Assembly: GCA_045627865.1 (NCBI GenBank)
Contig: JAZQOK010000018.1
Coordinates: 41,193-105,192 of the forward strand
Source: Bacteroidales bacterium
GTDB lineage: Bacteria > Bacteroidota > Bacteroidia > Bacteroidales > UBA3663
Direction: 5' to 3'
DNA length: 64,000 bases
The number at the start of each line of letters is the position of its first letter. Positions within the stretch are counted from its first letter, which is position 1. Positions 1 to 64,000 of the stretch are shown here, one piece after another. Under the pieces are notes generated by a model. It was given only the letters and a program-made list of their open reading frames with translations, did not search any database and was not told where the DNA came from. The translations under genes and the position numbers were made by a program.

Positions 1-1614
1 GTTCCAAATCAGAGCACACTTCCTGCCAGCATTGCCAACAACAAGGGACACAACGTCTTCTACATGCTCCCATTGCTGCTGGGTATCATTGGCTTGCTCT
101 ATCAGGCCTTTGCAGGTCGCGAGGGCATCCAGGGCTTCTGGGTAGTCTTCTTCCTCTTCTTCATGACAGGTCTGGCTATCGTGGTTTATTTGAACCAGCC
201 TCCATACCAGCCTCGTGAGCGAGATTATGCTTATGCCGGTTCGTTCTACGCATTTGCCATTTGGATTGGCATGGGTGTAGCAGGCATCGCAGCTGGTTTG
301 CAGAAGGCGGTCAAGAATCCACTCATCGCAGGTGCACTTGCTTCGTTGATCTGTATTTTCGTTCCTATCCAGATGGTAGGTCAGACCTGGGACGATCACG
401 ATCGTTCGAACCGTTACACTGCACGTGATTTCGGTCGCAACTACCTCTCTTCATTGGAGCCAAATGCAATCATCTTTACCAATGGTGATAACGACACCTT
501 CCCTCTCTGGTATGCACAGGAGGTTGAGGGCTATCGTACCGACTGCCGTGTCTGCAACCTCTCTTATCTGCAGACCGACTGGTACATGAACCAGATGAAG
601 AGTCAGGCTTACGAGAGCGATCCGTTGCCAATCGAGTTGCGTCGCGAACAGTATGCACACGACAAGCTCAACTACGCTCACCTCGTTGACAAAGTACAGG
701 AGGCACCACTGCACAACGCAATGAACTTCCTCTACAGCGACGATCCGAAGTACAAGACCTTGCCTAACTATGGTCACATTGACTACTTGCCAAGCAAGAA
801 GTTCACCATCGACGTCAATCCGGAAGAGGTTCTTGCCTCACCATGCATCACCGTGGCAGACTCGAGCGAACTCATCACCAAGATGACCATCGACCTGAGT
901 CACAAGAACTACGTCACCAAGAATGAGATTGCAGTTCTCGCGATGATTGATGGTATCAGCCGTTCGGGTTGGAAGCGTCCTATCTACTTCGCCACCACCG
1001 TAGGTCGCGACATGTATATGGGTCTCGACAAGTACTTCCGTCTGTGCGGTCTTGCTTATCAGATTGTACCTTTGGCACATGGAGGCACTGGCACTCCGGA
1101 TATCGACAAGAGTTACGACAATCTGATGAACAAGTTCATCTGGGGCAACATCCAGGATACGACCATCTACCTCGACGAGAACAACCGTCGTATGTGTCGT
1201 ACCCAGCGTATGATGTTCTGCACTCTGATCGAGCAGCTCCTCAACATCGGTGATACAGAACGTGCACTCAAGGCAACCGAATATTGCGACAAGACCATTC
1301 CTGCTGCCAATGTTCCTTACGAGTACACCTCACTCACCTTGGCTCAGAGCTACATTCTGTGTGGCAAGCCAGAGGAGGGCGAACGCATCATCCGTGCTAT
1401 CCTGACCCGCAGCGATGATTATCTGTCTTGGGCCTTTATGCAGAAGCCCCACCACATTGCAAGCATCGGAAGCGGCATCAAGGAGCAGGTTCTCACCATG
1501 CGCGACGCACTCTCGATCGCAGAGCGTTACAAGCTCTCGTCAGTCACTACCGACTACAAGGATCTGTTGGAGACCTACTTCCAGCAGGCAATCAACAAGA
1601 AAGTGCTTCGTTAA
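1..1614 (+). CDS. DUF2723/GT117-like polytopic membrane protein (putative glycosyltransferase), 5' end truncated by window edge
   Basis: Frame 1 is open from nt 1 with no stop before the ORF-track Met at 64, so the gene starts upstream. Hydrophobic helices (FWVVFFLFFMTGLAIVVYL, FAIWIGMGVAGIAAGL) are followed by a soluble C-terminal half. TAA at 1612-1614. Family name is from recollection. Confidence 0.65.
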   Translation, partial: VPNQSTLPASIANNKGHNVFYMLPLLLGIIGLLYQAFAGREGIQGFWVVFFLFFMTGLAIVVYLNQPPYQPRERDYAYAGSFYAFAIWIGMGVAGIAAGLQKAVKNPLIAGALASLICIFVPIQMVGQTWDDHDRSNRYTARDFGRNYLSSLEPNAIIFTNGDNDTFPLWYAQEVEGYRTDCRVCNLSYLQTDWYMNQMKSQAYESDPLPIELRREQYAHDKLNYAHLVDKVQEAPLHNAMNFLYSDDPKYKTLPNYGHIDYLPSKKFTIDVNPEEVLASPCITVADSSELITKMTIDLSHKNYVTKNEIAVLAMIDGISRSGWKRPIYFATTVGRDMYMGLDKYFRLCGLAYQIVPLAHGGTGTPDIDKSYDNLMNKFIWGNIQDTTIYLDENNRRMCRTQRMMFCTLIEQLLNIGDTERALKATEYCDKTIPAANVPYEYTSLTLAQSYILCGKPEEGERIIRAILTRSDDYLSWAFMQKPHHIASIGSGIKEQVLTMRDALSIAERYKLSSVTTDYKDLLETYFQQAINKKVLR

Positions 1615-1617
1615 AGC

Positions 1618-2229
1618 GTGTTCATCGAACAACCGCCCACACTTATCCGTCAGTTGATGGCACCTGACGGCTTGTGGAGACTTCCCTCCCAGCCCAAATG
1701 TGTCTATCTAACTTTCGACGACGGTCCGACACCCGAGGTGACGCCTTGGGTGCTGGATTTGTTAGATAAGTACGGCATCAAGGCCACCTTTTTCTGCGTC
1801 GGAGATAATGTGGCGCGATATCGTGGTTTGTTCGAACAGGTTCGAGCCCGAGGACATCGCGTGGGCAACCACACCATGAACCATATCTCGGCACTTACCT
1901 ATGGTTCGAAAGCCTACCTTGCCAATGTCGAGAAGGCGAACATGCTCATCCATAGTGAGTTGTTCCGTCCACCACATGGTTGGCTCCGATGGGGTCATGC
2001 CAATCTTTTACAGAAGAAGTACCGCATTATCTATTGGGATCTCGTCACACGCGACTACTCCAACCGCCTCGATGCAGGTCAAGTCGTTGAAAATGTCCGT
2101 CATTACACACGTAATGGTTCTATTATCACATTCCACGACCAACCGAAATCTTGGCACAACCTACAGCAAGCCTTGCCGCAAGCATTGGATTGGCTTATCG
2201 AACAAGGCTACGAATTCAGATTACTGTAG
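1618..2229 (+). CDS. polysaccharide deacetylase (NodB homology domain)
   Basis: NodB motifs YLTFDDGP, HRVGNHTMNH and RPPHG. GTG at 1618 lies 4 nt after the upstream stop; an alternative ATG is at 1657. Confidence 0.8.
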   Translation: MFIEQPPTLIRQLMAPDGLWRLPSQPKCVYLTFDDGPTPEVTPWVLDLLDKYGIKATFFCVGDNVARYRGLFEQVRARGHRVGNHTMNHISALTYGSKAYLANVEKANMLIHSELFRPPHGWLRWGHANLLQKKYRIIYWDLVTRDYSNRLDAGQVVENVRHYTRNGSIITFHDQPKSWHNLQQALPQALDWLIEQGYEFRLL

Positions 2230-2262
2230 TCAACAACAAAACAACAAAACAACATACAAAAT

Positions 2263-3153
2263 ATGGAATCAAACAAGTATCTTGACACTCTGGCCAAATA
2301 TGAGACAGAGTTAGATGACGAGGCCATCAAGGCTGAAGTCGCTCAAATCATTGCCGACGGTTACGACGCCAACAATAATCTCGAAACCCTCAAGTTCAGC
2401 CTTGGCTGTATCGATTTGACCAGCCTTAACCCAACCGACAACGAGGAACGCATCCGTGATTTCACAGAGCGCGTCAACCTCTTCGAAGAGGCCTATCCAG
2501 AACTCGATAACGTAGCCTCAATCTGCGTATATCCAAACTTTGCAGAGACTGTTTCTACCTTCCTCGACGTGAGCGAGGTGGATACTACCGTCGTTGCTGC
2601 CGGCTTCCCATCCAGCCAGACCTTCAACGAGATCAAGGTTGCAGAATGTGCCTTGGCAGTTGCCTCTGGTGCCAACGAGGTTGATATCGTAATCAATGTA
2701 GGCCAGATGCTGGCCGGCCAGTACGAAGAGATGTGCGACACCATCCAGGAGTGCAAGGCAGCTTGCAAGGATGCCATCTTTAAGGTCATCCTCGAGACGG
2801 GCGCACTCAAGAAGGCATCCCTCATTGCCAAGGCGTCAATCCTCGCCATGTATGCTGGTGCAGATTTCATCAAGACTTCGACTGGCAAGATTGATGTAGC
2901 CGCTACTCCAGAAGCAGCCCTCGTCATGTGCAAGATGATTAAGGCATATTATGACGAGACGGGCACTCGCATCGGTTTCAAGGTGGCTGGTGGTGTCAAG
3001 ACCCCAGAGGATGCAGTGAAGTACTACACAATCGTCAAGACTATCCTCGGTGACGAGTGGTTGACCAAGGATCTCTACCGTATTGGTGCCTCTTCGGCTG
3101 CCAACAATCTGCTGAGTGCTATTCAGGGTGAGACGGTAAAACACTTCTTGTAA
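2263..3153 (+). CDS. deoC: deoxyribose-phosphate aldolase
   Basis: Class I aldolase strings EVDIVINVG and KVILETGAL, with a Schiff-base lysine context ADFIKTSTGK. Confidence 0.9.
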   Translation: MESNKYLDTLAKYETELDDEAIKAEVAQIIADGYDANNNLETLKFSLGCIDLTSLNPTDNEERIRDFTERVNLFEEAYPELDNVASICVYPNFAETVSTFLDVSEVDTTVVAAGFPSSQTFNEIKVAECALAVASGANEVDIVINVGQMLAGQYEEMCDTIQECKAACKDAIFKVILETGALKKASLIAKASILAMYAGADFIKTSTGKIDVAATPEAALVMCKMIKAYYDETGTRIGFKVAGGVKTPEDAVKYYTIVKTILGDEWLTKDLYRIGASSAANNLLSAIQGETVKHFL

Positions 3154-3166
3154 GTCTTCACCCCGG

Positions 3167-3428
3167 CAAAATTTGAGTTTTGCTGCTTCCGAAATTTTCG
3201 GAACAAGCAAAATTTGCGTTGCGCTGCTTCCGAAGTTTTCGGAACGAACAAAATTTGCGTTGCGCTGCTTCCGAAGTTTTCGGAACGAACAAAATTCGCG
3301 TTGCGCTGCTTCCGAAATTTTAGGAACGAACAAAATTCGCGTTGCGCTGCTTCCGAAGTTTTCGGAACGAACAAAATTTGAGTTGCGCTGCTTCCGAAGT
3401 TTTCGGAACGAGCAAAACTCAAATTTCG
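3167..3428. repeat. tandem array of six 41-bp units plus a partial seventh, each carrying a TTCCGAA-GTT-TTCGGAA hairpin; flanked by a 14-bp perfect inverted repeat
   Basis: Units start at 3167, 3208, 3249, 3290, 3331 and 3372 with consensus caaaatttgcgttgcgctgcttccgaagttttcggaacgaa. aaatttgagttttg (3169-3182) is the reverse complement of caaaactcaaattt (3413-3426). The units are contiguous with no spacers. Confidence 0.95.
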
Positions 3429-3485
3429 TACAAGCTTTAAGCAGATGAGACATTGCAACAAGCAAGTCAATCCAATAGAAAAATC

Positions 3486-3518
3486 AAATGCTCTACCTGC
3501 CAGACAAGTAGAGCATTT
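3486..3518. terminator. bidirectional intrinsic terminator between convergent deoC and the TolC-family gene
   Basis: Perfect 11-bp stem aaatgctctac / gtagagcattt with an 11-nt loop. An A-run lies before it and a T-run after. The right arm ends 3 nt from the TolC-family stop codon. Confidence 0.75.
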
Positions 3519-3521
3519 ATT

Positions 3522-4847
3522 TTAGTTTACGTTATAGAACTCGAGAATTTTGAGTCGCATCAGGAACTCATACTTGGATTGTAATTCATCCTGTAAGCTC
3601 TTCTGATGTTTTGTCGAGGCCTGTTGGAGATCATAACTAGTTCCCTTGCCTGACTCATACCGGTCAGCCTCATACTGATAAGCCAATTTCGTTGAGGCAG
3701 CAGCCTTTTGCGCTGAAGCATAATTATCACGAGCCTTGAGTGCATTCCAGTAAGCCTGTTGTATATCCTTGTGAAGCGACTGCTGTGCTTCAGTCAAGGC
3801 GACATTCTGGTTCTCGATACTCAAACGTGCACGACGCATGGCATTACGGGTTGAGAAGCGATCGAAAATTGGAATCGAGACATTGAGCCCAATCGATTTA
3901 TAGCCATGATCATTCAACTGATGACCGAAATCTTTCTGAGGAAATGGTGCATTGTACAGGTACTGATAACTGGTACTGTAGCCTGCACGCAGAGATACCG
4001 TCGGAAGATAGCCACTTCGAGAAGCTTTCAGTTCATATTTGCTACTTTCCAAACTATATTTGGCTGCCAGGATAGAGGGATAGCGTTCCAATGCCTGTGC
4101 AAAGACCGTTTCGACCGAAGAGACCTCATTGGTAACATTGGAGGTATTGATATCCTCGATAAAGAATGCCTCAACGTCGCATTCCAAATTCAAAGCCTGC
4201 ATCAGATCCAAACGTGCCATCACCTCGTTGCCAATAGCCTCTGTCAGGGAATGCTGACTAACAGCCAGCTGCGCTTCAGCAGCAGCCACTTCTGACTCAG
4301 GTTTCTTGCCAGCCTCAAAGAGTGCACGAGCCTTGGTCACTGCAGTCGAATCAAGCCCGACCTGCTGACGCTGGACATCTGTGAGGCCCTTGTAGTAGAG
4401 AGCATTGAGATAATAGCCTGCCACTTGAATACCAATATCTTTACGAGCCTTCTCGAGGTTGGCAGTAGCAGCCTTGAGAGCGAACTCATTCGATTTGATC
4501 TGATTGCTTACTCGAAAACCCGTAAAGAGAGGCATCTCTGCGTTCAATCCGAAATTGGTCGAAGTAGAATTGCTGCTGGTATATGAATTACTATCCTCTG
4601 AAGTGGTTCGGCCAAAGGACCAGCCCTGTCCGATGGAGCCACTCAAAGAGGGCAGGTAATTGCTTTTGGCACTACTTAGTTCAATCTCGCTGTTCTGTCG
4701 CTGTAGCTCCTTCTGTTGGATAGAGTTGCTATGCTCGAGAGCGAAATCGATACAATCCTGCAAAGACATTGCCTGTGCATTCGCAGTCAACGTCAACGTC
4801 AACGTCATCGACAACGTTAACGCCATTGTCTTATTCAATCTTTTCAT
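3522..4847 (-). CDS. TolC-family outer-membrane efflux protein
   Basis: Signal peptide (MKRLNKTMALTLSMTLTLTLTANAQA). Two-repeat TolC-like pattern (NYLPSLSGS ... SGYLPTVSLRAGYS). Last gene of the efflux operon. Confidence 0.85.
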   Translation of the reverse strand: MKRLNKTMALTLSMTLTLTLTANAQAMSLQDCIDFALEHSNSIQQKELQRQNSEIELSSAKSNYLPSLSGSIGQGWSFGRTTSEDSNSYTSSNSTSTNFGLNAEMPLFTGFRVSNQIKSNEFALKAATANLEKARKDIGIQVAGYYLNALYYKGLTDVQRQQVGLDSTAVTKARALFEAGKKPESEVAAAEAQLAVSQHSLTEAIGNEVMARLDLMQALNLECDVEAFFIEDINTSNVTNEVSSVETVFAQALERYPSILAAKYSLESSKYELKASRSGYLPTVSLRAGYSTSYQYLYNAPFPQKDFGHQLNDHGYKSIGLNVSIPIFDRFSTRNAMRRARLSIENQNVALTEAQQSLHKDIQQAYWNALKARDNYASAQKAAASTKLAYQYEADRYESGKGTSYDLQQASTKHQKSLQDELQSKYEFLMRLKILEFYNVN

Positions 4848-5934
4848 TACCGCGCAGTTTCATTGAATCAGAAATACCCTCAACAACCTCGATGTAGATG
4901 CCATCGCTCAAACCGACCTTAACTGGTACACGCTCGAATGTCTGAGGAATCACACCTTCGGCAGAGGTCAATTGGTAAACAAAGGTAGAATCGCCCGAGA
5001 ATTGGATGGCAGTCTCTTTGACCGTCATAACCTGATTGCGACGAGCCAGTTCGATCGTAGCATTGGCACTATATCCGGCACGCAGAACCAGTGTATCTGG
5101 AATCTGGGCAGCCGCCTTGATCTCGAACAGGATCGCGCCATTACTCTCTGTTCCCTTAGGCGAAATATACTCCATGACTGCTGGCAGGGAAACTCCTTGT
5201 ATAGCTCCAATGGTCAGTTTAAGATCCATACCTGTCTTCATACGTCCCACTTCTGTCTCATCGATGTTTCCACGAAAGATAATTTTGGACATGTCGGCAA
5301 CAGTGGCTACAGTAGTACCTTCGTTCATGGAATTGGCATTGATTACTGAACTACCTTTCTTGACCGGCACGTCGAGCACCGTGCCTGCAATTGTACTACG
5401 CACGATGGTCGTGTTGATCTGGCCGGAGCGTTTGCTGATACCCTCGGTAACTATATCCAAAGCATCTTGAGCCGACTGCGCAGATTCACGCGTCTTCTCG
5501 AGCGAATTAAGGCTCTGCTCATACTCTTCGCGCGACACAACACCCTTCTGGTACAGGTTCTCAACACGGGCATGCTCACGTTCTGCCTCTTCGAGCGAAA
5601 GCTGCGACGTACGTACCTGACTCTGTGCCTGGTTGAGTGAAGACATGTCGGGAATGACTGCCACTTTAGCAATCTGGTCACCCTTCTTGACTATGTCACC
5701 AGCCTCGACATAGAGTTCGGTGATGATACCCTGAATCTGAGGCTTGATGTTGACTTCGTCGCGCGGCTCGACTTTGCCACTTGCCACGGTGGTTTTAACA
5801 ATATCACGAACCTCTGGTGTAATGAGTTCGTAAACGACCTCCTTGGGCTGCGACTGCTGCCAGAGGAAATAGAAAGTGTAGATGACGAATACACCTACGA
5901 GGCACCAAATGCCAATCTTGAAATACTTTTTCAT
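4831..5934 (-). CDS. efflux periplasmic adaptor subunit (HlyD/MacA family)
   Basis: N-terminal TM anchor, a lipoyl-like hairpin (GKVEPRDEVNIKPQIQGII ... GDQIAKV), a coiled-coil segment and a beta-barrel C-terminal part. Overlaps the TolC-family gene start by 17 nt. Confidence 0.85.
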   Translation of the reverse strand: MKKYFKIGIWCLVGVFVIYTFYFLWQQSQPKEVVYELITPEVRDIVKTTVASGKVEPRDEVNIKPQIQGIITELYVEAGDIVKKGDQIAKVAVIPDMSSLNQAQSQVRTSQLSLEEAEREHARVENLYQKGVVSREEYEQSLNSLEKTRESAQSAQDALDIVTEGISKRSGQINTTIVRSTIAGTVLDVPVKKGSSVINANSMNEGTTVATVADMSKIIFRGNIDETEVGRMKTGMDLKLTIGAIQGVSLPAVMEYISPKGTESNGAILFEIKAAAQIPDTLVLRAGYSANATIELARRNQVMTVKETAIQFSGDSTFVYQLTSAEGVIPQTFERVPVKVGLSDGIYIEVVEGISDSMKLRGNEKIE

Positions 5935-6009
5935 ATAAGTAATGTTAGTTTGTTATAATTTTCAAATTAATCACTCCTTCCATAGCGAGGGAAGGTTAGG
6001 GTGAGGCTA

Positions 6010-7269
6010 TCACTCCTCCCTCAGTGCCTCAATCGCACGGATCTTCATGGCGCGCTTGGCAGGCATCCAACCGGCCAAAAGTCCACCGACAATAATGACC
6101 AGCATGCCTGCAACAGCCACCGAGAAGGGAACTTCGGGGTTCTGCATCTGGAATCCATCGTTGCCAGATGAGGGATTTGCCTCCAGAATCTTGCCGACTA
6201 ATGTCAATATCCAGACACCCAGCATAAGACCAGTCACACCTGCTGCCGAGGTCAACACAAGACTCTCAGCCAAAATCTGCGACAGAATCGTCAGCGGCTT
6301 TGCTCCCAAAGCTCGACGAATGCCAATCTCCTGCGTTCTCTCCTTGACTGTAACAAGCATGATGTTGGAAATGCCTATCAAACCGGCGAACAAAGAGCCG
6401 CAACCGACTATCCAGAGCAGGATATTGATGCCAAGGAAGAGTCCATTGAACATATTCATGATGTCGGAGAGATTGAAACCCCAAAAGGCTTTCTTGTCGT
6501 CGGGATGAACATAGTGATGCTCCTTGACGCTATCCTTGATACGGTCCTCCCATTCTGAAATCGGATATTTATCCTGCAAAGTGACTCCACAAATATGAAT
6601 GGAGTTAAACATATTGTAGGTAAGCTGAGTGGTGGTGATGGGCAACAGAAGAGACTTGTTGACATCGCCTCCGATATTGATGTAATTGGACAATTTCTTG
6701 ACAACTCCGATAATGGTATAGTAAACACTACCCACCTTGACCAGTTTTCCACAGGGATCTCCTCCTCCGGGGAAGAGTGTTTCGTAAACCTGTACTCCCA
6801 TGACGCATACCTTGCGATGCTCCATTATGTCGATGTCGTTGATGTAACGACCATAAAGCACCTGCTGCGGAATGATGTTATAGTAACTGGGTTCGCTTCC
6901 CATCAGTCGGGCAGAATATTTGAAGTCATTGAAGACTACATCCTGCGAACCGACCACATTGATAGGGGTCAGATAACGAAGCCGCTTGTCGAGATAGGTC
7001 TTGAGAATCTCCATATCCTCGTTATCGAGCGTGATATACCGGTTCTTGCCAAACCCTTTGTAAGCCATCGAGGTACTTTCTCCGCCAAAGAACATTGTAT
7101 TGGAGGGAATTGCATTCAGATTACCAATAATGCCATTGAAGATGCCATGTCCAAAACCAACGAGCAGGATCAGCATCAACAAGCCCCAGAAGACGCCAAA
7201 GGCGGTCATCAACGAACGCCACTTGTTGCGTCGGATGGTTTGCCATATTTCTTGCCAAAGTTCTTCCAT
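6010..7269 (-). CDS. ABC transporter permease, MacB/FtsX-like
   Basis: MacB topology: N-terminal TM helix, a large periplasmic domain, then the FtsX-type C-terminal TM bundle (ERTQEIGIRRALGAK). Confidence 0.85.
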   Translation of the reverse strand: MEELWQEIWQTIRRNKWRSLMTAFGVFWGLLMLILLVGFGHGIFNGIIGNLNAIPSNTMFFGGESTSMAYKGFGKNRYITLDNEDMEILKTYLDKRLRYLTPINVVGSQDVVFNDFKYSARLMGSEPSYYNIIPQQVLYGRYINDIDIMEHRKVCVMGVQVYETLFPGGGDPCGKLVKVGSVYYTIIGVVKKLSNYINIGGDVNKSLLLPITTTQLTYNMFNSIHICGVTLQDKYPISEWEDRIKDSVKEHHYVHPDDKKAFWGFNLSDIMNMFNGLFLGINILLWIVGCGSLFAGLIGISNIMLVTVKERTQEIGIRRALGAKPLTILSQILAESLVLTSAAGVTGLMLGVWILTLVGKILEANPSSGNDGFQMQNPEVPFSVAVAGMLVIIVGGLLAGWMPAKRAMKIRAIEALREE

Positions 7270-7275
7270 AATGAA

Positions 7276-8532
7276 TTATTGTTGTGCTAATGCTTCTACA
7301 GGTTTGATACTCACAGCTCGCTTGGCGGGAACATAGCCGGCAATTACTCCGGCAATTACCATGACAAGGGTGGCCATCAGGACAATGTCTATATCGACCG
7401 TAGGATCCTTGAATATGGTAAAGTCTTCTTCGCCATTGTTGGACGCTATATTTCCCAAAATAAAGTTTATGAGTTGCGTCAAGCCAATACCAAAGAACAT
7501 GCCTATGTAACCGAACACAATCGTGATGGCAACAGATTCGAGCAAAACAAGCGAAACGATCTGACGCGGACGTGCGCCTATGGCCTTACGGATTCCAAAC
7601 TCATGGGTTCGTTCGCGTACGGTAATCAACATAATGTTCGAGATACCGGTCACACCTGCTATCAGGGTAGCAATGCCGATGATCCAAATAAACATCTGAA
7701 GACCTGAAAATATACTCTGCGTCTGGATATAGTCCTCATAACTGTTCCAAATCCACATCGCATTACGGTCGCTGGAATCGAACTGCTTGTGCCGGCCCAT
7801 CACGGCACGAATGTCTTTGTTAAACTGCTCGTTGGCCTCTTTCGTCTCAAGATTCCTCACAAGAAGTTGAATCTCCCCATAGTCACCACTTGGCTTGAAG
7901 ATTCCACTCACGGTGGACAACGGCGCATAAACATGTTGATTATAAGACTTGTAGGGCGCTTTATAGACACCAACTATCTGAAAAGGAATGTTCTGGATAT
8001 TGATCCAAGTTCCGAGATGTGGTTCAGTGTCGCCGAACAGGATCTCAAGTGTGTTTTCGGACAGGAGACAGACCTTGCGTCGCTCACGTATATCAATTTC
8101 GTTGATGCCACGACCAGCCAGAACCTTGTCGCCATCGCATGAAAAATAATTAGGATAGATGCCATTGATTGTGACTGAGGTATATTCATCACCATAACTG
8201 GCCAAAACACTATTCTCTATGACTGGAATGGCCTCGTAAATATGCTTGCGCATCGTACTGCACAAGAATTCGAGATCATCGTAATAGAGTCGGATCTGAC
8301 GTCCTTTGGGCAAACCATCGTAGCTCATCGAAGTCCAACCTGGATAAAGTTCGACCTTGTTGACAGCTTGTGATGCAAATCGCTCCATCATGCCATGCAA
8401 CAACCCATTGCCGGAACCCAGCAGCACAATGAGCATGAAGATGCCCCACGCAATACTGAATCCGGTGAGAGCTATGCGCAGTTTATTCCGGCTCATCGAG
8501 ACATAGATCTCTTCGATAACGTCGGTAATCAT
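7276..8532 (-). CDS. ABC transporter permease, MacB/FtsX-like (paralogue of 6010-7269)
   Basis: Same architecture as the neighbouring permease (ERTHEFGIRKAIGAR). Overlaps the ATPase stop by 4 nt. Confidence 0.85.
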   Translation of the reverse strand: MITDVIEEIYVSMSRNKLRIALTGFSIAWGIFMLIVLLGSGNGLLHGMMERFASQAVNKVELYPGWTSMSYDGLPKGRQIRLYYDDLEFLCSTMRKHIYEAIPVIENSVLASYGDEYTSVTINGIYPNYFSCDGDKVLAGRGINEIDIRERRKVCLLSENTLEILFGDTEPHLGTWINIQNIPFQIVGVYKAPYKSYNQHVYAPLSTVSGIFKPSGDYGEIQLLVRNLETKEANEQFNKDIRAVMGRHKQFDSSDRNAMWIWNSYEDYIQTQSIFSGLQMFIWIIGIATLIAGVTGISNIMLITVRERTHEFGIRKAIGARPRQIVSLVLLESVAITIVFGYIGMFFGIGLTQLINFILGNIASNNGEEDFTIFKDPTVDIDIVLMATLVMVIAGVIAGYVPAKRAVSIKPVEALAQQ

Positions 8533-9203
8533 ATAGTAATGTCTTTATCAATGAGTCCGTCCTTGATGTGAATACGACGGTCGGTGGCGTCAGCAATTTC
8601 CTGCTCGTGGGTGACGATAATAACGGTCTTACCCTGTTCGCGGTTAACACGTTTCAGCAGATCCATAACCTCGAGGGTGGTTTTGCTGTCCAATGCACCG
8701 GTTGGCACGTCGGCCAGGATGATCTTCGGATTGGCGATCAAAGCTCTGGCAATGGCGACACGCTGCTTCTGACCGCCAGACATCTCGCTCGGATAATGAT
8801 CAGCCCAATCCTTGAGTCCCATCATATCGAGGTACTCAAGTGCCATCTCATTGCGTTTGCGACGACCGACGCCCTGGTAATAGAGCGGCAGAGCAACATT
8901 CTCCATAGCGTTCTTGAAACTGATCAGGTTGAACGATTGGAAAACGAATCCAATCAACTGATTTCGGAGTTCGGCTGCACGAGTCTCACTGAGGTTACGG
9001 ATGGGTGTACCAGCCAACATATAGCTACCCTCGTCGTAATCGTCGAGAATACCTAATATATTTAATAATGTGGATTTGCCAGAACCGGATGCTCCCATGA
9101 TGCTGACAAGTTCGCCCTCATGAATATGAAGGTCGATGCCTTTCAGCACATGCAAAGGAGTAGCAGACTGGTAGGTTTTGTGAATGTTTTGAAGTTGAAT
9201 CAT
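8529..9203 (-). CDS. ABC transporter ATP-binding protein (MacB/LolD type) with atypical Walker B (Asp-Val instead of Asp-Glu)
   Basis: Walker A GASGSGKST, Q-loop FQSFNL, signature MSGGQKQR and H-loop VTHE are present. Walker B reads IILADV, with Val166 encoded by GTG (plus-strand cac at 8706-8708). Confidence 0.9.
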   Translation of the reverse strand: MIQLQNIHKTYQSATPLHVLKGIDLHIHEGELVSIMGASGSGKSTLLNILGILDDYDEGSYMLAGTPIRNLSETRAAELRNQLIGFVFQSFNLISFKNAMENVALPLYYQGVGRRKRNEMALEYLDMMGLKDWADHYPSEMSGGQKQRVAIARALIANPKIILADVPTGALDSKTTLEVMDLLKRVNREQGKTVIIVTHEQEIADATDRRIHIKDGLIDKDITI

Positions 9204-9220
9204 AAGTATGTTTTTGTACC

Positions 9221-9253
9221 CAAATTTATCTATATAACGGAAGTTTAGCCAAA
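9221..9253 (-). promoter_or_regulatory. candidate Bacteroidota sigma-A promoter for the efflux operon
   Basis: On the minus strand, TAAATTTG (9228-9221) fits the -7 consensus TAnnTTTG and TTTG (9253-9250) fits the -33 element. The gap is 21 nt, and the -7 box lies 18 nt upstream of the ATG. Confidence 0.5.
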
Positions 9254-9318
9254 ATGTGACAACAACCGAATGTTTTTTTTATTTTTTTTCACGATTGGGT
9301 CGAACCTTTCACAGATAT

Positions 9319-10149
9319 TTATTTTTTCCGAAGGTTGGCTAACTGCGATTCGAAGTCGATACCCGTGTTCGAGGCTTCTGTCCCCTTGATGGTCTCAATA
9401 AGACATTGACGGACGAAACGGCTGGCACGTCGGCAGGAGGTGGCGAAGTCCACTCCATTGACGGCGTCTGCACCTAAGACAGAGGCAAAGACATCGCCTG
9501 TACCGGAACGAGTCTGCTCGACCTGAAGCTGTCGCTGGAAGGTCAACTGCTCATTCTCCTGGGTTGCAAGCACATTTCCGATACTACCCTCGCCCATCTG
9601 GATGCCGGTAATAACCACCTGACGCGCACCCATATCCAACAGATGACGAGCCATCAGCTCCAGTTCCTTCTTGCGCCAACCCGACTCATGATAACGTGTT
9701 CCGGTCAGGAAACAGGCCTCAGTCAGGTTCGGAGTAATGATATCAGCGTAAGCGATGAGGCGACGCATATCGCGACAAAGCTTCTCTGTGTAGGTTGGGT
9801 AGATGCGACCATTGTCTCCCATCACCGGATCAACCAACACGTGAGTCTTCTCATTCCGGAACTGCTGGATAAAATCCTCGACAATGCTGATCTGTTTGGC
9901 AGAACCGAGGAAACCGGTCATGATACCATCAAACTGCAGATCCAATTTCTTCCACTCGCGGATATAAGCCGGCATATACTCGGTAAAATCCTTACAGAAG
10001 AAGGATGGGAATCCGGTGTGGTTCGAGAAGATCGCGGTCGGAACAGCACAACCCTGTACGCCCAGATGACTGACTATCGGCAAGATGACCGATGTAGAAC
10101 ATCGGCCATAACCCGAAAAGTCATTGATGATAGCAATCTTTTTGCTCAT
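9319..10149 (-). CDS. pyridoxal/pyridoxamine kinase (PdxK/PdxY family)
   Basis: Ribokinase-superfamily pattern: IAIINDFSGYGRCS at the N-terminus and an anion-hole GTGDVFAS near the C-terminus. Confidence 0.75.
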   Translation of the reverse strand: MSKKIAIINDFSGYGRCSTSVILPIVSHLGVQGCAVPTAIFSNHTGFPSFFCKDFTEYMPAYIREWKKLDLQFDGIMTGFLGSAKQISIVEDFIQQFRNEKTHVLVDPVMGDNGRIYPTYTEKLCRDMRRLIAYADIITPNLTEACFLTGTRYHESGWRKKELELMARHLLDMGARQVVITGIQMGEGSIGNVLATQENEQLTFQRQLQVEQTRSGTGDVFASVLGADAVNGVDFATSCRRASRFVRQCLIETIKGTEASNTGIDFESQLANLRKK

Positions 10150-10152
10150 TGC

Positions 10153-10617
10153 TTATACTTCGTCGGCTGCGTATGTGTAAAGGTGCAATGGATCTGGATA
10201 GGTGAAGAGTTCCTCCTCCTTGAAGAAACGTTTCAACTCGACAACAGCGTTCTCGGCGCTGTCCGAAGCATGCACGATATTCTCCTGAAACGACATAGAA
10301 TAGTCACCACGGATGGTGCCAGGAGCAGCCTTTCTGCCATTGGTTGATCCGGTCAATGCACGAACTACATCGACGGCATCAATGCCTTCATAGCAGCAGA
10401 CGATGACAGGAGTGATCATCATGGCATCCTTGATCTGCTGGAAGAATGGCTTACCTGCCAGGTGTGCATAATGCTCCGACAACTGGGCATCGGTCAGCTG
10501 CATCATCTTCATGCCAATCAGGCGCAGACCCTTCTGTTCAAAACGACGGGTCACCTCACCTACCAAGCCACGCATGAGGCAACTTGGCTTTAATATAACT
10601 AATGTACGTTGTGTCAT
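10153..10617 (-). CDS. ndk: nucleoside-diphosphate kinase
   Basis: RTLVILKPS start, GTIRGDY, and the active-site His in NIVHASDS. Confidence 0.95.
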   Translation of the reverse strand: MTQRTLVILKPSCLMRGLVGEVTRRFEQKGLRLIGMKMMQLTDAQLSEHYAHLAGKPFFQQIKDAMMITPVIVCCYEGIDAVDVVRALTGSTNGRKAAPGTIRGDYSMSFQENIVHASDSAENAVVELKRFFKEEELFTYPDPLHLYTYAADEV

Positions 10618-10638
10618 GATTGTTGAAAGAGTAAGAAT

Positions 10639-12195
10639 TTACTTAGACATTCTAATATACTCGGAAGAGGTACCAGCTGTGATCATCTCGGCCAGACGTG
10701 CCAGATAGTAATCCATGTTGGTGTACTGTGTAAAGCCCTTCTTCTTGCACATTGCATTTGGATCGACATTCTTACCGAACCAGTGCTTCTCGAAATAATC
10801 CGGAATTCCATCCATATCGGTATCGGTAGAGGCATTCTTGATTGAGTAGTCCGAAGCATGGAGATCTGGCCAGACATTTGGCAGGAGCGAACAACGGACA
10901 TCCTCCTGCAGGTTGATCAAACCTTCGCCCAAACCAGTACCCGTAAAGGTAACGGTATCGTTGAGCACATCAGCAATCATGATTGAATCCAAACGGTCCC
11001 AACGTACCTTGTTGCCCGAGAAGCGGCAGCATCCAGCATACTTGGTGACAACATCATAAGCCTCTTCTGCAGTCCAGGTGGTAACATAAGGAGTCTCCAA
11101 TGGCTTCTTCAAGTGGATGGAGTCGATCGTTGCATCGGTAGCAAGACCATCATTACCCTTGCGGCTGATGAACTTCACAACACCTTCGTTCCAGTTGTCG
11201 GCGGTAACCTCAGGGAACTTGGTATTCACATTACCATCAACGAAGAAATGACCCCACTTGTGCCAGGTAGGAACCCATGCGTTACCATTAGCAGGTGTGC
11301 CATCTGCATACCACTCTGTGATATCACAATACTTGGTGGTACGTACACCTGGCTTGAAGATACGGCTCTTAGAACCCTTCACAGCAGCAGGACCAGGCTT
11401 ATAGTAGTTGTTAACAATATTAACAGACATAGCCTCACCGCCATAACAGCCCTCACCTGCCCAGTTGTAGATAACATTATTACGGAAGTCGACGCGTTCG
11501 CTGCCCTGAGTCTTTGGACGTGGACCGAAACGTGGAGTACGAGACGCATGATGAGCAATCAAATTATGTGCATAGGTAGCACCTGCACCACCCCAGTTAC
11601 CTGCATAACCGTGAGCGCCTTTGCTATGACCACCATTGACCATGCTCTGGGCAATGATGCACCACTGCACTGTGAGGTTCTTGCCGCCATAGACAGAGCA
11701 GCATTCATCGACAGACCAAGACATAGAGCAGTGGTCAATGATGATATTGTGGTGATCCATAGCACCAAGAGCATCACCCTCATGCTTCTCGGCACGACGA
11801 GCGCCCAAACGGAAACGCATGAAACGGACAATCACATTGTCAGCCTGAATTTTGACCGGATAATCAGCAATACAAATACCATCACCAGGAGCGGTCTGTC
11901 CGGCAATGGTACAGCTATCTTTATCAACAATAAGGGGTTTACGAAGAAAGATGGTACCACAAACATCGAATACGATTACACGTGCGCCACGCTGAATACA
12001 TGCATAACGAAGAGATCCCTCATCATCCGTATCCTCAAGTGTTGTAACATGATAAACCTTACCTCCTCGGCCACCATTGGTATAACGACCGAACCCCTCT
12101 GCACCTGGGAATGCTGGCACAGGTTCCTGTACTTGTGCTACAGCCATGCTGGAAAATGCCAGCAAGGAGAGCATCATTCCGAATAGTTTTTTCAT
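10639..12195 (-). CDS. pectate lyase (PL1-like parallel beta-helix), secreted
   Basis: Signal peptide. FPGAEGFGRYTNGGRGGKVYHVTTLED, NIIIDHCSMSWSVDE and RTPRFG motifs. Confidence 0.8.
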   Translation of the reverse strand: MKKLFGMMLSLLAFSSMAVAQVQEPVPAFPGAEGFGRYTNGGRGGKVYHVTTLEDTDDEGSLRYACIQRGARVIVFDVCGTIFLRKPLIVDKDSCTIAGQTAPGDGICIADYPVKIQADNVIVRFMRFRLGARRAEKHEGDALGAMDHHNIIIDHCSMSWSVDECCSVYGGKNLTVQWCIIAQSMVNGGHSKGAHGYAGNWGGAGATYAHNLIAHHASRTPRFGPRPKTQGSERVDFRNNVIYNWAGEGCYGGEAMSVNIVNNYYKPGPAAVKGSKSRIFKPGVRTTKYCDITEWYADGTPANGNAWVPTWHKWGHFFVDGNVNTKFPEVTADNWNEGVVKFISRKGNDGLATDATIDSIHLKKPLETPYVTTWTAEEAYDVVTKYAGCCRFSGNKVRWDRLDSIMIADVLNDTVTFTGTGLGEGLINLQEDVRCSLLPNVWPDLHASDYSIKNASTDTDMDGIPDYFEKHWFGKNVDPNAMCKKKGFTQYTNMDYYLARLAEMITAGTSSEYIRMSK

Positions 12196-12215
12196 TGTAT
12201 CAAAAAGTTAAATAA

Positions 12216-15200
12216 TTATTTCAAATAAGCTTCGATGATTCCGATGACGATATCATTCGACAGACACTCCAACTCAAGGCTCTTGACGACCTTCTTCGGA
12301 TCGAGCGACATCTCGAGCATCGTCGCAGCACCTCCATCGGTCGCAATGTTGAGGGCATCGGTACGCGGACGATAGTACTGACCCGTACGGAGACTCATGC
12401 GGAAAGGAGGTTGTATATCGTTTTCGAAATTCTGCAGATAGAAAGCAGGCAGACCTTGCGCCAGTTCCTGCTCGATAGGCCACCAGTTCACTGGGTTCTC
12501 GAGCACCAGTTCCTCGGTCGAGCCATCGGCATAGCGGACTCGCAAGAGACCATTCTCAATTCGGCTCTGCATCGCATTGGTCGTACCTACCATCTTCAGG
12601 TAGAGATGCGAAGCAGACTTCTTAGGCAGCTTGAAGACTAACTTGTTCGGGAAATTCTTCCACTGACTGGTAAATGCAGCCTTGAGTCCCAACGCATCGC
12701 TAATCTTGAAAGTATCGGTCGGATGACACCATTCACCGATGCCATGATTAGGCATACGCAGCGTGATCCGCTGACGTTTGTCACCCTTGTAGCTATAATT
12801 CTGTTTGAACAGATCAGCCACCTTCAGGTTGTGCTTCTTGGCAATGCTTGGCACCATGGTCATCGTAGCATAATCCAGCGTACTTGGATCGGTGTATTCA
12901 CGGATCTCTTGACGGGACACACGGTTCACCGAGGCAACGGTTCTGCGCTCCGACTGGGTCTGTTCACGAACCGAGCCATCCTCACAGATCCAGCGAACAC
13001 CCTCCTTGTCTGCCAGCTCGCCTGCAAAAGCAGATTTGGCTGGAGCATAGATCACAATGCTGTCATAACGATCGAAGAAATCTCCCTGGCCCATGAAGTA
13101 CCAGACGGCAGTATCGCCACGATAGCTGCGTGAAAACTCGAAATCAGGAGTAGCGAAACGGACATCCTTACCCTCCCATGCCGAAGGGAATCCTGGTTTG
13201 ATGGTCAGCACTCCCGACAAGAGATCAGGTTGCATACCGATCAGACCCTGAACCATCGTGCGACAAGTAATGCCTACCGGATCGCCGAAGTCGCGATAAC
13301 ATTCACCACGAGCGGCATCATAGAAAGAGATCTGTCCGATATTACCAGGACAACCACCCAGATACATGCCATCGCACAACGAACCCTTAAAGAGATTGTA
13401 GGCCTCGTCCGGACGACCAGCCTCCCAATAAGCCAAGGCCATGTGCATCTCTTCGGCCAGAGCGACATTGTTGATCGACCAGCCATAAGGCTGCCAGTTG
13501 GTGGTAGCGATGGCAGTGAGATTCTCGTCGACCGCTAACCGATCGTCACTAACCGAAATCTGATAATGCGGAATACAGCGATCCACATACTGTGTGGCGC
13601 GATATCTTTGAGCAGGAGTACCGACCTCACTGTCGATCGCATGATAGATCGTCCAGAGGGCAGGATGCTTGTGCTGACGTTTCAGACCCCAACGATCCTT
13701 ACATTCGGCCCAGACGCCCTCCTCTTCCATCCAAAGTTCCCGATCAATCGCACTCTGGATCTTCTCGGCCTCAGCCTCATAGCTCTCGGCCTTGTCGGTC
13801 TCGCCCAACAGACGGGCAATCTTGGCTGCCTGACGATTAGCACGGAGATTATAAGCCGAGCTATGGGTCACGGCACCACCATCGTAATAGAGGCCATCGC
13901 TTGCCCAAATGCAGCAATAGGCATCATACAAACCATCATTATCGGGATCGAAGGTTCGCTTCTCCCAGTCCAGATGACGGGTAATGGTTGGCCAGAAAGC
14001 GCGAGCCTCTTCAAGGTCTCCACTCCAGTTCAGGTGCCAGAGCAAAGCATCGATATAAACGAGGTTCATATCGTAGTGGTTCACCTTCTTCGGATTGTTC
14101 GGATAACGACCGATATAACCTGTCGTGAACATAGGATTGCCAAGTTTTTCCGTAGCACGTGCCTGGTTCTTGGCAGGATCCAGCCAAGGGATTGTCTTGT
14201 CAACCTCTACATCCACCAGCTGCGAATTGGCATAGCCCATAAAGTGACGCAGCTGACGATCCTGCCAGCCCATCACATCGCCCACATAAGCAGCACGCCA
14301 GCCAGGCAAAGGCATACGCCAGCCAATAGCTCCATGCTGCCATACGCCACTGGCTTCATCCCAGATTCCATTGGCAGCAGCAGGCAGCACATATTCGAGT
14401 GGATTGATCAGCGCATCCGGAGTCTCGACGGTATAATCAGCCACGAGAGCCGAAGCAATGCTGATGCTTTCAAAGAGCATCGTCTGCAGATTACAGATAC
14501 TATCCGATGGAGTACCAATAGCAAGAATCGAAGGCTGGTCCAACGGAATCAATCCCTTCAGATACTCAACCGAAGTACCATCATTGGCCTTACCCTCAGC
14601 AATCTGCATCTGAATACAAGGCGAGAACTGGCCACGCAGAGCTCGTTCACCGCGTTTGCTTCCCTTGCCATACTTCAGGTCGAAGGTCGATGCATTCAGC
14701 GAGTAAACATTCCCCTTGCACTTATCGAAAGTAAAATCAAAGCAATCTTTCTTGTCAACGCCCATATCACCATTACGGCTGAACGAAGCATTGCTAGCGG
14801 CACCGAAACGCACCTGCATCTTTGTACCAGGCTTGACATTCTTGCCCTCGATCTGCCAGATGCCGCCTGCGGTCGGAACCTGAAGAGCAAAAGCCGAAAG
14901 ACAGACAACTGCCTCCTGCTGTGCATTCTTTCGCATCGAAGCAGGCAAAACAATCTCGTAGTCACGGCTCACACCATCGTAGATTGCCTTGATGCTGGTA
15001 TGTTCGATATCGAAACGGACGTTACCGCCCATATAGGGCATATAGAGACCGAATTCAGGTTCATCGGAGGTCTCCAGGCGTGCAGCCTCGCAACGCCCAT
15101 ATAACGCGCGCGTAAAGCGATGCTTACCGTTGATGCATACGATACCCTCCTCCTCTGGCCAGTACTGCACCTCACGAGGAGCGAGTATCTTCTGGGCAGA

Positions 15201-15299
15201 AGAGGTCTCATTGGCTGTAAACAACTGTTGCTGCTGAGCCACAACCGGGCCCAACATCAGAACAAACATTGCAAACAAGCCAACGAATCTATTAAGCAT
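12216..15299 (-). CDS. 1027-aa secreted glycoside-hydrolase-like protein with an (alpha/alpha)6-type central region; family unassigned
   Basis: Signal peptide MLNRFVGLFAMFVLMLGPVVAQ. The central region (DALLWHLNWSGDLEEARAFWP ... DGLYDAYCCIWASDG ... AYNLRANRQAAKIARLLG) resembles six-hairpin glycosidases. Lies 20 nt downstream of the PL1 gene. Confidence 0.5.
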   Translation of the reverse strand: MLNRFVGLFAMFVLMLGPVVAQQQQLFTANETSSAQKILAPREVQYWPEEEGIVCINGKHRFTRALYGRCEAARLETSDEPEFGLYMPYMGGNVRFDIEHTSIKAIYDGVSRDYEIVLPASMRKNAQQEAVVCLSAFALQVPTAGGIWQIEGKNVKPGTKMQVRFGAASNASFSRNGDMGVDKKDCFDFTFDKCKGNVYSLNASTFDLKYGKGSKRGERALRGQFSPCIQMQIAEGKANDGTSVEYLKGLIPLDQPSILAIGTPSDSICNLQTMLFESISIASALVADYTVETPDALINPLEYVLPAAANGIWDEASGVWQHGAIGWRMPLPGWRAAYVGDVMGWQDRQLRHFMGYANSQLVDVEVDKTIPWLDPAKNQARATEKLGNPMFTTGYIGRYPNNPKKVNHYDMNLVYIDALLWHLNWSGDLEEARAFWPTITRHLDWEKRTFDPDNDGLYDAYCCIWASDGLYYDGGAVTHSSAYNLRANRQAAKIARLLGETDKAESYEAEAEKIQSAIDRELWMEEEGVWAECKDRWGLKRQHKHPALWTIYHAIDSEVGTPAQRYRATQYVDRCIPHYQISVSDDRLAVDENLTAIATTNWQPYGWSINNVALAEEMHMALAYWEAGRPDEAYNLFKGSLCDGMYLGGCPGNIGQISFYDAARGECYRDFGDPVGITCRTMVQGLIGMQPDLLSGVLTIKPGFPSAWEGKDVRFATPDFEFSRSYRGDTAVWYFMGQGDFFDRYDSIVIYAPAKSAFAGELADKEGVRWICEDGSVREQTQSERRTVASVNRVSRQEIREYTDPSTLDYATMTMVPSIAKKHNLKVADLFKQNYSYKGDKRQRITLRMPNHGIGEWCHPTDTFKISDALGLKAAFTSQWKNFPNKLVFKLPKKSASHLYLKMVGTTNAMQSRIENGLLRVRYADGSTEELVLENPVNWWPIEQELAQGLPAFYLQNFENDIQPPFRMSLRTGQYYRPRTDALNIATDGGAATMLEMSLDPKKVVKSLELECLSNDIVIGIIEAYLK

Positions 15300-15336
15300 T
15301 TAGAACCTGAAATTATTATGATCGACGAACAACCGA

Positions 15337-15360
15337 CAAGAGACCGGAATCAGTCTCTTG
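15337..15360 (-). terminator. hairpin enclosing the folE stop codon in its loop
   Basis: 8-bp perfect stem caagagac (15337-15344) / gtctcttg (15353-15360). The folE TGA (plus-strand tca at 15350-15352) sits in the 8-nt loop. Downstream mRNA is moderately U-rich. Confidence 0.4.
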
Positions 15361-15928
15361 ATTTGATGAGGCTCAAGAACTCCTGACGGGTCTTGATCTC
15401 ATTGAATGCACCACAGAAGTCGGATGTGGTAGTCATTGCATTCTGCGACTCAACGCCGCGCATCTGCATACAGAGGTGACGGGCCTCAACGACCACCATC
15501 ACACCCATTGGATGCAAAGTTTCCTGAATACACTCTTTGATCTGGGTAGTGAGTCGCTCCTGCACCTGCAGACGGCGGGCGAAAACCTCAACTACACGAG
15601 GGATCTTCGAGAGTCCTACAATATACTTGTTTGGAATATAAGCGACATGCACCTTGCCAAAGAATGGCAACATGTGATGCTCGCAAAGGCTATAGAAGTC
15701 GATATCCTTGACAATAACCATCTGCTGATAATCCTCACGGAACATCGCAGATTTCAGAATTGCATTAGGATCCTGCTGATAACCCTGTGTAAGGAACTGA
15801 ACGGATTTAGCGACACGTTCAGGGGTTTTAAGCAAACCCTCGCGCTGGGGATCCTCGCCAATCAGGCGAAGCATCTGCTCCACGTTATCAGCCATCGGTT
15901 TCAACAAATCCTCGTTATATTCCATCAT
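15350..15928 (-). CDS. folE: GTP cyclohydrolase I
   Basis: [19 protein letters not shown] and [10 protein letters not shown] motifs. Confidence 0.95.
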
Positions 15929-15945
15929 ACTATTACATTTACAAA

Positions 15946-16467
15946 TTATTCTGTTTTCTCCTCAACGAGAATCTCAATCTTATCCTCGACCACGAACATC
16001 TCACGACCGTAGATCGGGAACTTCTTTTTCAAATCGCGGAGGGCTGCAGTAGCCTCCTCCTGAGTGCGATAATTACCCACCAGCAGACGCCAGTTAGGCG
16101 TCTTGAACAAGACATAGGTCTGGAGGTCTGGCAAATACTGCTTCAGCTCCTCCTCGATCTTGAATGCCTCCTCCTTCGATGTGATCTGGTTGTTGCCAGA
16201 GAAAGCACGAACGCGGTAACCTGGCATGACGAGGACTTTCTTGCCCTCTTTGTTGTACTGCATGTGGGATGCGGCATTGTAAATCTTGCTGTTACGACCC
16301 AACAGCGCATCCAATCGGGCGTCCTGAATCAAGGTTACTCGACCCTGAGAACGCAGCTCCTGACAAATAGGAGAAACCGCATCGGCTTCGGCAGTGGTAC
16401 GATCCACTGCCTGAGCCGACACGGCAACGGGCAAAGCCCAGAGTAGGATGAATGCAAAATGCTTCAT
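15946..16467 (-). CDS. SPOR domain-containing protein
   Basis: Signal peptide. C-terminal SPOR-like segment [10 protein letters not shown] ... [26 protein letters not shown]. Confidence 0.75.
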
Positions 16468-16534
16468 TCTTATCGTTTAGATTACTTCCAAGCCTCGATG
16501 ATTGGCATGCAAATATATTAAAGTAAAAGTAATA

Positions 16535-16588
16535 GACACCTTTATGCCAATATTACTTCCATGCCTCGATGATTGGCATAAAGGTGTC
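16535..16588 (-). terminator. 17-bp perfect hairpin whose 5' arm is tpiA coding sequence, with the tpiA stop codon in the loop
   Basis: gacacctttatgccaat (16535-16551) is the reverse complement of attggcataaaggtgtc (16572-16588). The 20-nt loop contains TAA (16553-16555). The mRNA continues UAUUACUUUUACUUUAAUAUAUUU. Confidence 0.7.
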
Positions 16589-17308
16589 AACCTTAAGAGC
16601 TGCACCACCGATCAAACCACCATCGATGTTAGGCATAGCGAAGAGCTCAGGAGCGTTGCTACCCTTGCATGAACCACCATAGAGGATTGAGGTATTCTCA
16701 GCAACCTCAGCGTTGTACTTCTTTGCGATAGAAGCGCGGATGAATGCGTGAACCTCCTCAGCCTGCTCGCTGGTAGCGGTCAGACCAGTACCGATAGCCC
16801 AAACTGGCTCGTAAGCAACTACGCACTTAGCGAAGTCCTCAGCAGAGAGGGTGTACATAGCCTCCATCTGGCCCTCGATGACAGCCTTGAAGGTACCGTT
16901 CTCACGCTCCTCCTTAACCTCACCAACGCAGAAGATTGGAGTCAAACCATTAGCCAAAGCCTGCTGGAGCTTAGCAACGAGGAGCTCGTTGTTCTCGCCA
17001 TGATACTGACGACGCTCTGAGTGACCAAGGATAACATACTTAGCACCAGTAGAAGCGATCATGTTAGCGGCAACCTCACCAGTGTAAGCTCCCTTATCGT
17101 GAGCTGGGCAATCCTCAGCACCAACGCCGATGATAGAACCCTCAACAGCCTTAGCAACGCTTGCTACAGAGATGAATGGGGTGCAGACAACAACGTCGCA
17201 ATTAACCTTCTTACCAGCCAAAGCCTCCTTGAGACCCTCAGCCAAAGCAACACCTTCCTGGAGAGTAGTGTTCATCTTCCAGTTACCGGCAACAATTTTC
17301 TTTCTCAT
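16553..17308 (-). CDS. tpiA: triose-phosphate isomerase
   Basis: GNWKMN, GHSERR and [11 protein letters not shown] motifs. Confidence 0.97.
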
Positions 17309-18606
17309 TTTGATTTGTTATTTTTATGGGTGAATTTTATAATTTGCATCGGCAAATATAGCAACAATGGTGCAAATAGCCAAACAATCATCCAAAAAAC
17401 GCGCAATTTGCGGTCGATTGGTTGTATTTGTCCCATGGTCTGCTCACTTAACTTAGCAGATGTAAGGAGCGGTACATCGACATCCGAAAGATGCGATTTC
17501 CACAAGATAATTCCATTATGCAATAGCATAAAGCCCGGATTGCTACGTATCATAGTCTCGATAACCTGCTGATCGGCGAAGAGCATCGGGTACTCAAATC
17601 CGGTACTGAATTTCCAATGGTCGATCGAGGCTTCGTTCCTCCACGTGAGGCAATAGAACGGATATTCCTGCTCCAGGGCATACTCGTAGAGATTCTCTAT
17701 ACGGTCGATATCATGTTCGTCGGCCTTGGCCAGATCTGGTGAGAGCAGCAGCATGACATAGCCGTCATAACCGATCACTTCACGGGTCACATCCGTTCCA
17801 TCGGCATCGAAGATGACCAGATTGCTCACCTCGGCATGAGAGCCCAGCAGAGGCTTATCGGAAGAGGTCTGTCGGGTAATGGTTTCGACAAACTCCCAAC
17901 CGGAATCTTCGGCCGGAATGCTATCCAGGGCGAACTCCTTGCGGACACCCTCTTTCTCGTACACAATCACATACTCCTCTAGGGGAGCAGACTCATTCTC
18001 TTCGATCAGAGAGACACCGGGGCGATACGGACGGAAGTCAATGTAAGGGAGGGTCATCGTACCCTGCCAGAGCAAGATGACAACACCTATGATCTGGACA
18101 TAGAAATAGAAGGTATGGAAAGTGCGCGAAAGCATTGCTCTCTGATAACGTCGGCCCACGTACAACCAGACAATCAACGCCAGCAGAATAACATTCTTCC
18201 AGAAGGTCTGCCAATTGGTCAGCACCAGCACATCGCCAAAGCAACCGCAATCATCGACCGGGTTCGCAAGGGCCAGATAGAGGGTCAAGGGGGTCATCAC
18301 TCCCATGAAGGCAATCAGCAGCACCGAGCAAACGACACGACGACGACCGATGGAGACATAAAAGCCCAACGAAAACTCGAACAAAGCCTGCAACCAGGCC
18401 AAAGCAATCGAGAACTCTGCCAGTTCAGACATACCAAAATGCTGTAGATACTCCCCTATTTTCAAGGAAGTACCTACGGGATCAATGGCCTTAGCCAGGC
18501 CACTCACAAGGAATGTCAAACCTACCAGCCACTGGCAGGCGATGGTCAGTTGTTTCTTGATTGCCAATTGGAACAGATTATTGATGATTAACAATCCTTC
18601 TCGCAA
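17305..18606 (-). CDS. DoxX/MauE-like membrane protein with C-terminal soluble domain (BT_3928-family-like)
   Basis: N-terminal four-helix membrane region ([19 protein letters not shown]) with a CGCFG motif. Conserved position between DUF1599 and tpiA, as I recall for Bacteroidales. 4-nt overlap with tpiA. Confidence 0.6.
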
Positions 18607-19163
18607 ACCAGCTTGATCAGCGCGAACAACGAGTAGTTGACCATATCAAGATAATTGGCATCAATACCCTCACTGATCAAAGTCTTTCCCTGATGATCTT
18701 CAATCTGCTTGGTACGCTGAATCTTCATCAGAATCAGGTCCACATAGCTCGAGACACGCATCATACGCCAAGCCTCGTCATAGTCATGGTTCTTGGCAGT
18801 CAGAAGATCCAGGGCAGCCTGTAACTGTTCGTCGTACAAAGCAACCACCTTCTCGGCATCCATATCCGGTTCCTCGGCATAACCCAGTTTCAGCTGGATC
18901 ACACCCATCAGACCATAGTTCACAATACCGATGAATTCAGGCACAATGCCCTCTCCTACCAACGATTCACCCTTCACCTGCAACGAACGGATTCGGTTGG
19001 CCTTGATATATATCTGATCGGTGATTGACTGCGGACGCATAATACGCCATGAGGCGCCATAGTCAAAAGTCTTCTTGCTAAACACGTCGCGACAAAGTTT
19101 TATCACCTCTTTCAATTCTTCTACTGTATTCACTGGGATAAATTTTATGGGTTCAAGTTTCAA
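18588..19163 (-). CDS. DUF1599 domain-containing protein
   Basis: Two repeats of an all-helical module (YGASWRIMR ... KANRIRSL and YDEAWRMMR ... MKIQRTKQI). Family name is from recollection. Confidence 0.6.
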   Translation of the reverse strand: MKLEPIKFIPVNTVEELKEVIKLCRDVFSKKTFDYGASWRIMRPQSITDQIYIKANRIRSLQVKGESLVGEGIVPEFIGIVNYGLMGVIQLKLGYAEEPDMDAEKVVALYDEQLQAALDLLTAKNHDYDEAWRMMRVSSYVDLILMKIQRTKQIEDHQGKTLISEGIDANYLDMVNYSLFALIKLVCEKDC

Positions 19164-19172
19164 ATTCCTGCA

Positions 19173-20630
19173 TTACTCCCATTCACGGAGAATCTGCATC
19201 GCTCTGTTCTGTGCTCTCTTGACCGAAGCCGGATCCGAAGAATCAATCTTAAAGTAGGATGGATCTGGCAGATAGAGAGGCAGACCGACAGGCACATTAT
19301 TAGGATTGCCCAACTGGAAGGCATTCACATCATAGACATAGGCCCAGAAAGCCTTATCGCCGTAATTGCGCAAGGCAACGAGCGTCAATCGACCGCCCTC
19401 GCCCAGCTGATCCATCTTAGGCTGGCCATTTTCCAGCAGGAGCATATCGTTCGACGGCTTAGTTCCCTTAGGCAACGATGGCTTAGAAGCACTTTGCGCT
19501 ACCGGCTTGGTTGGAGCGGGTTGGGCCGCTTTGGGCTGGGTAGGAGCAGCAGACTGAGCCGGCTTGGCAGGAGATTCCGGGAGTTCCGCGGTTTCTGGAT
19601 TTGCCGGACTATCCGGGCTTTCTGAAGCAACGATATTTTCGGTGGCAGCGACTTCCTGTTTAGGCTCCTTCGGTGACGATGGAACCAACAGCCAGACCAG
19701 CAGCACCAGCAACACGACAACACCCGCAATGCCACCATACAGGTAAGATTTCGGCAACGACTTGAGTTGCTCCAATTGAGGTTTGAAGTTATCCAGTTGT
19801 GGCTTGAGTTTATCCAAGAGTGATGGCTCCGGTTCACGAACACGCTTCTTGACGGGGGCTGGGGCAGGAGTCGGTTCTGGGACTGGAGCGGGAGCAGGGG
19901 CCGGCTCAGGCACTGGGGCTGGGGCGGACTCTGGTTCTGGAGCCACAATAGGGTCCGGACTTTCCGGATTTTCTGGTTCGGTTGGCTCGGTTGGCACAAC
20001 TGGCTCAGTTGGTTCTGCCGGACTTTCCGGCTCAACAGGAGCCTCTGGCTTTGGTGCCTCTGCAGCGACTACCATAGGCTCAAAGCAGGCAAAAGGAGCA
20101 TTTACCAGATTACGCATCTTTTCGTCCACCTGGAGCGACATCCGGCGGCCCTGCTGGCTCTCCACCCACGAGAAGATACCCAAGCCCTGGATTTCGACAG
20201 GATCGTTCGCATCCAGTCGTTCCAAGATCAGTTTAGTCACCGTATGCATAAAGAACTCAGCATCTCCCTCTGTTGCCTTGGCATAGCGAGCCAGATGGAA
20301 AGAGAACTGCGTAGCATTCAGTTCATGCACATTCGCAGCAGGATCCTGTTGCGACAACCGGTACGAGATGCGAGGCGGATACATTGTCTGCAATCCAGAA
20401 TCTGGATCTTCAGCCACATACTCTGGGTGTTTCGTTGCCACGAAATGGCCGATTCCCTCCCACTCTACCGCAATCTGTTCAGTTGCCTGTTCCGCCATCA
20501 GTTTGATGGCAGACTGCATCAGGGCTGAACTCGTCTGACGGTCCAGTCCGCTGCGGTTTTGTACCTCTGTCAAGAAATCCTTGTGTGTCACGATAGCTGA
20601 TTGTTTTACAGTTCTATATTCAAAGTTCAA
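19173..20630 (-). CDS. tandem HU-like domain protein with Pro-rich linker, TM helix and LysM-like C-terminus
   Basis: HU-like strings VEWEGIGHFVATK and VEIQGLGIFSWVE. PEPxPAPAPVPEP low-complexity linker. TM helix YLYGGIAGVVVLLVLLVWLLV. The first codon of the ORF is TTG (20630); an in-frame GTG at 20591 is an alternative start. Confidence 0.6.
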   Translation of the reverse strand: MNFEYRTVKQSAIVTHKDFLTEVQNRSGLDRQTSSALMQSAIKLMAEQATEQIAVEWEGIGHFVATKHPEYVAEDPDSGLQTMYPPRISYRLSQQDPAANVHELNATQFSFHLARYAKATEGDAEFFMHTVTKLILERLDANDPVEIQGLGIFSWVESQQGRRMSLQVDEKMRNLVNAPFACFEPMVVAAEAPKPEAPVEPESPAEPTEPVVPTEPTEPENPESPDPIVAPEPESAPAPVPEPAPAPAPVPEPTPAPAPVKKRVREPEPSLLDKLKPQLDNFKPQLEQLKSLPKSYLYGGIAGVVVLLVLLVWLLVPSSPKEPKQEVAATENIVASESPDSPANPETAELPESPAKPAQSAAPTQPKAAQPAPTKPVAQSASKPSLPKGTKPSNDMLLLENGQPKMDQLGEGGRLTLVALRNYGDKAFWAYVYDVNAFQLGNPNNVPVGLPLYLPDPSYFKIDSSDPASVKRAQNRAMQILREWE

Positions 20631-20644
20631 AGCATATTATGGCG

Positions 20645-20652
20645 CAAAAATA
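20645..20652 (-). promoter_or_regulatory. candidate -7 box (TATTTTTG) for the 20630-15350 gene string
   Basis: Plus-strand caaaaata reads TATTTTTG on the minus strand, matching TAnnTTTG. It lies 15 nt upstream of the TTG start. Confidence 0.4.
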
Positions 20653-20736
20653 ACAATAATAATTCAAATCTGGACTCTTTTTCTTATAAAAAATAAAAAA
20701 TTCACATTTTTTCGTGGTGATTTAGCTTTTTTGTGC

Positions 20737-20744
20737 TATATTTG
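20737..20744 (+). promoter_or_regulatory. candidate -7 box (TATATTTG) for clpC
   Basis: Exact match to TAnnTTTG, 24 nt upstream of the ATG at 20768. No clean -33 TTTG at the expected spacing. Confidence 0.45.
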
Positions 20745-20767
20745 CACCCAATTTTTAAGGATATATA

Positions 20768-23362
20768 ATGAAAAGCGAATATACAGAACACGTAAAACAG
20801 GTTATCGACTACATCAAGAGCGAATCGGTACGACTGCACAGCCGCACCATTCGTCCGGAGCATTTCATGCTCGGCATCCTGGTCAACGGACAGGGCAAGG
20901 CGATCGAAGTCTTACGCAGCCAAGGCGTTGACCTCGAAGCTCTGCGCATCCATATCGAGGAGGCACTGATCAACGAGAGCAAGTGTTCCGACACAGATAA
21001 GAGACCCGAAGAGGGGGCTCACGACAATGTCATGCCTGATACCATTATGTCGCATACTGGTGACCGTACCCTCAAACTCTCGCAGCTTGAGGCCCGTATG
21101 TTACATCAGGACAATATCGGTACCGAGCACCTTGTACTGGCAATGCTCAAAGACAACAAGAGCAGCGTCAGCCAGCTAATGCAGCAGTACAACGTCGACT
21201 ACAAGTCCTTCCACGAAGCATTGACGGGTGCCGATGGCAAGGTCGACCAAGACGATATCACCAACGAAGATATTGAGGCAATGCGCCGCAACCGCGAGAA
21301 TAACGAAGAAGACGAAGAGGACGAAGAGATGAGCAGTGCCTACACACCAGCAGGCAATAACCGCCAGGTCAATACAACGACCGCCAAGACTGCCTCGGGA
21401 GACAGTGATACGCCAACGCTCGATCGTTTCGGTTTCGATGTCACCCAAGCCGCACGCGAAGGCAAGCTGGATCCAGTTGTCGGACGTGAATCTGAGATCG
21501 AACGAGTAGCACAGATTCTCTCTCGTCGCAAGAAGAACAATCCAATCCTCCTCGGCGAGCCAGGCGTCGGAAAGACCGCCATTGTCGAAGGATTGGCCCA
21601 GCGCATCGTTGAGAAGAAGGTCAGTTTCCTGCTCAAGAACAAACGCATAGTCAGTCTGGACATGGCGGGCCTCGTAGCAGGCACCAAATACCGCGGACAA
21701 TTCGAGGAGCGTCTCAAAGGAATCATGCAGGAGGTAAGCAACAACCCGAACATCATCCTTTACATCGACGAGATTCACACCATGGTCGGTGCGGGCAATG
21801 CACAGGGATCGATGGATGCCGCTAACATGCTCAAACCAGCCCTCAGCCGTGGCGAGATGCAGTGCATCGGCAGCACCACATTGGCAGAGTTCCGCAAAAG
21901 CATCGAGAAGGATGGTGCCTTGGAGCGTCGTTTCCAGAAGGTGATTGTAGAGCCGACCAAAGCGGCCGACACCCTCGCCATTCTCCACAATATCCGCGAC
22001 CGATACGAAGAGCACCATTGTGTTCGATTCTCGGACGAGGCGTTGCAGGCTTGCGTTACCCTGAGCGACCGATACATCACCGACCGCAACTTCCCAGACA
22101 AGGCCATCGACGTCATGGACGAAGCCGGCTCACGCATGCATCTCTTCTCGGCCCATGCCCCTGAATCGTTCGACGAATTAGAGCAGCAGCTCGAAGAGGT
22201 CCGACAGAAGAAGGATGAGGCCATACTCTCGCAGCAGTATGAGTTGGCTGCTACCTATCGTGACCAGGAACGACAGATCGACGAGAAGCTCAAGGCCGAA
22301 AAAGCCAAGATCGAACAGCAGGATCGTGCTGACGCGCCATTGGTCGACGACGAAAAGATTGCCGAAGTCGTAGCACAGATGACCGGAATTCCGGTCCAGA
22401 AAGTAGCCAGCAGCGAAGGACAGAAGCTGCTCACCCTCAAGCAGACGCTCCAGCAGCGTGTTGTGGGACAGGACGATGCCATCCAGAAGGTTGTCAAAGC
22501 CATCCAGCGCAACCGCATCGGACTCAAAGATCCGAAGCGACCGATTGGAACCTTCCTCTTCCTGGGACCTACCGGCGTAGGCAAGACCTATCTGGCCAAG
22601 AAGATTGCCGACGAGCTCTTTGCGACCCCCGATAGCCTCATCCGCATCGACATGTCCGAGTTTATGGAGAAATACAGCACCTCCCGTCTCATCGGAGCAG
22701 CACCAGGCTACATCGGTTACGAAGAGGGCGGACAGTTGACCGAACGTGTACGCCGTCGTCCTTATTCCGTCATTCTGTTCGACGAGATCGAGAAGGCAGA
22801 CCACGAAGTCTTCAACCTGCTGCTTCAGCTTTTCGACGAAGGACATCTCACCGACTCCACCGGACGCAAGATTGACTTCAAGAACTGCATCATCATACTG
22901 ACCAGCAACGTCGGAAGCCGTCAGTTAGGCGATTTCGGCACCGGTATCGGTTTCCAGGACTACAACGACAAGGAGCGTCAGGCAGCCAACGAGGCTGTTA
23001 TCCGCAAGGAGCTCAAGAAGACCTTCTCGCCCGAGTTCCTGAACCGCATCGATGATATCATCACCTTCCGTCAGCTCAATCACGACGATATCCGCAGCAT
23101 TGTCGATGCAGAACTTCAGCCAGTGCTTGACCGCATCAAGGCACAGGGCTACGATGTCGAGGTCACCGAAGCCATGAAGGACTTCCTGGCCGACAAGGGC
23201 TATGATCCTAAGTATGGTGCCCGTCCACTGCGTCGTGCCATTCAGGAGTACATCGAAGATGCGCTCTGCGAACAGATCTTGAACGATACTTCGTACGAAA
23301 ACGATAACGATAACGAAAACAAAAGGCACATCGTTCTCGATGCGCCTGCAGCCAATAACTAA
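20768..23362 (+). CDS. clpC: ATP-dependent Clp protease ATP-binding subunit, ClpC type
   Basis: Clp_N repeats, Walker A GEPGVGKT and GPTGVGKT, a UVR-like coiled coil ([13 protein letters not shown]) and a ClpP-docking GIGF loop. The C-terminal tail ...[23 protein letters not shown] is encoded by a hexamer repeat. Confidence 0.9.
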
Positions 23363-23385
23363 TAGCCATTAGCCAATAGCCAATA
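23288..23385. repeat. hexamer (AACNNN) array followed by five phased heptamers (GCCAATA-like), spanning the clpC stop codon
   Basis: 23288-23324 is the 37-nt element acttcgtacgaaaacgataacgataacgaaaacaaaa. 23351-23385 reads gccaata/actaata/gccatta/gccaata/gccaata. The clpC TAA is at 23360-23362. Confidence 0.9.
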
Positions 23386-23415
23386 AAAAGCCAACTCAAT
23401 CCGAGTTGGCTTTTT
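23386..23415. terminator. bidirectional intrinsic terminator between clpC and rpiB
   Basis: 9-bp stem agccaactc / gagttggct with a 5-nt loop, flanked by an A-run and a T-run. Confidence 0.8.
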
Positions 23416-23419
23416 ATTA

Positions 23420-23860
23420 TCATTTGCAAGGGATATCCTCGATACGCTGCTGATGACGACCACCAGCGAATTCGGTAGCGAAGAATTCATCCAGACACTG
23501 TCTGCAGGTCTCCTCGCTGATGAAGCGACCTGGGAAGACAATCACATTCGCATTGTTGTGCTCACGGATCAGGTGGGCGATTTCAGGCTGCCATACCAAA
23601 CCGGCACGGATGCTCTGGTGCTTGTTCAAGGTCATCGAGATACCCTCGCCTGAACCGCACATAGCGATACCAGGATAAACCTCACCCTTCTCGATACCCT
23701 CAGCCAAAGCGTGGCCGAAAGTAGCATAGTTGCACGACTCCTCGGTCAGAGTACCATAATCCTTCCAGGCCAGGCCCTTCTCATCCAGGTACTTCTTGAC
23801 GAACTGCTTCAATGGGAAGGCAGCGTGATCGCTTGCCAATCCTACAATCTTAACTTCCAT
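23420..23860 (-). CDS. rpiB: ribose 5-phosphate isomerase B
   Basis: GIAMCGSGEGISMTLNK motif. The start ATG shares nt 23860 with the upstream stop (TAATG). Confidence 0.92.
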   Translation of the reverse strand: MEVKIVGLASDHAAFPLKQFVKKYLDEKGLAWKDYGTLTEESCNYATFGHALAEGIEKGEVYPGIAMCGSGEGISMTLNKHQSIRAGLVWQPEIAHLIREHNNANVIVFPGRFISEETCRQCLDEFFATEFAGGRHQQRIEDIPCK

Positions 23861-24696
23861 TACTTCTGAATGATCAAATATGGAGAAGCATTCCAGAATG
23901 CAACAATATCAGAGATCTCGAGCAAAGTAGTACCATCAGCCTGTGGCTTCAAAGTGTAAGAGCTAGCTGGCTTCTCGGTGATGAGTTTTGGAGCCTTGCT
24001 TGGGATGGTGATAGTAGTAAGCTCGCGCATATCAGCCTTGGTGAACTTGCTGGCATCCATATTATCGTAGTCTGCACGCTTCTTGAAGACGCCTTCGATC
24101 AGACCATTAGCCTTGAGGTTCTTCTTGGTGTCGATTACATAATATACGGTGTTGAGCTCAATCTCCTGCTGGTTAGCAATCTCCTGGATCTGGTTACGCT
24201 CGATCTCAACCTTCTGCTTAGCAACGGTCATATCGTTCAGACGGTTCTTGAGATCCTCGATGCTTGCCTTGCTGTCCTGCAACTGAGCCTGGAGATCAGC
24301 GATCTGAGCATCCTTCTCAGCGATCTGTTCGTTGAGCTGGTCGATCATCTTCTGGAGTTCGCTGTTGCGATAGCGGCTGTTAGAGAGCTTCTTCTTCTGA
24401 GCCTCCAACTCCTCGCGCTGCTTAGCCATACGGTCACGGATGGTCTGCATACGGGTCAGAACGGCATTCTTATCCTTGAGGTCATTACCCTCGTCGTCAA
24501 CGAAGATCAAACCCTCGCTTACTGCGATTTCAGACATAGCGCTGTTCACGGTGCTGATTACTTCGGTCATCTGGCTGTTAGCCTCAGCAATTGAATCGAG
24601 CTGAGCCTTGAGCGCATCATACTGTTCCTGTGGAACCTTTGGGGTACAACCTGCCAACAGAGCTGCGCAGCTTGCCATCATCAAAATCTTTTTCAT
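23860..24696 (-). CDS. coiled-coil lipoprotein, function unknown
   Basis: Lipobox LLAGC. A long heptad-like segment (REELEAQKKKL ... QIADLQAQLQDSKASIEDLKNRL) is followed by a small C-terminal domain. Confidence 0.7.
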   Translation of the reverse strand: MKKILMMASCAALLAGCTPKVPQEQYDALKAQLDSIAEANSQMTEVISTVNSAMSEIAVSEGLIFVDDEGNDLKDKNAVLTRMQTIRDRMAKQREELEAQKKKLSNSRYRNSELQKMIDQLNEQIAEKDAQIADLQAQLQDSKASIEDLKNRLNDMTVAKQKVEIERNQIQEIANQQEIELNTVYYVIDTKKNLKANGLIEGVFKKRADYDNMDASKFTKADMRELTTITIPSKAPKLITEKPASSYTLKPQADGTTLLEISDIVAFWNASPYLIIQK

Positions 24697-27089
24697 TGCT
24701 TTTGATAAATTAATTGATTATTTATTATTTGGAATTTATTGTTTCCCATCTTGATAGGTCTGCCGAACAGATCATAGCGGGTTGCATTATTGCTCTTGAC
24801 GGCCTGGAGGGTCTCGATGCCCGTATTATTCGATTCATGGAAGCTATGGATGACGACCTTGCTCCACTCCGACTTGTACGAACCGCATACAGAACGCACC
24901 TGGAATGAATAATCGTAATCCGTATCGAATTCCTGGTCATACATAGCGAACGAGGTAGCGTTGCCCAGAACCTGATAGAAATCCTCCTGCTTGGTAGCAT
25001 TGTTCGAAATCTCGATCGATGCCACGTAGGCACGTTTCTTCGGCTTGATCTGTACATAGCATTGACCGGTAGCGCCCTCCAGTTCAATCTCCTGAACCGA
25101 ACCGTCGGCATTGACCACCTGACTGGCAACGACCTGCTTCTGATCACTCAGCAAAGAGATAGTCACACTATTATCATCCGAGCCGTAAGGCACCAGTTCT
25201 GCCTTCACAAGCACCGTTCCGTTAGCCTCCAGCATAGGTGTACGCAGTGTACCCTGCGAGGTCGAAGTACCAATCTTCAGGCCATACACGCCCTGATAGA
25301 TTCTGACACCATACCAACCTGGAAGCGCAGTATAATGATCCAACGAAGCAGAGATATCCTTGGTGGCATCCTTTTCAACAACGAAATTATCCATCGACTC
25401 CAACAGATAGGCACCTGCCTCGTCATGCTTCCACGAGGCAACCTTCACCTCGTACGAAGTAGCACCCTCAACAGGTTCCCAAGAGAGCGACATGCAGTAG
25501 TCGTCGGCTGTCAAAGCCAACTCTGGCGCATCAACCTTGACGCCACCCTTGAAGCTGAAACCGATCAGGCCAGCCTTTTCGGTAATACCCTCGATAGGGG
25601 CATTCAGGAACTTCTTACCATCCGAATTTTTATTATAGGTGGTAGCTGCAGGGGTAGTCGAATTGGTCAATGCAGTCTTGCCCTTCGTACCTGGCCAGGT
25701 CTGACCTCTCAGCGAGGCATCATCCGATGCATGAGAATTATTTGCAGGAACGATGGTCAGACGTGGGTGCGACGGGTCATCATTCACCGAGTTACCATAC
25801 CAGGCCTGGGCATTATAGTCCACATGGGTAATCAGCAGACCATGAGCATTGCTTGGATAGCTGTACCAGCGCTTGTTCTGACGGTTCTCGAGCAGATAAG
25901 CCTCATAGTGCTCTGCCTCATTATATATAATATAGGCACAGGCAGAGTCTCCCAGGTTCGGCATATTGCTCACCACGCATGGATCTGTCAGCTCAGTCAG
26001 TTCGAGCCAACCGCCCATCCAGCGTTCGTAGGCCGACATACCACAAGGCACCTCACCCAGACCATTAGGTCCGCTGTATGAACCGGCATCCATCAGATCC
26101 CAGTCACCCGGCGAAGCTGCGCCCGAATAATCGGTATCATACATATCCGGGAATCCGAGGCAATGCGAGAACTCGTGACAGGCCGTTCCGATACCGTTAG
26201 GCGTAGAACCGCTGGTATAAGCCAGCTCCGCACTACAGGCATAGGTATCGATACGCACGCCATCCAAGGTCTGTGCACCGACCGAAGCACCGCCATAGTA
26301 CTGAGAATAACTCAAATGATACTCATGTGGCCAGATGGTATTCGAGTCAGCGCCATAGTTCTCGCCATAACCGGCATAGATCACATAGACCTGATCCACC
26401 TCGCCATCGCCGTCCCAGTCATATTTACTGAAATCGACCGAGTCGTTGATCATCTTGCAGGCCTCAACGATCATCTCCTCCGGTTTGTCATCATTACCCT
26501 GACCACCAACATTCTTTCCGTAGTATGAATAGTTGTTCTTAACCGTTACAGGGCCAACAACATCGAACTCAATATTCAGCTTACCATAGCTCTGGTCGCT
26601 GAAGTAGTCACTCACCGAACCAATGTGTCCATTCCCAGAGTATCCCTTCTTGTTGAACATATCGTCGAAGGTTTTGTGGGGAGTGACCATTTGTTTGTTC
26701 TTGAAGTTTACCAGAATCACCAGACCGTGCTTATCGCCCTCACGCGGACAGCGTTCGCCGATCTCATGCTTAGCCATAGGGGCACGCTGGGCTGAGGCGA
26801 GACGCTCCATACGGAGCTGGTTGATCTGTTGTCTTTTTTCCAACGCACACTTCATCTGTGCTTCGAGAGTGGTTGCATCTTCTGGCCGATACCAACCGGT
26901 TTCGGCATCATACGTTACGACGGTTCCATCCTGAGTCATCAGGCCATGGAAATACTCGTCACCGAAAGCACGCACAACCAGTTCAGAACCGTCTGGTTGG
27001 GTTACTTTAAAGAAAGATGGTCGTGCTGGCACTGCCCAAACCGACAGTGCCACCACGAACATATATATTCCACAAAGGATTCTTTTCAT
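24693..27089 (-). CDS. M6 (immune inhibitor A-like) zinc metalloprotease with T9SS C-terminal sorting tail
   Basis: Signal peptide. N-terminal PSFFKVTQPDGSELVVRAFGDEYFHG. Zinc site HEFSHCLGFPDMYD. C-terminal RYDLFGRPIKMGNNKFQIINNQLIYQKQ. Confidence 0.8.
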   Translation of the reverse strand: MKRILCGIYMFVVALSVWAVPARPSFFKVTQPDGSELVVRAFGDEYFHGLMTQDGTVVTYDAETGWYRPEDATTLEAQMKCALEKRQQINQLRMERLASAQRAPMAKHEIGERCPREGDKHGLVILVNFKNKQMVTPHKTFDDMFNKKGYSGNGHIGSVSDYFSDQSYGKLNIEFDVVGPVTVKNNYSYYGKNVGGQGNDDKPEEMIVEACKMINDSVDFSKYDWDGDGEVDQVYVIYAGYGENYGADSNTIWPHEYHLSYSQYYGGASVGAQTLDGVRIDTYACSAELAYTSGSTPNGIGTACHEFSHCLGFPDMYDTDYSGAASPGDWDLMDAGSYSGPNGLGEVPCGMSAYERWMGGWLELTELTDPCVVSNMPNLGDSACAYIIYNEAEHYEAYLLENRQNKRWYSYPSNAHGLLITHVDYNAQAWYGNSVNDDPSHPRLTIVPANNSHASDDASLRGQTWPGTKGKTALTNSTTPAATTYNKNSDGKKFLNAPIEGITEKAGLIGFSFKGGVKVDAPELALTADDYCMSLSWEPVEGATSYEVKVASWKHDEAGAYLLESMDNFVVEKDATKDISASLDHYTALPGWYGVRIYQGVYGLKIGTSTSQGTLRTPMLEANGTVLVKAELVPYGSDDNSVTISLLSDQKQVVASQVVNADGSVQEIELEGATGQCYVQIKPKKRAYVASIEISNNATKQEDFYQVLGNATSFAMYDQEFDTDYDYSFQVRSVCGSYKSEWSKVVIHSFHESNNTGIETLQAVKSNNATRYDLFGRPIKMGNNKFQIINNQLIYQKQ

Positions 27090-29107
27090 TACTTCTTAAG
27101 CATCTTCTTAACCTGGTTGTAAACATTCTCACCGGTGAAACCGAGTTTCTCGTCAAGAACCTTGTAAGGAGCAGAGAAGCCAAAGCTTGAGAGACCCCAA
27201 ACCTCACCATCAGCGCCAACGAGACCCTCGAGGGTTACAGGCAGACCAGCGGTCATACCGAACTTAGGCTTGCCAGCAGGGAGGATAGAGTTCTGATATG
27301 CCTTGCTCTGACGACGGAACAGACCCTCAGAAGGAACACTTACGATACGGCACTTGATACCATCAGCACGCAACTGCTCAGCGCCAGCTACGAGAGTAGC
27401 AACCTCTGAACCAGAAGCGAGGAGGATAACATCGTACTGATCGTCTGAACCAGCAACGATATAAGCACCCTTCTCAGCCTGGCTGTAGTCGTTACCAGCA
27501 GGCAAAGTCTTGATGTTCTGACGAGAGAAGATCAAGCCGGTTGGGCCATAAACGTTCTCCATAGCCATCTTCCAAGCCTGGGTGGTCTCGTCTGAGTCAG
27601 CAGGACGGAGAACCAACATAGAGTTGCGACCCTTGTGGGTACGGAGCTTCTCCATCAAGCGGATCTGTGCCTCATGCTCAACTGGCTCATGGGTAGGTCC
27701 ATCCTCACCAACACGGAATGCATCGTGGGTCCAGATGAACTTCACTGGGAGCTCCATCAAGGCAGCCATACGAACAACAGGGAGCATATACTGTGAGAAT
27801 ACGAAGAAGGTACCACAAGCAGGGATAACACCACCGTGGAGAGCCATACCTACGCAGCAGCAAGCCATAGTGAACTCAGCAACACCAGCCTGGAAGAATG
27901 CGCCACTGAAGTCGCCCTTCTGGAGGTCGTGAGTAAATTTAAGGAAGCCATCGGTCTTATCTGAGTTCGAAAGGTCAGCCGAAGCACAGATCATGTTAGG
28001 TACCTGCTGAGCGAGCTGAGAAAGAACAGCTGCAGATGCGCTACGGGTAGCGTCGTCAGCCTTCTGCTCAACCTTGCTCCAGTCGATCTGAGGAGCCTTA
28101 CCGCTGAACCACTCACGCATCAGCTTAGCCTTCTCTGGGTTAGCTGCCTCCCACTCTGCCTTCTTAGCATACTTGGCATCCATGATCTTGCGGAGTTCAG
28201 CACGACGCTGAGCGTAGAGCTTCTTAACCTCTGGGAAGATCTGGAATGGATCGGTAGGATCACCGCCCAGGTTCTTGATGGTGTTGGTGAATGCATCGCC
28301 ACCGAGAGGAGCACCGTGAGTCTTGCAGTTACGCTCGTATGAGGTACCGTCAGCCTTCAAAGCACCCTTACCCATGATACACTTACCGATGATGAGGGTT
28401 GGCTGGCCCTTGGTAGACTTAGCGTGGCGCAAGGCGCCACGGATCTGCTCAACATCATTACCGTTGATCTCGAGGACGTTCCAGCCCCAAGCGCGATACT
28501 TAGCAGCAGTGTTCTCGGTAGTAACGACCTTACACTCGGTAGAGAGCTGGATATCGTTTGAGTCATAGAACATGATGAGGTTATCCAAACCGAGGGTACC
28601 AGCGATACGACCTGCGCCCTGGCTTACCTCCTCCTGGATACCACCATCCGAGATGTAGGTATAGATCTTCTGACCCATCACCTCCTCACCCAGACGGGCA
28701 GCGAGGAACTTGGCAGCGATAGCAGCACCTACAGCATAGGCGTGACCCTGACCAAGAGGACCAGAAGTATTCTCGATGCCACGCTTAACGTCCAACTCTG
28801 GGTGACCGGTTACAGGGCTACCCCACTGACGGAGGGTCTGCAACTCATCGGTAGTGAACTTACCAGCGAGGCACAACTGTGCATAGAGCATTGGAGCCAT
28901 GTGACCTGGGTCGAGGAAGAAACGGTCACGACCCTCGAATGTCATGTTCTTTGGATCATACTCAAGGTACTCTGAGAACAACACGTTAATGAAATCGGCA
29001 CCGCCCATGGCGCCACCTGGGTGACCGCTCTTAGCCTTCTCTACGGCTGCGGCTGCAAGGATACGGATATTGTCCGCTGCCTTGTTCATCAATTCTACTG
29101 AATTCAT
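27089..29107 (-). CDS. tkt: transketolase
   Basis: SGHPGGAMGGAD TPP motif and GEDGPTHEPVEH. Confidence 0.97.
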   Translation of the reverse strand: MNSVELMNKAADNIRILAAAAVEKAKSGHPGGAMGGADFINVLFSEYLEYDPKNMTFEGRDRFFLDPGHMAPMLYAQLCLAGKFTTDELQTLRQWGSPVTGHPELDVKRGIENTSGPLGQGHAYAVGAAIAAKFLAARLGEEVMGQKIYTYISDGGIQEEVSQGAGRIAGTLGLDNLIMFYDSNDIQLSTECKVVTTENTAAKYRAWGWNVLEINGNDVEQIRGALRHAKSTKGQPTLIIGKCIMGKGALKADGTSYERNCKTHGAPLGGDAFTNTIKNLGGDPTDPFQIFPEVKKLYAQRRAELRKIMDAKYAKKAEWEAANPEKAKLMREWFSGKAPQIDWSKVEQKADDATRSASAAVLSQLAQQVPNMICASADLSNSDKTDGFLKFTHDLQKGDFSGAFFQAGVAEFTMACCCVGMALHGGVIPACGTFFVFSQYMLPVVRMAALMELPVKFIWTHDAFRVGEDGPTHEPVEHEAQIRLMEKLRTHKGRNSMLVLRPADSDETTQAWKMAMENVYGPTGLIFSRQNIKTLPAGNDYSQAEKGAYIVAGSDDQYDVILLASGSEVATLVAGAEQLRADGIKCRIVSVPSEGLFRRQSKAYQNSILPAGKPKFGMTAGLPVTLEGLVGADGEVWGLSSFGFSAPYKVLDEKLGFTGENVYNQVKKMLKK

Positions 29108-29198
29108 AACTCTCGAATTAATTATTGGTTTGTAATTATTTGATGATATTGTTTTTTATTGAATTTTCTATCCATCGATTCATCGAATTATCGTAAAA

Positions 29199-30758
29199 TC
29201 ACTCCTTGAAGAGTACAATCACATACGGTGCCTTTCGGCCCACGATGGTACCCTGTTTGTCGGCAGGAACCCCGAGACGTTCCAGTTTCACCTGCAGAGC
29301 CTCGTAATCCTCCTCGTCACAGAGCAGAAGGGTATTCTGCAGACCTCCATCAGCAATCAGTTCCGGAGTGGCGGCATGAGGATCCTCGTGCAGATAGACA
29401 TCCATGTTCGACATACTCTGCAGTCGGTACGTATAGAAGCCCTCGGTCTTCAGTTCACGGCTGATTCGGTTTGCCTTCCAGCAGAGGTGGCCGTAGCAGC
29501 CCAGGCGACCATTGTTGGTCGAAACGAAGCAACCGGCCAGGAAGATACCGATCAGGATAAATCGGCACACCCACAGCATACGCCATTGCCAGACCAGAGG
29601 CCAGTTCCAATGACCCATCTGCATCACGCCCACATAGATCAGGAAAGGCAGTACAGGCAGCAGTCGGACATCGATCTTGCCCGGGATGCAGCTCAGCATA
29701 ACCAGCGTGCTCAGCACCGTCATGGCGAAGAAGTTCTGCAACGGAGTCGGCAAACTGAACTGGCGGAGGAACTTGTTTCCATGCACCGGCTCACCGCTCA
29801 CCGCAGACCGCTCACCGCTCATCGCCAACTGCTTATATCTCTTAATCATCGACGCGATAAGCATCACCATACAGAGAGGGCCCCACGGCACAGTATCCCA
29901 CCACACGGAACCTAAGTAATAGAACCAGGGTTTCTCGTGCACAGAGAGGCTCTCGAGCAAAGGCTGGTAAACGAACGTATCCGGAATGTGGTCGAAATAA
30001 TCCATGCCACCCTCAATCCAGGCTGCGCCCAGCCAGAGACCGATACCGGAGCCCAGAATCAGCCAGGTTCGCCAACCCCACACACGGATCCAGCTATTGG
30101 CTCGTCCGCTGGTCAGCAGGTAAACCGTTGTCGTCAGGAAGGCGATTGCTGGTCCCCACAAGCCCTTTGTCAGGAACGAAAGCAGGATGAAGAGACCGAA
30201 ACGGAACTGGTAGCGGATCGTACCTCTTTCGCGAGGTTTCACGCCACGTTCCTCGTTCGCACCCAACGGTTCGTAGAGGATCTGCCAGAAGTTATAGAGA
30301 GCCAGCACGATCCAGAGGGTATTGAGCATATCCATGCGGACATAGAAACTCATGAAGAAGAACATGCCCGTTGTGAAAAGCATCCATTGAGCCAGATCAC
30401 GGCTCTGGCTACCATCTATCAGACGCAGACCGCCCATTTCATAGCGCCACACCCATCGGTGCATCACCTGAACGATCAGCAGTGCAGGCAGCAGCGAGAA
30501 GAGGCACAGTTCGATCATGTACCAATGGCGGAAGATCACCTTCGATACCATCAGCAGCCAGAAGTAGAGCGGAGGGAACTCCGTATAAGGTTCACCCTGC
30601 AGATACATCGCAACCCAATGGTTCTCCTTCAGCGCCTCGAGAGCCACAGCGATGTACTTCAGTTCGTTGTTTGGCGTAAAGTCACGAAGAAGCAATACTG
30701 GGAGCAGCGCCAGTATGAACGGATAGTATTGATTCCAGAACCGTTTAACTTCTTGCAT
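29199..30758 (-). CDS. polytopic ArnT/PMT-like glycosyltransferase (GT39/GT83-like)
   Basis: Many TM helices and an N-terminal loop with EFPPLYFWLL. The start ATG shares nt 30758 with the upstream stop (TAATG). Family assignment is tentative. Confidence 0.5.
   Translation of the reverse strand: MQEVKRFWNQYYPFILALLPVLLLRDFTPNNELKYIAVALEALKENHWVAMYLQGEPYTEFPPLYFWLLMVSKVIFRHWYMIELCLFSLLPALLIVQVMHRWVWRYEMGGLRLIDGSQSRDLAQWMLFTTGMFFFMSFYVRMDMLNTLWIVLALYNFWQILYEPLGANEERGVKPRERGTIRYQFRFGLFILLSFLTKGLWGPAIAFLTTTVYLLTSGRANSWIRVWGWRTWLILGSGIGLWLGAAWIEGGMDYFDHIPDTFVYQPLLESLSVHEKPWFYYLGSVWWDTVPWGPLCMVMLIASMIKRYKQLAMSGERSAVSGEPVHGNKFLRQFSLPTPLQNFFAMTVLSTLVMLSCIPGKIDVRLLPVLPFLIYVGVMQMGHWNWPLVWQWRMLWVCRFILIGIFLAGCFVSTNNGRLGCYGHLCWKANRISRELKTEGFYTYRLQSMSNMDVYLHEDPHAATPELIADGGLQNTLLLCDEEDYEALQVKLERLGVPADKQGTIVGRKAPYVIVLFKE
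29788..29829. repeat. six phased heptamers (CGCTCAC-like) embedded in frame in the glycosyltransferase CDS
   Basis: ggctcac/cgctcac/cgcagac/cgctcac/cgctcat/cgccaac is 42 nt, or 14 codons, encoding AMSGERSAVSGEPV on the minus strand. Confidence 0.85.
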
Positions 30759-32062
30759 TATCTGTTTACTTTAACTCTGACACGATCAATTCTGCGACGA
30801 TCCATAGCGACGATCGTGAATTCGATCCCCTTGAAGCGGATATGTTCGTTGACGCGTGGGAAGTTCTGCTTCACTTCGAGAATCAGGCCACCCAGGCTTT
30901 CGCAGTTATCTGCCTTACCGCCCAGTTCATCGATATCGAGGTCGATGACGTGGCAGAAATCGTTCAACGAAGTGCGGGCCTCGAAGATCCATTCATTCTC
31001 GCCCACCTTCTGCCAGGTCTGGTCATCCTCGTCATATTCATCGTGGATTTCGCCCACGATCTCCTCGAGCACATCCTCCATCGTGATCAAGCCCGAAGTG
31101 CCACCGAACTCATCCACTACGATTGCCATGTGGCGACGCTTGCTACGGAAGTCATTCAAGAGGTCATCGATCATCTTGTTCTCCGGAACATAGAAAGCCT
31201 CTCGTACCAGGTCCTTCCATCGGAAAGTGGCAGGCTGGTTCAGGTAGGGCAACAGGTCCTTGATATAGAGGATACCCTTGATGCTATCTTCGGTGCCTTC
31301 ATACACCGGCACGCGGCTGTATTTCTGGTCAACGACCAGTTTCAGTACCTGGTCGAACGGTTCGTCGATCGAGAGCGAAACCATCTCGCTGCGACTGGTC
31401 ATGGCATCCTTCACTGTCTTGTCGGCAAATTCGATGATACCCTCCAGCATCTTCTTCTCCTCCTTGTTACGAGCCACCTGTGGGGTAAGCTTCAAGGCGT
31501 CGCTCAGGTCCTCGACCGTCACCTCCTCGCCCATACGTTCAGCCAGTCGGCGATTGATGATACCGGTACTGCCCACAAGCATGGTCACGAACGGACCGAA
31601 ACAGGTCACCATCAGCTGCATCAGATGAGCCGTCATGCGGGCGAAGCTCAAAGCTCGGTGGGTGGCATAGACCTTAGGCAGCACCTCGCCAAACAGCAGC
31701 AGGAGGAATGTCAGCACTACGGTCTCCAGCAGGAAAAGCATCACTGTGCTTGACTGTTCGTAATCGATGGCGCCATTCATGAACAGGGTGAAGAGCATGA
31801 TGATTGCCACATTCACCAGATTGTTACCGATCAGGATGGCTGCCATCAGACGTTCGCTGTTCTCCAGCAGTCGTCCGATAATAGCATCCACAGGGTTCTC
31901 CTGGCTATTCAGGCTCTCCTTATCGCGAGGCGAGAGGGAGAAGAATGCCACCTCGCTACCCGAGATAGTAGCCGAAGCGAACAGCAGCAGCACTGCGATT
32001 CCCAAAGCTACCCAGGCGCTTAGATCCGGCCAGGCAAAACATATATCGTACCAATTGTTCAT
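30758..32062 (-). CDS. DUF21-CBS pair-CorC_HlyC protein (CNNM/CorC family; GldE-like)
   Basis: Four N-terminal TM helices, two CBS-like repeats (KDAMTSRSEMVSL ..., YSRVPVY) and a C-terminal CorC-type domain (ESLGGLILE). Confidence 0.75.
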   Translation of the reverse strand: MNNWYDICFAWPDLSAWVALGIAVLLLFASATISGSEVAFFSLSPRDKESLNSQENPVDAIIGRLLENSERLMAAILIGNNLVNVAIIMLFTLFMNGAIDYEQSSTVMLFLLETVVLTFLLLLFGEVLPKVYATHRALSFARMTAHLMQLMVTCFGPFVTMLVGSTGIINRRLAERMGEEVTVEDLSDALKLTPQVARNKEEKKMLEGIIEFADKTVKDAMTSRSEMVSLSIDEPFDQVLKLVVDQKYSRVPVYEGTEDSIKGILYIKDLLPYLNQPATFRWKDLVREAFYVPENKMIDDLLNDFRSKRRHMAIVVDEFGGTSGLITMEDVLEEIVGEIHDEYDEDDQTWQKVGENEWIFEARTSLNDFCHVIDLDIDELGGKADNCESLGGLILEVKQNFPRVNEHIRFKGIEFTIVAMDRRRIDRVRVKVNR

Positions 32063-32076
32063 TTCACTTTATTCAT

Positions 32077-32132
32077 TATCCGCTCATCGCTAACCGCTAA
32101 CCGAGCATCGCTAACCGAGCATCGCTCATCAC
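32077..32132. repeat. eight phased heptamers between cdaA and the CNNM-like gene
   Basis: tatccgc/tcatcgc/taaccgc/taaccga/gcatcgc/taaccga/gcatcgc/tcatcac. The last unit abuts the cdaA TAG (32132-32134). Confidence 0.9.
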
Positions 32133-32926
32133 TAAACGTGACTCGCCTTCCTCTCCTCCTTCTGTCCGAATCGGGTCAGCAGGATGCGTTGCAGCATATT
32201 GGCAGTTACGGCATGCAGCACATGGTTATTGACCACCACCATCATCTGTCCCGTCTCCTCGCTCACCACGATGACCATAGCATCGCGCTGTTCACACAGT
32301 CCGATGCCCGAGCGGTGACGCAGGCCATATTCCTTAGGGATAGACATATCGTGCGAAACAGGAAGGATGCAGGCTGCTGCCAGGATTCTACCGTTCTTGA
32401 TGATCATGGCGCCATCGTGCAGAGGGGAATTCTTGAAGAAGATCTGTTCCACCATTCGGGCCGAGAGTTTCGCATCTACGATTTCGCCGGTTTCAGCAAT
32501 GGCCTGGAGGCTGTTATGTCCTTCAATACAGATCAATGCACCGACCCTCTTCTTGCTCATATCCCAGCAGGCCATCACCAGCGAATCGATCCATTCACGG
32601 GTCTGCACCTCGTCTGGGTTTTCACCGAACACACGCATCAGCGAGGTCCATCGACGGCGGCTTCCCACCTCCATCAGCACACGGCGGATATCATTCTGGA
32701 AAAGTACAACAAGGGCAATCAAGCCCACGCTGATCAGTGAATCAAAGATAGAGCCGAGCAGTTTCATCTGGAAGACCTGACTGACGACCAGCCAGCAGAG
32801 AAAGACTGCCAGAATGCCCTGGAAGAGGACCAGGGTACCACTCTTCTGGCTATTCCGGTACAAATAGTACATGCCCCATGCCACGATGAGGATGTCCAAT
32901 ATGTCCTTGAAGCCAATTTCCCACAT
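32132..32926 (-). CDS. cdaA: diadenylate cyclase (c-di-AMP synthase), membrane-anchored CdaA type
   Basis: Three N-terminal TM helices. DAC-domain strings DGAMIIKNGRILAAACILP, GLRHRSGIG and VVSEETGQ. Confidence 0.9.
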   Translation of the reverse strand: MWEIGFKDILDILIVAWGMYYLYRNSQKSGTLVLFQGILAVFLCWLVVSQVFQMKLLGSIFDSLISVGLIALVVLFQNDIRRVLMEVGSRRRWTSLMRVFGENPDEVQTREWIDSLVMACWDMSKKRVGALICIEGHNSLQAIAETGEIVDAKLSARMVEQIFFKNSPLHDGAMIIKNGRILAAACILPVSHDMSIPKEYGLRHRSGIGLCEQRDAMVIVVSEETGQMMVVVNNHVLHAVTANMLQRILLTRFGQKEERKASHV

Positions 32927-32951
32927 TACAAGATAGATTTATTATCGTGCG

Positions 32952-32983
32952 CAAATATACGCACATAAATCCTATTCCCCAAA
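32952..32983 (-). promoter_or_regulatory. candidate promoter for cdaA
   Basis: On the minus strand, TATATTTG (32959-32952) and TTTG (32983-32980) are separated by 20 nt. The -7 box lies 26 nt upstream of the ATG. Confidence 0.55.
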
Positions 32984-33064
32984 TTTTTGGTAATAAATTC
33001 GCAAAATTGGGGCTCAAATAGACGATTTTTACGAATAATTGACGGGCGTATAAAAAAAACTGTG

Positions 33065-33072
33065 TATCTTTG
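33065..33072 (+). promoter_or_regulatory. candidate -7 box (TATCTTTG) for the PL1 gene
   Basis: Exact TAnnTTTG match, 33 nt upstream of the ATG at 33105. Confidence 0.5.
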
Positions 33073-33104
33073 CACCGCCTAATGATAATAAAACCATAAC
33101 TCAA

Positions 33105-34508
33105 ATGCAGCTTAAATCCACCGCTCTCATCACAGCAATCCTCGGTCTCAGTCTCACTCTTCAGGCCGAAACTTCCCAGTTTGACTCACAGGCTCCATTC
33201 GGCTTTGCCACCTGCAACAGTCGCACCGATGCCAACCCGTCCGCCAACAACATCACTGGTGGCGGTGCCTATACCTATGCCGAAGCGTTAGCCCTCAAAG
33301 AGGCTGGCAGCAAGAAGGTGATTATCCTCACCTCAACTGGCTCGAACATGGCCAGCGCCATCAGTTCGGCCATTTCCAACAACGATATCATCATCTTCGA
33401 CGGTTCTGCCGGCGACTTCATCCTCAAGAACTATGTCGAGGTCAAATCCAAGCAGAACAAGACCCTATTGGGCATCAACAATGCCCGTCTCTGCACCGAA
33501 TGGCACGCTACTGCCGAAGACATCGCTGCACTCAATGAGGCCGGTGTCAAGAACATGAGCACCAGCAGTGGTACCGGCGGAAAACTCTCCAATGGCACCT
33601 CCGTAAGCGAGGAGGCAGAATATCATACCCGTCAGATCATGATCGACCGCTACGGAACCACCAACGAGTGGTGGCGCAAGTCTGGCATCTTCTACATCTC
33701 AGGCTGCAAGAACCTCATCTTGCGCAACATCACCTTCTGCGGTCCCGGCGCGATGGATCTGGGCGGTGCTGACCTCGTCAGCATCATCAACAGCACCAAC
33801 CATGTCTGGGTCGATCACTGTGACTTCCTCGATGGTCAGGATGGCAACATGGACATCACCCAGATGTCGGATTTTGTCACCGTCAGCTGGAGCACCTTCA
33901 GCTACACAGAACGCTCGTACATGCACCAGAATACCAACCTCTGTGGCAGCAGCGACAGCAACACGGCCGATGACGACAAACTGAACATCACCTGGGCATA
34001 CAACCAATGGGGCAAAGGCTGCCAGGCCCGTATGCCAATGGCTCGTTTCGGCCGTTTCCACATGCTCAACAACTATTTCAATTGTGCTGGCAATGGTTCT
34101 GCCTGCATCAATCCACGCAAGAATTCAGAGTTCCTCATCGAAGGCAACAACTTCGATGCCGGTGTCAAGAAGGTATATGCTGCCAGCGATGCCACCAAGG
34201 TCATCTGGCGCAGCAACAACTACGTAGGCTATGGTAGCGCGGCTTCGCAATTCAGTGCAGTCAAGGACGACAACACTGCCGCCACCTCGCTCATCCCTTA
34301 CACCTACCCGACCGACATGACTGCCAGTCAGGTTCCTGCCGAAGTAGGTAAGCACGCCGGCGCTACGCTCCTCTTCGATGCCAACGACCTCTACGCCATT
34401 CCTACATGCGCACACACAGACGCAAACATTTATAATCTTTCGGGTCAGCGCTGCTACAACGCTTCTGGCTTCCAGATCTGCAACGGCAAGCTCCGATTGG
34501 TAAAATAA
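33105..34508 (+). CDS. pectate lyase family 1 with T9SS C-terminal sorting tail
   Basis: Signal peptide. PL1 strings HVWVDHCDF, DGNMDIT and ARMPMARFGRFHMLNNYF. C-terminal IYNLSGQRCYNASGFQICNGKLRLVK. Confidence 0.85.
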   Translation: MQLKSTALITAILGLSLTLQAETSQFDSQAPFGFATCNSRTDANPSANNITGGGAYTYAEALALKEAGSKKVIILTSTGSNMASAISSAISNNDIIIFDGSAGDFILKNYVEVKSKQNKTLLGINNARLCTEWHATAEDIAALNEAGVKNMSTSSGTGGKLSNGTSVSEEAEYHTRQIMIDRYGTTNEWWRKSGIFYISGCKNLILRNITFCGPGAMDLGGADLVSIINSTNHVWVDHCDFLDGQDGNMDITQMSDFVTVSWSTFSYTERSYMHQNTNLCGSSDSNTADDDKLNITWAYNQWGKGCQARMPMARFGRFHMLNNYFNCAGNGSACINPRKNSEFLIEGNNFDAGVKKVYAASDATKVIWRSNNYVGYGSAASQFSAVKDDNTAATSLIPYTYPTDMTASQVPAEVGKHAGATLLFDANDLYAIPTCAHTDANIYNLSGQRCYNASGFQICNGKLRLVK

Positions 34509-34548
34509 CGATACGCGTCGCTACGATACGGGCATAGCCCTACGATTA

Positions 34549-34590
34549 AGGCCTGGACACTGATTTCTCAGTTCCAGGCCTATATGTTTT
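34549..34590 (+). terminator. intrinsic terminator after the PL1 gene
   Basis: 9-bp stem aggcctgga / tccaggcct with a 15-nt loop, followed by atatgtttt. Confidence 0.65.
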
Positions 34591-34768
34591 AGAACAAGAA
34601 TTTAAGATTTTGAAGAATATTTATAATTCGCTCGTTTCACAAATTTCGTGGTTAATTTATGGAAATTTATGTAGCGCCGCAGGCATAATATTTATTTTGA
34701 ACAGTGATAATTTCTGTTCTCTACTATAAGAAATAGTTTCTATGTTTTCTTAGTTTCCAGTTAATCAT

Positions 34769-37126
34769 TTATCGAACAAACTCTACCTTGCCATCGCGGA
34801 TCAGCAGTCCCGACTTGGCATAGCTGCGCTGACCAGCCAGATTAAAGAAGATATCACTGTTACGTTGCAGGTTCTCGCTGACAGATTCGAGCACTGTCTC
34901 AGAATCTGCACCAAGGCCCGTAAGTTTCAGGCGAAGCTGAGGAGACCCCGTCGGGGCAGATACTCCGTACGTATAATACCAGCGATACGGAGGGATATCA
35001 CTAACCGAAGTACCCACCTTGCCCAACACACCGTCACTGATGGAATAACAACTATTTGCATTCGTATTTATACCACTGCTGCTCGTCGATGCGGTTGTGG
35101 CATAGAATGCAGACATATAAGTTTCCTGATAATTAGAAACAACCTCATAGCCATTTTCCGCGTCCTCAAAGTCCTCCACCTTCAGCACATTCTGAATTGC
35201 AAAGGAGATGGCATTGCCCGTAACCGATCTCAGAATCATTGGCTCATTAATAGGTGTCGATCCAGACTGAATCTCACGAAAGGTCAACGAAATGCTGTTA
35301 TCCGTCTGATTCAAGACGTCTCCAACAAACTCATAAGCCACAATACCCAACCCTTCCAATGTCGATATTGGAATTGAGAATGGCAGACAGGACGTGCGAG
35401 GAGTAGTCCTCGAGAAATTCAATACAACCTCTAGATTTTCTATATAGTACGCATCAGTCAGACCTACGACATTATCATCAAAAGAACTATGTCCTGTTGG
35501 CGAAAGTATTGCCTCGAACTTTGTCCATATACCACTTTCAGCCGTCTCATAAGCAGAACGAACAGATCCATCCACAATCAGGTAACAACCATAGAAGGAG
35601 TCATACTCATTTGATTGTGGAGGAGTTGTTGCATTGATAAAATAGAGGGCATGATCACAACTCTGCTGACCATAGAACTCCTGAAGATTCGCATTGGTCA
35701 TGTGAATCTCCTTCAGTTTTTTGCTATTGTAGAAGTTTCCATTATTCACATACTCCGCATTAGTCGAGAAATAGGTCAGGTTTTTCATGTTCGAAACAGC
35801 ACAAATGGAAAGCGTTCTGACTGTTTCCGGAGTCGTAAAACTAGTTACAGTATGAGCAGAAGGCAATACGATCAACGTCTCTTTTGCGGCATCATACAGC
35901 ACACCATCTTCGCTCACAAAGTGCGTGTTGCCCTCATCGACCGTAACGCTCTCCAGATTCAGATTTCCAAAAAAGACATTATCTCCAATCTCCGTAATGG
36001 TAGAGGGCAAACTGACAGTCAACAAATCCGAACTTTGATAGAATGCATTCGTGCCAATTTGCGTTACTACAAACGTTTTTCCATTGGCGATGATCGATTC
36101 TGGTATGGTCAAATGGCCCTCATAACGGACACTATATTGGGCATCCTGCGACAGAACCACCTCGTTCTCCGTTTCTGGAATGGAGCAATAATACAAAGGT
36201 GTTTCGTTCGAATCTTCATCCGCATAACCAGCCTCATGGACATAATCGATAATATCGGCCCAGCCGGTTGGCTCTGGGCCAGTCGTGCTCGAAATCTCCA
36301 GCTCCGACGTCTTATACAAGTCGCGTCTTCCCAATGGGATATAGATTGACAGGTCCGGCATCGTCTCCAGGTCAAACACTTCCTTGATATACGGACCCGT
36401 CTCTATGTTGGCAAAGTCAACAGTCGTGATTCCATAAGGCTCACCCCCCCATTCCTCTATGAACTGCGGTGCTAGAATATACTTAATACCAGCACCAAAG
36501 TGGACGTGCTGCAAATAAGTACACCCAAGGAGTGCTGCCTGCTGAAGAGTTTCCGTGCTATTCGGGAATGTAAGATCATAAAAGTTTGCATTTCCCGCAA
36601 AGGCATACGAGCCAATGGTAATCACACCATCTGGAACAACAAACGTCGACTCGCCTTTTCCTCCAGGATACAACAACAATTTGGTTACATCGGCATTATA
36701 AACCACATCGTCTATGACCTTGAAAGCTGTGTTGTTCGGATCGATTGTTACAGAATTCAATCGCGGGCAAAAACGGAACGGATTGTTTGGAAGAGATACT
36801 AACGATGCAGGGAGTTCTACCTGATTCAGATAAGCACACTTTTCAAAAGCTCCTTGTCCGATTGAGGTGAGTGTAGAGGGCAAATTGAGTTTAACGATAG
36901 TACTGCAGTTTGCAAATGCTTCATCACCAATAGAGGTCACCGTAACAGTTTTTCCATCATACTCGCAGACTTCTGGAATTGTAGTCTCCGACGGGAGTTC
37001 ACCGTCATAACCCGTCACCTTCACAGATTCACTATCTATCGGTTCATACGTAAATACTTGCGCCATGCCAGCAGCACAACACAACATCAGGAATGACACT
37101 AAAAATATCTTTCTTTTCATTTTCAT
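34769..37126 (-). CDS. BspA-type leucine-rich-repeat surface protein with T9SS C-terminal sorting tail
   Basis: Repeated LRR_5-like units (IGDEAFANCSTIVKLNLPSTLTSIGQGAF ...). C-terminal FFNLAGQRSYAKSGLLIRDGKVEFVR. The ORF-track start at 37129 is TTG; the first ATG is at 37126. Confidence 0.8.
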   Translation of the reverse strand: MKMKRKIFLVSFLMLCCAAGMAQVFTYEPIDSESVKVTGYDGELPSETTIPEVCEYDGKTVTVTSIGDEAFANCSTIVKLNLPSTLTSIGQGAFEKCAYLNQVELPASLVSLPNNPFRFCPRLNSVTIDPNNTAFKVIDDVVYNADVTKLLLYPGGKGESTFVVPDGVITIGSYAFAGNANFYDLTFPNSTETLQQAALLGCTYLQHVHFGAGIKYILAPQFIEEWGGEPYGITTVDFANIETGPYIKEVFDLETMPDLSIYIPLGRRDLYKTSELEISSTTGPEPTGWADIIDYVHEAGYADEDSNETPLYYCSIPETENEVVLSQDAQYSVRYEGHLTIPESIIANGKTFVVTQIGTNAFYQSSDLLTVSLPSTITEIGDNVFFGNLNLESVTVDEGNTHFVSEDGVLYDAAKETLIVLPSAHTVTSFTTPETVRTLSICAVSNMKNLTYFSTNAEYVNNGNFYNSKKLKEIHMTNANLQEFYGQQSCDHALYFINATTPPQSNEYDSFYGCYLIVDGSVRSAYETAESGIWTKFEAILSPTGHSSFDDNVVGLTDAYYIENLEVVLNFSRTTPRTSCLPFSIPISTLEGLGIVAYEFVGDVLNQTDNSISLTFREIQSGSTPINEPMILRSVTGNAISFAIQNVLKVEDFEDAENGYEVVSNYQETYMSAFYATTASTSSSGINTNANSCYSISDGVLGKVGTSVSDIPPYRWYYTYGVSAPTGSPQLRLKLTGLGADSETVLESVSENLQRNSDIFFNLAGQRSYAKSGLLIRDGKVEFVR

Positions 37127-37143
37127 CAAAATTAATTACCGAA

Positions 37144-37220
37144 CACGAATCCAACGAATTGAACGAATAACAAATGAGGTATATAGAGATTTAATTCGAG
37201 TGATTCGAGCTATTCGTGGT
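37144..37220. repeat. two opposed triplets of 9-bp units (core CGAAT / ATTCG) upstream of the LRR gene
   Basis: cacgaatcc/aacgaattg/aacgaataa at 37144-37170 and attcgagtg/attcgagct/attcgtggt at 37194-37220, around a 23-bp AT-rich centre. Confidence 0.8.
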
Positions 37221-37265
37221 CAAAAAACTTATTTCCGCTTCTTTCCCAAAAATACTACAGTCAAA

Positions 37266-38270
37266 TTAATCGATATTCGTAATCTCCTCGTCGGTGACAG
37301 TCAAGACCAACTTGCCGTCTGATTGCGTGAAAGCGGTCACATTCAGCGTCACAGCGGTACCCATCATGCCCGACAGGTCCAAGTCGAAATGACCTTCGGC
37401 GACCCACGTCGGCTCATCTCCAGGATCATTATTAGCGCCTATCTTGCAGACAGCAATATACTTCTGCGGGAACACATAATTGGTAAAAACTGGCTGAAAA
37501 TTCCATTCTTGACCCACAGGCGTAGCAGGCAAACTTTGACTCCAATCATAACCAAAATTTTCAGAGGCCCAATCATATTCATCACGTGTCTCGTAAGTAA
37601 ATCCTTCCGGCATCGATTCGGCAACGATCCACTGGTTCTGGGTAATATTAAATTGCTCAATCTTATCACCGTACAGATCCAAACCAGCGAAATAATTAGC
37701 AAACCGATAATCAGCCGCATCCACGAAGGCCAAATTCAATGTAATCATTGTCAACAAGTGCTTGAATGAGAACGAAACCGTTCTGTCGTTGGTTGTAGCC
37801 CCAACTCCATAGGAAGTGGCTAACATCAAGTCAAATTCGCCACCGAGTTCAGGTTCAATCATAGTTAGCACCAAATCTCCATCCTCGGTATACGAAAGTT
37901 CATCCTCATCCAGCGCTCCTGGAGAAAGAGCAATGAAATCGAATTTTGTTTCGTTATCTGGCCAAGAGTGTCCCTCAACTGCATTGAACAACCAAGCCCC
38001 GGCATCATCAAAGCGACAGTAATCAGTAAAGTAATTGTTTACTTCGGTCTCGCCAACTTGACGTTGATAGTTACACCACACCAAAAAGCCATATTCTTTA
38101 AGATTATCCAAGGATTCATCGGCACGAGTCTTGAATTCCGACGAAGAAGCCTCGACGCAGATGGGAACATCTGTGTTAGTTTCTGGAGCAAGAGAATCCT
38201 CCGACTCCGATGAACAACTATTAAGTGACAGAATGGTACCCAATATAGTCAAATAGCGTAAGTATTTCAT
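37266..38270 (-). CDS. fimbrillin-family lipoprotein (Mfa/FimA-like)
   Basis: The internal ATG at 38270 gives a lipoprotein signal MKYLRYLTILGTILSLNSC. Family-like strings DLMLATS and VSFSFKHLLTMITLNL. The longer ORF-track N-terminus was rejected. Confidence 0.6.
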   Translation of the reverse strand: MKYLRYLTILGTILSLNSCSSESEDSLAPETNTDVPICVEASSSEFKTRADESLDNLKEYGFLVWCNYQRQVGETEVNNYFTDYCRFDDAGAWLFNAVEGHSWPDNETKFDFIALSPGALDEDELSYTEDGDLVLTMIEPELGGEFDLMLATSYGVGATTNDRTVSFSFKHLLTMITLNLAFVDAADYRFANYFAGLDLYGDKIEQFNITQNQWIVAESMPEGFTYETRDEYDWASENFGYDWSQSLPATPVGQEWNFQPVFTNYVFPQKYIAVCKIGANNDPGDEPTWVAEGHFDLDLSGMMGTAVTLNVTAFTQSDGKLVLTVTDEEITNID

Positions 38271-38516
38271 ATTTAATGGTTGTTTAGCTTTATATGCGTG
38301 CAAATTTGATATTTTTTTTCGAATTAACAAAACAAAAAGCATTTTTTTCTTACAGAAAAGGGTCAAAAAAGATGCGATTTCCGAAGTTTTGCACCACAAA
38401 CTTACAAAAAGAGACTCATAATTCTTCAACAATGGTGGTGGGTCCTTCCCTTTTTAAATCTCCCTCTATATCTTAATCTATATCTAATTCATCAACAAAG
38501 GTACCGGCGCATATAC

Positions 38517-38576
38517 GGTTGGCTGCGCGGTTGGCTGCGCGGTCGGCTGCGCCCCTGGCTGCGCGGTCGCCCGTGT
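38517..38576. repeat. GC-rich 12-bp tandem repeat (GGTTGGCTGCGC x4 plus a degenerate fifth)
   Basis: Units start at 38517, 38529, 38541, 38553 and 38565, inside an otherwise AT-rich divergent intergenic region. Confidence 0.9.
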
Positions 38577-38835
38577 GTATCGGACCGTAATTTCCATGAT
38601 TTACCTTGGCAAAATGACCCCCAAAAACTTCGGGAGCACCAATGCATAAGAGACAAGAAAACACATTCGTGCAATTCGTGGTTAAACAAATAGAACCAAG
38701 AAAACGTTTTATCCGTTTTAGAAGTTTTATTCATTCAATCTTATCCAAAACACAGCACAAATTAGAAACTGGACAATACAATTTCTGTGTAAAAATAGGC
38801 ACAATCAATTACAAAGAGAATAAAAATGTAGTAAA

Positions 38836-38868
38836 ATTGCGGCGTAATAAAATTATACACTACATTTG
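38836..38868 (+). promoter_or_regulatory. candidate promoter for the 38925 lipoprotein gene
   Basis: TACATTTG (38861-38868) fits TAnnTTTG. ATTG (38836-38839) lies 21 nt upstream. The leader would be about 50 nt. Confidence 0.5.
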
Positions 38869-38924
38869 CAATCCAAACTAATACACAAACATAGCGTACT
38901 ATTAACCCTAAAAACAAATACATA

Positions 38925-39791
38925 ATGAAAAAATCCCATTTGCTTTTCTGTGCATTCTCATGTGCATTTCTGCTTGCATCCTGCAAGTCTGACAAGAACG
39001 AAATGATCGAACCAGAGACCATCAACTACACATTCAATGGCTTTAACGTCGAGTCAGGTTCCATTAGCGAATTATCTACCCGAGCAGAGGCGAACTACAA
39101 CCTGTTGGCCGTGGATGTAAAAGACGGCAGCTATGTGCAGAGCATCAGCAGAGTTCAGCAGCCTATGTCCGAAGCGCTGGCAGACGTCACTCTGCCGCTC
39201 AAAGTCGGATCGCACAAAATCTACATTCTTTGCAGTTCGCAGCCATGGCATAGTTTCAACGAATCCAGTCTGCTGGTTACCTGGAACGATCAGACAGCCC
39301 CATTGGCAGATACATGGAGCACCGTAGTTAACGTCAACGTTCAGGCGGGGAACGCACAGACAAAAAGCGTCACTCTGAACCGCGTCGTAGCGCTGGTCCG
39401 CACCGTGATTGCCGATGCACTTCCCGACAACCTTGCCAAGTTCCGTCAGAGCCTCGTTGGCGGCAGCTGGTGTTTTAATCTGGCACAGCAGAGCGGCGAC
39501 GTCGCCTCGCAAATCACACGCATTTCGCCCGTGTCAAGCAGTTACGCCGGACGTACCGGTGTAGGCATCAGTCTTTACACGTTTGTACCTGCTGGCGCGA
39601 CCAGCGCAGCAAGCTACAGTCTTACGGCGCTGGACACAAACGACCAGTCAATCCAGTCCATTTCCTTCAACAACGTTCCGCTTGAAGTAAACCGCTACAC
39701 CACCTATCAGGGCAATTACTTCGGCTACGACAACACATTCACCGTCACCCTTCAGACCGATTGGGGCGATGCCGTTGTCATTCCATTCTAA
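38925..39791 (+). CDS. lipoprotein, possibly Mfa2/FimB-like fimbrial accessory subunit
   Basis: Lipobox FLLASC. Beta-rich sequence with KSVTLNRVVALVRTVI. Assignment is weak. Confidence 0.4.
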   Translation: MKKSHLLFCAFSCAFLLASCKSDKNEMIEPETINYTFNGFNVESGSISELSTRAEANYNLLAVDVKDGSYVQSISRVQQPMSEALADVTLPLKVGSHKIYILCSSQPWHSFNESSLLVTWNDQTAPLADTWSTVVNVNVQAGNAQTKSVTLNRVVALVRTVIADALPDNLAKFRQSLVGGSWCFNLAQQSGDVASQITRISPVSSSYAGRTGVGISLYTFVPAGATSAASYSLTALDTNDQSIQSISFNNVPLEVNRYTTYQGNYFGYDNTFTVTLQTDWGDAVVIPF

Positions 39792-39814
39792 GCACCTATA
39801 ACCTTTTATTGATA

Positions 39815-39857
39815 ACAAAAAAACTGTCAGCTCCGAAGAACTGACAGTTTCTTTTTT
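39815..39857. terminator. bidirectional intrinsic terminator between the lipoprotein gene and fabD
   Basis: 10-bp stem aaactgtcag / ctgacagttt with a 10-nt loop, flanked by an A-run and a T-run. Confidence 0.8.
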
Positions 39858-39877
39858 GTATTGTTCAGATAAGTTCA

Positions 39878-40762
39878 TTATGCCAAAGCAGCAACGGCGA
39901 CGTCGGCAGAGATCTTAGAAACAAGACCCTGGAGAACGGTACCAGGACCACACTCTGTGAAGGTGGTAGCACCAGCGGCAATCATATTCTGAACAGACTT
40001 TGTCCAACGAACTGGAGAGGTAAGCTGAGCAACAAGGTTAGCCTTGATCTCGGCAGCATCGGTATGAGCAGCTGCATCGACGTTCTGATAGATTGGGCAA
40101 CGTGGAGCAGAGAAAGTAGTAGCCTCGATAGCCTCAGCGAGTTCTGCACGAGCTGGCTCCATGAGTGGAGAGTGGAAAGCACCACCCACCTTGAGTGGAG
40201 CCACGCGCTTTACACCCAGCTCGGTGAACTTAGCACCAGCAGCCTCGACAGCGGCTACCTCGCCCGAGATGATAACCTGACCTGGGCAGTTGAAGTTGGC
40301 AGGAACGACCTTGCCTGCAACCGAAGCACAAACCTCCTCCATCTGTTCGTCGCTCACTACGATGTTTCGCTGCAGTACAGCAGCCATGGTACCTGGGTTG
40401 GCATCACAAGCCTTCTGCATAGCCATGGCACGCTTGCTGACAAGCTTCAAGCCATCTTCGAACGAAAGAGCTCCGCTCAATACGAGAGCTGAGAACTCAC
40501 CCAGAGAGTGACCGGCTACCATATCTGGCTGAATATTAGCTACGATGGCAGGAATAACAGAGCAGAGGAACACAGCAGGCTGAGTCACCTTGGTCTGTAC
40601 CAAGTCTTCGGGTGCTCCTTCGAACATCAAGTCGGTAATGCGGAAGCCAAGAATCTCATTGGCCTTCTCGAACAACTCTTTTGCCTGGGCGTTGCTGTCA
40701 TACAACTCCTTGCCCATGCCTACAAACTGGGAACCCTGTCCCGGAAAAACGTATGCGTTCAT
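39878..40762 (-). CDS. fabD: ACP S-malonyltransferase
   Basis: FPGQGSQ start motif and an active-site GHSLGEFSAL. Confidence 0.95.
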   Translation of the reverse strand: MNAYVFPGQGSQFVGMGKELYDSNAQAKELFEKANEILGFRITDLMFEGAPEDLVQTKVTQPAVFLCSVIPAIVANIQPDMVAGHSLGEFSALVLSGALSFEDGLKLVSKRAMAMQKACDANPGTMAAVLQRNIVVSDEQMEEVCASVAGKVVPANFNCPGQVIISGEVAAVEAAGAKFTELGVKRVAPLKVGGAFHSPLMEPARAELAEAIEATTFSAPRCPIYQNVDAAAHTDAAEIKANLVAQLTSPVRWTKSVQNMIAAGATTFTECGPGTVLQGLVSKISADVAVAALA

Positions 40763-40823
40763 AAACTTTTATTAATATTAAACTTCGAATTTATTATTAT
40801 TTGGTTTCTTCAGATTGATTGAT

Positions 40824-42419
40824 TTATGGATTCCATACTGGATGAATAGCTCCGGTTGAAGTGCGACCACGGGTATCATAGGTCGACAAATAGTATGGAG
40901 AAATTCCAACCGTGATGCATTTAACATCTGTATCCTCGCACTCATTGGAGATATAATAGCCATAATCCCCATGGCTGAGCGCGAAATGGATATATACATC
41001 CGTTTCGATATCGTATGGCACGTCAGAATTCTTGGTTGCAGTTCCATCCTGATAATAAGGAGTTATCTCACTCTCTGCCAATTTCTCAGTATCCTTGAAT
41101 ACATAGAAGCCCGGTTTGACACCTGTCTGTTCGCTGGCTGATTGAGAAACATACGTCCAGTACGCATTATTAACCAACTCCTTGCATTGATCCAAGGTAG
41201 GCATACTCCAATTGCCACCCAACTTGTAATGAGCAGCATCACGGTCGAGCGAAAGTTTCGATTCAGTACCATCGTATGGGCCATCACCATCCTGAAGGGC
41301 GCCCCAATAATAGAGGCCCTCGAGATTCTCGCTATGCCATAGAGTACCACTTGGCAAGCCAAGGTCCACAGCAGAGGTCATATCCGGCGTTGAAGGAGTA
41401 CTGATTTCCTCATCCTTCGCCCCACCATCTTGCCAATCCTCAACCTCATCCACTTCGACGCCAATTTCGTCAGATGTGGAAGAGAGTGTGATATTGTAGG
41501 TGTAGGATATGCCAGACTGGATCGCCAATTCGGCAGAAGCGGTGAGGGTTCTCGACGAGCCATCCATATACGTGGATTCGTATTCGAACTCAAGTTTGAC
41601 CTTGTCGGGGAAGGCAATCACATAGTCAGCAATTCCAACCAATGAACTATACGAGGTTGAAGCAATCTGTGGCTCTGACCCTTGTATCAATTCCAGAGGC
41701 TGAAGTCCAAAATAGACGTCTGGACATGGGGTCTGTGACGTCAGATCAAAGAGGGCGTCATAATTGGTATATACCTTAAAACTCTTCATCTGATAGGCAT
41801 AACCCTCTGCATCTGTTCTGAACTTGAAGTTAAGCTTGGCAGTAGAATGCTTAAAGACCATATTGATGGTATTGCCATTGTCCTTGCGCGTAAGAGTCGC
41901 GGCGTAATGGACCATATCATGGCTAAACTCCCGGCTATATGGGGCAAACAGATGGTCTTCCAAATTGCCTTCAGCGAACTGATATATCTCGGTCCAATCC
42001 GAGTCCCACTCATTGATAAGACCAGGATATTGGACTTCTACGCCCTCGTCATTGACTGAGCTATGAGTACCATAGGCATAGATATAAACGGGCTGATTCT
42101 CGTCTTCTGGCCAAAAATAAGTAGCTCCTCCCCAAAACTCAAAACTATCGTTCGAAGCGTTATAGGTCACTGGTTCATTATCGACGACAGTCTCAAGTTC
42201 ACCATCTTTCTCGGTCATGATGATAACAACGAAGCCGTTGCTCATATTATCAATCGAGGTGGTGTTGACTTCGCTGCGAGTCATATCTGCGTCATAGACG
42301 GAGAGACTAATCGGTACGCGACCGGCGGAATCCAACGATTGGTTGGACTGCTCGATCTCGTTATTGCAGGAGAACAACAAGAGGCTTGAAACGGTTATGT
42401 ATGACAAATATCTTTTCAT
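40824..42419 (-). CDS. fimbrillin-like lipoprotein fused to a DUF1566/Lcl-C-like C-terminal domain
   Basis: The ATG at 42419 gives MKRYLSYITVSSLLLFSC. Fimbrillin-like MVFKHSTAKLNFKF. C-terminal VDLGLPSGTLW ... GGNWSMPTLDQCKELV resembles the DUF1566 'W-R/S-hPT--E' pattern. Confidence 0.55.
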   Translation of the reverse strand: MKRYLSYITVSSLLLFSCNNEIEQSNQSLDSAGRVPISLSVYDADMTRSEVNTTSIDNMSNGFVVIIMTEKDGELETVVDNEPVTYNASNDSFEFWGGATYFWPEDENQPVYIYAYGTHSSVNDEGVEVQYPGLINEWDSDWTEIYQFAEGNLEDHLFAPYSREFSHDMVHYAATLTRKDNGNTINMVFKHSTAKLNFKFRTDAEGYAYQMKSFKVYTNYDALFDLTSQTPCPDVYFGLQPLELIQGSEPQIASTSYSSLVGIADYVIAFPDKVKLEFEYESTYMDGSSRTLTASAELAIQSGISYTYNITLSSTSDEIGVEVDEVEDWQDGGAKDEEISTPSTPDMTSAVDLGLPSGTLWHSENLEGLYYWGALQDGDGPYDGTESKLSLDRDAAHYKLGGNWSMPTLDQCKELVNNAYWTYVSQSASEQTGVKPGFYVFKDTEKLAESEITPYYQDGTATKNSDVPYDIETDVYIHFALSHGDYGYYISNECEDTDVKCITVGISPYYLSTYDTRGRTSTGAIHPVWNP

Positions 42420-42449
42420 TGTCCAGAATAGTGGCTGGTTATTCGGGCG

Positions 42450-42483
42450 CAAAGATAATAATATTTTTTAAATCTGGCGCAAA
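42450..42483 (-). promoter_or_regulatory. candidate promoter for the 42419 fimbrillin-like gene
   Basis: On the minus strand, TATCTTTG (42457-42450) and TTTG (42483-42480) are separated by 22 nt. This lies inside the rejected N-terminal ORF extension. Confidence 0.5.
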
Positions 42484-42603
42484 TCATCCCAAAAAATTTC
42501 ATCATTGGTAGTTTCAGAGCCTTTTTACAGGCGATGCGGTGTTATTTATAATTGACAAATCGGGAGGGTTTATGCACATTTAGTTCATTTTCTCGCGCGA
42601 TTG

Positions 42604-42635
42604 TTTGGCTATCTCGGCAGAAATAATTATCTTTG
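42604..42635 (+). promoter_or_regulatory. candidate promoter for galM
   Basis: TTTG (42604-42607) and TATCTTTG (42628-42635) are separated by 20 nt. The ATG is at 42675. Confidence 0.6.
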
Positions 42636-42674
42636 CGCACATTTTTTAATTATTTTATAAATCGAAAGAAAACT

Positions 42675-43766
42675 ATGAGCACAAAGTCTGGATTGGATTC
42701 CAAAAACTTCGAAGCCGTTGTTGACGGCAAGAAGACCGCATTATACACCCTGACCAACAAGGCAGGCATGGAAGTATGTGTAACCAACTACGGAGGTACC
42801 ATCTTGTCAATCATGGCACCAGACCGCAATGGCAAACTGGATAACGTCGTTCTCTGCTACGACTCAATCGAGCAGTGCACCCATGCACCAGAACCATATC
42901 TCGGCGTAGCTATCGGCCGCTATGGTAACCGTATCGCCAACGCTAAGTTCACTTTGGACGGTGTTGAGTACCAGCTCGCACAGAACAATGGCGTGAACAC
43001 CCTGCACGGTGGTCCTAAGGGCTTCAACTTCCAGGTTTGGGACGTTGTCAGCACCAAGGAGAACCAGCTTGTGCTCGCTTACCTCTCGAAGGATGGCGAG
43101 GAGGGCTACCCTGGTAACCTCAAGGTCGAAATGACCTACACCCTGACCGAGGACAACGCTCTGCAGATCGAGTACAGCGCTACCACCGACAAGAAGACTA
43201 TCGTCAACCTGACCAACCACAGCTTCTTCAACTTGGGTGGTGCTCAGAAGGTAACTCCAACCGTTTATGATCATGTATTGACCATGAACTGTGACAAGTA
43301 TATCCCTGTTCAGGATGCTGCAGCTATCCCAACCGGCGAGCGTGCAAGCGTAGAGGGTACTCCATTCGACTTCCGCACCCCACACACCATCGGCGAGCGC
43401 ATCGATGCCGACGACACCCAGATCAAGTATGGCGCTGGCTACGACCATTGCTACTGCGTGGATTTGAACAGCGCCGACCAGCGTGGCATGAAGGGCTTGA
43501 AGCTCGTTGCTACCGTCGAGGAACCTAAGTCGGGCCGTGTCATGAAGGCTTACACCAACGAGCCTGGTATGCAGCTCTACACCGGCAACTTCCTGAACGA
43601 CAAGGTAATCGGCGCACACGGCAACCAGTTCCCTCGCCGTTCTGCTCTCTGCCTCGAGTCGCAGAAGCACCCAGACTCAATCAACCAGCCGAACTTCGAG
43701 TCTCCAATTCTCTGCCCGGGCGAGAAGTACTACTCGGTTTGCGTTTACGAGTTCAGCGTGAAGTAA
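42675..43766 (+). CDS. galM: aldose 1-epimerase (galactose mutarotase)
   Basis: GRYGNRIANAKF, NTLHGGPKGF, EEGYPGNL and HSFFNL motifs. ATG at 42675 was chosen over the upstream TTG. Confidence 0.9.
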   Translation: MSTKSGLDSKNFEAVVDGKKTALYTLTNKAGMEVCVTNYGGTILSIMAPDRNGKLDNVVLCYDSIEQCTHAPEPYLGVAIGRYGNRIANAKFTLDGVEYQLAQNNGVNTLHGGPKGFNFQVWDVVSTKENQLVLAYLSKDGEEGYPGNLKVEMTYTLTEDNALQIEYSATTDKKTIVNLTNHSFFNLGGAQKVTPTVYDHVLTMNCDKYIPVQDAAAIPTGERASVEGTPFDFRTPHTIGERIDADDTQIKYGAGYDHCYCVDLNSADQRGMKGLKLVATVEEPKSGRVMKAYTNEPGMQLYTGNFLNDKVIGAHGNQFPRRSALCLESQKHPDSINQPNFESPILCPGEKYYSVCVYEFSVK

Positions 43767-43779
43767 ACTTCATACGGAG

Positions 43780-43816
43780 ACTTCGTACGAAAACGATAAC
43801 GATAACGAAAACAAAA
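43780..43816. repeat. second perfect copy of the 37-nt element seen in the clpC 3' end
   Basis: acttcgtacgaaaacgataacgataacgaaaacaaaa is identical to 23288-23324. It starts 14 nt after the galM stop. Confidence 0.95.
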
Positions 43817-43851
43817 CAACTCAATATTAATTTTTAAACTCATTAACTACA

Positions 43852-43968
43852 ATGGCAAAGTCTGAGAAGAAGCGTAAGAAGGTTTTCGGCTTCCACACCG
43901 CTTTCAACAAGGCCAGCAAGGTGCAGGAGGCTCAGGCCGCTGCAATGGCTGCTTACTTGAAGAAGTAA
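43852..43968 (+). CDS. 38-aa basic small protein (not in the ORF track)
   Basis: ATG at 43852 to TAA at 43966-43968 encodes MAKSEKKRKKVFGFHTAFNKASKVQEAQAAAMAAYLKK. A strong terminator follows within 20 nt. Confidence 0.4.
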   Translation: MAKSEKKRKKVFGFHTAFNKASKVQEAQAAAMAAYLKK

Positions 43969-43983
43969 TTTCATTTCTTCATC

Positions 43984-44021
43984 AAAAAGCCTGCCCCGAA
44001 CTTCGGGGTATGGCTTTTTTT
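43984..44021 (+). terminator. intrinsic terminator after the small ORF
   Basis: aaaaagcctgccccgaacttcggggtatggcttttttt: a GC-rich stem (gcc..cccc / gggg..ggc) followed by a T7 run. Confidence 0.8.
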
Positions 44022-44196
44022 GTTTATGACCTCAGAGACCCCAGCCCAACCCCTCGGATGACAGAATGAGTGGGTCAGTAGGGGCTATTACCTTTGAATA
44101 GAAAGAACAACATAACACGAATAATATACCCCACCAAAGTATCTTTAAGCTTCCTCCATCGGGAGGGCCAGAGTGGGGTTTCAATCTTATACAACT

Positions 44197-45354
44197 ATGG
44201 ATATTGAAGAAGTTCGCTCGCGTTTTGCGAAGCATTTTAACGGTGAGACCGGACAGGTTTATGCTGCTCCTGGTCGTATCAATCTGATTGGTGAACATAC
44301 AGACTATAATGGTGGTTTCGTCTTCCCTGGCGCTGTACAGCAGGGCATGATGGCAGAGGTTAAGCCTAACGGCACCCGCACCATCCGCGCTTACAGTATC
44401 GACCTGAAGGACTATGACGAGTTCAGCCTCGATGATCCAGCTGGTCCTAAGGCCAGTCATTTCCGCTACGTCTATGGTGTAGCTAAGGAGATGGAGAAAC
44501 TGGGTGTGAAGGTAGAGGGCTTCGACACTGCCTTTGCAGGCGATGTACCTCTGGGCGCCGGCATGTCGAGCTCAGCTGCTCTGGAGAGCTGCTTTGCATA
44601 CGCTATCAATGACCTGTTCGGACAGAATAAGGTCAGCACGATGAATATGGCCAAGGCCGGCCAGGCTACCGAGCACAATTACCTCGGACTGAACTGCGGT
44701 ATCATGGATCAGTTTGCTTCGGTACACGGCAAGGCTGGTCAGCTGATGCGTCTGGACTGCCAGAGCGGTGAGTTCGAATATTTCCCATGGGAGCCTAAGG
44801 GCTACCGTCTGGTGCTAATCAACAGCTGCGTTAAACACGAGTTGGCTGGTTCGCCATACAACGACCGTCGAAAGAGCTGCGAGAATGTCGTTGCTGCTAT
44901 CAACAAAAAGTTCGGCACCAAGGCAGAGACACTACGTGACTGCACTTGGGAGCAGATCGAGGCGGTGAAGGCTGAGTGTGGTGAGGTTGACATCCGTCGC
45001 GCTACTTTCGTAATGGGCGAAAAGGATCGCGTGCTGGCAGTATGCGATGCCCTGCAGCGAGGCGACTACGAGACCGTTGGTCAGAAGATGTACGAGACCC
45101 ACAATGGTCTGTCGAAGGACTATGAGGTTTCGTGCGAGGAATTGGACTTCCTGAACGAAGTTGCCTTTGATTGTGGCGTAACCGGTTCCCGTATCATGGG
45201 TGGCGGTTTCGGAGGCTGCACCATCAACTTGGTTAAGAACGAGCTCTATGACCTTTTCACCCAGACTGCAGTCGAAAAGTTCGAGGCTAAGTACGGCAAG
45301 AAGCCTATCGTCATCCCAGTGGTGATTGGCGATGGAGCGAGAAGACTCGCATAA
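44197..45354 (+). CDS. galK: galactokinase
   Basis: GRINLIGEHTDYNGG, GAGMSSSAALE and GGGFGGC motifs. ATG at 44197 was chosen over the upstream GTG. Confidence 0.95.
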   Translation: MDIEEVRSRFAKHFNGETGQVYAAPGRINLIGEHTDYNGGFVFPGAVQQGMMAEVKPNGTRTIRAYSIDLKDYDEFSLDDPAGPKASHFRYVYGVAKEMEKLGVKVEGFDTAFAGDVPLGAGMSSSAALESCFAYAINDLFGQNKVSTMNMAKAGQATEHNYLGLNCGIMDQFASVHGKAGQLMRLDCQSGEFEYFPWEPKGYRLVLINSCVKHELAGSPYNDRRKSCENVVAAINKKFGTKAETLRDCTWEQIEAVKAECGEVDIRRATFVMGEKDRVLAVCDALQRGDYETVGQKMYETHNGLSKDYEVSCEELDFLNEVAFDCGVTGSRIMGGGFGGCTINLVKNELYDLFTQTAVEKFEAKYGKKPIVIPVVIGDGARRLA

Positions 45355-45421
45355 ATGCTCGTACGAAAACCCCGAAGGGGACGCGAAACGTAGCTTAAGC
45401 AACGATAACGAAAACGAAAAC

Positions 45422-46240
45422 TTGAAATACTTCATCTATCTACAATACGACGGAACAGAGTATCACGGCTGGCAAACCCAGCCGGACGCTGTGACTGTGC
45501 AGGAGACCATCGAGCAGAAACTCTCGATGCTCCTGCGCCGTGAGATTTTCATTGTAGGTGCAGGCCGTACCGATGCTGGAGTACATGCCAGACTGATGGT
45601 GGCGCATTTTGTTCTGAAGGACGAAAACGATAACGTTAACGCTAACCCTAACGATAACCTTAACGATAACGTTATTGATTGCCAGAATCTAACCTTCAAG
45701 TTGAATCAGGTGTTGCCTCCCGACATCAAGATTCTGAAGATTGTTCCGGTGAAGGAGGATGCCCACGCCAGGTTCTCTCCTATCGCGCGTACCTATAGAT
45801 ATTATATTACGACCGATAAACCGCTCTATAACCGCAACTATGTGATGCGCACCTACGAGCCACTGGACATTGAGGCAATGAATCACGCTTGCGCCAAACT
45901 GTTCTGCTACGAAGATTTCACATCGTTCAGCAAACTGCACACAGACGTCAAGACGAACAATTGCAAAATCATGGAGGCTTACTGGACTCGCGAGGTCAAT
46001 CCTGATGGAGGCGAAAACTATATCTTCATGATCAAGGCGGATCGATTCCTCCGCAATATGGTACGTGCCATCGTCGGTACGCTGATCAAAGTGGGCCGCC
46101 ACCGCATGACGATTCAAGAGTTTGCACAGGTCATCGAGCGTAAAGACCGCTGTACCGCCGGCGATTCGGTTCCTGCCTGCGGTCTCTTCCTGGAGGAGAT
46201 TGAGTATCCTGAGGAGATATTCATCGAGGAAGAATATTGA
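45422..46240 (+). CDS. truA: tRNA pseudouridine(38-40) synthase
   Basis: KYFIYLQYDGTEYHGWQTQP with the catalytic Asp in GAGRTDAGVHA. A TTG start at 45422 is proposed. The ORF-track ATG at 45326 overlaps galK and adds 32 residues of repeat-derived sequence. Confidence 0.8.
   Translation: MKYFIYLQYDGTEYHGWQTQPDAVTVQETIEQKLSMLLRREIFIVGAGRTDAGVHARLMVAHFVLKDENDNVNANPNDNLNDNVIDCQNLTFKLNQVLPPDIKILKIVPVKEDAHARFSPIARTYRYYITTDKPLYNRNYVMRTYEPLDIEAMNHACAKLFCYEDFTSFSKLHTDVKTNNCKIMEAYWTREVNPDGGENYIFMIKADRFLRNMVRAIVGTLIKVGRHRMTIQEFAQVIERKDRCTAGDSVPACGLFLEEIEYPEEIFIEEEY
45626..45673. repeat. eight phased hexamers (AAC NNT) inside truA
   Basis: aacgat/aacgtt/aacgct/aaccct/aacgat/aacctt/aacgat/aacgtt encodes NDNVNANPNDNLNDNV. 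Confidence 0.9.
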
Positions 46241-46278
46241 CAACAATAAGACAACGATAACAGCTAACTTTAAGTTAT

Positions 46279-48303
46279 ATGAAAAAAATCACCCTATGTC
46301 TAGCCAGTCTGCTGGCAACAGCGAGCTTCGCTGCGGACAATACCTTTGACATTAACGTGAGCAAATTGGGTGCTCCTATCCAGAGCACCATGTACGGAAT
46401 CTTCTTCGAGGACATCAACTACGCAGCAGACGGTGGTCTGTATGCTGAGATGGTGTTGAACCGCTCGTTCGAATTCCCTAACAACCTTGCAGGATGGGAT
46501 GTATCCGGCAAGGTTTCGGTTATGAACGATGGTCCTTTCGACAAAAATCCTCATTATGTACGACTCGCACCTGCAGGACACGCACACAAGCACACCATGA
46601 TCGAGAACCAGGGCTTCTTCGGCATGGGCGTGAAGGAGGGTGCTGAATACCGCTTCTCGGTTTGGGCTCGTTGTCCAGAGGGCGGCAAGGCTAAAATCTG
46701 GATCGACATCGTGGACAATGACACCATGAGTGATGACCAGAAGCTGGGCAATGCCGGTTTCGACGTCGAGGGCAAGGAGTGGAAGAAATATTCGGTAAAA
46801 GTAAAGGTTCGCAAGACCATCGAGGATGCACACCTCCGCGTATGGGGTGATGCCAAGACCGTGACCGACCTGGAGCACGTGAGCCTCTTCCCTGTTGACA
46901 CCTGGAAGGGTCGCGAGAATGGTATGCGCAAGGATCTGGCTCAGGCTTTGAATGATCTGAAACCTGGTATCTTCCGTTTCCCTGGCGGTTGTATCGTAGA
47001 GGGCACAGATTTGGAGAGCCGTTACCAGTGGAAGAACTCTGTTGGTCCTGTTGAGAACCGTCCGTTGAACGAAAACCGCTGGCACTATACCTTCACCAAG
47101 CGTTACTTCCCTAACTACTACCAGAGCTATGGCCTCGGTTTCTTCGAGTACTTCCAGCTCTGCGAGGATTTCGGTTGCGAGGCTCTGCCTGTTATCAGCT
47201 GCGGTCTCTCTTGCCAGTTCCAGAACGACATCAAGGACGAGGCTAACTGCCACGTGGCTCTTGAGGATCTGGATCCATACATTCAGGATGCTCTCGACCT
47301 GATTGAGTTTGCTAACGGCGATGTGAATACCACCTGGGGTAAAGTTCGTGCAGACATGGGCCATCCAGAGCCATTCAATCTGCACTACCTTGGCGTTGGC
47401 AACGAGCAGTGGGACTACAAGGACAATGCTGCTTTCACTACCCGTCTGAAGAAGTTTATGGATGTGCTCTCGAAGAAGCACCCTGAAATCAAGTATATCG
47501 GTACCACCGGTCCTGACTCGGAGGGTGATGCCTTCAACATGTTGCAGCCAAAGATGAAGGAGCTGGGCGTTTCACTCTACGACGAGCACTTCTACCGCAA
47601 CGAGGAGTGGTTCCTCGGCAAAGCTAAGGATCGTCAGGGCAACCCTATCAACTGCGGCGCTCTGCGTTATGATTCATACGATCGCAAGGGTCCAAAAATT
47701 TTTGCCGGTGAGTATGCTTGCCATGGCCGTGGCAAGAAGTGGAACCACTTCGAGACTTCACTTTATGAGGCAGCCTTCATGACCGGTTTCGAGCGCAATG
47801 CTGACATCGTTCACATGTGTACCTACGCTCCTCTCTTCGCTCATGTGAAGGGTTGGCAGTGGCGTCCAGATATGATCTGGTACGATAACAACCGTATGTT
47901 CAAGTCTTGCAGCTACTATGTTCAGCAGCTCTATGGTATGTACAAGGGTACCAACGTGCTCTCCTGCACCATGAACATGAAGCCCATCGCCGGACAGGAG
48001 GGTCAGAACGGATTGTTTGCTACCGCTTGCTTCGACAAGGCAACCAATAGCGTCATCGTCAAGGTTATCAATACTGGTGACGAGGAGCAGACCATCGACC
48101 TGAAGTGGGCTGGTAAGGCTAAGGACTTGAAGGCTGGTTTCAAGGAGGCCGAGATGATCACCTTCCGCGCCAACCAGATGAACGACGAGAACTCTTTGAA
48201 TGATCCGCTCAAGATTACTCCAAAGACCGACATCATCGATCCTGCTACTACCGAAGTTAAGGTGACCGGTAAGACCTTCCAGATTTACGTATTCAAGAAG
48301 TAA
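46279..48303 (+). CDS. alpha-L-arabinofuranosidase, GH51-like with N-terminal carbohydrate-binding-like domain
   Basis: Signal peptide. FRFPGGCIVEG and an acid/base context LGVGNEQW. 674 aa. Confidence 0.8.
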   Translation: MKKITLCLASLLATASFAADNTFDINVSKLGAPIQSTMYGIFFEDINYAADGGLYAEMVLNRSFEFPNNLAGWDVSGKVSVMNDGPFDKNPHYVRLAPAGHAHKHTMIENQGFFGMGVKEGAEYRFSVWARCPEGGKAKIWIDIVDNDTMSDDQKLGNAGFDVEGKEWKKYSVKVKVRKTIEDAHLRVWGDAKTVTDLEHVSLFPVDTWKGRENGMRKDLAQALNDLKPGIFRFPGGCIVEGTDLESRYQWKNSVGPVENRPLNENRWHYTFTKRYFPNYYQSYGLGFFEYFQLCEDFGCEALPVISCGLSCQFQNDIKDEANCHVALEDLDPYIQDALDLIEFANGDVNTTWGKVRADMGHPEPFNLHYLGVGNEQWDYKDNAAFTTRLKKFMDVLSKKHPEIKYIGTTGPDSEGDAFNMLQPKMKELGVSLYDEHFYRNEEWFLGKAKDRQGNPINCGALRYDSYDRKGPKIFAGEYACHGRGKKWNHFETSLYEAAFMTGFERNADIVHMCTYAPLFAHVKGWQWRPDMIWYDNNRMFKSCSYYVQQLYGMYKGTNVLSCTMNMKPIAGQEGQNGLFATACFDKATNSVIVKVINTGDEEQTIDLKWAGKAKDLKAGFKEAEMITFRANQMNDENSLNDPLKITPKTDIIDPATTEVKVTGKTFQIYVFKK

Positions 48304-48332
48304 TCTAAGTTAAGCTCGCCAATCTATATAAT

Positions 48333-48384
48333 CTAGCTAATCTAGAAAAAAACTGGAAAAATCCAGCATATCTAGATTAGCTAG
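48333..48384. promoter_or_regulatory. 14-bp perfect inverted repeat with a nested 5-bp hairpin, between the two GH51 genes
   Basis: ctagctaatctaga (48333-48346) pairs with tctagattagctag (48371-48384). Inner ctgga-aaaa-tccag is at 48353-48366. No T-run follows. AATCTA occurs four times just upstream. Confidence 0.6.
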
Positions 48385-48403
48385 CAAAACAACCATAAAA
48401 ACT

Positions 48404-49984
48404 ATGAAAAAAACATTAGCAATTAGTGTAGCAGCCTTGTTGGGCAGCTGCATGCAGGCTCAGGACGTCACCCTGACTTTGCACCCTCAGCAGGCAGAGA
48501 CTGTCATTCCAAAGGAGATTTACGGACAGTTTGCTGAGCACCTCGGACGCTGTATCTACGGCGGCATCTGGGTCGGCAAGGATTCTGAAATTGAGAACAT
48601 CGAAGGGTACCGTAAGGATGTATTCGATGCCCTGAAGGAGCTCGAAGTTCCTGTGATGCGCTGGCCAGGCGGTTGCTTCGCCGATGAATATCACTGGATG
48701 GACGGTATCGGTCCACAGGAGAAACGTCCACGCATGGTGAACACCAACTGGGGTGGAACCGTTGAGGACAATTCGTTTGGTACCCACGAGTTCCTGAACC
48801 TCTGCGAATTGCTGGGTTGCGAACCTTACATCTCGGGCAATGTCGGTTCCGGCACTGTCGAGGAGATGGCTAAGTGGGTTGAGTATATGAACTCAGATAC
48901 CAACAGCACCATGGCTGAGGAGCGTCGCAAGAATGGCCGTGAGAAGCCTTGGAACGTGAAGTACTTCGGCGTCGGCAACGAAAGCTGGGGTTGTGGCGGC
49001 AACATGAAGATCGAATACTACGTAAACGAATACAAGCGCTACAACACCTATGCCCGCAACTACGGCAACAATAAGCTGTTCCGTATTGCATCGGGTGCTA
49101 ATGGTGGCGATACCCACTGGATGGATGTTGCTATGCGCGAGTGCCGTCACAATATGGATGGTATTTCGGTTCACTTCTATGCTGTACGAGATTGGGGTTC
49201 GGAGGATGATCCTATCACAGGTATTCCTATGGGCAAGAAGGGTTCAGCCCTGAAGTTCTCGGATCAGGAGTACTACGAAATCGTTTCGAAGTCACTCGAG
49301 TTGGAAGATGTTCTGAAGGCTCACATGAAGGTGATGGACAAATACGATCCACAGAAGCGAGTAGCTATCATGTTCGACGAATGGGGAACCTGGTTTAACG
49401 TCGAACCAGGCACCAACCCAGGCTGGCTCTACCAGCAAAGCACCATGCGTGATGCTGTCATCGCAGCTTCGTCGCTCGATATCTTCCACAAGTACACCGA
49501 CCGCGTGAAGATGGCAAATATCGCTCAGGTGGTTAACGTACTGCAGAGCATGGTTCTGACCAACGAAAAGAACCCTAAGGACCATTGCATCATGACTCCT
49601 ACCTACTACGTCTTCAAGATGTACAAGGCTCACAAGGAGGGCAAGTTCGTACCAGGCGAACTTACTTGCGAGAAGATTCAGGTGAACGAGAAGGAGCAGG
49701 TTCCTGTTGTTTCTCAGTCTGCTTCGATCAAGGAGGGTGTCATCAGCCTCTCTCTGTCGAACCTCGACGTAGCCAAGACCCACGTTGTGGCTGTCAACAT
49801 CGATGGTCAGAAGGTAAAGAACATTTCGGGCGAGATCCTTACCGCCAAGGATGTTCATGCCTACAACGACTTCGGCAAGCAGCAGGTCGCTACTACCGCG
49901 TTCAACGACTTCAAGATCAAGAAGGACGGCACACTACTCGTTACCATCCCTGCTCATAGCGTAGTTACTCTGAGCCTCAAGTAA
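48404..49984 (+). CDS. alpha-N-arabinofuranosidase, GH51
   Basis: Signal peptide. MRWPGGCFADEYHW and FGVGNESWGCGG. Confidence 0.85.
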   Translation: MKKTLAISVAALLGSCMQAQDVTLTLHPQQAETVIPKEIYGQFAEHLGRCIYGGIWVGKDSEIENIEGYRKDVFDALKELEVPVMRWPGGCFADEYHWMDGIGPQEKRPRMVNTNWGGTVEDNSFGTHEFLNLCELLGCEPYISGNVGSGTVEEMAKWVEYMNSDTNSTMAEERRKNGREKPWNVKYFGVGNESWGCGGNMKIEYYVNEYKRYNTYARNYGNNKLFRIASGANGGDTHWMDVAMRECRHNMDGISVHFYAVRDWGSEDDPITGIPMGKKGSALKFSDQEYYEIVSKSLELEDVLKAHMKVMDKYDPQKRVAIMFDEWGTWFNVEPGTNPGWLYQQSTMRDAVIAASSLDIFHKYTDRVKMANIAQVVNVLQSMVLTNEKNPKDHCIMTPTYYVFKMYKAHKEGKFVPGELTCEKIQVNEKEQVPVVSQSASIKEGVISLSLSNLDVAKTHVVAVNIDGQKVKNISGEILTAKDVHAYNDFGKQQVATTAFNDFKIKKDGTLLVTIPAHSVVTLSLK

Positions 49985-49991
49985 TAGCTTA

Positions 49992-51152
49992 ATGGTTACA
50001 GACCCAATGCTGTTTACCAATCTGATTATAACACTACCAACATTTGCATGCCTGTTCTGGGCATGCATTTTCTTGTTGGAATATCGTAAAGGCCCGAAGG
50101 AGAAGAGACTGATGTGCTGGTTTATGATTACAGCCACGCTCCTCTACTTCGGACACTATTGCTATTTCAGCAAAGCCTATGGGATTCTGCCCGTAACCGA
50201 CACGCTCTATTCCATGGCTAATCTGGCGGTATATCCGATCTACTATCTCTATGTCCGATACATCACAACCAACCGGTTAGAGATCAAAAGATGTCTGTTG
50301 GTTCTTCTGCCAGCGGCATTAATTGGCATCAGCAATCTGCTGGCCTACAGTTTCGAAAACAAAGAGAGCGTGGATGCCTTCATAGCAGAATACCTATACC
50401 ACGAAGAACGTGCGATGGCAGATTCCATAACCTATCATTGGCTGTATGTGAATCATGCTCTGGCAAGATTCTGCTTTGCCGCCATGGTGCTGATAACGAT
50501 ATTGCTTTGCTACAGGATGATCAGACAGTTCGACCAAAGGCTCAAGGAGTTCTATTCTAACCGCGAGGGGCGAAATATGAATGTGATCATGACCCTCCAA
50601 ATCAGCATGGTAATAACGTCGGTCGGAGCCGTCATCCTAAACGTACTGGGAAAATCATTTTTTGTCGACAACATCCTGTTGGCCATCCCTTCGCTTGCTT
50701 TTTCATCGTTGCTGTTTGCGATAGGATACGATGCCTACCGACGGACATTCACAGCAAGAATATTCGAGGACGAACAGAAGAACGCACCTATAGAAGAGCT
50801 TTCCACCGAAAAGATCGAATCAGAATTATCAGTTCGTCTTATCAAAATCCTGAACGAAGAACAGCTGTATCTGCAGACCGACCTGAAGATTACAGACCTG
50901 GCACGAGTTTTGGCGACAAACCGAAACTATATCTATCTGGCCATCAAGAATGACCTGAACACAAACTTTTCGGACCTGATCAACAAGATGCGCATCGAAC
51001 ATGCACAGAAGCTCATCGACAAAGATCCTTCCTGCCCCTTGTCAGAAGTTGCACTAATGTCTGGATACACCTCCGAAAGTTCATTCTATCGCAACTTCAA
51101 GAAACAAACAGGAGCAACACCTGCGGAACACAAGAGAAGAGAACAAGGATAA
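49992..51152 (+). CDS. membrane-anchored AraC-family transcriptional regulator
   Basis: About 240 aa of TM helices, then an AraC HTH pair (ITDLARVLATNRNYIYLAIK ... VALMSGYTSESSFYRNFKKQTG). Starts 8 nt after the GH51 stop. Confidence 0.8.
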   Translation: MVTDPMLFTNLIITLPTFACLFWACIFLLEYRKGPKEKRLMCWFMITATLLYFGHYCYFSKAYGILPVTDTLYSMANLAVYPIYYLYVRYITTNRLEIKRCLLVLLPAALIGISNLLAYSFENKESVDAFIAEYLYHEERAMADSITYHWLYVNHALARFCFAAMVLITILLCYRMIRQFDQRLKEFYSNREGRNMNVIMTLQISMVITSVGAVILNVLGKSFFVDNILLAIPSLAFSSLLFAIGYDAYRRTFTARIFEDEQKNAPIEELSTEKIESELSVRLIKILNEEQLYLQTDLKITDLARVLATNRNYIYLAIKNDLNTNFSDLINKMRIEHAQKLIDKDPSCPLSEVALMSGYTSESSFYRNFKKQTGATPAEHKRREQG

Positions 51153-51216
51153 TCCGGAGAACAGGATATAACCCAGAACCAAGATTAATCCAGAGAACAA
51201 GAGACAACCAGACAAA
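51131..51216. repeat. degenerate ~18-bp tandem units (ending AGAACA) spanning the AraC-family stop codon
   Basis: caagagaagagaaca/aggataatccggagaaca/ggatataacccagaacca/agattaatccagagaaca/agagacaaccagacaaa. The stop TAA is at 51150-51152. Confidence 0.7.
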
Positions 51217-51256
51217 AAAACAAGAGGTGTACCCGTACGGCACACCTCTCTTTCTA
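51213..51256. terminator. bidirectional intrinsic terminator
   Basis: 8-bp stem agaggtgt / acacctct plus two inner GC pairs. An A7 run lies before it and tctttct after. Confidence 0.7.
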
Positions 51257-51281
51257 TATATATGTTTAAGTGGTTATGTAA

Positions 51282-52487
51282 TTATTGCTTGGTCAAACGA
51301 CAAGGCAGATTGGCAACATTCGAGAAGGCGAAATCACCCAAAGGAAGGAACAGACGAGTGAAATCTTTGCCAAATGGAGGCTCTGAATTCCAACTATTGG
51401 GTGAAGGTTCCTCGTAACCATTCTTATAATCATCGATGCCACAAGGACGTGCTTCATTGACGAGATACTTGGTTACATGGAAATTAATATAACCATTCTC
51501 GCAGGTAAATGTACCCTTCATACGCTGCCCCCATGAAGGAATAATAAAATCGAAGTTGTCACCATCGAAGATCATGGCCGTACGAACATCATACTGACCA
51601 TCATTCCGGTCCATAAACCACAACCAGGTTCCCTGAACATCCTTTGAATTCATTTCGATCTTAGCATCCTTCTTATAGAAAACCATCATGCCATGATCCT
51701 CGTAAACCTCCACCAGATTGCCCTGGTTATCCTGGTATGTATAGATTGGAATAATGACAAGAGCCTGATTATTACGATACACCTCGATTTTGGCCTTATG
51801 TGGCTCAATCTGATTCTTATCAGAAGATGTCGCAACTGGAGTCATATAGACGATGTCGCCCTCAAGGACATAAGTACCTGCTTCATACGCAACACTATCC
51901 CAATCCTCCATGATCGAATAGGTCTTATCGGTCAGGGTGAGTATGGTGGTATAGTCCTCACTCTTCATCAACCACACACCGGCAAGCGAGGCGGCATCGC
52001 CACCAACGTTACCCGAGTCTGAATTCAATATCTCAACATCCTTAATGACCGAAACAACCGTACCATCGACAGTCTCAGCATTAACGGTAATCTTCACGGT
52101 CTCAGAAACTCCATCGCCAACGGCAACAACGACAACGTAAGAATAGGTAGAATTTGCACCACGTACAGCCGACGCATTATTACTGAGAGCTTGTGCCGGA
52201 CACTCCAAATAACCATCGACGCCAGCTACAGCAATAAAGAATTTGCTTAATTCAACAGGACTGGTAACAATAATACTGGTCGATGTTTCGGTCTTGGTCA
52301 CATGGTTTGTGAGACCTTGTACCTGGTCGGTTACAGCAGGAATGGATCCCTGTTTAACAACGGCATCGACAACACCCAATACCTGCTCAATTGCAGACTT
52401 TACATCGCCTGAATCATCATCGCTGTCGCAACCTGTAAAGGAAAATGCGGCAAAGGCCATCATGGCCATAACAAAATACTTTTTCAT
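51282..52487 (-). CDS. lipoprotein of unknown function
   Basis: Lipobox SFTGC followed by DSDDDSGD. Beta-rich, with repeated GTW/GVW-containing lipocalin-like segments. No family recognised. Confidence 0.6.
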   Translation of the reverse strand: MKKYFVMAMMAFAAFSFTGCDSDDDSGDVKSAIEQVLGVVDAVVKQGSIPAVTDQVQGLTNHVTKTETSTSIIVTSPVELSKFFIAVAGVDGYLECPAQALSNNASAVRGANSTYSYVVVVAVGDGVSETVKITVNAETVDGTVVSVIKDVEILNSDSGNVGGDAASLAGVWLMKSEDYTTILTLTDKTYSIMEDWDSVAYEAGTYVLEGDIVYMTPVATSSDKNQIEPHKAKIEVYRNNQALVIIPIYTYQDNQGNLVEVYEDHGMMVFYKKDAKIEMNSKDVQGTWLWFMDRNDGQYDVRTAMIFDGDNFDFIIPSWGQRMKGTFTCENGYINFHVTKYLVNEARPCGIDDYKNGYEEPSPNSWNSEPPFGKDFTRLFLPLGDFAFSNVANLPCRLTKQ

Positions 52488-52586
52488 AATAATAAATTAA
52501 TTAATGTGGGATTTGATACCGCAAAGATAAACTATTTTTGATGTAAAGACACTTGCAAATTCGCAAATCAGGACTCCTAATATAAC

Positions 52587-52622
52587 AAAAAAGCACACCA
52601 GAACGGTGTGCTTATATTTTTT
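52587..52622. terminator. intrinsic terminator after the 52636-53997 gene
   Basis: 9-bp stem aagcacacc / ggtgtgctt with a 5-nt loop. U-runs are present on both strands. Confidence 0.8.
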
Positions 52623-52635
52623 GATGATTTTGAAT

Positions 52636-53997
52636 TTATTTGTCTGGGTACTTAACGAAATACTCCTCAACAGCATTTACGTTCTTCTCAATAGCAGCAA
52701 CCCAAGGCTTGCGGTGAGAATCATCCTCCTCGTTAGCAGCGAGGTAAAGCTGACGCTGAATAAGGTTCTTCCATTCGTCGCTGCGGAAATACTTACGCTG
52801 GGTAAGAATGTATTCGATCAAAGACATTGAACGACCGAAGTCAGCCAACTCCCACTCGCCATTCTCACGGATGAGCTGCATATTCATGCTTGACTTAGAG
52901 ATATCAAAGCCCTTGACATTGGCTACGTTCAAATATACTGATACATAATCATCAGTAATAGGAATAACGTGTGCGCTGCTGATGAAAACGAGATCATCCT
53001 CAGGATTGTTGACGAGGTAGTTGAGCTTCTCATGACGCATCTCACGGCCGAAAGCATCAATAGGAACTGCAAATGCGTGGGTCAGCAAAGCGTGAAGCTG
53101 CTTTGAGAATGCCTTCTCTACGTTTGGAAGGTTACAAGCAGCATCCTTGCAAGTGCGGCCAGGAATAGCATTGAAGAGAGCACGAACACGCTTCTCGTTC
53201 AAACCAGAAGCAATGAGACGTCTCTGAATTTCAGGCGAAGACTCGATAACGAAGGTTGGCTCCTTCTCACCTGCAACAGTGATGTTATCTGGGTACTTCT
53301 CCAAGTATGCATCGATATCGCTCAACATACGACGAGAAGCATCACGCTCCTTAACTTTATAGCGTGGGTAGTTACCCTCGAAACGCTCCTTCTCGAACCA
53401 ACGGCGCCACTCTAGTGAGCGGAAGCAAAGACGCTGATCGCGGATGAAGTCCTTGATTTCAGACTTGAAACGGTCCCTACCTACAGCGAAGTCATCAATA
53501 AGCCAATGACCGCCTGAAGGGATCAAACTCAAAGTGGTTACGATGTGTGAATACTCACGAGAGTTAGAATAGCCAACGTAGCAGTAGCTGGCATATACCT
53601 TAGCGAAAGTAGAATCGTTAGAGTTGTAGATCTTAACGGAGTCAACGGTGGTTACGTCACGATCACAAATCTCACCAAAGATACTTGATGCGAAATAAGC
53701 GGTACGGAGAGGTGACTCAACGTCCATCAAATCCTTTGACTCACGAATCAATGCAGCAGCATCGAATGAGCAAAGGTTCTCCTTCTTCTCATTCTCCTCG
53801 CCCTTGAAAGTAGGCAAAGACCAGAACAAACGCTCAACGATTGAGTCAGTCAATTCTTCACAAGCTTCAATGGAGTCGTTACTTACACTTGGTACGATGA
53901 CGGTCGGAGCAGACTGCTCCTTTTGTCCGGAACATGCGGCCAATGTTGCAACTGCAAAGAGACCGGCAATCAACTTAAATGAATTTTTCTTATTCAT
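52636..53997 (-). CDS. lipoprotein of unknown function with an internal two-module duplication
   Basis: Lipobox TLAAC. Two modules end alike: ...HWLIDDFAVGR ... IDAYLEKYPD and ...EWELADFGRSM ... VEEYFVKYPDK. Confidence 0.6.
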   Translation of the reverse strand: MNKKNSFKLIAGLFAVATLAACSGQKEQSAPTVIVPSVSNDSIEACEELTDSIVERLFWSLPTFKGEENEKKENLCSFDAAALIRESKDLMDVESPLRTAYFASSIFGEICDRDVTTVDSVKIYNSNDSTFAKVYASYCYVGYSNSREYSHIVTTLSLIPSGGHWLIDDFAVGRDRFKSEIKDFIRDQRLCFRSLEWRRWFEKERFEGNYPRYKVKERDASRRMLSDIDAYLEKYPDNITVAGEKEPTFVIESSPEIQRRLIASGLNEKRVRALFNAIPGRTCKDAACNLPNVEKAFSKQLHALLTHAFAVPIDAFGREMRHEKLNYLVNNPEDDLVFISSAHVIPITDDYVSVYLNVANVKGFDISKSSMNMQLIRENGEWELADFGRSMSLIEYILTQRKYFRSDEWKNLIQRQLYLAANEEDDSHRKPWVAAIEKNVNAVEEYFVKYPDK

Positions 53998-54337
53998 GGA
54001 TTATAATGAATATATAATAATAATTGCATTCGGGTTTACGGTGCAAATATAAAGAAAAAAATTTATATGCCATCAAAAAATCATAAAAAAATTAAAATTT
54101 CCTCTTATTTTGTGTCTTTTGGTTCATTTCGAATAGATAGAGACCCCCAATTTGAGCGCAATTGCACAACAAACCTCGTCATTTTATCCCATAAACGAGG
54201 GCATGAAAGCAAGAAATCAACCAGGATTGAATTCAGCAAAAAATATACAATAATAAAATATTTTACGCACCATGCAATTTTTTTGTAACAATTCCGTTAT
54301 ACCTTATAATATAATAAACACACATCCAACCTATCGA

Positions 54338-55120
54338 ATGTTAAACGCGAACAGAGAGGCAGCCCTACAGGCCATCAAGACTGAACTGGAATCGTTCGGG
54401 CCTATCGGGCTCGATCAGATGAAGAAGGTCAAATTGATGAACCGTATCGATACCAAATACGTCATCCCGCTTGCTCAATTAGCTCCGCTTCTACACATTG
54501 CGGCGCCAGAATATTTTGTGCAATCCACCGACGGAAAACGTACCGCCTCTTACCACACCATCTATCTGGACACGGCCGATCACAGGATGTACAATCTACA
54601 TCAAGTGGGTCGAAAAGTCCGTCAGAAGATACGAATCCGACAATATCTGGACACCCAGAACACCTTCCTCGAAATCAAGAACAAAAACAACCACGGACGC
54701 ACCAAGAAGAAACGCATCGAGGTTCCCCTGATGGATTGCATGTCGCTCGCGGATTGCGTTGATTTTGTGGCCGAAAAGTCCTGGTTCAAGATGGACGAGC
54801 TCCGCAAGCATGTCGAGAATCGGTTCGAACGAATTACCCTCGTAAACCGTGGGTTCTCCGAACGATTAACCATCGATCTGGGTGTGCATTTCCACAATTA
54901 CGAAACCGGACGCGATGCAGACATCGGCCATTTGGTTATCATCGAGCTCAAACGCGATGGTGCAACCTATTCGCCGATGTATAATCTCCTGCTCCGCATG
55001 CACATCCACCAAGGTGGATTCAGTAAATACTGCATCGGATGCGCATTGACCAATCCGGCTCTCCGACAAAACAATTTCAAGGAGAAGATACATCGGATAG
55101 ATTCACTTCGTTCACGATAA
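54338..55120 (+). CDS. VTC-domain (CYTH-like tunnel, polyphosphate-polymerase-like) protein
   Basis: RIDTKYVIP, YHTIYLDTADHRMY, RQKIRIRQY, FLEIKNKNNHGRTKKKR and LVIIELKRDG match the basic-tunnel pattern of VTC domains. ATG at 54338 was chosen over the ORF-track start at 54272. Confidence 0.7.
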   Translation: MLNANREAALQAIKTELESFGPIGLDQMKKVKLMNRIDTKYVIPLAQLAPLLHIAAPEYFVQSTDGKRTASYHTIYLDTADHRMYNLHQVGRKVRQKIRIRQYLDTQNTFLEIKNKNNHGRTKKKRIEVPLMDCMSLADCVDFVAEKSWFKMDELRKHVENRFERITLVNRGFSERLTIDLGVHFHNYETGRDADIGHLVIIELKRDGATYSPMYNLLLRMHIHQGGFSKYCIGCALTNPALRQNNFKEKIHRIDSLRSR

Positions 55121-55208
55121 ATATCGCTATGCGAAGTTAAAAGTTCACTTCGTTCACGATAATTATCGCTATGCGAGGTTAAAAGTTCACTTCGTTCACG
55201 TTAAATAT
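55102..55208. repeat. 42-bp tandem repeat (2 full copies plus a partial one) spanning the VTC stop codon
   Basis: Copies start at 55102, 55144 and 55186. Copies 1 and 2 match at 40 of 42 positions. Each contains the palindromes acttcg..cgaagt and cgata-aa-tatcg. Confidence 0.9.
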
Positions 55209-55344
55209 AACATGTTAAATATTGCATGTTAAATAACCCAAACATTTAACAGTTTACTATTTAACGCCAAAGGCTTTTAACGTGAGGCAAAGCCGAACTT
55301 TTATCGTGAGTACAAAATACGAACATTTAACATTTTAATATATT

Positions 55345-56040
55345 ATGATTTTTGATCTAATTTCTTTCGCTGCCAAAGTGGCAGACGAGGCTGATGCCCT
55401 GATGGGAGGCGACGAGCCTGTATTTGAGTTTACCGGACTGTGGGATCTGCTTCTACACTTCGGGTTCAATCTGATATTCGCAATCGGTATTATTCATTTG
55501 CTCTATTTCCGTCGCAGCCGCCGTGCCGACTACTATTTCACCTTTGCCTTGATCAGCATCTCCATCTTCCTGATGCTCTATCTGTTGGGTTCAGTCAAGA
55601 TCAAAATCGGATTCGCTCTCGGTCTGTTTGCCATCTTCGGCATCATCCGTTATCGTACCGAATCGATGCCAGTACGAGAGATGACCTATCTCTTCGTGAT
55701 TATCTCTATGAGTGTAATCAATGCGTTGGTACACGATTGGGTAAACCTGGTGGCAGTTGACAGTCTCTTCTTCTGCTCTTGCCTATTGGGCGAGCAGACA
55801 CGTCGTTTCAAGCACAATGCCTGCAAGTATGTCAAATATGACCGTATCGATCTGATTCTCCCTTCGAAGAAGGCAGAAATGATTGCAGATCTTGAAGCTC
55901 GTTTGGGCGTCAAAATTCTTCGCGTGGATGTCGGCACAGTCAATTTCCTCAAGGATATGGCACTCCTCAAGGTTTATTACGAACCCCTGGATGACAATGA
56001 GGAGAACACGGTTGACGAGATGACCAAGATTCCATCTTAA
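55345..56040 (+). CDS. DUF4956-like integral membrane protein
   Basis: Four or five TM helices followed by a about 90-aa cytosolic C-terminal domain. It sits in the usual partner position next to a VTC-domain gene (recollection). Confidence 0.6.
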   Translation: MIFDLISFAAKVADEADALMGGDEPVFEFTGLWDLLLHFGFNLIFAIGIIHLLYFRRSRRADYYFTFALISISIFLMLYLLGSVKIKIGFALGLFAIFGIIRYRTESMPVREMTYLFVIISMSVINALVHDWVNLVAVDSLFFCSCLLGEQTRRFKHNACKYVKYDRIDLILPSKKAEMIADLEARLGVKILRVDVGTVNFLKDMALLKVYYEPLDDNEENTVDEMTKIPS

Positions 56041-56050
56041 TATAACGACT

Positions 56051-56058
56051 TATTTTTG
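56051..56058 (+). promoter_or_regulatory. candidate -7 box (TATTTTTG) upstream of the beta-barrel gene
   Basis: Exact TAnnTTTG match, 73 nt upstream of the ATG at 56131. A 7-bp inverted repeat acgcgga/tccgcgt follows it. Confidence 0.4.
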
Positions 56059-56130
56059 GCACGCAGATTACGCGGATAAAGCAGATATAAATTTCCGCGT
56101 TCAACTGTACATGTCAACAAATCAACGATT

Positions 56131-56883
56131 ATGAAAAAATTATTTTTCATTCTATCCTTCTCCCTTTTCCTTTCTCCCTTTTCCTTTCTCCTCGCAGAGG
56201 ATACTGGCGTAGGCATCGAGGTTTCGGCATCGAAGAAGATCGTCAAAGGACTGGAGGCTTCGGTCGAGGCAGAAGTCCGCACACAAGATGCAGTAAGCCA
56301 AATGGAGCGCTGGAGTATCGGCGCTGGCATAGATTATAAGATACTCAAGTGGCTCAAGGCAGATGCCGGTTATATCCTGATCGATCGTTACAAACCATCG
56401 CACTCCTATCTTTCGGACAAAGGCAACCTGAAGGAGGTGGAAAGTATCTGGTCGCCACGACACAGGGCCTATGCCTCGGTCAACGCCAGTTGGAAGCCCA
56501 ACAAGCATTGGGATTTCTCGCTCCGCGAACGATATCAGTTTACTTACGAAACCGAACAGCATGCCAAGTGCATGAACCTGACGAAGAACAAACGCGATGA
56601 CGACAAAGTGTATGGTGGCGAGGCAGAACACCTGCTCCGTTCACGCATCCAGGCCAAGTATATCATCAAGAAGAAATGTCCGTGGGTTCCTTTCGCCAAC
56701 ATCGAGGCACTCAACGATCTGGAGAAGGGATTCGAACTCGACCAGATGCGATACACCCTCGGCACAGACTATAAAATCAACAAAAAGAATTCATTGGGCC
56801 TCGCCTATCGTTTCAAGGACAAGACAACCAAAGACGAAGACAAAGGCCATTTAATCACTTTCAGTTACAGCTATGACTTCTAA
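56131..56883 (+). CDS. putative outer-membrane beta-barrel protein (DUF2490-like)
   Basis: Signal peptide, alternating hydrophobic beta-strand pattern, and a C-terminal ...ITFSYSYDF ending in Phe as in OMP barrels. Confidence 0.5.
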   Translation: MKKLFFILSFSLFLSPFSFLLAEDTGVGIEVSASKKIVKGLEASVEAEVRTQDAVSQMERWSIGAGIDYKILKWLKADAGYILIDRYKPSHSYLSDKGNLKEVESIWSPRHRAYASVNASWKPNKHWDFSLRERYQFTYETEQHAKCMNLTKNKRDDDKVYGGEAEHLLRSRIQAKYIIKKKCPWVPFANIEALNDLEKGFELDQMRYTLGTDYKINKKNSLGLAYRFKDKTTKDEDKGHLITFSYSYDF

Positions 56884-57931
56884 ATTATCATGGGCGTTGG
56901 CATTAACCCTGACGCTGACATTAACCGCCTGCAACGATGACGACAAGCCCTACATCGACCAAGGACCAGATCCAGTTGTAATTACCCGCACCATGGCCGA
57001 TTCCATCTGGATGGAGCAACTCGGACAAGGCACCCCAACCATGACCGAAGCCGACGTTCCATCGGACACAGCCCAGGCCTATTACGACGACTACATCCAG
57101 AACTGGATTATGCCCGACGAGGAGATTCGAGACATCGAAATCACCTTTACCAACGATACCGTAACCTGGAAATACCCAGACGAGAAGAAACAAGGCACAG
57201 CCAAGGCGGTAAAGATGGAGGCTCATGGGGCACACCTCATTGTCCGAAACGAGAACGTAACGGAAACGGGTGAAGCCGATGGTCGCGCGCGTGTAAACTA
57301 TGTTTTAAGAGGACAATCCGAGCATGCCTCAATCCGCATCTACAGCAACAAGAAGTTCATGATTACCCTCGATGATGCTCAGCTCACGAACGACAAAGGT
57401 TCGGTCATCAACGTGCAGAAGTCGCTCGAAAAGAAGCGTGTGTTTATCTGTCTGAAAGGCAACAACTATATCGCCGATGCAACACAATATAGCGATACCG
57501 TGGTTGGCGAAGACGACAAGGGAGCCATCTTCAGCGAAGGCAAGATGATCATTACCGGCAACGGAGTCCTGAAAGTAAAGGGCAACTGCGGTCATGCTAT
57601 TGCCAGCGACGACCGCATCCACATTCACGGAGGCGCAATGGTCGAAATCGAAGAGGCTGCCAAAGATGGTCTTCATGCCAAAGAGGAGATAGTCATCTCA
57701 GGCGGTTGGGTTCGCAGTTTTGCAGCCAAAGATGCCGTTCAGGGCGCATCACTCTACTTGCGTGGCGGTTGTCTGATGGCTGCCGGACCCAACGCAGTTT
57801 CTGCACCTGTGTTCGACTACTCTGGCGGTCAATTCTGTCTGGTCGGCAACAGCACCGACACACCGACTTCCGGTTCTACTTCCTGGATCCTGACCGAGAA
57901 TCCTGGTTGGGTAATCGTTACCAGCAAATAA
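56873..57931 (+). CDS. lipoprotein with Cthe_2159-type beta-helix ('carbohydrate-binding domain-containing protein')
   Basis: Lipobox LTLTAC. Repetitive beta-helix rungs (KGAIFSEGKMIITGNGVLKVKGNCGHAIASDDRIHIHGGAMVEIEEAAKDGLHAKEEIVISGG). Overlaps the upstream gene by 11 nt. Confidence 0.55.
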   Translation: MTSKLSWALALTLTLTLTACNDDDKPYIDQGPDPVVITRTMADSIWMEQLGQGTPTMTEADVPSDTAQAYYDDYIQNWIMPDEEIRDIEITFTNDTVTWKYPDEKKQGTAKAVKMEAHGAHLIVRNENVTETGEADGRARVNYVLRGQSEHASIRIYSNKKFMITLDDAQLTNDKGSVINVQKSLEKKRVFICLKGNNYIADATQYSDTVVGEDDKGAIFSEGKMIITGNGVLKVKGNCGHAIASDDRIHIHGGAMVEIEEAAKDGLHAKEEIVISGGWVRSFAAKDAVQGASLYLRGGCLMAAGPNAVSAPVFDYSGGQFCLVGNSTDTPTSGSTSWILTENPGWVIVTSK

Positions 57932-57989
57932 GAGGACAAGACACAAATATAAACAGCCCAGTTGCAAATCTGTAACTGGGCTGTTTTTG

Positions 57990-60900
57990 TTATTTTACCA
58001 ACTTGCCATTTCGAATATGAATACCACCAATAGGTTGAAGTAGTTTGCGTCCCTGCAGATCGTACAATTCAGCATCTCGGCGATCATCATCGACAAGAGT
58101 CTCTATTCCATCGACTGCCGTAAGTCGCAGGCATCCATCCTGACAGAGAGTCGAAGTATCCCAAGCATAGCCTTCGCAAGGAATGGCAGGCTCGACCGTA
58201 AAGGTACCTGAAAGCACTATGCCCGTAGCACCTGAGAAAATCTGGAGGATAGAGCCAGGTGCTATTGTAGAACCATCTCTACTCACCAAACGCAGGACAG
58301 GCGAAGTCATGGTAACGCGCGATGCCTTGATTTGATCACAAACTGTTCCTGCTGAGGAATAGCCGACAGAGAGGACTGCACCGGCATGGATGGTCAGATT
58401 ACTGATCGAAGCGCTCTTCTTGTCTGTGCTTGCCAACGATCCGCTATAGACATGCACCGGACCAACTGCCTCTCCAGTCAAAGTCATCGTACCTGTACCA
58501 TATTTATTGAGGGTAGCGCCCGTCTCAACAACGCCGCCAAAGATAAAATCCTCGTTCCGATAACCGACATTCCAGACGCTGGTACCAATCGTTCCGGAAC
58601 CGGTCAATGAACCCACCTTGTGCGTATAAGAACTGGCAGTACCAGAACCCGCTTTCATGCCCGAAGCATAAGCATCCTTGTCCAATTGCAGCACAGCCTT
58701 CGAGAGATCCATCGCCTGCACAAAACGGCAATTGGCAGTAGTAACCTGATAGGTTCCCTCGAAGGCGGAAGTGTTGGTATAGACATCGCCTCGCACGTAT
58801 GGGAAGGAGATCTTATAGATACCCTTACCCTTCAACGATCCCTTGATCGTACAACGGCTACCGGCTTTGAAGGTACAGGTCTTGGCAGAATCGATTTCCA
58901 GAACATTTCCGAAGTTTGGAATGGTCGAGGTCGAGTTGGCGTCGAACATAACAATAGTAGAATTGCCCGTGACGTGGATGGTAGAGCCCTCTTTGCCGAA
59001 GGTTGTTCTCCAACTACCCATGGCCAATGTTCCTGCCTGCAGGATGGTTCCAGCCCAAGTATTGGCACCATCGTAAGTGATATTCAGCTGTCCGGTACCC
59101 GTCTTGTGCAACAGGCCCTTACCAGTAATGATTCCCTTCAGTGCCGTTGTGCCCGAAGAGATCTGAATGGTAGCGGTATCGTTCAGGGTCATGCCACGAT
59201 TGGTAGCCGCATTACTGTTGTTGACGGCCAAAGTAGCCTTGCCCATCTGGAGGTTAGTTGCGGTCGAAGCAGCAGCACCCAGACATGAAGGCAGACCGCC
59301 ATCGGCCAGATCCTTGACAACAACCGTACCCTCGTTGATGATGGTTGCTCCCGTATAATCGCTCTTGGTGGCATTCAGTATCAGTCTGCCCGTACCATTC
59401 TTGACCAAAGAACCTGTACCCGACAATCCACCTGCACCCTGGAAGGTATAATCCTTGGTACTATTGACCTCGACACGACCCACAGGCATCAGTTCAGGGA
59501 TTGTAACGGTAGTCACAGCACCACGGTCATCGAACAGGACAGAATCGGAGGTAACGAAAGCGGTTGACTCCTCTCCATGCATCCAGTTCTGAAGTTTATA
59601 GTCCCAAGTACCGCCCTCAGCACCCGTCCAGACAACATCGTTGGTAGCCGAGCGTTGTCCGTTGATGCGAAGCTGAATCCTATGATCTTCATTAACAATA
59701 TCGTAGCTGATACCCGTCAGGCCGCGTACCTTAAAGAGATCCAATGAGCCCGAGAAGGAGCCTGTATAGCTGATGAGCGGATAAGTTCCGGCTTGGGCTT
59801 CATCTCCCTCGATGGTGAAGCAGGTGGTCTTCGAGACCGACAAATCTCCTTGGACAGAGAGCAGACTCTTTCGGTCCAGATTGATTTCGATGTAATTCTC
59901 CTGATTGAGCGACAGGCTGCCATTGACCCGTAATGTATCCAATGGACGGATACGACCACCTTCGTAGTTCAAAGCACCCTCGAAAGTAATGGCAGCCACC
60001 TGACCCGAACCGGACAAAGTACCACGGGCACGCAGATCCACAACGCCGGTCAAAGTGCCATCCACCTGAAGCGTTCCCTCGGAGATGATTGTCTTACCGG
60101 CGACACGGCTCGATGGATTCAGGACAGCAGTTCCCGGTTGGCTCTTCCACAAGGTGGTATTGGCCGACAAGTCTCCATTCAGGGACAAGATCTGCCCCTT
60201 GACTGGCATCACATAGACATTCCTCTTGTCGGCAGGCAGAGAGACCGTTGCAGAGCCCTCTGTGAGTCCGTACACCGCATTATCGGCCGCTGTCTGGATG
60301 AATGGTGGCAACGGTGGACGAGGCATGTCATAGCCCAAATAGAAGCTGGTATTGGGGGACTGATAATAACCTCGGTTGGTGATCTGTCCGAAGTAGTTAG
60401 GATCCTGCAACAGACAGTAGATCTTCTTGTCGGAAGAGGTAATGCCTGTGGTCAGACCGACAAAGCCGCACTCCTCGCCATTGATGATCTGCTTGAGGAT
60501 CAGTTCCTCGCGCCAATCGCCATAGATATCGCCCCAGAACATAGCACGAACGGCATTCTCGGCAGCCAGAGTCCAGCTGCTTTCGCTCGAGATGGAGAAG
60601 ATACGAGACCAGGTGGCCGTCTTATTGTACTTGGCGATGATGACTGGGCAGTTGTTGCCCGAACCGGAGGTCATGACGCTCTCACGTCCGAGGTCGCCAT
60701 CCCACCAGATGCCTTCGTATGGATAAGGCTTTTCGGTTCCAATCTGATCACCTTTGGCATTATAGATATTCGGCATGGTTGACCACATCTCGTAGCCCTT
60801 GTGCGCAGGATCGACATCCATACACTCGCCACGGCCCACGTCGCCTACAGCCGAGAGATACCACTTCTTGATCGGTTTGCCAGTCGAAGCATCGTACAGG

Positions 60901-62336
60901 ATCTGGCCCAACATGTCGGGCGCATTCTGCTGGATAGCGAAGATCTCCTGACCCGGACGATCGGGATCGATATCCGACATACGGAAACGGTCTCCGTGTG
61001 AGATTCCCGAAGTCCAGAGCAGCTTGCCATCGTGATCGACGGCACATTGGCCGTTCATTACCTCATCCTTGCCATCGCCATCCACATCTCCGATACGGAT
61101 ATGGTGGAACTCGCTCAGGTTCGAATAGTCGTGGAACTTGAAGATCCACTTCTCCTTGAAGGTTCCGTTCTCGTAACCATAGGCATAGGTGAAATAGTGG
61201 TGATTGCCATCGCTCGTACGACATTGGAACTGGGCCACGGCACTCTGATTCACACCATCCAGATAGGCTGTACCCATGGCAGGCGACGGATAGGAATACT
61301 CATCCTTCATGAAAGCCGACTTATTTGTTCGGGTATAGGTCATATCCTTATCCTTGGGCAGGGTCATGGCGCAGATATCCTTCTGCTGACCCGTCAGACC
61401 ATCGATCACCACAAAATACCATTGTGGATTCTTTCCCTTGTCGTACCAGGTGTAGTTGGTGATGCCGTCGCCATCGATGTCAGGATTGCTTCCATCGCTC
61501 GAAACTGTCACCATGCCGGTACCTGAGGCTGACATCTGCTCCCCATTATAGTAAAGGTATGGGCCGAAGTCTTTCTTCTGGGCATCCCAGAAACGGGCAC
61601 CCTCCGCCAACTGGATGATAACCTCACCCTTGCCATCGCCATCGAAGTCACCAACAGTCAGACCATCGTTCTGTCCGCCGAAGGAATAGTAATGGATACC
61701 GAGATTGACGGTCCAAAGATGCTTGCCCTGACGATTGTAAGCTTCGAGGCAGTCACCACCTAACTTATCGTCGCCCCAACCATAGCAACCGTTCTGGTCT
61801 TTGGCTGTATAGACACGATTCACGACATACTCCATCTCTCCATCGCCATCCAGATCGACCGGCCAACAGAACTTGGTGACGAAAGTCAATCCATCGTGGT
61901 CATAGATTGGAGAACCTGCCTGCTTGAAGTTGACTGCAACGAAGGCATTGGAGAGATTGACCTTCTCCGAAGCAGACTTTGACAAGGCATAGTTGTGAAA
62001 CACAAAGGGGACAGACGACGCACCCTCCTGCCCCTGATCATCGATCAAGGTTACATAGATAGAGGCGCCCTCTGGCACTTGGGAGGTTGTCGCTGTGTAG
62101 TTGGTTAACGAAACTGGGGTGGAGTTGAGTTTGCTGTAACTGGCTCCATCCTTGGCCACATAAATATTGTAGGTAGCATCTTCAGGATCCTGAATCAATC
62201 GACGCCAGGAGATCATGATTCCTGACGAAGACTTGCTGGCTACAACACCACGGCCTAACTTCTGCACACGTTGTGCGGGCAGAACTGTCGAGAGAGAAAG
62301 CAGGGCGAATGTGATGCCCCATGTGAGTTTGTTCAT
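57990..62336 (-). CDS. rhamnogalacturonan lyase (PL11 beta-propeller) fused to autotransporter-associated beta-strand repeats and a T9SS sorting tail
   Basis: The N-terminal half has propeller Ca-site repeats (DLDGDGEMEYVV, VGDFDGDGKGEV, DIDGDGITNY, IGDVDGDGKDEV, WWDGDLGRE, WGDIYGDWREEL). The C-terminal half has PATR-like units (GTGRLILNATKSDYTGATIINEGTV, GTGQLNITYDGANTWAGTILQAGTL, GTGTMTLTGEAVG). The tail is LYDLQGRKLLQPIGGIHIRNGKLVK. Confidence 0.75.
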   Translation of the reverse strand: MNKLTWGITFALLSLSTVLPAQRVQKLGRGVVASKSSSGIMISWRRLIQDPEDATYNIYVAKDGASYSKLNSTPVSLTNYTATTSQVPEGASIYVTLIDDQGQEGASSVPFVFHNYALSKSASEKVNLSNAFVAVNFKQAGSPIYDHDGLTFVTKFCWPVDLDGDGEMEYVVNRVYTAKDQNGCYGWGDDKLGGDCLEAYNRQGKHLWTVNLGIHYYSFGGQNDGLTVGDFDGDGKGEVIIQLAEGARFWDAQKKDFGPYLYYNGEQMSASGTGMVTVSSDGSNPDIDGDGITNYTWYDKGKNPQWYFVVIDGLTGQQKDICAMTLPKDKDMTYTRTNKSAFMKDEYSYPSPAMGTAYLDGVNQSAVAQFQCRTSDGNHHYFTYAYGYENGTFKEKWIFKFHDYSNLSEFHHIRIGDVDGDGKDEVMNGQCAVDHDGKLLWTSGISHGDRFRMSDIDPDRPGQEIFAIQQNAPDMLGQILYDASTGKPIKKWYLSAVGDVGRGECMDVDPAHKGYEMWSTMPNIYNAKGDQIGTEKPYPYEGIWWDGDLGRESVMTSGSGNNCPVIIAKYNKTATWSRIFSISSESSWTLAAENAVRAMFWGDIYGDWREELILKQIINGEECGFVGLTTGITSSDKKIYCLLQDPNYFGQITNRGYYQSPNTSFYLGYDMPRPPLPPFIQTAADNAVYGLTEGSATVSLPADKRNVYVMPVKGQILSLNGDLSANTTLWKSQPGTAVLNPSSRVAGKTIISEGTLQVDGTLTGVVDLRARGTLSGSGQVAAITFEGALNYEGGRIRPLDTLRVNGSLSLNQENYIEINLDRKSLLSVQGDLSVSKTTCFTIEGDEAQAGTYPLISYTGSFSGSLDLFKVRGLTGISYDIVNEDHRIQLRINGQRSATNDVVWTGAEGGTWDYKLQNWMHGEESTAFVTSDSVLFDDRGAVTTVTIPELMPVGRVEVNSTKDYTFQGAGGLSGTGSLVKNGTGRLILNATKSDYTGATIINEGTVVVKDLADGGLPSCLGAAASTATNLQMGKATLAVNNSNAATNRGMTLNDTATIQISSGTTALKGIITGKGLLHKTGTGQLNITYDGANTWAGTILQAGTLAMGSWRTTFGKEGSTIHVTGNSTIVMFDANSTSTIPNFGNVLEIDSAKTCTFKAGSRCTIKGSLKGKGIYKISFPYVRGDVYTNTSAFEGTYQVTTANCRFVQAMDLSKAVLQLDKDAYASGMKAGSGTASSYTHKVGSLTGSGTIGTSVWNVGYRNEDFIFGGVVETGATLNKYGTGTMTLTGEAVGPVHVYSGSLASTDKKSASISNLTIHAGAVLSVGYSSAGTVCDQIKASRVTMTSPVLRLVSRDGSTIAPGSILQIFSGATGIVLSGTFTVEPAIPCEGYAWDTSTLCQDGCLRLTAVDGIETLVDDDRRDAELYDLQGRKLLQPIGGIHIRNGKLVK

Positions 62337-62359
62337 AAGAGAGAGTTATTTCGTTTCGG

Positions 62360-62520
62360 GATTCAAGATTCGGGATTCAAGATTCGGGATTAACGATTAT
62401 CGATTAGCGATTAGCGAACATCGTGCATCGTGCATCGTGCATCGTGCATCGTGCATCGGTTATCGTGCATCGTGAATCGTGCATCGTGCATCGGTTATCG
62501 TGCATCGTTTATCGGTCTAC
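62360..62520. repeat. 23 consecutive heptamers in unbroken 7-bp phase (GATTCAA/GATTCGG/GATTANC/GTGCATC families)
   Basis: Every unit starts with G. GTGCATC accounts for 10 of the 23 units. The array fills most of the gap between the kinase stop (TAG at 62517-62519, inside the last unit) and the PL11 start (62336). Confidence 0.95.
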
Positions 62521-63668
62521 CAATCAAACAATCTGTCGCCCCAAGGATAACTACCCGGTTTGAAGATTACATGAATGGAAGGAGATTGGACGGAACGCAT
62601 ACGGACCACGCCAGGAGCAATCTGATCTGTGATCTCGAAGTCAGTCCAGCAGAGACGCTGCATGACGGCAAAAGCGGTAGCACCACCCTCGATGATCAGT
62701 TCTGAAGGAAGCATTTTTTCGACCAACGACAGAACGACCGACGACATCTCTGTACGCAGGCGTAAGGCTGAAGCTGGAGAACAACTGCTTTCGTATGGAA
62801 TATTCAGAATCAGGCCATTGCGGGCAGGCTGGATGGCAGCACGCGAGAGGTGTCGGACCTGGATGGTAGCCAGCCAATAGGCTCCACCCTGATTGCCATC
62901 GAACACATCGCGAGGCATCGAGTTGATAGGGATCTCACGTTTGCGGATGTAGGGACGGGACGAGAGGTCGGTGCTTTGGGTAGAACCGCAGACGATCAGC
63001 GGAACAGCAGTACGGCTCATACCTGCGAACTCTTTGTCCGATGACTGGACATGTCCAAGATATTCGAGCAGTCCGGCAAACAGATCGGCAGCACCCGCCA
63101 ACAAGGTCAGGTCTGGTCCCTGCATCGCCTGACGAACCGCCTGACGGATATCCTCCTGGCAGATGGCATCGCACACACGGATACGGCTCATCGGAGTAAT
63201 CTGCAGACGCAGGCAGATACTGGCTGTATGGGCAGGGAACTCGGGGTCGAGCGCGAACTTGGTCTGATCGATCGGTTCATTGTCGATATAGTAACAGCCA
63301 CCACGGATGGTGCGACCCTTGCTTGGATTGGCCGGAAGATAGAGTACCTGCTGATAGGCGGTATTTTCGAGCAACGTCTGCAATTCTCCCACCACATAGC
63401 CACGAAGGGCGGAATCCACCTTCTTGAAGAGAATCAGTCGCTCGGAGGCGGTAGCGAAAGTTGTCTGCAGTTTGCGGCAGATATTCTGAGTTTCGGCTAT
63501 GGCCTGCACCTCCGACATCGATCGGGTGTCGGTAGCCAACACCACCAGCTGCGACTTAGGCAGAGAATCGGGCACTCGCGTCAACAAAGTTGTCGTGAGT
63601 CCATTGGCATAGCCCAAGCCTGCAATCTCGGCGGCTCCGGTTATATCGTCTGCAATTACGAATATCAT
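62517..63668 (-). CDS. four-carbon acid sugar kinase family protein (DUF1537-type)
   Basis: N-terminal MIFVIADDITGAAEIAG is characteristic, and the two-domain size (383 aa) fits. Confidence 0.7.
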   Translation of the reverse strand: MIFVIADDITGAAEIAGLGYANGLTTTLLTRVPDSLPKSQLVVLATDTRSMSEVQAIAETQNICRKLQTTFATASERLILFKKVDSALRGYVVGELQTLLENTAYQQVLYLPANPSKGRTIRGGCYYIDNEPIDQTKFALDPEFPAHTASICLRLQITPMSRIRVCDAICQEDIRQAVRQAMQGPDLTLLAGAADLFAGLLEYLGHVQSSDKEFAGMSRTAVPLIVCGSTQSTDLSSRPYIRKREIPINSMPRDVFDGNQGGAYWLATIQVRHLSRAAIQPARNGLILNIPYESSCSPASALRLRTEMSSVVLSLVEKMLPSELIIEGGATAFAVMQRLCWTDFEITDQIAPGVVRMRSVQSPSIHVIFKPGSYPWGDRLFDW

Positions 63669-63672
63669 TTAA

Positions 63673-63756
63673 TAGTTTTCAGTTTTGAGTTTTGAGTTTT
63701 CAGTTTTGAGTTTTCAGACGGTGCGGTGCGTGTCGGACACGCTGCGGAGTCGGAGA
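63673..63756. repeat. six (C/G)AGTTTT heptamers running into GC-rich heptamer-phased sequence with a 15-bp palindrome
   Basis: tagtttt/cagtttt/gagtttt/gagtttt/cagtttt/gagtttt at 63673-63714. The palindrome gcgtgtc-g-gacacgc is at 63728-63742. Confidence 0.85.
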
Positions 63757-63834
63757 GAAATGCTCAGGAATGAATAGAAAACAATATTGTTCAGCAAAGA
63801 TTTCAGCTTTCAGTTTTCAGCAAGGGGTGCTCAG

Positions 63835-64000
63835 ATGGCTTGGAAAAGCTGCAGGGATCTGATCGTCTGGCAGAAATCTATGGATTTGACAGACAAGGTT
63901 TACAGTATATCAAAAAAACTGCCGAAAGAAGAAATTCATGGTTTATCAAGCTAAATGCGGCGTGCAGCGGTATCGATACCGTCTAATATAGCAGAAGGGC
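63835..64000 (+). pseudogene. four-helix-bundle protein (23S rRNA intervening-sequence-protein family) interrupted by an in-frame TAA; 3' end cut by window edge
   Basis: MAWKSCRDLIVWQKSMDLTDKVYSISKKLPKEEIHGLSS, then TAA (63952-63954), then MRRAAVSIPSNIAEG in the same frame. The family normally has Gln (CAA) at that position before (I/M)RRAA-SI--NIAEG. Confidence 0.6.

Follow-up and report, generated by a model that had tools for sequence, protein, structure and literature searches.

Mazel et al. are reported to have described in 1990 the short tandemly repeated repetitive (STRR) heptamers of cyanobacteria, whose units are CCCCAGT, TTGGTCA and CAACAGT, and Mrázek and colleagues are said to have proposed that a 7-nt unit corresponds to the stretch of DNA that the polymerase holds. 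Long simple-sequence repeats (LSSR) of prokaryotes have units of 5-11 nt with heptamers dominant, and slippage was proposed as their cause (Mrázek, Guo and Shah 2007, as summarised in PMC4679880 and PMC4692102). The G-rich heptamers GGGAATC of Xanthomonas and GGGGA(C/T)T of Nostoc are about 90% intergenic (Rehm et al. 2015, PMC4692102). They lie at a mean of 28 nt from the upstream ORF versus 160 nt from the downstream one, with many 0-50 nt from the stop or overlapping it and few between divergent genes, and the same loci vary widely in length and sequence among close relatives (PMC4692102). TAACTGA direct repeats occur in Beggiatoaceae, some Cyanobacteria and five Bacteroidetes (MacGregor 2015, PMC4679880), and can overlap the upstream stop because the unit has stops in all three frames (PMC4679880). 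Within the Bacteroidales, BrickBuilt of Porphyromonas gingivalis is a MITE with an internal 23-nt minisatellite, present 19 times per genome (PMC4596501).

The window analysed here is a stretch of 64,000 nucleotides from an uncultured gut or rumen Bacteroidales, with 34 intergenic regions (IGRs) totalling 4978 bp. A preliminary description had listed eight arrays at gene ends as degenerate, phased repeats anchored at stop codons, and had proposed a genome-wide TRF scan against shuffled controls, a comparison with other Bacteroidota genomes and a search for strain-to-strain length polymorphism. Arrays were detected by TRF, followed by direct sequence reading. The comparison sample was ~1 Mb of related Bacteroidales loci (labelled L001, L005, L056 etc.), where start positions are approximate because genes were called with a simple ORF caller. 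The genes at the eight sites, identified by Pfam, are:

2263-3153, plus strand, deoC
20768-23362, plus strand, clpC
32132-32926, minus strand, cdaA
42633-43766, plus strand, galM
44173-45354, plus strand, galK
49992-51152, plus strand, AraC-family gene
54272-55120, plus strand, VTC
62517-63668, minus strand, four-carbon-acid sugar kinase

The repeats discussed below are:

2231-2261, plus strand, array of A and C only, (AACAAAAC)-type (TRF)
3167-3417, plus strand, 41-nt minisatellite, 6.1 copies (TRF, direct reading)
16481-16579, minus strand, a 28-nt sequence at the tpiA 3' end, stop codon included, that recurs in the spacer 71 nt further downstream (repeat search)
23285-23324, plus strand, 40-nt element with (ACGAWA) hexamers, within the 3' end of the clpC coding sequence (repeat search, direct reading)
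23350-23385, plus strand, AGCCAAT heptamers x5 across the clpC stop (TRF)
29784-29825, minus strand, six heptamers (42 nt) in frame in a membrane glycosyltransferase-like gene (TRF)
32080-32135, minus strand, heptamers across the cdaA stop (sense CGATGAG, CGATGCT, CGGTTAG; TRF)
38516-38567, no strand assigned, 12-mer CGGTTGGCTGCG x4.3 in a divergent spacer (TRF)
43777-43817, plus strand, second copy of the 40-nt hexamer element, after galM (repeat search, direct reading)
45359-45421, plus strand, galK-truA spacer with a TCGTACGAAAAC motif, a small GC hairpin and then hexamers (direct reading)
45621-45674, plus strand, in-frame hexamer/12-mer array within truA, encoding DENDNVNANPNDNLNDNV (TRF)
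51138-51209, plus strand, degenerate 18-mers across the stop of the AraC-family gene (TRF)
55102-55235, plus strand, 42-mer x2.5 across the VTC stop, then 14-mer x2.6 (TRF)
62355-62508, minus strand, 22 in-phase heptamers without indels (TRF)
63674-63717, minus strand, heptamers (sense GAAAACT/CAAAACT) x6.3 (TRF)
63801-63821, plus strand, heptamers TTTCAGC x3 in a divergent spacer (TRF)

TRF analysis of the window IGRs at a score of at least 30 revealed 18 arrays covering 926 of the 4978 bp, whereas 100 dinucleotide-shuffled versions averaged 2.9 ± 1.4 arrays covering 70 bp; at a score of at least 50, 7 arrays were found versus 0.08 in the shuffles. TRF-independent autocorrelation gave peaks at lags 7, 14, 21, 28, 35 and 42, with z falling from 5.7 to 3.6. 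Arrays make up about one sixth of the intergenic DNA here, and their unit is mostly 7 nt: 30 arrays have period 7, and among the periods not divisible by 3 none of the others has more than 8; units of 6, 8, 12, 14, 18, 41 and 42 nt were also found. Of the arrays with periods not divisible by 3, 58% lie in IGRs, though IGRs account for 8.6% of the bp. Such units stay outside genes, and 6-, 12- and 42-nt (6x7) arrays persist in frame inside them, as in truA and at 29784-29825, where the heptamers encode AMSGERSAVSGEPV. The share of IGR bp in arrays drops from 15.9% in the window to 12.4% in genus-level loci, 5.7% in family-level loci and 1.7% in other Bacteroidales, and array abundance is a property of one Bacteroidales lineage.

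The gene-end repeats of the preliminary description were recovered in place by TRF and direct reading, and far exceed chance, except at galK. The deoC 41-mers begin 13 nt past the stop, hexamers precede and heptamers cross the clpC stop, heptamers cross the cdaA stop, other heptamers end at the kinase stop, hexamers lie past the galM stop (43787-43817), and the AraC ~18-mers and VTC 42-mers span their stops. At galK, where an array had been placed 5 nt after the stop, only the 12-nt motif TCGTACGAAAAC (45359) is near the stop, and the true array of the galK-truA spacer consists of hexamers at 45401-45421 that abut the truA TTG start. Phase had been described as strictly kept, which holds for the indel-free kinase heptamers but not for the AraC 18-mers, with 67% matches and 8% indels.

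These arrays belong to an already described kind of bacterial repeat; the earlier view that no equivalent had been described was mistaken, since LSSR, the Xanthomonas/Nostoc heptamers, the TAACTGA repeats and the cyanobacterial STRR all have been. As in LSSR, the units are head-to-tail and spacer-free and are commoner than composition predicts (18 versus 2.9 ± 1.4), heptamers are commonest, periods that are not multiples of 3 are confined to intergenic DNA while multiples of 3 are tolerated in genes, occurrence is sporadic across lineages, slippage is the proposed cause, and close strains differ by whole units (kinase spacer). Unlike LSSR, the window units are strongly degenerate and different at every locus, and arrays form 12-16% of the intergenic DNA in this lineage's sampled loci; the LSSR literature, in the summaries cited above, apparently singles out no Bacteroidales lineage for array load. 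A CRISPR array was ruled out, as the units abut without spacers and the period equals the unit length.

The pattern seen in the window has already been reported for the heptamers of Xanthomonas and Nostoc, and arrays of the related Bacteroidales loci likewise lean to the upstream stop (15/32 versus 4) and are scarce in divergent IGRs (11/58). Those heptamers, however, represent one genome-wide, G-quadruplex-capable unit, whereas the window units vary and lack G-runs, and tandem GGGAATC or GGGGAYT is absent from the window. The TAACTGA repeats are similarly intergenic heptamers with 7-nt-step indels between strains and some overlap of the upstream stop, but they are a single unit, mostly directed at a start codon that follows within 1 to a few nt of the array's end; the arrays of the window favour stops instead, and it holds two single copies of TAACTGA and no tandem dimer. 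The STRR, also tandem heptamers in non-coding operon spacers, differ in being a few fixed units dispersed genome-wide in heterocystous cyanobacteria rather than in a Bacteroidales host, and the window contains no tandem dimers of CCCCAGT, TTGGTCA or CAACAGT.

The short IGRs of the window do not by themselves allow anchoring at stops to be demonstrated. Of the eight listed arrays, five are in IGRs of 57-180 nt, where stop proximity is forced, and random placement would bring all eight to within 40 nt with a probability of ~0.2 by hand estimate. Stop proximity might then be pure geometry, a matter of short IGRs and long arrays, and counting individual arrays instead of per-IGR blocks indeed gave no significant bias (25 versus 16, p = 0.21). 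In the co-directional IGRs of the ~1 Mb of related loci, however, 15 of 32 array blocks were stop-flush, versus 6.3 ± 1.6 expected when per-IGR blocks were placed randomly inside their own IGR; a count of 15 did not occur in any of 20,000 simulations, and only 4 blocks were start-flush. The excess was also present among heptamers alone (7/12 stop-flush versus 2.0 expected; median distance 1.5 nt to the stop and 23.5 nt to the start) and in loci outside the window's lineage. Geometry as the complete explanation is refuted by these simulations and is highly improbable.

In these loci, placement is neither uniform nor equal at the two gene ends. Divergent IGRs hold 33% of the IGR bp, yet only 11 of the 58 array-bearing IGRs (p = 0.013, ~2-fold depletion), with no start-flush array in those 11. 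Clear 5'-end arrays nonetheless exist, and four had been missed: 2231-2261, which occupies the 33-nt spacer from the polysaccharide-deacetylase stop to the deoC start; 38516-38567, which precedes an Mfa-like fimbrillin gene, away from any stop; 63674-63717, which ends 5 nt short of the kinase start codon; and 63801-63821, which lies 13 nt before the start codon of a four-helix-bundle protein gene. The stop-anchored pattern stands as a tendency: the 3'-end bias is real, moderate and not exclusive, and arrays are also found upstream of starts and in frame within genes.

The arrays are probably long simple-sequence repeats (micro- and minisatellites) that arise repeatedly in place, with quick turnover, in one uncultured Bacteroidales lineage, and they have the look of a by-product of mutation and not of a novel regulatory device. 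The first step would be a short tandem duplication through replication slippage or template switching. Most duplications would be harmful in a compact genome, but those spanning or directly after a stop would spare the protein, because translation ends at the first stop copy; with the start side shielded by the translation-initiation region and promoter, surviving seeds would therefore sit at stops. In favour of seeding at stops, some units take in the stop together with terminal codons: the cdaA stop TAG sits in a unit-like CGTTTAG beside CGGTTAG units, in an array that extends to 18 nt before the start of a CNNM-family gene, and further examples are AATTCATGAT / AATTCATGGT in L005 and AATGCAT / AATGCAC in L010. 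At tpiA, the 3' end (16552-16579) and its spacer copy (16481-16508) are 96% identical. The AGCCAAT array provides the final codons of ClpC (AANN and the stop), and the ClpC C-terminus varies among relatives (AANN and the stop versus DI). A hairpin terminator (23386-23415) directly follows these heptamers, and its left arm AGCCAAC resembles the unit; the AraC-family gene has its terminator hairpin at 51222-51250, beyond the 18-mers. The preliminary placement of terminators beyond the arrays holds in the window but fails in L058, where the hairpin precedes the array.

Later gains and losses of whole units would come from slippage and unequal exchange, and the units would drift through point mutation, so that phase would be kept while the sequence changes. 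The heptamers that fill the spacer separating the kinase stop from the rhamnogalacturonan-lyase start drift from TTCGGGA/TTCAAGA through TTAGCGA to GCATCGT. Orthologous spacers in L056-L060 contain heptamers in other copy numbers and unit mixes, with 24 units in the window versus ~13 in L056, whose kinase is 98% identical in amino acid sequence. Whole-unit slippage is shown directly, because strains differ in copy number by whole units; L056 and L057 differ by three, which provides the length polymorphism sought. Start-side heptamers of the kinase also occur in L056 and L057, the latter with an added AAGGGTA family. Upstream of deoC, spacers carry unrelated arrays even at 97% DeoC identity: L061 has a 92-nt spacer with an array related to that of the window, and L062 and L064 have the unrelated heptamers ATGGTAA and TTTACAA. 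The preliminary suggestion that a process, not one repeat family, is at work is borne out by units that vary by locus and by orthologous IGRs that differ in copies, units or presence.

Several results qualify this account of seeding and slippage. Even with the 20 nt before the start barred from placement, the stop-flush excess persists (15 versus 10.9 expected, P = 0.007), so the constraint model needs a wider, variable zone. Array-bearing IGRs minus the array block have a median of 68 nt, versus 18 nt for array-free IGRs; being longer even without the block, they indicate that arrays are not simple insertions into minimal junctions. Kinase-lyase spacer heptamers persist in relatives at 85-98% amino acid identity and arrays recur at the VTC junction, so that some spacer could be selected for.

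An alternative is that the arrays form a selected class of intercistronic or 3'-UTR elements, acting as an unstructured spacer that uncouples the translation of neighbours or as an A-rich leader, as a 7-nt-register platform for an RNA-binding protein, or as three-frame stops that block read-through. The same spacers keep arrays across relatives despite sequence change, centroid structures of the short-unit arrays are essentially unpaired, several arrays just before starts are A/C-rich with little or no G, and many units carry TAA, TAG or TGA, which a 7-nt period brings into all three frames; binding of S1, Csp or CsrA was suggested for the TAACTGA repeats (MacGregor, PMC4679880). Yet no unit or motif is common to the loci, as unit sequence differs from one to the next, and one unit, CGCTAAC, reads in the sense direction in the L056-L060 kinase spacer but in antisense in that of cdaA. 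Orthologous spacers in L001 are without arrays: the AraC 18-mers were not found there, and its galK and truA overlap (ATGA), the entire 68-nt spacer being absent. Fold energies of short-unit arrays are indistinguishable from those of shuffles (z -1.5 to +1.1), Rfam 15 gave no match at the gathering threshold on either strand of the whole window, and arrays are found within genes too. A selected class is unlikely, and the 3'-UTR function first suggested finds no counterpart in sequence conservation, Rfam matches or short-unit folds.

The VTC junction bears on the same question. In the window this operon junction is 224 nt long, with the 42-mers at 55102-55208 and a fold z of -5.4; 10-22 nt suffices in most Bacteroidaceae, and family-level relatives carry unrelated 7-, 8-, 11- and 16-mers. 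The junction has expanded independently within the window's family, with unrelated units. It is rather improbable that the heptamer arrays are a selected, sequence-flexible intercistronic spacer that evolved in this Bacteroidales family, regenerated by slippage and kept at particular operon junctions. If they were, they could represent, for example, a 7-nt-register platform for a ring-shaped or multimeric RNA-binding protein, or a three-frame-stop device for uncoupling translation.

Arrays might also be contingency loci, whose copy number switches or tunes adjacent genes as in SSR phase variation. Copy number does differ between close strains, arrays lie just upstream of the kinase and Mfa-like fimbrillin gene starts, and a variable array precedes the rhamnogalacturonan-lyase gene. 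Most arrays, however, follow housekeeping genes (clpC, cdaA, deoC, galM, tpiA), are degenerate and hence have lower slippage rates, and are neither between promoter elements nor in 5' coding regions, and gaining or losing 7 nt in a 3' flank would not obviously turn a gene on or off. This explanation is very unlikely; for a phase-variable SSR, the degeneracy and the position after housekeeping genes leave 38516-38567 as the sole possible candidate.

Finally, the arrays could be parts of MITE-like small mobile elements with internal minisatellites that insert just after genes, for which BrickBuilt offers a precedent. The 41-mer array fits best. It is flanked by a 16-nt inverted repeat, AAATTTGAGTTTTGCT / AGCAAAACTCAAATTT (3167-3426), each unit forms a hairpin (TTCCGAA-N3-TTCGGAA), the fold z is -5.8, and synteny breaks there: L063, with a 99% identical DeoC, has a different downstream gene and no 41-mer array, which was likewise not found after deoC in L061, L062 and L064. 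Like BrickBuilt, this array alone combines spacer-free units, small inverted-repeat ends, an intergenic position, strong predicted structure and a Bacteroidales host, but its unit is unrelated in length and sequence, it occurs at a single locus in the 64-kb window, and it had no match in 62 related loci or viral contigs. The heptamer arrays lack terminal inverted repeats, shared ends and target duplications, and the unit differs at each locus. Mobile elements are therefore a poor candidate for the arrays at large and quite unlikely; the 41-mer hairpin array would be a separate case, a strain-specific element at a rearrangement junction that by chance lies just after deoC.

The 40-nt hexamer element is the other feature suggestive of mobility. 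Its copies at 23285-23324 and 43777-43816 are 39/40 identical, so some arrays were copied between sites and did not arise solely in place. A third, partial copy is present in the window, and the palindrome TTCGTACGAA opens each copy; there was no match in 60 related loci or viral contigs. The galM copy lies 11 nt past that gene's stop, and a 38-codon ORF (43852-43968) begins 35 nt beyond it. In clpC, the hexamers proper span 23295-23324 and the element encodes ENDNDNEN, where a ClpC homologue with 89% identity (P0241) has the shorter YENDNR.

The eight genes named in the preliminary description (deoC, clpC, cdaA, a four-carbon-acid sugar kinase gene, galM, galK, an AraC-family gene and VTC) all matched Pfam, and the tandem arrays it placed at their stop codons were found by TRF and direct reading; at galK, only a 12-nt motif lies near the stop. 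Four arrays at the 5' ends of genes were absent from that description, and further arrays run in frame inside genes, with periods of 6, 12 and 42 (6x7) nt.

Tandem arrays in the window
3167-3417, 41-mer, 6.1 copies, 13 nt past the deoC stop (TRF and direct reading)
23295-23324, hexamers within the 3' coding end of clpC, encoding ENDNDNEN in frame
23350-23385, heptamers spanning the clpC stop
32080-32135, heptamers beginning within the cdaA stop
43787-43817, hexamers after galM
4 nt past the galK stop, 12-nt motif; the true hexamer array, 45401-45421, adjoins the truA start
51138-51209, degenerate 18-mer spanning the AraC stop, 67% matches and 8% indels
55102-55208, 42-mers spanning the VTC stop
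62355-62508, 22 heptamers, in phase and without indels, ending at the kinase stop
63674-63717, (GAAAACT/CAAAACT) x6, ending 5 nt 5' of the kinase start
63801-63821, TTTCAGC x3, 13 nt 5' of a four-helix-bundle gene, divergent spacer
38516-38567, 12-mer CGGTTGGCTGCG, 4.3 copies, about 85 nt 5' of an Mfa-like fimbrillin gene, 492-nt divergent spacer
2231-2261, A/C-only array (AACAAAAC)n, reaching the deoC start
45621-45674, in-frame hexamer/12-mer array of NNNAAC type in truA, encoding DENDNVNANPNDNLNDNV, Asn-X repeats
29784-29825, in-frame array of six units (42 nt, CGCTAAC/CGGTGAG type) in a glycosyltransferase-like (ArnT-like) gene, encoding AMSGERSAVSGEPV

The strict phase ascribed to all arrays holds for the kinase heptamers and not for the AraC 18-mer, and hairpin terminators do lie past the arrays at clpC, AraC and deoC. 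A shorter heptamer stretch of CGCTAAC/CGGTGAG type is present in a glycoside-hydrolase gene (13531-13556). The 12-mer array at 38516-38567 is the sole array in the window placed suitably for phase variation; an ORF drawn across it (38492-38734) appears spurious.

Comparison with shuffled controls demonstrated that arrays exceed chance in the spacers between genes (IGRs) of the window. At a TRF score of at least 30, the 34 IGRs (4978 bp) contained 18 arrays covering 926 bp, compared with 2.9±1.4 arrays and 70 bp in dinucleotide shuffles; at a score of at least 50, there were 7 arrays against 0.08 in shuffles. Independently of TRF, base autocorrelation within the IGRs gave peaks at lags of 7, 14, 21, 28, 35 and 42 (z from 5.7 to 3.6), which remained when the spacers with 41- and 42-mers were left out. 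No lag-7 peak was detected in the IGRs of more distant Bacteroidales loci.

Because proximity to a stop is unavoidable in a spacer of 57-180 nt, and five of the eight arrays occupy such spacers, the window alone could not show anchoring at stop codons, and 64 related loci (~1 Mb) fetched around homologues were therefore used, with a simple ORF caller that makes start positions approximate. Among arrays with periods that are not multiples of 3, 58% fell in IGRs, which make up 8.6% of the DNA, and the modal period was 7. Counted singly, 25 arrays were nearer a stop and 16 nearer a start (p=0.21), indicating no bias; in this count one IGR could contribute more than one array, and orthologous IGRs were each entered. 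A test with one array block per IGR and orthologous duplicates dropped overturned that outcome. In co-directional spacers, 23 blocks were nearer the stop and 8 nearer the start (p=0.011), and 15 of 32 blocks were flush with the stop codon, touching or overlapping it, against 6.3±1.6 expected from random placement within their own spacers; the start was touched by 4. For heptamers only, 7 of 12 were stop-flush (2.0 expected), with a median distance of 1.5 nt from the stop as against 23.5 nt from the start. The stop-flush excess was present also in loci beyond the window's lineage. Although 33% of intergenic bp lie in divergent spacers, these account for only 11 of the 58 array-bearing spacers (p=0.013), and in none of these 11 did an array touch a start. 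The anchoring at stops is thus real and moderate, and it is not exclusive, since 5'-end and in-gene arrays exist. In L019, a locus from a more distant Bacteroidaceae MAG, 19 heptamers (AGAGTAC/AGAGCAA; 9070-9203) run directly from a stop codon, and the orthologous site in L031 (9159-9198) carries a shorter, diverged version.

Strain comparisons were made by homologue searches, followed by inspection of the contigs of those homologues. Exact-protein look-ups with the window's kinase, DeoC and CdaA returned no record; a DeoC homologue, P0121, was listed at 100% identity. A metagenome scan with the kinase gave a single relative, 31% identical, and the ClpC search returned mostly partial, distant proteins, with one homologue, P0241, alone informative. 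The nearest relatives of the VTC-domain protein are from MAGs of uncultured Bacteroidales of the gut and rumen. Closest is L001 (JAZRXX010000017, 90% amino acid identity), which is syntenic with window positions 44322-57926 at ~79% nucleotide identity.

Strain-to-strain length polymorphism, as whole-unit differences, was observed at the spacer between the kinase and rhamnogalacturonan-lyase genes. In-phase heptamers occur there in every relative whose kinase is 85% to 98% identical, with varied content: there are 24 units within 180 nt in the window, ~13 within 108 nt in L056, and three more in L057 than in L056. In L058 a hairpin precedes different units, and L059 and L060 have CGATAAC, CGATAGC and CGCCCAT units. 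The deacetylase-deoC spacer holds 33 nt of the (AACAAAAC)n array in the window, 92 nt of a related array in L061, and unrelated heptamers (ATGGTAA, TTTACAA) in L062 and L064, whose DeoC is 97% identical. In L001, galK and truA overlap (ATGA), so that the window's 68-nt hexamer spacer is missing, as is the AraC array, and a different repeat, a 16-mer, occupies the VTC spacer. The VTC junction measures 10-22 nt in most Bacteroidaceae and 67-224 nt in the window's family, where most of the expanded junctions contain unrelated 7-, 8-, 11-, 16- or 42-mers; no arrays were detected at this junction in L002 and L003. Arrays occupy 15.9% of IGR bp in the window, 12.4% in genus-level loci (a set partly chosen around a known array-bearing spacer), 5.7% in family-level loci and 1.7% in other Bacteroidales. 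The units differ by locus, and relatives have other units, other copy numbers or none, in agreement with the earlier view of a process rather than a single repeat family; the arrays have independent origins. The TruA of L001 has no Asn-X array, with similar hexamer arrays (CATAAC, TAACCCTAACGT) elsewhere, at 1859-1929 and 12445-12495.

The preliminary description could name no equivalent, yet described ones exist. The window arrays fit the long simple-sequence repeats of prokaryotes, in which heptamers likewise dominate (Mrázek 2007, via PMC4679880). Their position matches that of the Xanthomonas and Nostoc heptamers (PMC4692102): a mean of 28 nt separates those repeats from the ORF before them, overlap with the stop is frequent, few are located between divergent genes, and closely related species differ in them. 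Unlike these, the TAACTGA repeats (PMC4679880) and the cyanobacterial STRR, the window arrays have no genome-wide unit, and the named units of those families (for STRR, CCCCAGT, TTGGTCA and CAACAGT) were not found in tandem in the window. The window arrays reflect a process of an already described type.

The suggested functional 3'-UTR class found no support. There was no Rfam match, no motif common to the arrays was found, and the fold energies of short-unit arrays did not differ from those of shuffles (z between -1.5 and +1.1), giving no sign of selection for unstructured RNA. A consistent sense-strand CGNTAAN orientation was rejected, with CGCTAAC on the sense strand in the kinase spacer of L056-L060 and on the antisense strand in the cdaA spacer. 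Rho-utilisation sites were likewise rejected, since neither a high C nor a low G content is consistent among the sense strands, the cdaA array being G-rich on that strand. Arrays recur in the same spacers across relatives, and array-bearing spacers, with the array subtracted, exceed array-free spacers in length (median 68 vs 18 nt); this leaves selection for some spacing as an alternative of low probability. The same remainders leave simple insertion of an array into a minimal junction only partly supported.

The units of stop-flush arrays often include the stop and last codons, as in CGTTTAG next to CGGTTAG units at cdaA, AATTCATGAT / AATTCATGGT in L005, AATGCAT / AATGCAC in L010 and the AANN* tail of ClpC. 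The last eight codons and stop of tpiA (MPIIEAWK*; 16552-16579) are copied 71 nt downstream (16481-16508; 96% identity) in the spacer before a SPOR-domain gene, and the copy looks like a relic of tandem duplication across the stop codon. Most likely, arrays were seeded at stops, expanded by slippage and are neutral. A tandem duplication spanning or following a stop would leave the protein unaltered, and duplications within genes, or across start regions or promoters, would be removed by selection, so that surviving seeds would be found at stops; whole-unit slippage and point mutation could then produce long, in-phase, drifting arrays. For the preference for 7 nt, Mrázek and colleagues, as cited in PMC4679880 and PMC4692102, suggested a match with the length of DNA that the polymerase holds. 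The clpC array unit AGCCAAT resembles the left arm (AGCCAAC) of the adjacent terminator stem (23350-23415), and a similar likeness exists between the AraC 18-mers and the sequence just before the AraC terminator (51138-51250); both hint at possible seeding of arrays beside hairpins.

The 41-mer array consists of hairpin units with a 16-nt inverted repeat at both bounds and folds strongly (z = -5.8). It is not present in a strain whose DeoC is 99% identical and in which deoC is followed by a different gene, and a scan of viral contigs did not find its unit. The array appears to be a strain-specific and possibly MITE-like element, sited at a rearrangement junction and comparable to BrickBuilt of P. 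gingivalis; that it lies so near the deoC stop is probably a coincidence. A 40-nt hexamer element (GAKACTTCGTACGAAAACGATAACGATAACGAAAACAAAA; TTCGTACGAAAAC(GATAAC)n type), opening with the perfect palindrome TTCGTACGAA, occurs at the clpC coding end (23285-23324) and after galM (43777-43816) with 39/40 identity, and therefore some arrays were copied between sites. A copy of its first 12 nt follows galK (45359-45370); the element was found in 0 of 60 related loci searched and in no viral contigs.

If this reading of stop-seeded, neutral arrays is true, they mainly record mutation and selection acting on those few bases that a compact genome leaves unconstrained, in which the stop codon is a sharp edge of constraint that duplications cross without cost. 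The weight of the result lies in an unusually high array load in this lineage and a clean illustration of gathering at stops. The roughly 10-fold difference in load between the window's family and the other Bacteroidales sampled suggests that replication, repair or selection for compactness differs in a lineage-specific way. In an uncultured gut or rumen lineage, the arrays are usable as VNTRs for telling strains apart. Short-read assemblies also break at them: the independent contigs L056 (1-21) and L057 (1-70) begin inside the heptamers upstream of the kinase. Arrays can rewrite C-termini, as in ClpC, which ends in AANN* in the window and in DI in the 89% identical P0241, and can add low-complexity loops (TruA, glycosyltransferase). 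Gene callers can be misled, as by the spurious 115-codon ORF through the 41-mer array (3123-3470, minus strand).

Between galM and galK lies a 38-codon Lys-rich ORF (MAKSEKKRKKVFGFHTAFNKASKVQEAQAAAMAAYLKK; 43852-43968) with no NCBIfam match and its own strong terminator (43992-44010). The four-helix-bundle gene (23S rRNA intervening-sequence protein-like; 63835-64000) contains an in-frame TAA (63952-63954) where Gln is expected from relatives and matches TIGR02436 only with the stop read as Q; it is a pseudogene, or else the TAA is a sequencing error.

Follow-up and report, generated by a model that had tools for sequence, protein, structure and literature searches.

Most overlapping gene pairs in prokaryotes share 1 or 4 nt, at TAATG or ATGA junctions, and such junctions are found in translationally coupled operons. 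The locus described here has junctions identical in sequence to those of coupled operons, but the genes that they join are functionally unrelated and the overlaps appear to have arisen after gene insertion, through the loss of spacers. Additionally, as Shine-Dalgarno-led initiation is generally absent in Bacteroidetes, any coupling would have to depend on AT-rich, unstructured sequence upstream of the start codons. The two central genes of the locus also have described counterparts, namely the immune inhibitor A proteases of family M6 (Bacillus InhA, Vibrio PrtV) and the collagen-binding glycoprotein Cbp1 of B. fragilis (BF0586), which binds collagen I (PMC3949742).

The locus lies in a 64,000-nt stretch of DNA, analysed at its full length and called the window below. 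Four minus-strand ORFs, whose boundaries agree with the original prediction, follow one another in the order tkt, M6 protease gene, lipoprotein gene and rpiB. These and their associated elements are:

32952..32959, minus strand: consensus Bacteroidetes -7 box, TATATTTG, the closest one in an upstream intergenic region (motif search)
29108..29198, minus strand: spacer upstream of tkt, 91 nt, AT-rich and unstructured (folding and motif search)
27089..29107, minus strand: tkt, transketolase, 672 aa
24693..27089, minus strand: M6 zinc metalloprotease gene, immune inhibitor A-like, 798 aa
26145..26177, minus strand: zinc-binding/catalytic motif HEFSHCLGFPD, aa 305-315 (read from sequence)
24696..24755, minus strand: AT-rich final 60 nt of the M6 gene, encoding the recoded tail ...NKFQIINNQLIYQKQ
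23860..24696, minus strand: Cbp1-family lipoprotein gene, 278 aa
23420..23860, minus strand: rpiB, ribose-5-phosphate isomerase B, 146 aa
23382..23418, minus strand: intrinsic terminator hairpin after rpiB, AAAAAGCCAACUC-GGAUU-GAGUUGGCUUUUU

Direct reading of the sequence confirmed all three overlapping codon junctions. The junction between tkt and the M6 gene (...AAGAAGTAATGAAAAGA) gives TAATG, with nt 27089 common to TAA and ATG; that between the M6 and lipoprotein genes (...AAAAGCAATGAAAAAG) is ATGA at 24693-24696; and that between the lipoprotein gene and rpiB (...CAGAAGTAATGGAAGTT) is again TAATG, with nt 23860 shared by the two codons. The start codons involved are supported by homologues: MK[RK] is the first alignment column in most M6 relatives, MKK comes first in almost all Cbp1-like proteins, and the relatives of rpiB align from residue 1. 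The linkage had been regarded as unusual, a view that the junction types do not bear out. In the whole window, 9 of the 29 same-strand neighbour pairs overlap, six of them by 1 or 4 nt, so that the same junction types recur at three places besides those described here; moreover, TAATG is the usual junction between tkt and rpiB in Prevotellaceae. A run of three such overlaps is uncommon, yet the junction type is routine in this genome.

The predicted identities of the four genes were borne out by Pfam and NCBIfam family matches. The tkt product matches Transketolase_N, Transket_pyr and Transketolase_C_1 in Pfam and scores 569.6 bits against TIGR00232, under the equivalog cut-off of 682, while the rpiB product scores 167 bits against PF02502 and 144 bits against NF004051 (cut-off 135). 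The M6 protease scores 80.6 bits against PF05547 (cut-off 22) and 201.9 bits against TIGR03296 (cut-off 110.8), and is matched by the InhA structure PDB 4yu5 (E 4e-10). With InhA and PrtV it shares the catalytic domain (aa 124-422) and the HEXXHXXGXXD motif, which is intact as HEFSHCLGFPD, as had been claimed, and whose H305, E306, H309 and D315 are invariant among 25 homologues (alignment A1). Like them, it is multi-domain and predicted to be secreted, with the N-terminal signal peptide MKRILCGIYMFVVALSVWA ahead of VP. By contrast, its architecture is specific to Bacteroidales: there is an N-terminal QPDG...GDE.FH region, the C-terminal part is beta-rich with FN3-like/beta-sandwich domains, and a short conserved tail (T.IE...YDL.GRRV...G.YI.NGKK.I.K) replaces the VEG and C-terminal domains of Bacillus InhA. 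More than 7900 homologues were detected; the identical protein occurs in one NCBI record only. Its dN/dS against orthologues is 0.19-0.22, a rough estimate because dS is near saturation (0.3-2.7); these values indicate that purifying selection keeps the protease, whose proteolytic activity is predicted.

The tail of the M6 protein had been taken for a type IX secretion (T9SS) signal. Across the family its consensus is T.IE...YDL.GRRV...G..I.NG..I..K (alignment A1). Like the T9SS type A C-terminal domain it stands at the extreme C-terminus, and the motifs YDL.GRRV and G.YI.NGKKV..K of the homologues resemble the last strands of that domain. However, canonical type A domains have about 70-90 residues, whereas only about 45 follow the last FN3-like domain here, and the window copy is degenerate (RYDLFGRPIKMGNNKFQIINNQLIYQKQ). 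Neither PF18962 nor TIGR04183 matches the whole M6 protein at E<=0.01; when the C-terminal 74-103 aa of the window protein and of three homologues were isolated, PF18962 gave no match at E<=1 and TIGR04183 (NCBIfam) none at E<=10. The tail is thus better described as a short conserved C-terminal motif. No Por/Spr T9SS components were seen among the 27 window proteins in a Pfam scan of the 64 kb. The short-form orthologues L093 and L136 keep the tail despite the loss of some 220 internal residues, which suggests that it is a functional signal. We also observed that the T9SS models fail to match even the M6 homologues with the cleanest tail motif.

The lipoprotein scores 200 bits against NF052320 (cut-off 90), its residues 3-277 aligning to positions 2-286 of the 286 in the model, and is by this match a member of the known Cbp1 family. 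The expected LAGC lipobox is present (N-terminus MKKILMMASCAALLAG-C17), and its cysteine is invariant in 38 family members (alignment A2). A helical coiled-coil region (about aa 23-182) is followed by a conserved C-terminal alpha/beta domain (aa 183-278); no solved structure resembles the AF2 model, the best Foldseek E being 0.2. The motif D34-S35-I36 fits the Bacteroides O-glycosylation sequon used, D-(S/T)-(A/I/L/M/T/V) near the N-terminus, and many family members have DS[LTVI] in the corresponding columns (alignment A2), although glycosylation itself is only predicted. The similarity to B. fragilis Cbp1 extends to the size class (278 aa against 31.6 kDa), an acylated cysteine at position 17 in both, a sequon at nearly the same place (D32-S33-L34 in Cbp1), SMC-like coiled-coil similarity in both, and a C-terminus ...YLIIQK that matches the Cbp1 reverse primer encoding ...YLVIQ (PMC3949742). 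The likeness is one of sequence, and collagen binding, glycosylation and surface location are predicted at most. The window protein is about 30% identical to the Bacteroidaceae homologue retrieved; retrieved homologues from Bacteroidaceae and Muribaculaceae follow a TP_methylase gene, which the window copy does not. In addition, surface export relies on K-(D/E)2 or Q-A-(D/E)2 directly after the lipoprotein cysteine (PMC5080379), and neither is found after Cys17, where the residues are TPKVP. Surface exposure is consequently doubtful and, as the T9SS models also miss the protease tail, the original description of the two products as a surface pair is not supported.

The neighbourhood comparison that had been suggested was carried out on 80 rpiB-anchored, species-representative genomes related to the window. 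In 46 of them tkt and rpiB adjoin, either overlapping or separated by 0-175 nt, and the native junction is TAATG, TGATG or ATGA in many, for instance in L041, L048, L051, L069, L070, L074 and L079. As TAATG is the usual form in other Prevotellaceae, an overlapping junction here is normal for the group and indicates no special link. A Cbp1-like gene stands between tkt and rpiB in six genomes, only one of which also has M6 there, and eight genomes carry other inserts. Unrelated genes placed at this junction in other lineages are of the 23S_rRNA_IVP, Cytidylate_kin2 (kinase-like) and LysM types. Conversely, distant Cbp1 homologues sit in unrelated contexts away from tkt and rpiB, and neither Cbp1, tkt nor rpiB was found nearby at 78 of 80 M6 homologue loci. 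The lack of association elsewhere and the unrelated genes at the junction speak against any functional connection with pentose-phosphate metabolism. The comparison therefore favoured an origin by insertion but not a special coupling to tkt and rpiB.

The distances between genes, in nt, are as follows (tkt to M6, M6 to lipoprotein gene, lipoprotein gene to rpiB):

Window: -1, -4, -1
L095: -1, -4, +8
L081: +51, -4, +13
L176: +54, -4, -1
L093: +64, -4, +55
L091: +18, +22, about +33
L083, which has no M6: tkt to lipoprotein gene +108, lipoprotein gene to rpiB +62

Where relatives have the same gene order, 8-216 nt of spacer are retained at the junctions with tkt and rpiB, and several of these spacers contain terminator-like hairpins. 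Their folds are stable (z -3.1 to -4.4) and, in L021, a hairpin followed by U8 stands after tkt. Only the ATGA overlap of the M6 and lipoprotein genes is common to several lineages (window, L095/L094, L081/L082, L093 and L176). Given these spacers, the triple overlap is a recent, derived compaction, and the idea that coupling had been preserved through the insertion finds no support.

Most of these observations probably reflect ordinary operon evolution, in which a housekeeping tkt-rpiB operon received two passenger genes in succession and later lost the spacers around them. The ancestral state is the one usual in Prevotellaceae, where tkt directly precedes rpiB and the two genes in very many cases overlap as TAATG or ATGA. 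A Cbp1-family gene, encoding a widely conserved, N-terminally lipid-anchored and probably O-glycosylated coiled-coil protein, then entered between them, with spacers on both sides, in the ancestor of an uncultured gut/rumen clade of Prevotellaceae. In a sub-clade, one copy from the hugely expanded M6 metalloprotease family of Prevotellaceae was inserted between tkt and the lipoprotein gene, to be internally shortened in some lineages and lost in one. Finally, stepwise spacer deletion in the window lineage led to overlaps of 1 or 4 nt at all three junctions, the form in which the compaction of gene pairs commonly ends in this genome. In neighbour-joining trees, which comprise few loci and carry no bootstrap support, the loci bearing the Cbp1 gene form a single clade of the tkt tree, and those with M6 one sub-clade of the Cbp1 tree, inside which L083, which lacks M6, is the sister of L136, which has it. 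From these trees and the locus maps, the proposed insertion stands, but not as a single cassette, as the Cbp1-like gene came first and M6 later. Recombination in the conserved flanks, carrying M6 from one lineage to another, would leave a pattern of presence and absence identical to that of one gain plus one loss.

We infer co-transcription, promoter position and translational coupling from the sequence. As no spacer separates them, the four genes must share one transcript, which ends at the hairpin after rpiB. This hairpin (-27.1 kcal/mol, z -7.1; none of 200 shuffles as stable) is common to rpiB and the convergent clpB, and is the sole strong one of the four-gene unit. The spacing leaves no room for terminators separating the genes, and the terminator-like matches inside tkt are at chance level (10, with 7.4 +/- 2.5 expected). 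The anticipated absence of a consensus TAnnTTTG box upstream of tkt was also found: 29108..29198 has none even with one mismatch allowed, and there is no exact match on either strand in 20744-32003. By contrast, the outer relatives L021, L031 and L032 have the consensus upstream of tkt. If the unit extends over cdaA-CNNM-519aa-tkt-M6-cbp-rpiB, an order also present in relatives, a candidate promoter is the box at 32952..32959, which precedes the start codon of cdaA by 26 nt. Bacteroidetes promoters can, however, depart from TAnnTTTG, and an internal promoter may lie within the tkt or M6 coding sequence. Codon bias, expressed as Nc and CAI relative to tkt, is strong in tkt (32.5 and 0.76), as is typical of a highly expressed gene so far as codon usage can indicate, and just as strong in the lipoprotein gene (31.5 and 0.67); it is followed by rpiB (37.3 and 0.58) and M6 (44.1 and 0.41), the genes upstream of tkt having CAI values of 0.33-0.39. 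Expression of tkt, the lipoprotein gene and rpiB would therefore be high, with M6 not codon-optimised, and the passengers would profit from a strong constitutive housekeeping transcript with no functional link to the pentose-phosphate pathway.

Regarding translation, ribosomes would reach each downstream start codon by terminating, or loading, at the AT-rich 3′ end of the preceding ORF. The GC content of the last 60 nt of M6 is 0.20, against 0.50 over the entire gene, and the stretch is unstructured on folding (z -0.17). All five loci with the ATGA overlap show a fall in GC to 0.20-0.25 together with the tail IINN[QH]LI; the two M6 loci with a spacer before the lipoprotein gene show neither. 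An AT-rich stretch is always present upstream of the lipoprotein start codon, and the GC drop in M6 matches it. The 3′ end of M6 thus probably doubles as the unstructured translation-initiation region of the lipoprotein gene.

It could be argued that M6 and the lipoprotein constitute a two-protein module coupled for stoichiometric production, with the lipoprotein as an adhesin or anchor binding a matrix substrate that the protease cleaves. M6 proteases of the InhA/PrtV family degrade host matrix and defence proteins, which would suit such a partnership. So would the collagen binding of Cbp1 (PMC3949742), the ATGA overlap conserved in five diverged lineages, and the parallel fall of M6 and lipoprotein identities across loci, which fits co-inheritance. 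Nevertheless, the lipoprotein gene is older than M6 at the locus, stands there without it in L083, L021, L033 and L037, and occurs alone in other contexts across Bacteroidales; of 80 M6 homologue loci, 78 are without a Cbp1-like gene nearby. As the codon bias of the two genes is also very different and no recognisable surface-export signal follows Cys17, we consider such a module unlikely. Deliberate, adaptive co-expression of envelope factors with non-oxidative pentose-phosphate enzymes, tying for instance adhesion and proteolysis to growth on pentose-rich plant fibre, appears very unlikely. The four-gene order is kept over considerable divergence (lipoprotein identity down to 52%), and pectate lyase and rhamnosidase-like plant cell-wall enzymes are encoded about 10 kb to either side; but tkt and rpiB are constitutive housekeeping genes, their junction has taken up unrelated genes elsewhere in other lineages, both loss and shortening of M6 have occurred inside the clade, terminator-like hairpins separate the genes in relatives, and no association was seen outside the clade.

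An artefact, be it mis-assembly of a metagenome bin or wrong start codons giving apparent overlaps, is hardly conceivable. Although the window comes from the assembly of an uncultured organism, with its M6 protein in a single record, and gene callers picked downstream ATGs in some orthologues, at least seven assemblies, produced independently in different studies, have the same order (L081, L091, L093, L095, L136, L176 and L082), and the MK[RK] starts conserved in both families provide the charged n-region that signal peptides need.

Successive insertion followed by compaction also invites a wider, more tentative proposal, which we regard as possible rather than probable. In Prevotellaceae, the boundary between tkt and rpiB may act as a landing pad that recurrently takes envelope and selfish genes riding a strong housekeeping transcript. 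Erosion of the spacers may then continue until AT-rich codons replace those at the 3′ end of the preceding ORF, since this end would double as the region where ribosomes load, without a Shine-Dalgarno sequence, for the gene that follows. Here, the recoded end may encode the C-terminal sorting tail of M6, a putative one given that the T9SS models do not match it. If so, this would be a natural case of dual coding, one stretch acting both as sorting signal and as translation-initiation region, with the degenerate IINN[QH]LI tail as its visible cost.

More generally, genes of unrelated function can overlap tightly at their stop and start codons without being functionally coupled. The overlaps here can be traced back to a fused housekeeping pair that received two insertions in succession and subsequently lost the spacers. 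For specialists, the conservation and codon bias of the Cbp1 family should be useful: described so far only for the collagen adhesin of B. fragilis, the family is, by sequence, a broadly conserved Bacteroidales lipoprotein, and the codon bias of very high expression, together with the lack of an obvious export signal here, suggests a more basic role in the envelope. Equally useful is the need of Bacteroidetes start codons for an AT-rich upstream stretch, which at this locus would reshape the protease tail in every case where M6 overlaps the lipoprotein gene downstream.

The region 23420-29107 consists of four minus-strand ORFs:

27089-29107, minus strand: tkt, with all three transketolase domains
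24693-27089, minus strand: M6 metalloprotease (PF05547, TIGR03296)
23860-24696, minus strand: Cbp1-like lipoprotein, cbp (NF052320)
23420-23860, minus strand: rpiB (PF02502, NF004051)

Profile matches uphold the family assignments of tkt, the M6 protease and rpiB made in the original prediction, and each of the four genes falls into a known family. The overlapping junctions that it described (TAATG between tkt and M6, ATGA between M6 and the lipoprotein gene, TAATG between the latter and rpiB) can also be read directly from the sequence. The start codons at these overlaps are not arbitrary, since MK[RK] is the first column for most proteins in A1 (our alignment of 25 M6 homologues), MKK is the first column for nearly all homologues in the alignment of the Cbp1-like family (38 members), and the alignment of rpiB relatives begins at residue 1; in M6 and the lipoprotein, the residues at these starts give the signal peptide its charged n-region. 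Overlaps are found in 9 of the 29 same-strand neighbour pairs of the window, six of them by 1 or 4 nt. A strong hairpin lies 3′ of rpiB (23382-23418; -27.1 kcal/mol, z -7.1), and clpB (plus strand) and rpiB (minus strand) converge on a single bidirectional hairpin terminator (23363-23420), beside which the clpB stop region carries about four copies of a short imperfect repeat, AGCCAAT/AGCCATT (CAGCCAATAACTAATAGCCATTAGCCAATAGCCAATAAAAAGCC). Neither Rfam nor tRNA scanning gave a match anywhere in the window. Further along, 19173-20630 (minus strand, listed with a TTG start) encodes a 485-aa protein whose N-terminal domain is HU/Bac_DNA_binding-like (PF00216, E 1e-10); a long low-complexity stretch rich in Pro, Glu and Ala comes next, then a hydrophobic segment and, at the C-terminus, a conserved domain. 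In the related loci L081 and L094 the same place after clpB is taken by a protein of about this size, for which the Bac_DNA_binding match on record is faint or missing.

To place the junctions in context, the comparison was anchored on rpiB in 80 species-representative genome loci, onto which six local proteins were mapped. tkt is directly followed by rpiB in 46 of the 80, at distances from overlap to 175 nt, and this native junction is often TAATG, TGATG or ATGA (Prevotella sp. ne3005, L041; also L048, L051, L069, L070, L074 and L079), so overlap is the local norm for the pair. A Cbp1-like gene lies between them in six loci (one also with M6) and another insert in eight, while 17 have no tkt upstream of rpiB and three contigs are too short upstream. 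The other inserts are unrelated to one another. For instance, five other Prevotellaceae lineages carry a 23S_rRNA_IVP four-helix-bundle gene of ~100-125 aa (PF05635, E 4e-28 for the L016 copy; L012:3959-4340, L016:7569-7947, L029:1272-1569, L030:1255-1609, L053:7566-7917), and a Cytidylate_kin2 gene (L060), a LysM lipoprotein gene (L032) and an opposite-strand gene for a secreted 229-aa protein (L039) are found at the same place. From these comparisons, the tkt-rpiB junction appears to be a site of recurrent insertion, having taken up passengers again and again. The adjoining rpiB-clpB interval is a variable islet in L083 and L084, which encode an identical Cbp1-like protein and differ there (about 9400-12900): one assembly has a 199-aa ORF and the other AAA_14/DUF4143, PIN_3, a small ORF and TonB_C.

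Further loci came from exact-protein look-ups and a metagenome scan, which found no relatives with the single M6 protein and gave loci when repeated with A1. The order tkt-M6-cbp-rpiB occurs in L081/L001, L095/L094, L093, L176, L136 and L091/L092, and tkt-cbp-rpiB, without M6, in L083/L011, L021, L033 and L037; L032 reads tkt-cbp-LysM-rpiB and L031 tkt-rpiB-cbp. Horse or elephant hindgut and the rumen are the environments from which the related assemblies L021, L083 and L095 come. When neighbour-joining trees (without support values) were built for tkt and Cbp1, the loci whose Cbp1-like gene is linked all fell into one tkt clade, where tkt identity to the window is 87% or more; the plain tkt-rpiB genomes lay outside it, at or below ~78% identity. 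The M6-bearing loci formed one sub-clade of the Cbp1 tree, where M6-less L083 is sister to M6-bearing L136. The simplest history would be that the Cbp1-like gene entered first, that M6 was inserted once later, and that M6 was deleted in the L083 lineage, but the M6 pattern may also derive from recombinational exchange through the conserved flanks.

Successive insertion agrees with one half of the original prediction, a cassette insertion that kept the coupling; the other half, the preservation of coupling, does not fit the spacing in relatives, whose gene starts were inferred by tblastn and the nearest ATG.

Gaps (nt) for tkt to M6, M6 to cbp, and cbp to rpiB, respectively
Window: -1, -4, -1
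L095: -1, -4, +8
L081: +51, -4, +13
L176: +54, -4, -1
L093: +64, -4, +55
L136: about +33, +49, about +60
L091: +18, +22, about +33

M6-less loci have gaps of +88 to +216 nt from tkt to cbp and of +16 to +62 nt from cbp to rpiB. Several of the relatives' spacers contain stable hairpins (in L083, z -4.3 between tkt and cbp and z -3.1 between cbp and rpiB; in L021, a hairpin followed by U8, z -4.4), which argues that the genes were once separated by terminator- or attenuator-like elements. Among these loci the window has the most compact arrangement, a late stage rather than a coupling that was inherited, and the TAATG between cbp and rpiB arose independently in L176 and the window.

The alternative originally offered, deliberate co-expression with the pentose-phosphate enzymes, is very unlikely, as Cbp1 and M6 homologues occur elsewhere in unrelated contexts. 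Distant Cbp1 homologues are found after a TP_methylase gene (Bacteroidaceae, Muribaculaceae), between glycosyltransferase and ABC-F genes, or after an acetyl-CoA hydrolase gene. Among 80 metagenomic loci of M6 homologues (35-49% identity), Cbp1, tkt and rpiB were absent from the neighbourhood in 78; the remaining two are L136, of the same clade as the window, and L168, with only a clpB homologue nearby. Thus, the homologue neighbourhoods compared give no evidence of a functional tie of M6 or the lipoprotein to the pentose-phosphate pathway.

As the original prediction had noted for the region directly upstream of tkt, the exact Bacteroidetes -7 box, TAnnTTTG, is missing, and this holds for both strands throughout 20744-32003. 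The nearest intergenic minus-strand copy (32952-32959) lies 26 nt upstream of cdaA, and with one mismatch allowed, none of M6, the lipoprotein gene and rpiB in the window has a convincing internal promoter in front of it. The 91-nt spacer upstream of tkt shows no consensus box in a search that was consensus-based only, and a scan for sigma-70-type promoters was uninformative (9 matches, 9.9 expected). In the outer relatives L021, L031 and L032, by contrast, tkt is preceded by a TAnnTTTG box. Codon usage gives a further view of expression.

Codon bias: Nc, and CAI relative to tkt
tkt: 32.5, 0.76
Cbp1-like gene: 31.5, 0.67
rpiB: 37.3, 0.58
M6: 44.1, 0.41
Upstream 519-aa, CNNM and cdaA genes: CAI 0.33-0.39

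The lipoprotein gene is among the most codon-biased of the window, and these values suggest abundant production of tkt, the lipoprotein and rpiB, and strong, independent transcription of tkt rather than reliance on read-through from cdaA. For the 519-aa membrane protein (29199-30758, minus strand), encoded between CNNM/CorC and tkt, Pfam gave no match, and the single match is a weak one to ArnT-like glycosyltransferases (NF009784, E 2e-7); its gene shares 1 nt with the CNNM gene upstream, and its position is conserved throughout the clade. Elsewhere (34769-38432, minus strand), a BspA-type leucine-rich-repeat protein (786 aa, PF13306) adjoins an Mfa-like fimbrillin (388 aa, PF13149); the two genes stand out from the rest of the window by their lower GC (0.42-0.45) and weak codon bias, and may be an accessory adhesin islet.

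The lipoprotein is a full-length match to NCBIfam NF052320, "Cbp1 family collagen-binding glycoprotein adhesin" (200 bits, cut-off 90). The founding member, B. fragilis BF0586, is a lipoprotein of the outer-membrane fraction with an acylated Cys17 and an O-glycosylation sequon, D32-S33-L34, that binds collagen I in vitro (PMC3949742). Cys17 is shared by both proteins, and the window protein has D34-S35-I36 at nearly the position of the BF0586 sequon; across the family alignment the Cys is invariant, a DS[LTVI] motif is frequent, and a long helical region precedes a well-conserved C-terminal domain ending in ...SPYLIIQK. The AlphaFold model (mean pLDDT 71) has helices at aa 23-182 and a confident alpha/beta domain at aa 183-278, and found no significant match in the PDB. 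Surface lipoproteins of Bacteroidetes are marked by an export signal, K-(D/E)2 or Q-A-(D/E)2 (PMC5080379); this is absent after Cys17, where the residues read TPKVP, and surface exposure of the lipoprotein is therefore doubtful. We found no literature on the Cbp1 gene neighbourhood, nor on M6 proteases of Prevotella.

The M6 protease is one member of a very large expansion of its family in Prevotellaceae (>7900 relatives detected), and its zinc motif, HEFSHCLGFPD, is intact at aa 305-315, with His, Glu, His and Asp invariant in A1. It evolves ~4x faster than its neighbours (dN 0.31 vs 0.08) under purifying selection (dN/dS 0.19-0.22, with dS near saturation), which argues for a functional gene rather than debris. 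A recent foreign origin was ruled out by GC (0.50) and GC3 values that are ordinary for the window. The T9SS tail originally attributed to M6 could not be upheld: the whole protein has no PF18962/TIGR04183 match at E<=0.01, neither the tail of the window protein nor those of cleaner homologues match when searched on their own (NCBIfam E<=10, Pfam E<=1), and the likeness to the T9SS type A domain is in motifs only. The tail of ~45 residues has its own consensus in A1, T.IE...YDL.GRRV...G..I.NG..I..K. Two orthologues lack ~220 internal residues (L093, 580 aa, L093:5745-7487; L136, 572 aa, L136:1818-3536); their FN3-like/beta-sandwich region is gone and the C-terminal YDL.GRRV...NG..I tail is kept, so these are domain deletions, not truncations, and decaying pseudogenes were ruled out by the intact ORFs. 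Its retention in the short forms suggests that the tail is probably a real sorting or anchoring signal. Among precomputed Pfam matches, some M6 homologues of ~40% identity (P0117, P0118, P0128, P0129, P0150, P0173, P0187) have a dockerin domain (PF00404, sometimes with EF-hand PF00036), and in P0117, the one included in A1, a dockerin-like repeat replaces the usual tail; the sorting or anchoring module thus appears interchangeable in the family.

The end of M6 may have a further role. Be it spacer or coding sequence, the 60-nt stretch before the lipoprotein ATG is AT-rich in every case (GC 0.20-0.43). At the five loci where M6 and the lipoprotein gene overlap, the last 60 nt of M6 have a GC of 0.20-0.25, against 0.46-0.57 for the whole gene, and the tail reads ...IINN[QH]LI...; where a spacer separates the genes, as at two loci, GC at the M6 3′ end is 0.38-0.52 and the tail is closer to canonical (G..L.NGRKVI, GLTITQGRIVLKK). 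In Bacteroidetes, translation generally starts on A/T-rich leaders that lack structure, with no Shine-Dalgarno sequence involved. As folding indicates that the AT-rich stretch upstream of the lipoprotein start is unstructured, the M6 tail seems to have been recoded so that it also serves the lipoprotein gene as its initiation region, as suggested by a correlation across seven loci. Taken jointly, a dual-coded M6 tail and a tkt-rpiB landing pad make a tentative proposal that we consider rather unlikely to hold. The arrangement of the locus itself most likely arose by stepwise, lineage-specific insertion into an insertion-prone, normally fused tkt-rpiB pair, followed by erosion of the spacers.

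Follow-up and report, generated by a model that had tools for sequence, protein, structure and literature searches.

The closest known counterpart of the locus described here is the eukaryotic VTC complex, in which the catalytic subunit Vtc4 is accompanied by Vtc1, Vtc2/3 and Vtc5 (PDB 3G3Q, 7YTJ, 8I6V). The locus comes from a gut or rumen Bacteroidales bacterium, and its first product, protein (i), belongs to the same Pfam family, with the closed tunnel fold and the tunnel residues of Vtc4 (R196, K200, R264, R266, K281, K294, R296, R361, R373, E426 and K428). The logic of a cytosolic polymerase joined to a membrane protein would also be shared. Unlike the eukaryotic complex, the bacterial locus has neither an SPX sensor domain nor the C-terminal three-helix VTC membrane domain. 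Its putative membrane partner, DUF4956, is instead encoded separately and shows no detectable similarity to Vtc1; T198 is replaced by D38, and outer-membrane and surface parts are added. Polymerase activity is here predicted from sequence and fold.

In bacteria, a VTC+DUF4956 core with extracytoplasmic partners is also seen in the CotH-VTC-DUF4956(-DUF4832) clusters beside Gram-positive pel operons and in Clostridium perfringens NELoc-2 (10.1101/768473; PMC2879425). However, the present locus has a DUF2490 barrel and a Cthe_2159 lipoprotein in place of CotH/DUF4832, lacks pel linkage and belongs to a diderm envelope. The phosphate- and pyrophosphate-selective porins OprO/OprP (Porin_O_P) are comparable in that a Pseudoalteromonas member fills the DUF2490 slot and that DUF2490 is also a basic, arginine-rich putative porin, but the Pfam search of the DUF2490 protein gave no Porin_O_P match and it is far smaller (~228 mature residues). 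PPK1 and PPK2 would share the putative product, polyphosphate (polyP) made from nucleotide triphosphate, but their fold and mechanism are unrelated and they make cytoplasmic granules without dedicated envelope partners. In alginate secretion, a case of synthase-dependent polyanion export, an inner-membrane synthase works with the AlgE barrel and the beta-helix protein AlgG. The likeness to an inner-membrane polymerase/translocon, a small dedicated barrel and a right-handed beta-helix accessory is one of layout, not homology; the polymer here would be inorganic, and neither a c-di-GMP receptor nor a periplasmic TPR scaffold is present. Lastly, Cthe_2159 of Clostridium thermocellum (PDB 4PEU/4PHB) matches the fourth protein over ~140 residues of beta-helix rungs.

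We propose that the four genes probably form one conserved envelope-spanning module that makes or moves polyP across the envelope. ATP-driven synthesis coupled to export, on the pattern of the eukaryotic VTC complex although the membrane parts are not homologous, is the reading that we tentatively favour, as a real possibility that stops short of being probable.

The four-gene locus and its tunnel enzyme

The window, that is, the whole 64,000-nucleotide stretch of DNA analysed, contains four co-directional ORFs on the + strand at 54338-57931. These coordinates, checked in the window, are the same as those of an earlier sequence-only reading, whose quoted peptide strings were all recovered in the translation. 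Profile HMMs assigned the four proteins to the families that had been suggested (VTC, DUF4956, DUF2490 and Cthe_2159), every match lying above the curated Pfam gathering cut-off by a wide margin; the agreement of four ORFs with four families far exceeds chance.

Gene (i) (54338..55120, + strand) encodes a soluble VTC-domain (triphosphate tunnel metalloenzyme, TTM) protein of 260 aa, a candidate polyphosphate polymerase. An alternative in-frame ATG upstream at 54272 would give 282 aa, but homologues begin near 54338. The protein matches Pfam VTC over model positions 1-233 of 235 (1e-27, 97.7 bits), has a pI of 9.6 and, as read from its sequence, carries neither signal peptide nor TM segment. 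Its AF2 model is a closed beta-tunnel (pLDDT 94.8, pTM 0.90) whose top PDB fold matches are the tunnel domains of Vtc3, Vtc4 and Vtc2 (E ~2e-11, TM 0.56-0.63), ranked ahead of YgiF and of CYTH hydrolases or cyclases. The proposed correspondence of its tunnel lysines and arginines with the catalytic residues of Vtc4 was borne out by alignment: R36=R196, K40=K200, R99=R264, R101=R266, E112=E279, K114=K281, K124=K294, R126=R296, R165=R361, R176=R373, E203=E426 and K205=K428. Moreover, FSK229-230 corresponds to S457/K458 by pairwise alignment, motif and Pfam coordinates, although the MAFFT placement differs. The equivalents of R264, R266 and E426, whose joint mutation inactivates Vtc4 (PMC9911596), are invariant, Deinococcus and alphaproteobacterial members included.

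Two of the three mapped acidic-patch positions are basic in protein (i), as in Vtc4 (R36=R196, K205=K428), whereas the same positions are Glu in hydrolytic TTMs (PMC4641920); by sequence these are polymerase-like rather than hydrolase-like features. D38, in contrast, is an invariant Asp/Glu in the bacterial clade at a site-2 metal ligand position that is a metal-binding Glu in hydrolytic TTMs and is absent from Vtc4, which has T198 there. TTM enzymes include hydrolases and cyclases, and this, with the hydrolase-like D38, counts against the export reading. D38 also favours a serious rival, if an unlikely one, in which the module works inwards to capture and use condensed phosphate. Here the lipoprotein (iv) would bind external polyP or another phosphorylated polyanion, DUF2490 would be an anion-selective porin and DUF4956 an inner-membrane importer, and the VTC-domain protein would hydrolyse the chain or run the polymerase backwards to yield ATP. 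Such a module would have the usual Bacteroidota nutrient-capture layout of a surface lipoprotein with an outer-membrane barrel. However, the hydrolase acidic patch is incomplete, with R36 and K205 basic, and the best folds are those of the VTC polymerase subfamily and not of YgiF-type polyphosphatases. Moreover, the locus lacks a part that would couple energy to the uptake of so highly charged a polymer. Only the tunnel enzyme uses NTP, and neither a TonB-dependent nor an ABC component is present, in keeping with export driven by polymerisation.

Membrane, barrel and surface components

Gene (ii) (55345..56040, + strand) encodes a DUF4956 inner-membrane protein of 231 aa (Pfam 1.4e-51), which may serve (i) as membrane partner or translocon and has the near-invariant core VKxKxGFALGLFAIFGIIRYRTESMPVREMTYLF. 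The AF2 model, of moderate confidence (pLDDT 74), has five helices (29-58, 61-80, 84-104, 110-128 and 132-154) and a small C-terminal alpha/beta (beta-alpha-beta-beta) domain at 159-212. No significant structural match was found to VTC membrane domains or channel, nor to any solved structure.

Gene (iii) (56131..56883, + strand) encodes a putative outer-membrane beta-barrel of 250 aa ending YSYDF, with a signal peptide at the N-terminus and an aromatic residue (F) at the C-terminus. It matches DUF2490 (4.4e-27), a putative porin family (TC 1.B.81; PMC4827864), and more weakly OMP_b-brl and Porin_4. Protein (iii) has a basic pI and the conserved residues R50, R60, R112, R170, R172, K35, K76 and K218.

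Gene (iv) (56873..57931, + strand), which overlaps gene (iii) by 11 nt as previously noted, encodes a Cthe_2159-type beta-helix lipoprotein of 352 aa. The Pfam model is covered only in part (10-157 of 262; 6.9e-28), and the sequence of the crystal structure is matched by phmmer at 2.9e-7. Unlike the founding protein, (iv) is a lipoprotein: its lipobox, LTAC20, is followed by N-D-D-D (C-N-D-D-D), which agrees with the signal for lipoprotein export in Bacteroides, CS(D/E)2 (PMC6222051), and it has an extra acidic N-terminal region of 120 residues. With a median pI of 4.7, Cthe_2159-type proteins are acidic and therefore not obvious direct polyanion binders. Any contact of (iv) with polymer would, given its acidity, probably be through bridging divalent cations.

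Conservation of gene order and neighbourhood

The VTC-DUF4956-DUF2490 order is identical in 87/87 related loci from ~80 species with unrelated flanks. DUF4956 adjoins the VTC gene in every one (87/87), DUF2490 follows directly (median gap -4 nt), often with overlapping stop and start codons, and a Cthe_2159 homologue lies downstream in 69/82 loci having enough sequence there. A fifth small gene, absent from the window, is present in most relatives, and the fourth or fifth product is surface-targeted in most loci. Called genes fusing DUF4956 to DUF2490 or to CotH also exist. Homologous genes in Bacteroides lie in the cluster that includes BT3498-BT3499. The co-occurrence across genomes for which a survey had been suggested is thus strong.

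The flanks of the present locus, GH51 arabinofuranosidases and a rhamnogalacturonan lyase (RGL11), raise the question of whether the lipoprotein belongs to surrounding pectin- and arabinan-degrading genes and is only a chance neighbour of the VTC/DUF4956 pair, in which case the four genes would not make up a single system. The founding Cthe_2159 protein reportedly binds pectic and cellulosic substrates. Nevertheless, the survey largely refutes this explanation, which we consider extremely improbable: the four-gene order recurs beside housekeeping genes, other glycosidases or two-component systems, gene (iv) overlaps gene (iii), and a strong hairpin parts it from the lyase gene.

That Cthe_2159 is missing from 13/82 loci, and so dispensable, would suit an unsecreted periplasmic or membrane store of polyP serving as a phosphate and cation reserve, with DUF2490 an orthophosphate or small-anion porin feeding or draining the pool and the beta-helix a separate accessory. 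In topological terms, the periplasm corresponds to the lumen of the yeast vacuole, and PiT and phytase-like genes beside the pair would recycle such a reserve. We regard this as distinctly unlikely; the invariable, often overlapping linkage of DUF2490 argues against it, and the surface targeting of the fourth or fifth product suggests that the product reaches the surface.

In other phyla, the VTC+DUF4956 pair has as its neighbour a CotH kinase, a phosphate-selective porin of the OprO/P type, a phosphate transporter of the PiT family or proteins resembling phytase. In Pseudoalteromonas the porin comes directly after DUF4956, and in Nitratireductor and Aminobacter the genes downstream of the pair encode a PHO4/PiT transporter and phytase-like proteins. 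CotH accompanies the pair in Deinococcus and in Gram-positive pel loci (10.1101/768473) but is absent from the four-gene locus, just as the earlier reading had stated. These neighbours tie the pair to phosphate chemistry and extracytoplasmic partners. The proteobacterial ones (Porin_O_P, PHO4/PiT, phytase-like) are classic phosphate-acquisition genes, which would suit inward transport as well and counts against export; the Gram-positive and Deinococcus association with CotH, pel and DUF4832 points instead to matrix or surface functions. In agreement with the earlier reading, our literature search brought up no work on the function of VTC+DUF4956 pairs in bacteria.

The pel association, together with the Pfam annotation of Cthe_2159 as carbohydrate-binding, could also indicate a product other than free polyP, such as a glycan, lipid or protein of the surface that carries phosphate or polyphosphate, or some other polyanion joined by phosphoanhydride or phosphodiester bonds and handled by the beta-helix protein. 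TTM enzymes use many triphosphate substrates (PMC4641920), and the bacterial clade departs from Vtc4 at D38. However, the 87 loci show no consistent linkage to a gene for a glycosyltransferase, flippase or lipid carrier, and the polyP-path residues are kept (K124/R126, R165, R176, K205). PolyP is the simplest explanation, and we think such an alternative product very improbable.

A possible route for polyphosphate export

The module is supported by family membership, fold, residue conservation and gene linkage, from which we infer the following steps. Cytosolic protein (i) would dock on the cytoplasmic face of DUF4956 protein (ii) and, with ATP and a divalent metal, transfer the gamma-phosphate to a growing polyP chain, like yeast Vtc4. 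The chain would leave by the basic exit side of the tunnel and reach the periplasm by threading through oligomeric (ii), driven by synthesis itself as in the eukaryotic VTC complex. The small arginine-rich barrel (iii) could then pass the thin linear polyanion across the outer membrane, in a role comparable to OprO/OprP-type anion porins, and surface-exposed lipoprotein (iv) may hold, organise or trim it at the surface of the cell or of outer-membrane vesicles. If true, this would yield extracytoplasmic polyP with no need for Ppk.

The predicted lipobox and acidic export motif of (iv) and the basic character and conserved arginines of (iii) speak for export. The earlier proposal, that the genes synthesise and export polyP or another polyanion or handle it at the surface, is therefore upheld in part: families, tunnel residues and co-conservation agree with it, and none of the computational tests that it offered for its own refutation went against it. 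Synthesis and export themselves stay interpretation, and import or utilisation fits the proteobacterial neighbours about equally. D38, the lack of detectable fold similarity between DUF4956 and the VTC channel, the acidity of Cthe_2159-type proteins, the absence of Cthe_2159 from 13/82 loci and the missing fifth gene weigh on the other side.

Transcription signals and spacers

A pattern search for the Bacteroidetes -7 consensus TAnnTTTG found no + strand motif upstream of gene (i). The sole + strand match inside the locus, TATTTTTG (56051..56058), lies 73 nt 5' of gene (iii) and is, on weak evidence, a possible internal promoter; the window holds 37 matches where 28 are expected, so it is a consensus match only. 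The (i)-(ii) spacer is 224 nt, lengthened by a 42-nt tandem repeat of 2.5 copies (55102..55208, + strand; TRF score 193, 93% matches) that starts within the final codons of gene (i), whose 3' end it duplicates; a window-wide search found no further copy of the unit. In the closest relative, L096, the two genes are 145 nt apart; over the 87 loci the median distance is 33 nt. Because of the 224-nt spacer and the internal TAnnTTTG, co-transcription of all four genes is unproven. The terminator scan found no comparable + strand hairpin among the four genes; the hairpin at 57951..57986 (no strand assigned), with a 16-bp stem and T-runs, sits between the convergent gene (iv) and RGL11 lyase gene and is likely a bidirectional terminator closing the cassette.

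A conserved four-gene cassette

The cassette (54338-57931) consists of four plus-strand genes, and all four ORFs lie exactly where the sequence-only reading had placed them; the peptide strings it quoted and the YSYDF terminus were likewise found in the translation. Moreover, each family it proposed was assigned by HMM above the curated Pfam cut-off. Gene (i) (54338-55120) encodes a VTC-domain protein (PF09359, 1e-27; 97.7 bits, cut-off 23) covering model positions 1-233 of 235, Vtc4 itself spanning positions 2-234. NCBI names proteins of this type 'polyphosphate polymerase domain-containing'. Gene (ii) (55345-56040) encodes a DUF4956 protein (PF16316, 1.4e-51; 175 bits, cut-off 30.6) that matches the entire model (1-169 of 169). 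Gene (iii) (56131-56883), of the DUF2490 family (PF10677, 4.4e-27; 95.4 bits, cut-off 29.8), shares an 11-nt overlap with gene (iv) (56873-57931), a member of the Cthe_2159 family (PF14262, 6.9e-28; 98.1 bits, cut-off 25.8) whose match covers only positions 10-157 of 262. NCBIfam gave no match for proteins (i)-(iii), Rfam gave no match in or around the locus and the PADLOC defence-protein models gave no significant match for it. Between gene (iv) and a convergent rhamnogalacturonan-lyase gene, a 16-bp hairpin (57951-57986) ends the cassette. The CotH-type kinase, said to be absent, was indeed missing: Pfam identified none among the eight proteins encoded at 49992-62336, nor was one seen in the Bacteroidales gene contexts examined. 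The window pair differs in this respect from CotH-VTC-DUF4956 clusters, as it has no adjacent CotH kinase gene.

One genome per species was scanned for related loci; 80 were kept and, with seven earlier ones, the resulting 87 were annotated with HMMs built iteratively from the window proteins. The proposal of a four-gene set is borne out by this survey, as the order VTC-DUF4956-DUF2490 was found in 87/87 loci and a Cthe_2159 gene came next in 69 of the 82 with sufficient downstream sequence. The order is fixed over ~80 Bacteroidales species, with median spacers of 33 nt (VTC/DUF4956) and -4 nt (DUF4956/DUF2490, a stop/start overlap). In three look-ups of homologues on long contigs, the four-gene order recurred beside unrelated housekeeping, glycosidase and peptidase genes. 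The closest relative, L096 (87% identity in protein (i)), has the upstream GH51 genes in common with the window and carries a pectinesterase gene downstream in place of the lyase. Given that the order is kept beside unrelated flanks, and given this downstream difference in L096, the cassette is one unit, and its proximity to pectin- and arabinan-degrading genes is incidental. The 87 loci all but exclude a chance neighbourhood.

The loci fall into two sub-types. In the first (21 loci, arranged as in the window) the Cthe_2159 gene abuts DUF2490 and its product is in most loci a lipoprotein with 2-4 acidic residues after the Cys. The second (48 loci) has a Cthe_2159 protein with an ordinary signal peptide and no lipobox, and its gene is preceded by an extra fifth one. 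This fifth gene, ~150 codons long and placed between DUF2490 and Cthe_2159, has as its product a secreted protein bearing a type-IX-secretion C-terminal sorting domain (for example at 12526-12984 of L003, Por_Secre_tail 3e-6, and in 47 other loci). Both sub-types point to a predicted cell-surface destination. Additional Cthe_2159 genes were also observed: L001 has two large ones (670 and 706 aa; 5502-9818, minus strand) upstream of the cassette and divergent from it, and several loci, among them L062, L066, L073 and L076, have a second downstream paralogue.

Three contigs (L032, L082 and L085) were binned as Bifidobacteriaceae, Agathobaculum and a Methanomethylophilaceae archaeon. Their cassettes are clearly of Bacteroidales type, with 46-49% identity to protein (i), and the odd labels probably arose from misbinning of metagenome contigs. 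Only in Bacteroides sensu stricto (L010, L093, L094 and L095) is the cassette followed, on its own strand, by genes for a LytS-type histidine kinase (PF06580) and a LytTR response regulator, which are candidate dedicated regulators. They were rejected as a general component, being absent from the window and carried by L010 alone among the 87 loci.

No natural VTC-DUF4956 fusion was found; one candidate, P0221, was rejected as it proved to be an internal DUF4956 duplication. DUF4956 does run into DUF2490 with no stop in L078 (6471-7880), L085 (8825-10462) and the proteins P0242 and P0332, and into CotH in P0303. These joined genes may be real fusions with an extra membrane pass, or they may be read-through or gene-calling artefacts, since the linker keeps the downstream signal peptide or lipobox.

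Protein (i) has a predicted Vtc4-like tunnel

The AlphaFold2 model of protein (i) (pLDDT 94.8, pTM 0.90) has eight long strands and C-terminal helices, which form a closed beta-barrel tunnel with a C-terminal plug helix; it contains no TM helices. Its top solved-structure matches in Foldseek were the tunnel domains of Vtc3, Vtc4 and Vtc2 (E ~2e-11, TM ~0.6), with YgiF and CYTH cyclase-like proteins ranking behind. Unlike the eukaryotic VTC subunits, the 260-aa protein consists of the VTC domain alone, with neither SPX nor the C-terminal three-helix membrane domain. Neither phmmer with protein (i) nor a 22-sequence profile of it reached Vtc4 in searches of PDB sequences. Against Vtc4 alone, hhalign gave 7.7% probability over the N-terminal half only and hmmalign aligned only the central part, while a global pairwise comparison of the C-terminal halves (z = 1.4) fell short of significance and put strands 5 and 6 in the wrong place. 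Because the direct searches had missed it, the Vtc4 sequence (191-481) was checked residue by residue against 3g3q_A and then used for alignment, and the full residue map was drawn from this verified sequence together with diverse bacterial members, using MAFFT L-INS-i.

The profile and multiple alignments give the following equivalences (protein (i)/Vtc4): R36/R196, K40/K200, Y76/Y241, D78/D243, R99/R264, R101/R266, Y103/Y268, E112/E279, K114/K281, K124/K294, R126/R296, F163/Y359, R165/R361, R176/R373, T178/S375, D180/D377, E203/E426 and K205/K428. Nearly every mapped residue is the same in all members compared from Bacteroidales, Deinococcus and Alphaproteobacteria, with F, Y or C at position 163. 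The tunnel lysines and arginines that a Vtc4-like enzyme presupposes are therefore in place, and K40, R99, R101, K114, R165, R176 and E203 are invariant in all three groups. Their counterparts K200, R264, R266, K281, R361, R373 and E426 are triphosphate-, metal- and polyphosphate (polyP)-binding tunnel residues of Vtc4, and R264A/R266A/E426N serves as the usual catalytically dead triple mutant (PMC9911596). An invariant FSK230[YF]xxG motif corresponds to FS457K458FxxG of Vtc4 by pairwise alignment and Pfam coordinates, while MAFFT put it elsewhere; FSK229-230 is the probable equivalent of S457/K458. An equivalent of Lys-458 occurs in hydrolases too (PMC4641920).

Polymerase or hydrolase

In hydrolytic tunnel enzymes, as Martinez et al. 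showed, an acidic patch (E2, E4, E90 and E171 of AtTTM3) forms a second metal site; Vtc4 has other residues at these positions, mostly basic ones that guide the growing chain out of the tunnel (PMC4641920). The mapped positions of E2 and E171 are R36 and K205 in protein (i), basic as in Vtc4. However, the E4 position is an invariant D38 (Glu in Deinococcus), compared with T198 in Vtc4. With R36 and K205 basic but D38 acidic, the bacterial clade appears to be Vtc4-like yet not identical to Vtc4, and the D38 difference means that hydrolytic or mixed chemistry is possible.

Our preferred reading is that polymerisation drives the export of polyP, to which we give slightly less than an even chance; it accounts for the Vtc4-like residue set. 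It also accounts for the absence of any other energy-coupling part. In this reading the tunnel enzyme would build polyP from ATP at the membrane. The main rival has the same hardware run inwards, for the capture and use of condensed phosphate. The conserved D38 fits this rival, which we nevertheless consider unlikely. That the product is some other phosphorylated compound seems very unlikely to us, set beside a tunnel that retains the polyP-binding residues of Vtc4.

Membrane and surface components

The model of protein (ii) is of moderate confidence (pLDDT 74) and shows five long helices and a beta-alpha-beta-beta domain. By the positive-inside rule its two strongly basic loops, RRSRRAD and RYRTESMPVRE, and its C-terminal domain would be cytoplasmic; the RYRTESMPVRE loop falls within the most conserved stretch of DUF4956. 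Foldseek returned no significant solved-structure match for the model, and none to VTC membrane domains. The cassette thus differs from the eukaryotic VTC complex in that no homology of DUF4956 to the Vtc1/Vtc4 TM domains was detectable, and by this test DUF4956 is not a Vtc1 homologue, although it may work in a translocon-like manner. At E <= 1e-10 the family accounts for 1,109 clusters among 1.84 billion representatives, and overall ~1,100-1,900 clusters at 50% identity.

Protein (iii) has a signal peptide and a terminal F, as read from the sequence, and weak Pfam matches to OMP_b-brl and Porin_4 at its C-terminus. DUF2490 has been listed as a putative porin family of unknown function (TC 1.B.81; PMC4827864) and is described elsewhere as a barrel of the outer membrane that carries a Sec signal (bioRxiv 10.64898/2026.07.29.741452). 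The protein is basic, with several near-invariant arginines and lysines. Protein (iv) matches the solved Cthe_2159 structure sequence (4peu/4phb; phmmer 2.9e-7 to 4peu_A) and has a lipobox, LTAC20, followed by N-D-D-D-K. The lipoprotein export signal of Bacteroidota is an acidic motif that begins with the lipobox Cys, C-x-(D/E)2 (PMC6222051), and protein (iv), which carries this motif, fits the predicted surface-lipoprotein class. Its pI is 4.85 and its Cthe_2159-type relatives are also acidic (median pI 4.7); putative polyP binding by such proteins would therefore need bridging cations. The founding member of the family, Cthe_2159, is reported to bind pectic and cellulosic glycans.

In the export reading, DUF4956 would hand polyP over to the periplasm, DUF2490 would take it through the outer membrane and the beta-helix lipoprotein (iv) would retain or process it at the surface. 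Export accounts for the obligatory linkage of an inner- with an outer-membrane protein and for the surface targeting of the last component. A store of polyP kept in the periplasm has to be weighed against these same two features, and we consider it distinctly unlikely.

The VTC+DUF4956 pair in other phyla

Annotated plasmid and megaplasmid records were searched with DUF4956 by tblastn and the neighbours checked with Pfam. The VTC+DUF4956 pair was found in Deinococcus, Alphaproteobacteria and Gammaproteobacteria, with DUF4956 matches also in Actinomycetota records that lack annotation. The gene order is CotH kinase, VTC, DUF4956 in Deinococcus; DUF4956, VTC and a phytase-like protein in Aminobacter; and DUF4956, VTC, a PHO4/PiT phosphate transporter (1.7e-106) and a phytase-like protein in Nitratireductor. 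In Pseudoalteromonas a VTC remnant is followed by DUF4956 and an abutting phosphate-selective porin O/P (2.4e-47). This locus (L089 6225-8603, on a plasmid of Pseudoalteromonas sp. CuT4-3) has a C-terminal VTC fragment overlapping a lamin-tail-domain ORF, with DUF4956 and the OprO/P-type porin intact, and may be a decaying or rearranged form of the system. A cotH-VTC-DUF4956-DUF4832 arrangement has been reported beside Gram-positive pel operons (10.1101/768473), and NELoc-2 of C. perfringens holds VTC, a membrane protein and CotH (PMC2879425).

From this comparison of neighbours, the core is the VTC+DUF4956 pair; the accessory proteins vary, are extracytoplasmic and repeatedly have a link to phosphate. 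The strongest independent hint of a phosphate species passing through the outer membrane comes from the OprO/P-type porin found in the place of DUF2490. Capture of condensed phosphate would also fit the presence of the porin, PiT and phytase-like genes.

Relation to known polyphosphate pathways

Reviews of polyP treat VTC as a eukaryotic enzyme and PPK1/PPK2 as the bacterial route (e.g. PMC10657179). The gene set itself is not new, as all four families and the VTC+DUF4956(+CotH) association are already catalogued, the latter noted in passing (10.1101/768473). The sequence-only reading knew of no bacterial function for the pair, and our literature search agrees: it returned no functional study of BT3497-BT3500, DUF4956, DUF2490 or bacterial VTC domains, nor did any paper searched describe the Bacteroidales VTC-DUF4956-DUF2490-Cthe_2159 cassette or its function. 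The sole mention found was of BT3498-BT3499 (DUF4956, DUF2490), in a transcriptome table that lists them as 7.6-fold lower under iron limitation, a change that did not reach significance (p = 0.175; PMC10434189). The cassette occurs in cultured Bacteroides, among them B. thetaiotaomicron (BT3498-BT3499), B. helcogenes and B. timonensis, and therefore the question is directly testable.

We infer that VTC-type synthesis and translocation of polyP may have been rebuilt with non-homologous bacterial envelope parts. In its widest form, gut and rumen Bacteroidales and, through VTC+DUF4956, many bacteria would possess a PPK-independent, ATP-driven polyP synthase-translocon that crosses both membranes via a dedicated barrel and shows polyP on the surface or on vesicles. 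Prokaryotes would then have a counterpart of VTC whose membrane parts are not homologous to it, and extracellular bacterial polyP in the gut would have a genetic source; we think this possibility less likely than not. Were polyP made and exported, bacteria would have a second polyP pathway that differs in mechanism, polymer secretion across the diderm envelope would gain a new type, and a defined genetic handle would exist for extracellular polyP in gut communities. The importance would be considerable if export, which for now we infer, is true.

Flanking genes, transcription and repeats

Upstream of the cassette, on the minus strand, are two predicted lipoproteins of 401 and 453 aa (51282-52487 and 52636-53997) with no Pfam or NCBIfam match. 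The 453-aa lipoprotein gene is upstream of the cassette in L096 too, while the 401-aa lipoprotein gene and an AraC-type membrane regulator (49992-51152) are absent from it. The convergent gene downstream (57990-62336, minus strand) encodes a 1,448-aa protein with rhamnogalacturonan lyase family 11 domains and autotransporter-type passenger repeats (PATR), and is near two GH51-like arabinofuranosidase genes (46279-49984).

The spacer between genes (i) and (ii) is 224 nt, lengthened by a 42-nt tandem repeat, and is ~80 nt shorter in L096. The 42-nt unit (2.5 copies) starts within the final codons of the VTC coding sequence and duplicates the gene's 3′ end, stop codon included; directly after it comes a 14-nt repeat, GTTAAATATAACAT, in 2.6 copies (together 55102-55235). 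No other copy of the 42-nt unit was found within the window. The sigma-70 promoter scan is uninformative for Bacteroidota. A search for TAnnTTTG gave no match upstream of gene (i) and one before gene (iii), which together with the 224-nt spacer leaves more than one transcription unit possible. Lastly, a perfect 14-nt CT-rich tandem repeat, TTCTCCCTTTTCCT (2.4 copies, 56158-56192), lies in the part of DUF2490 that encodes the signal peptide. As 14 nt does not make up a whole number of codons, each copy gained or lost would put DUF2490 out of frame, and the repeat could be a slippage-prone site.
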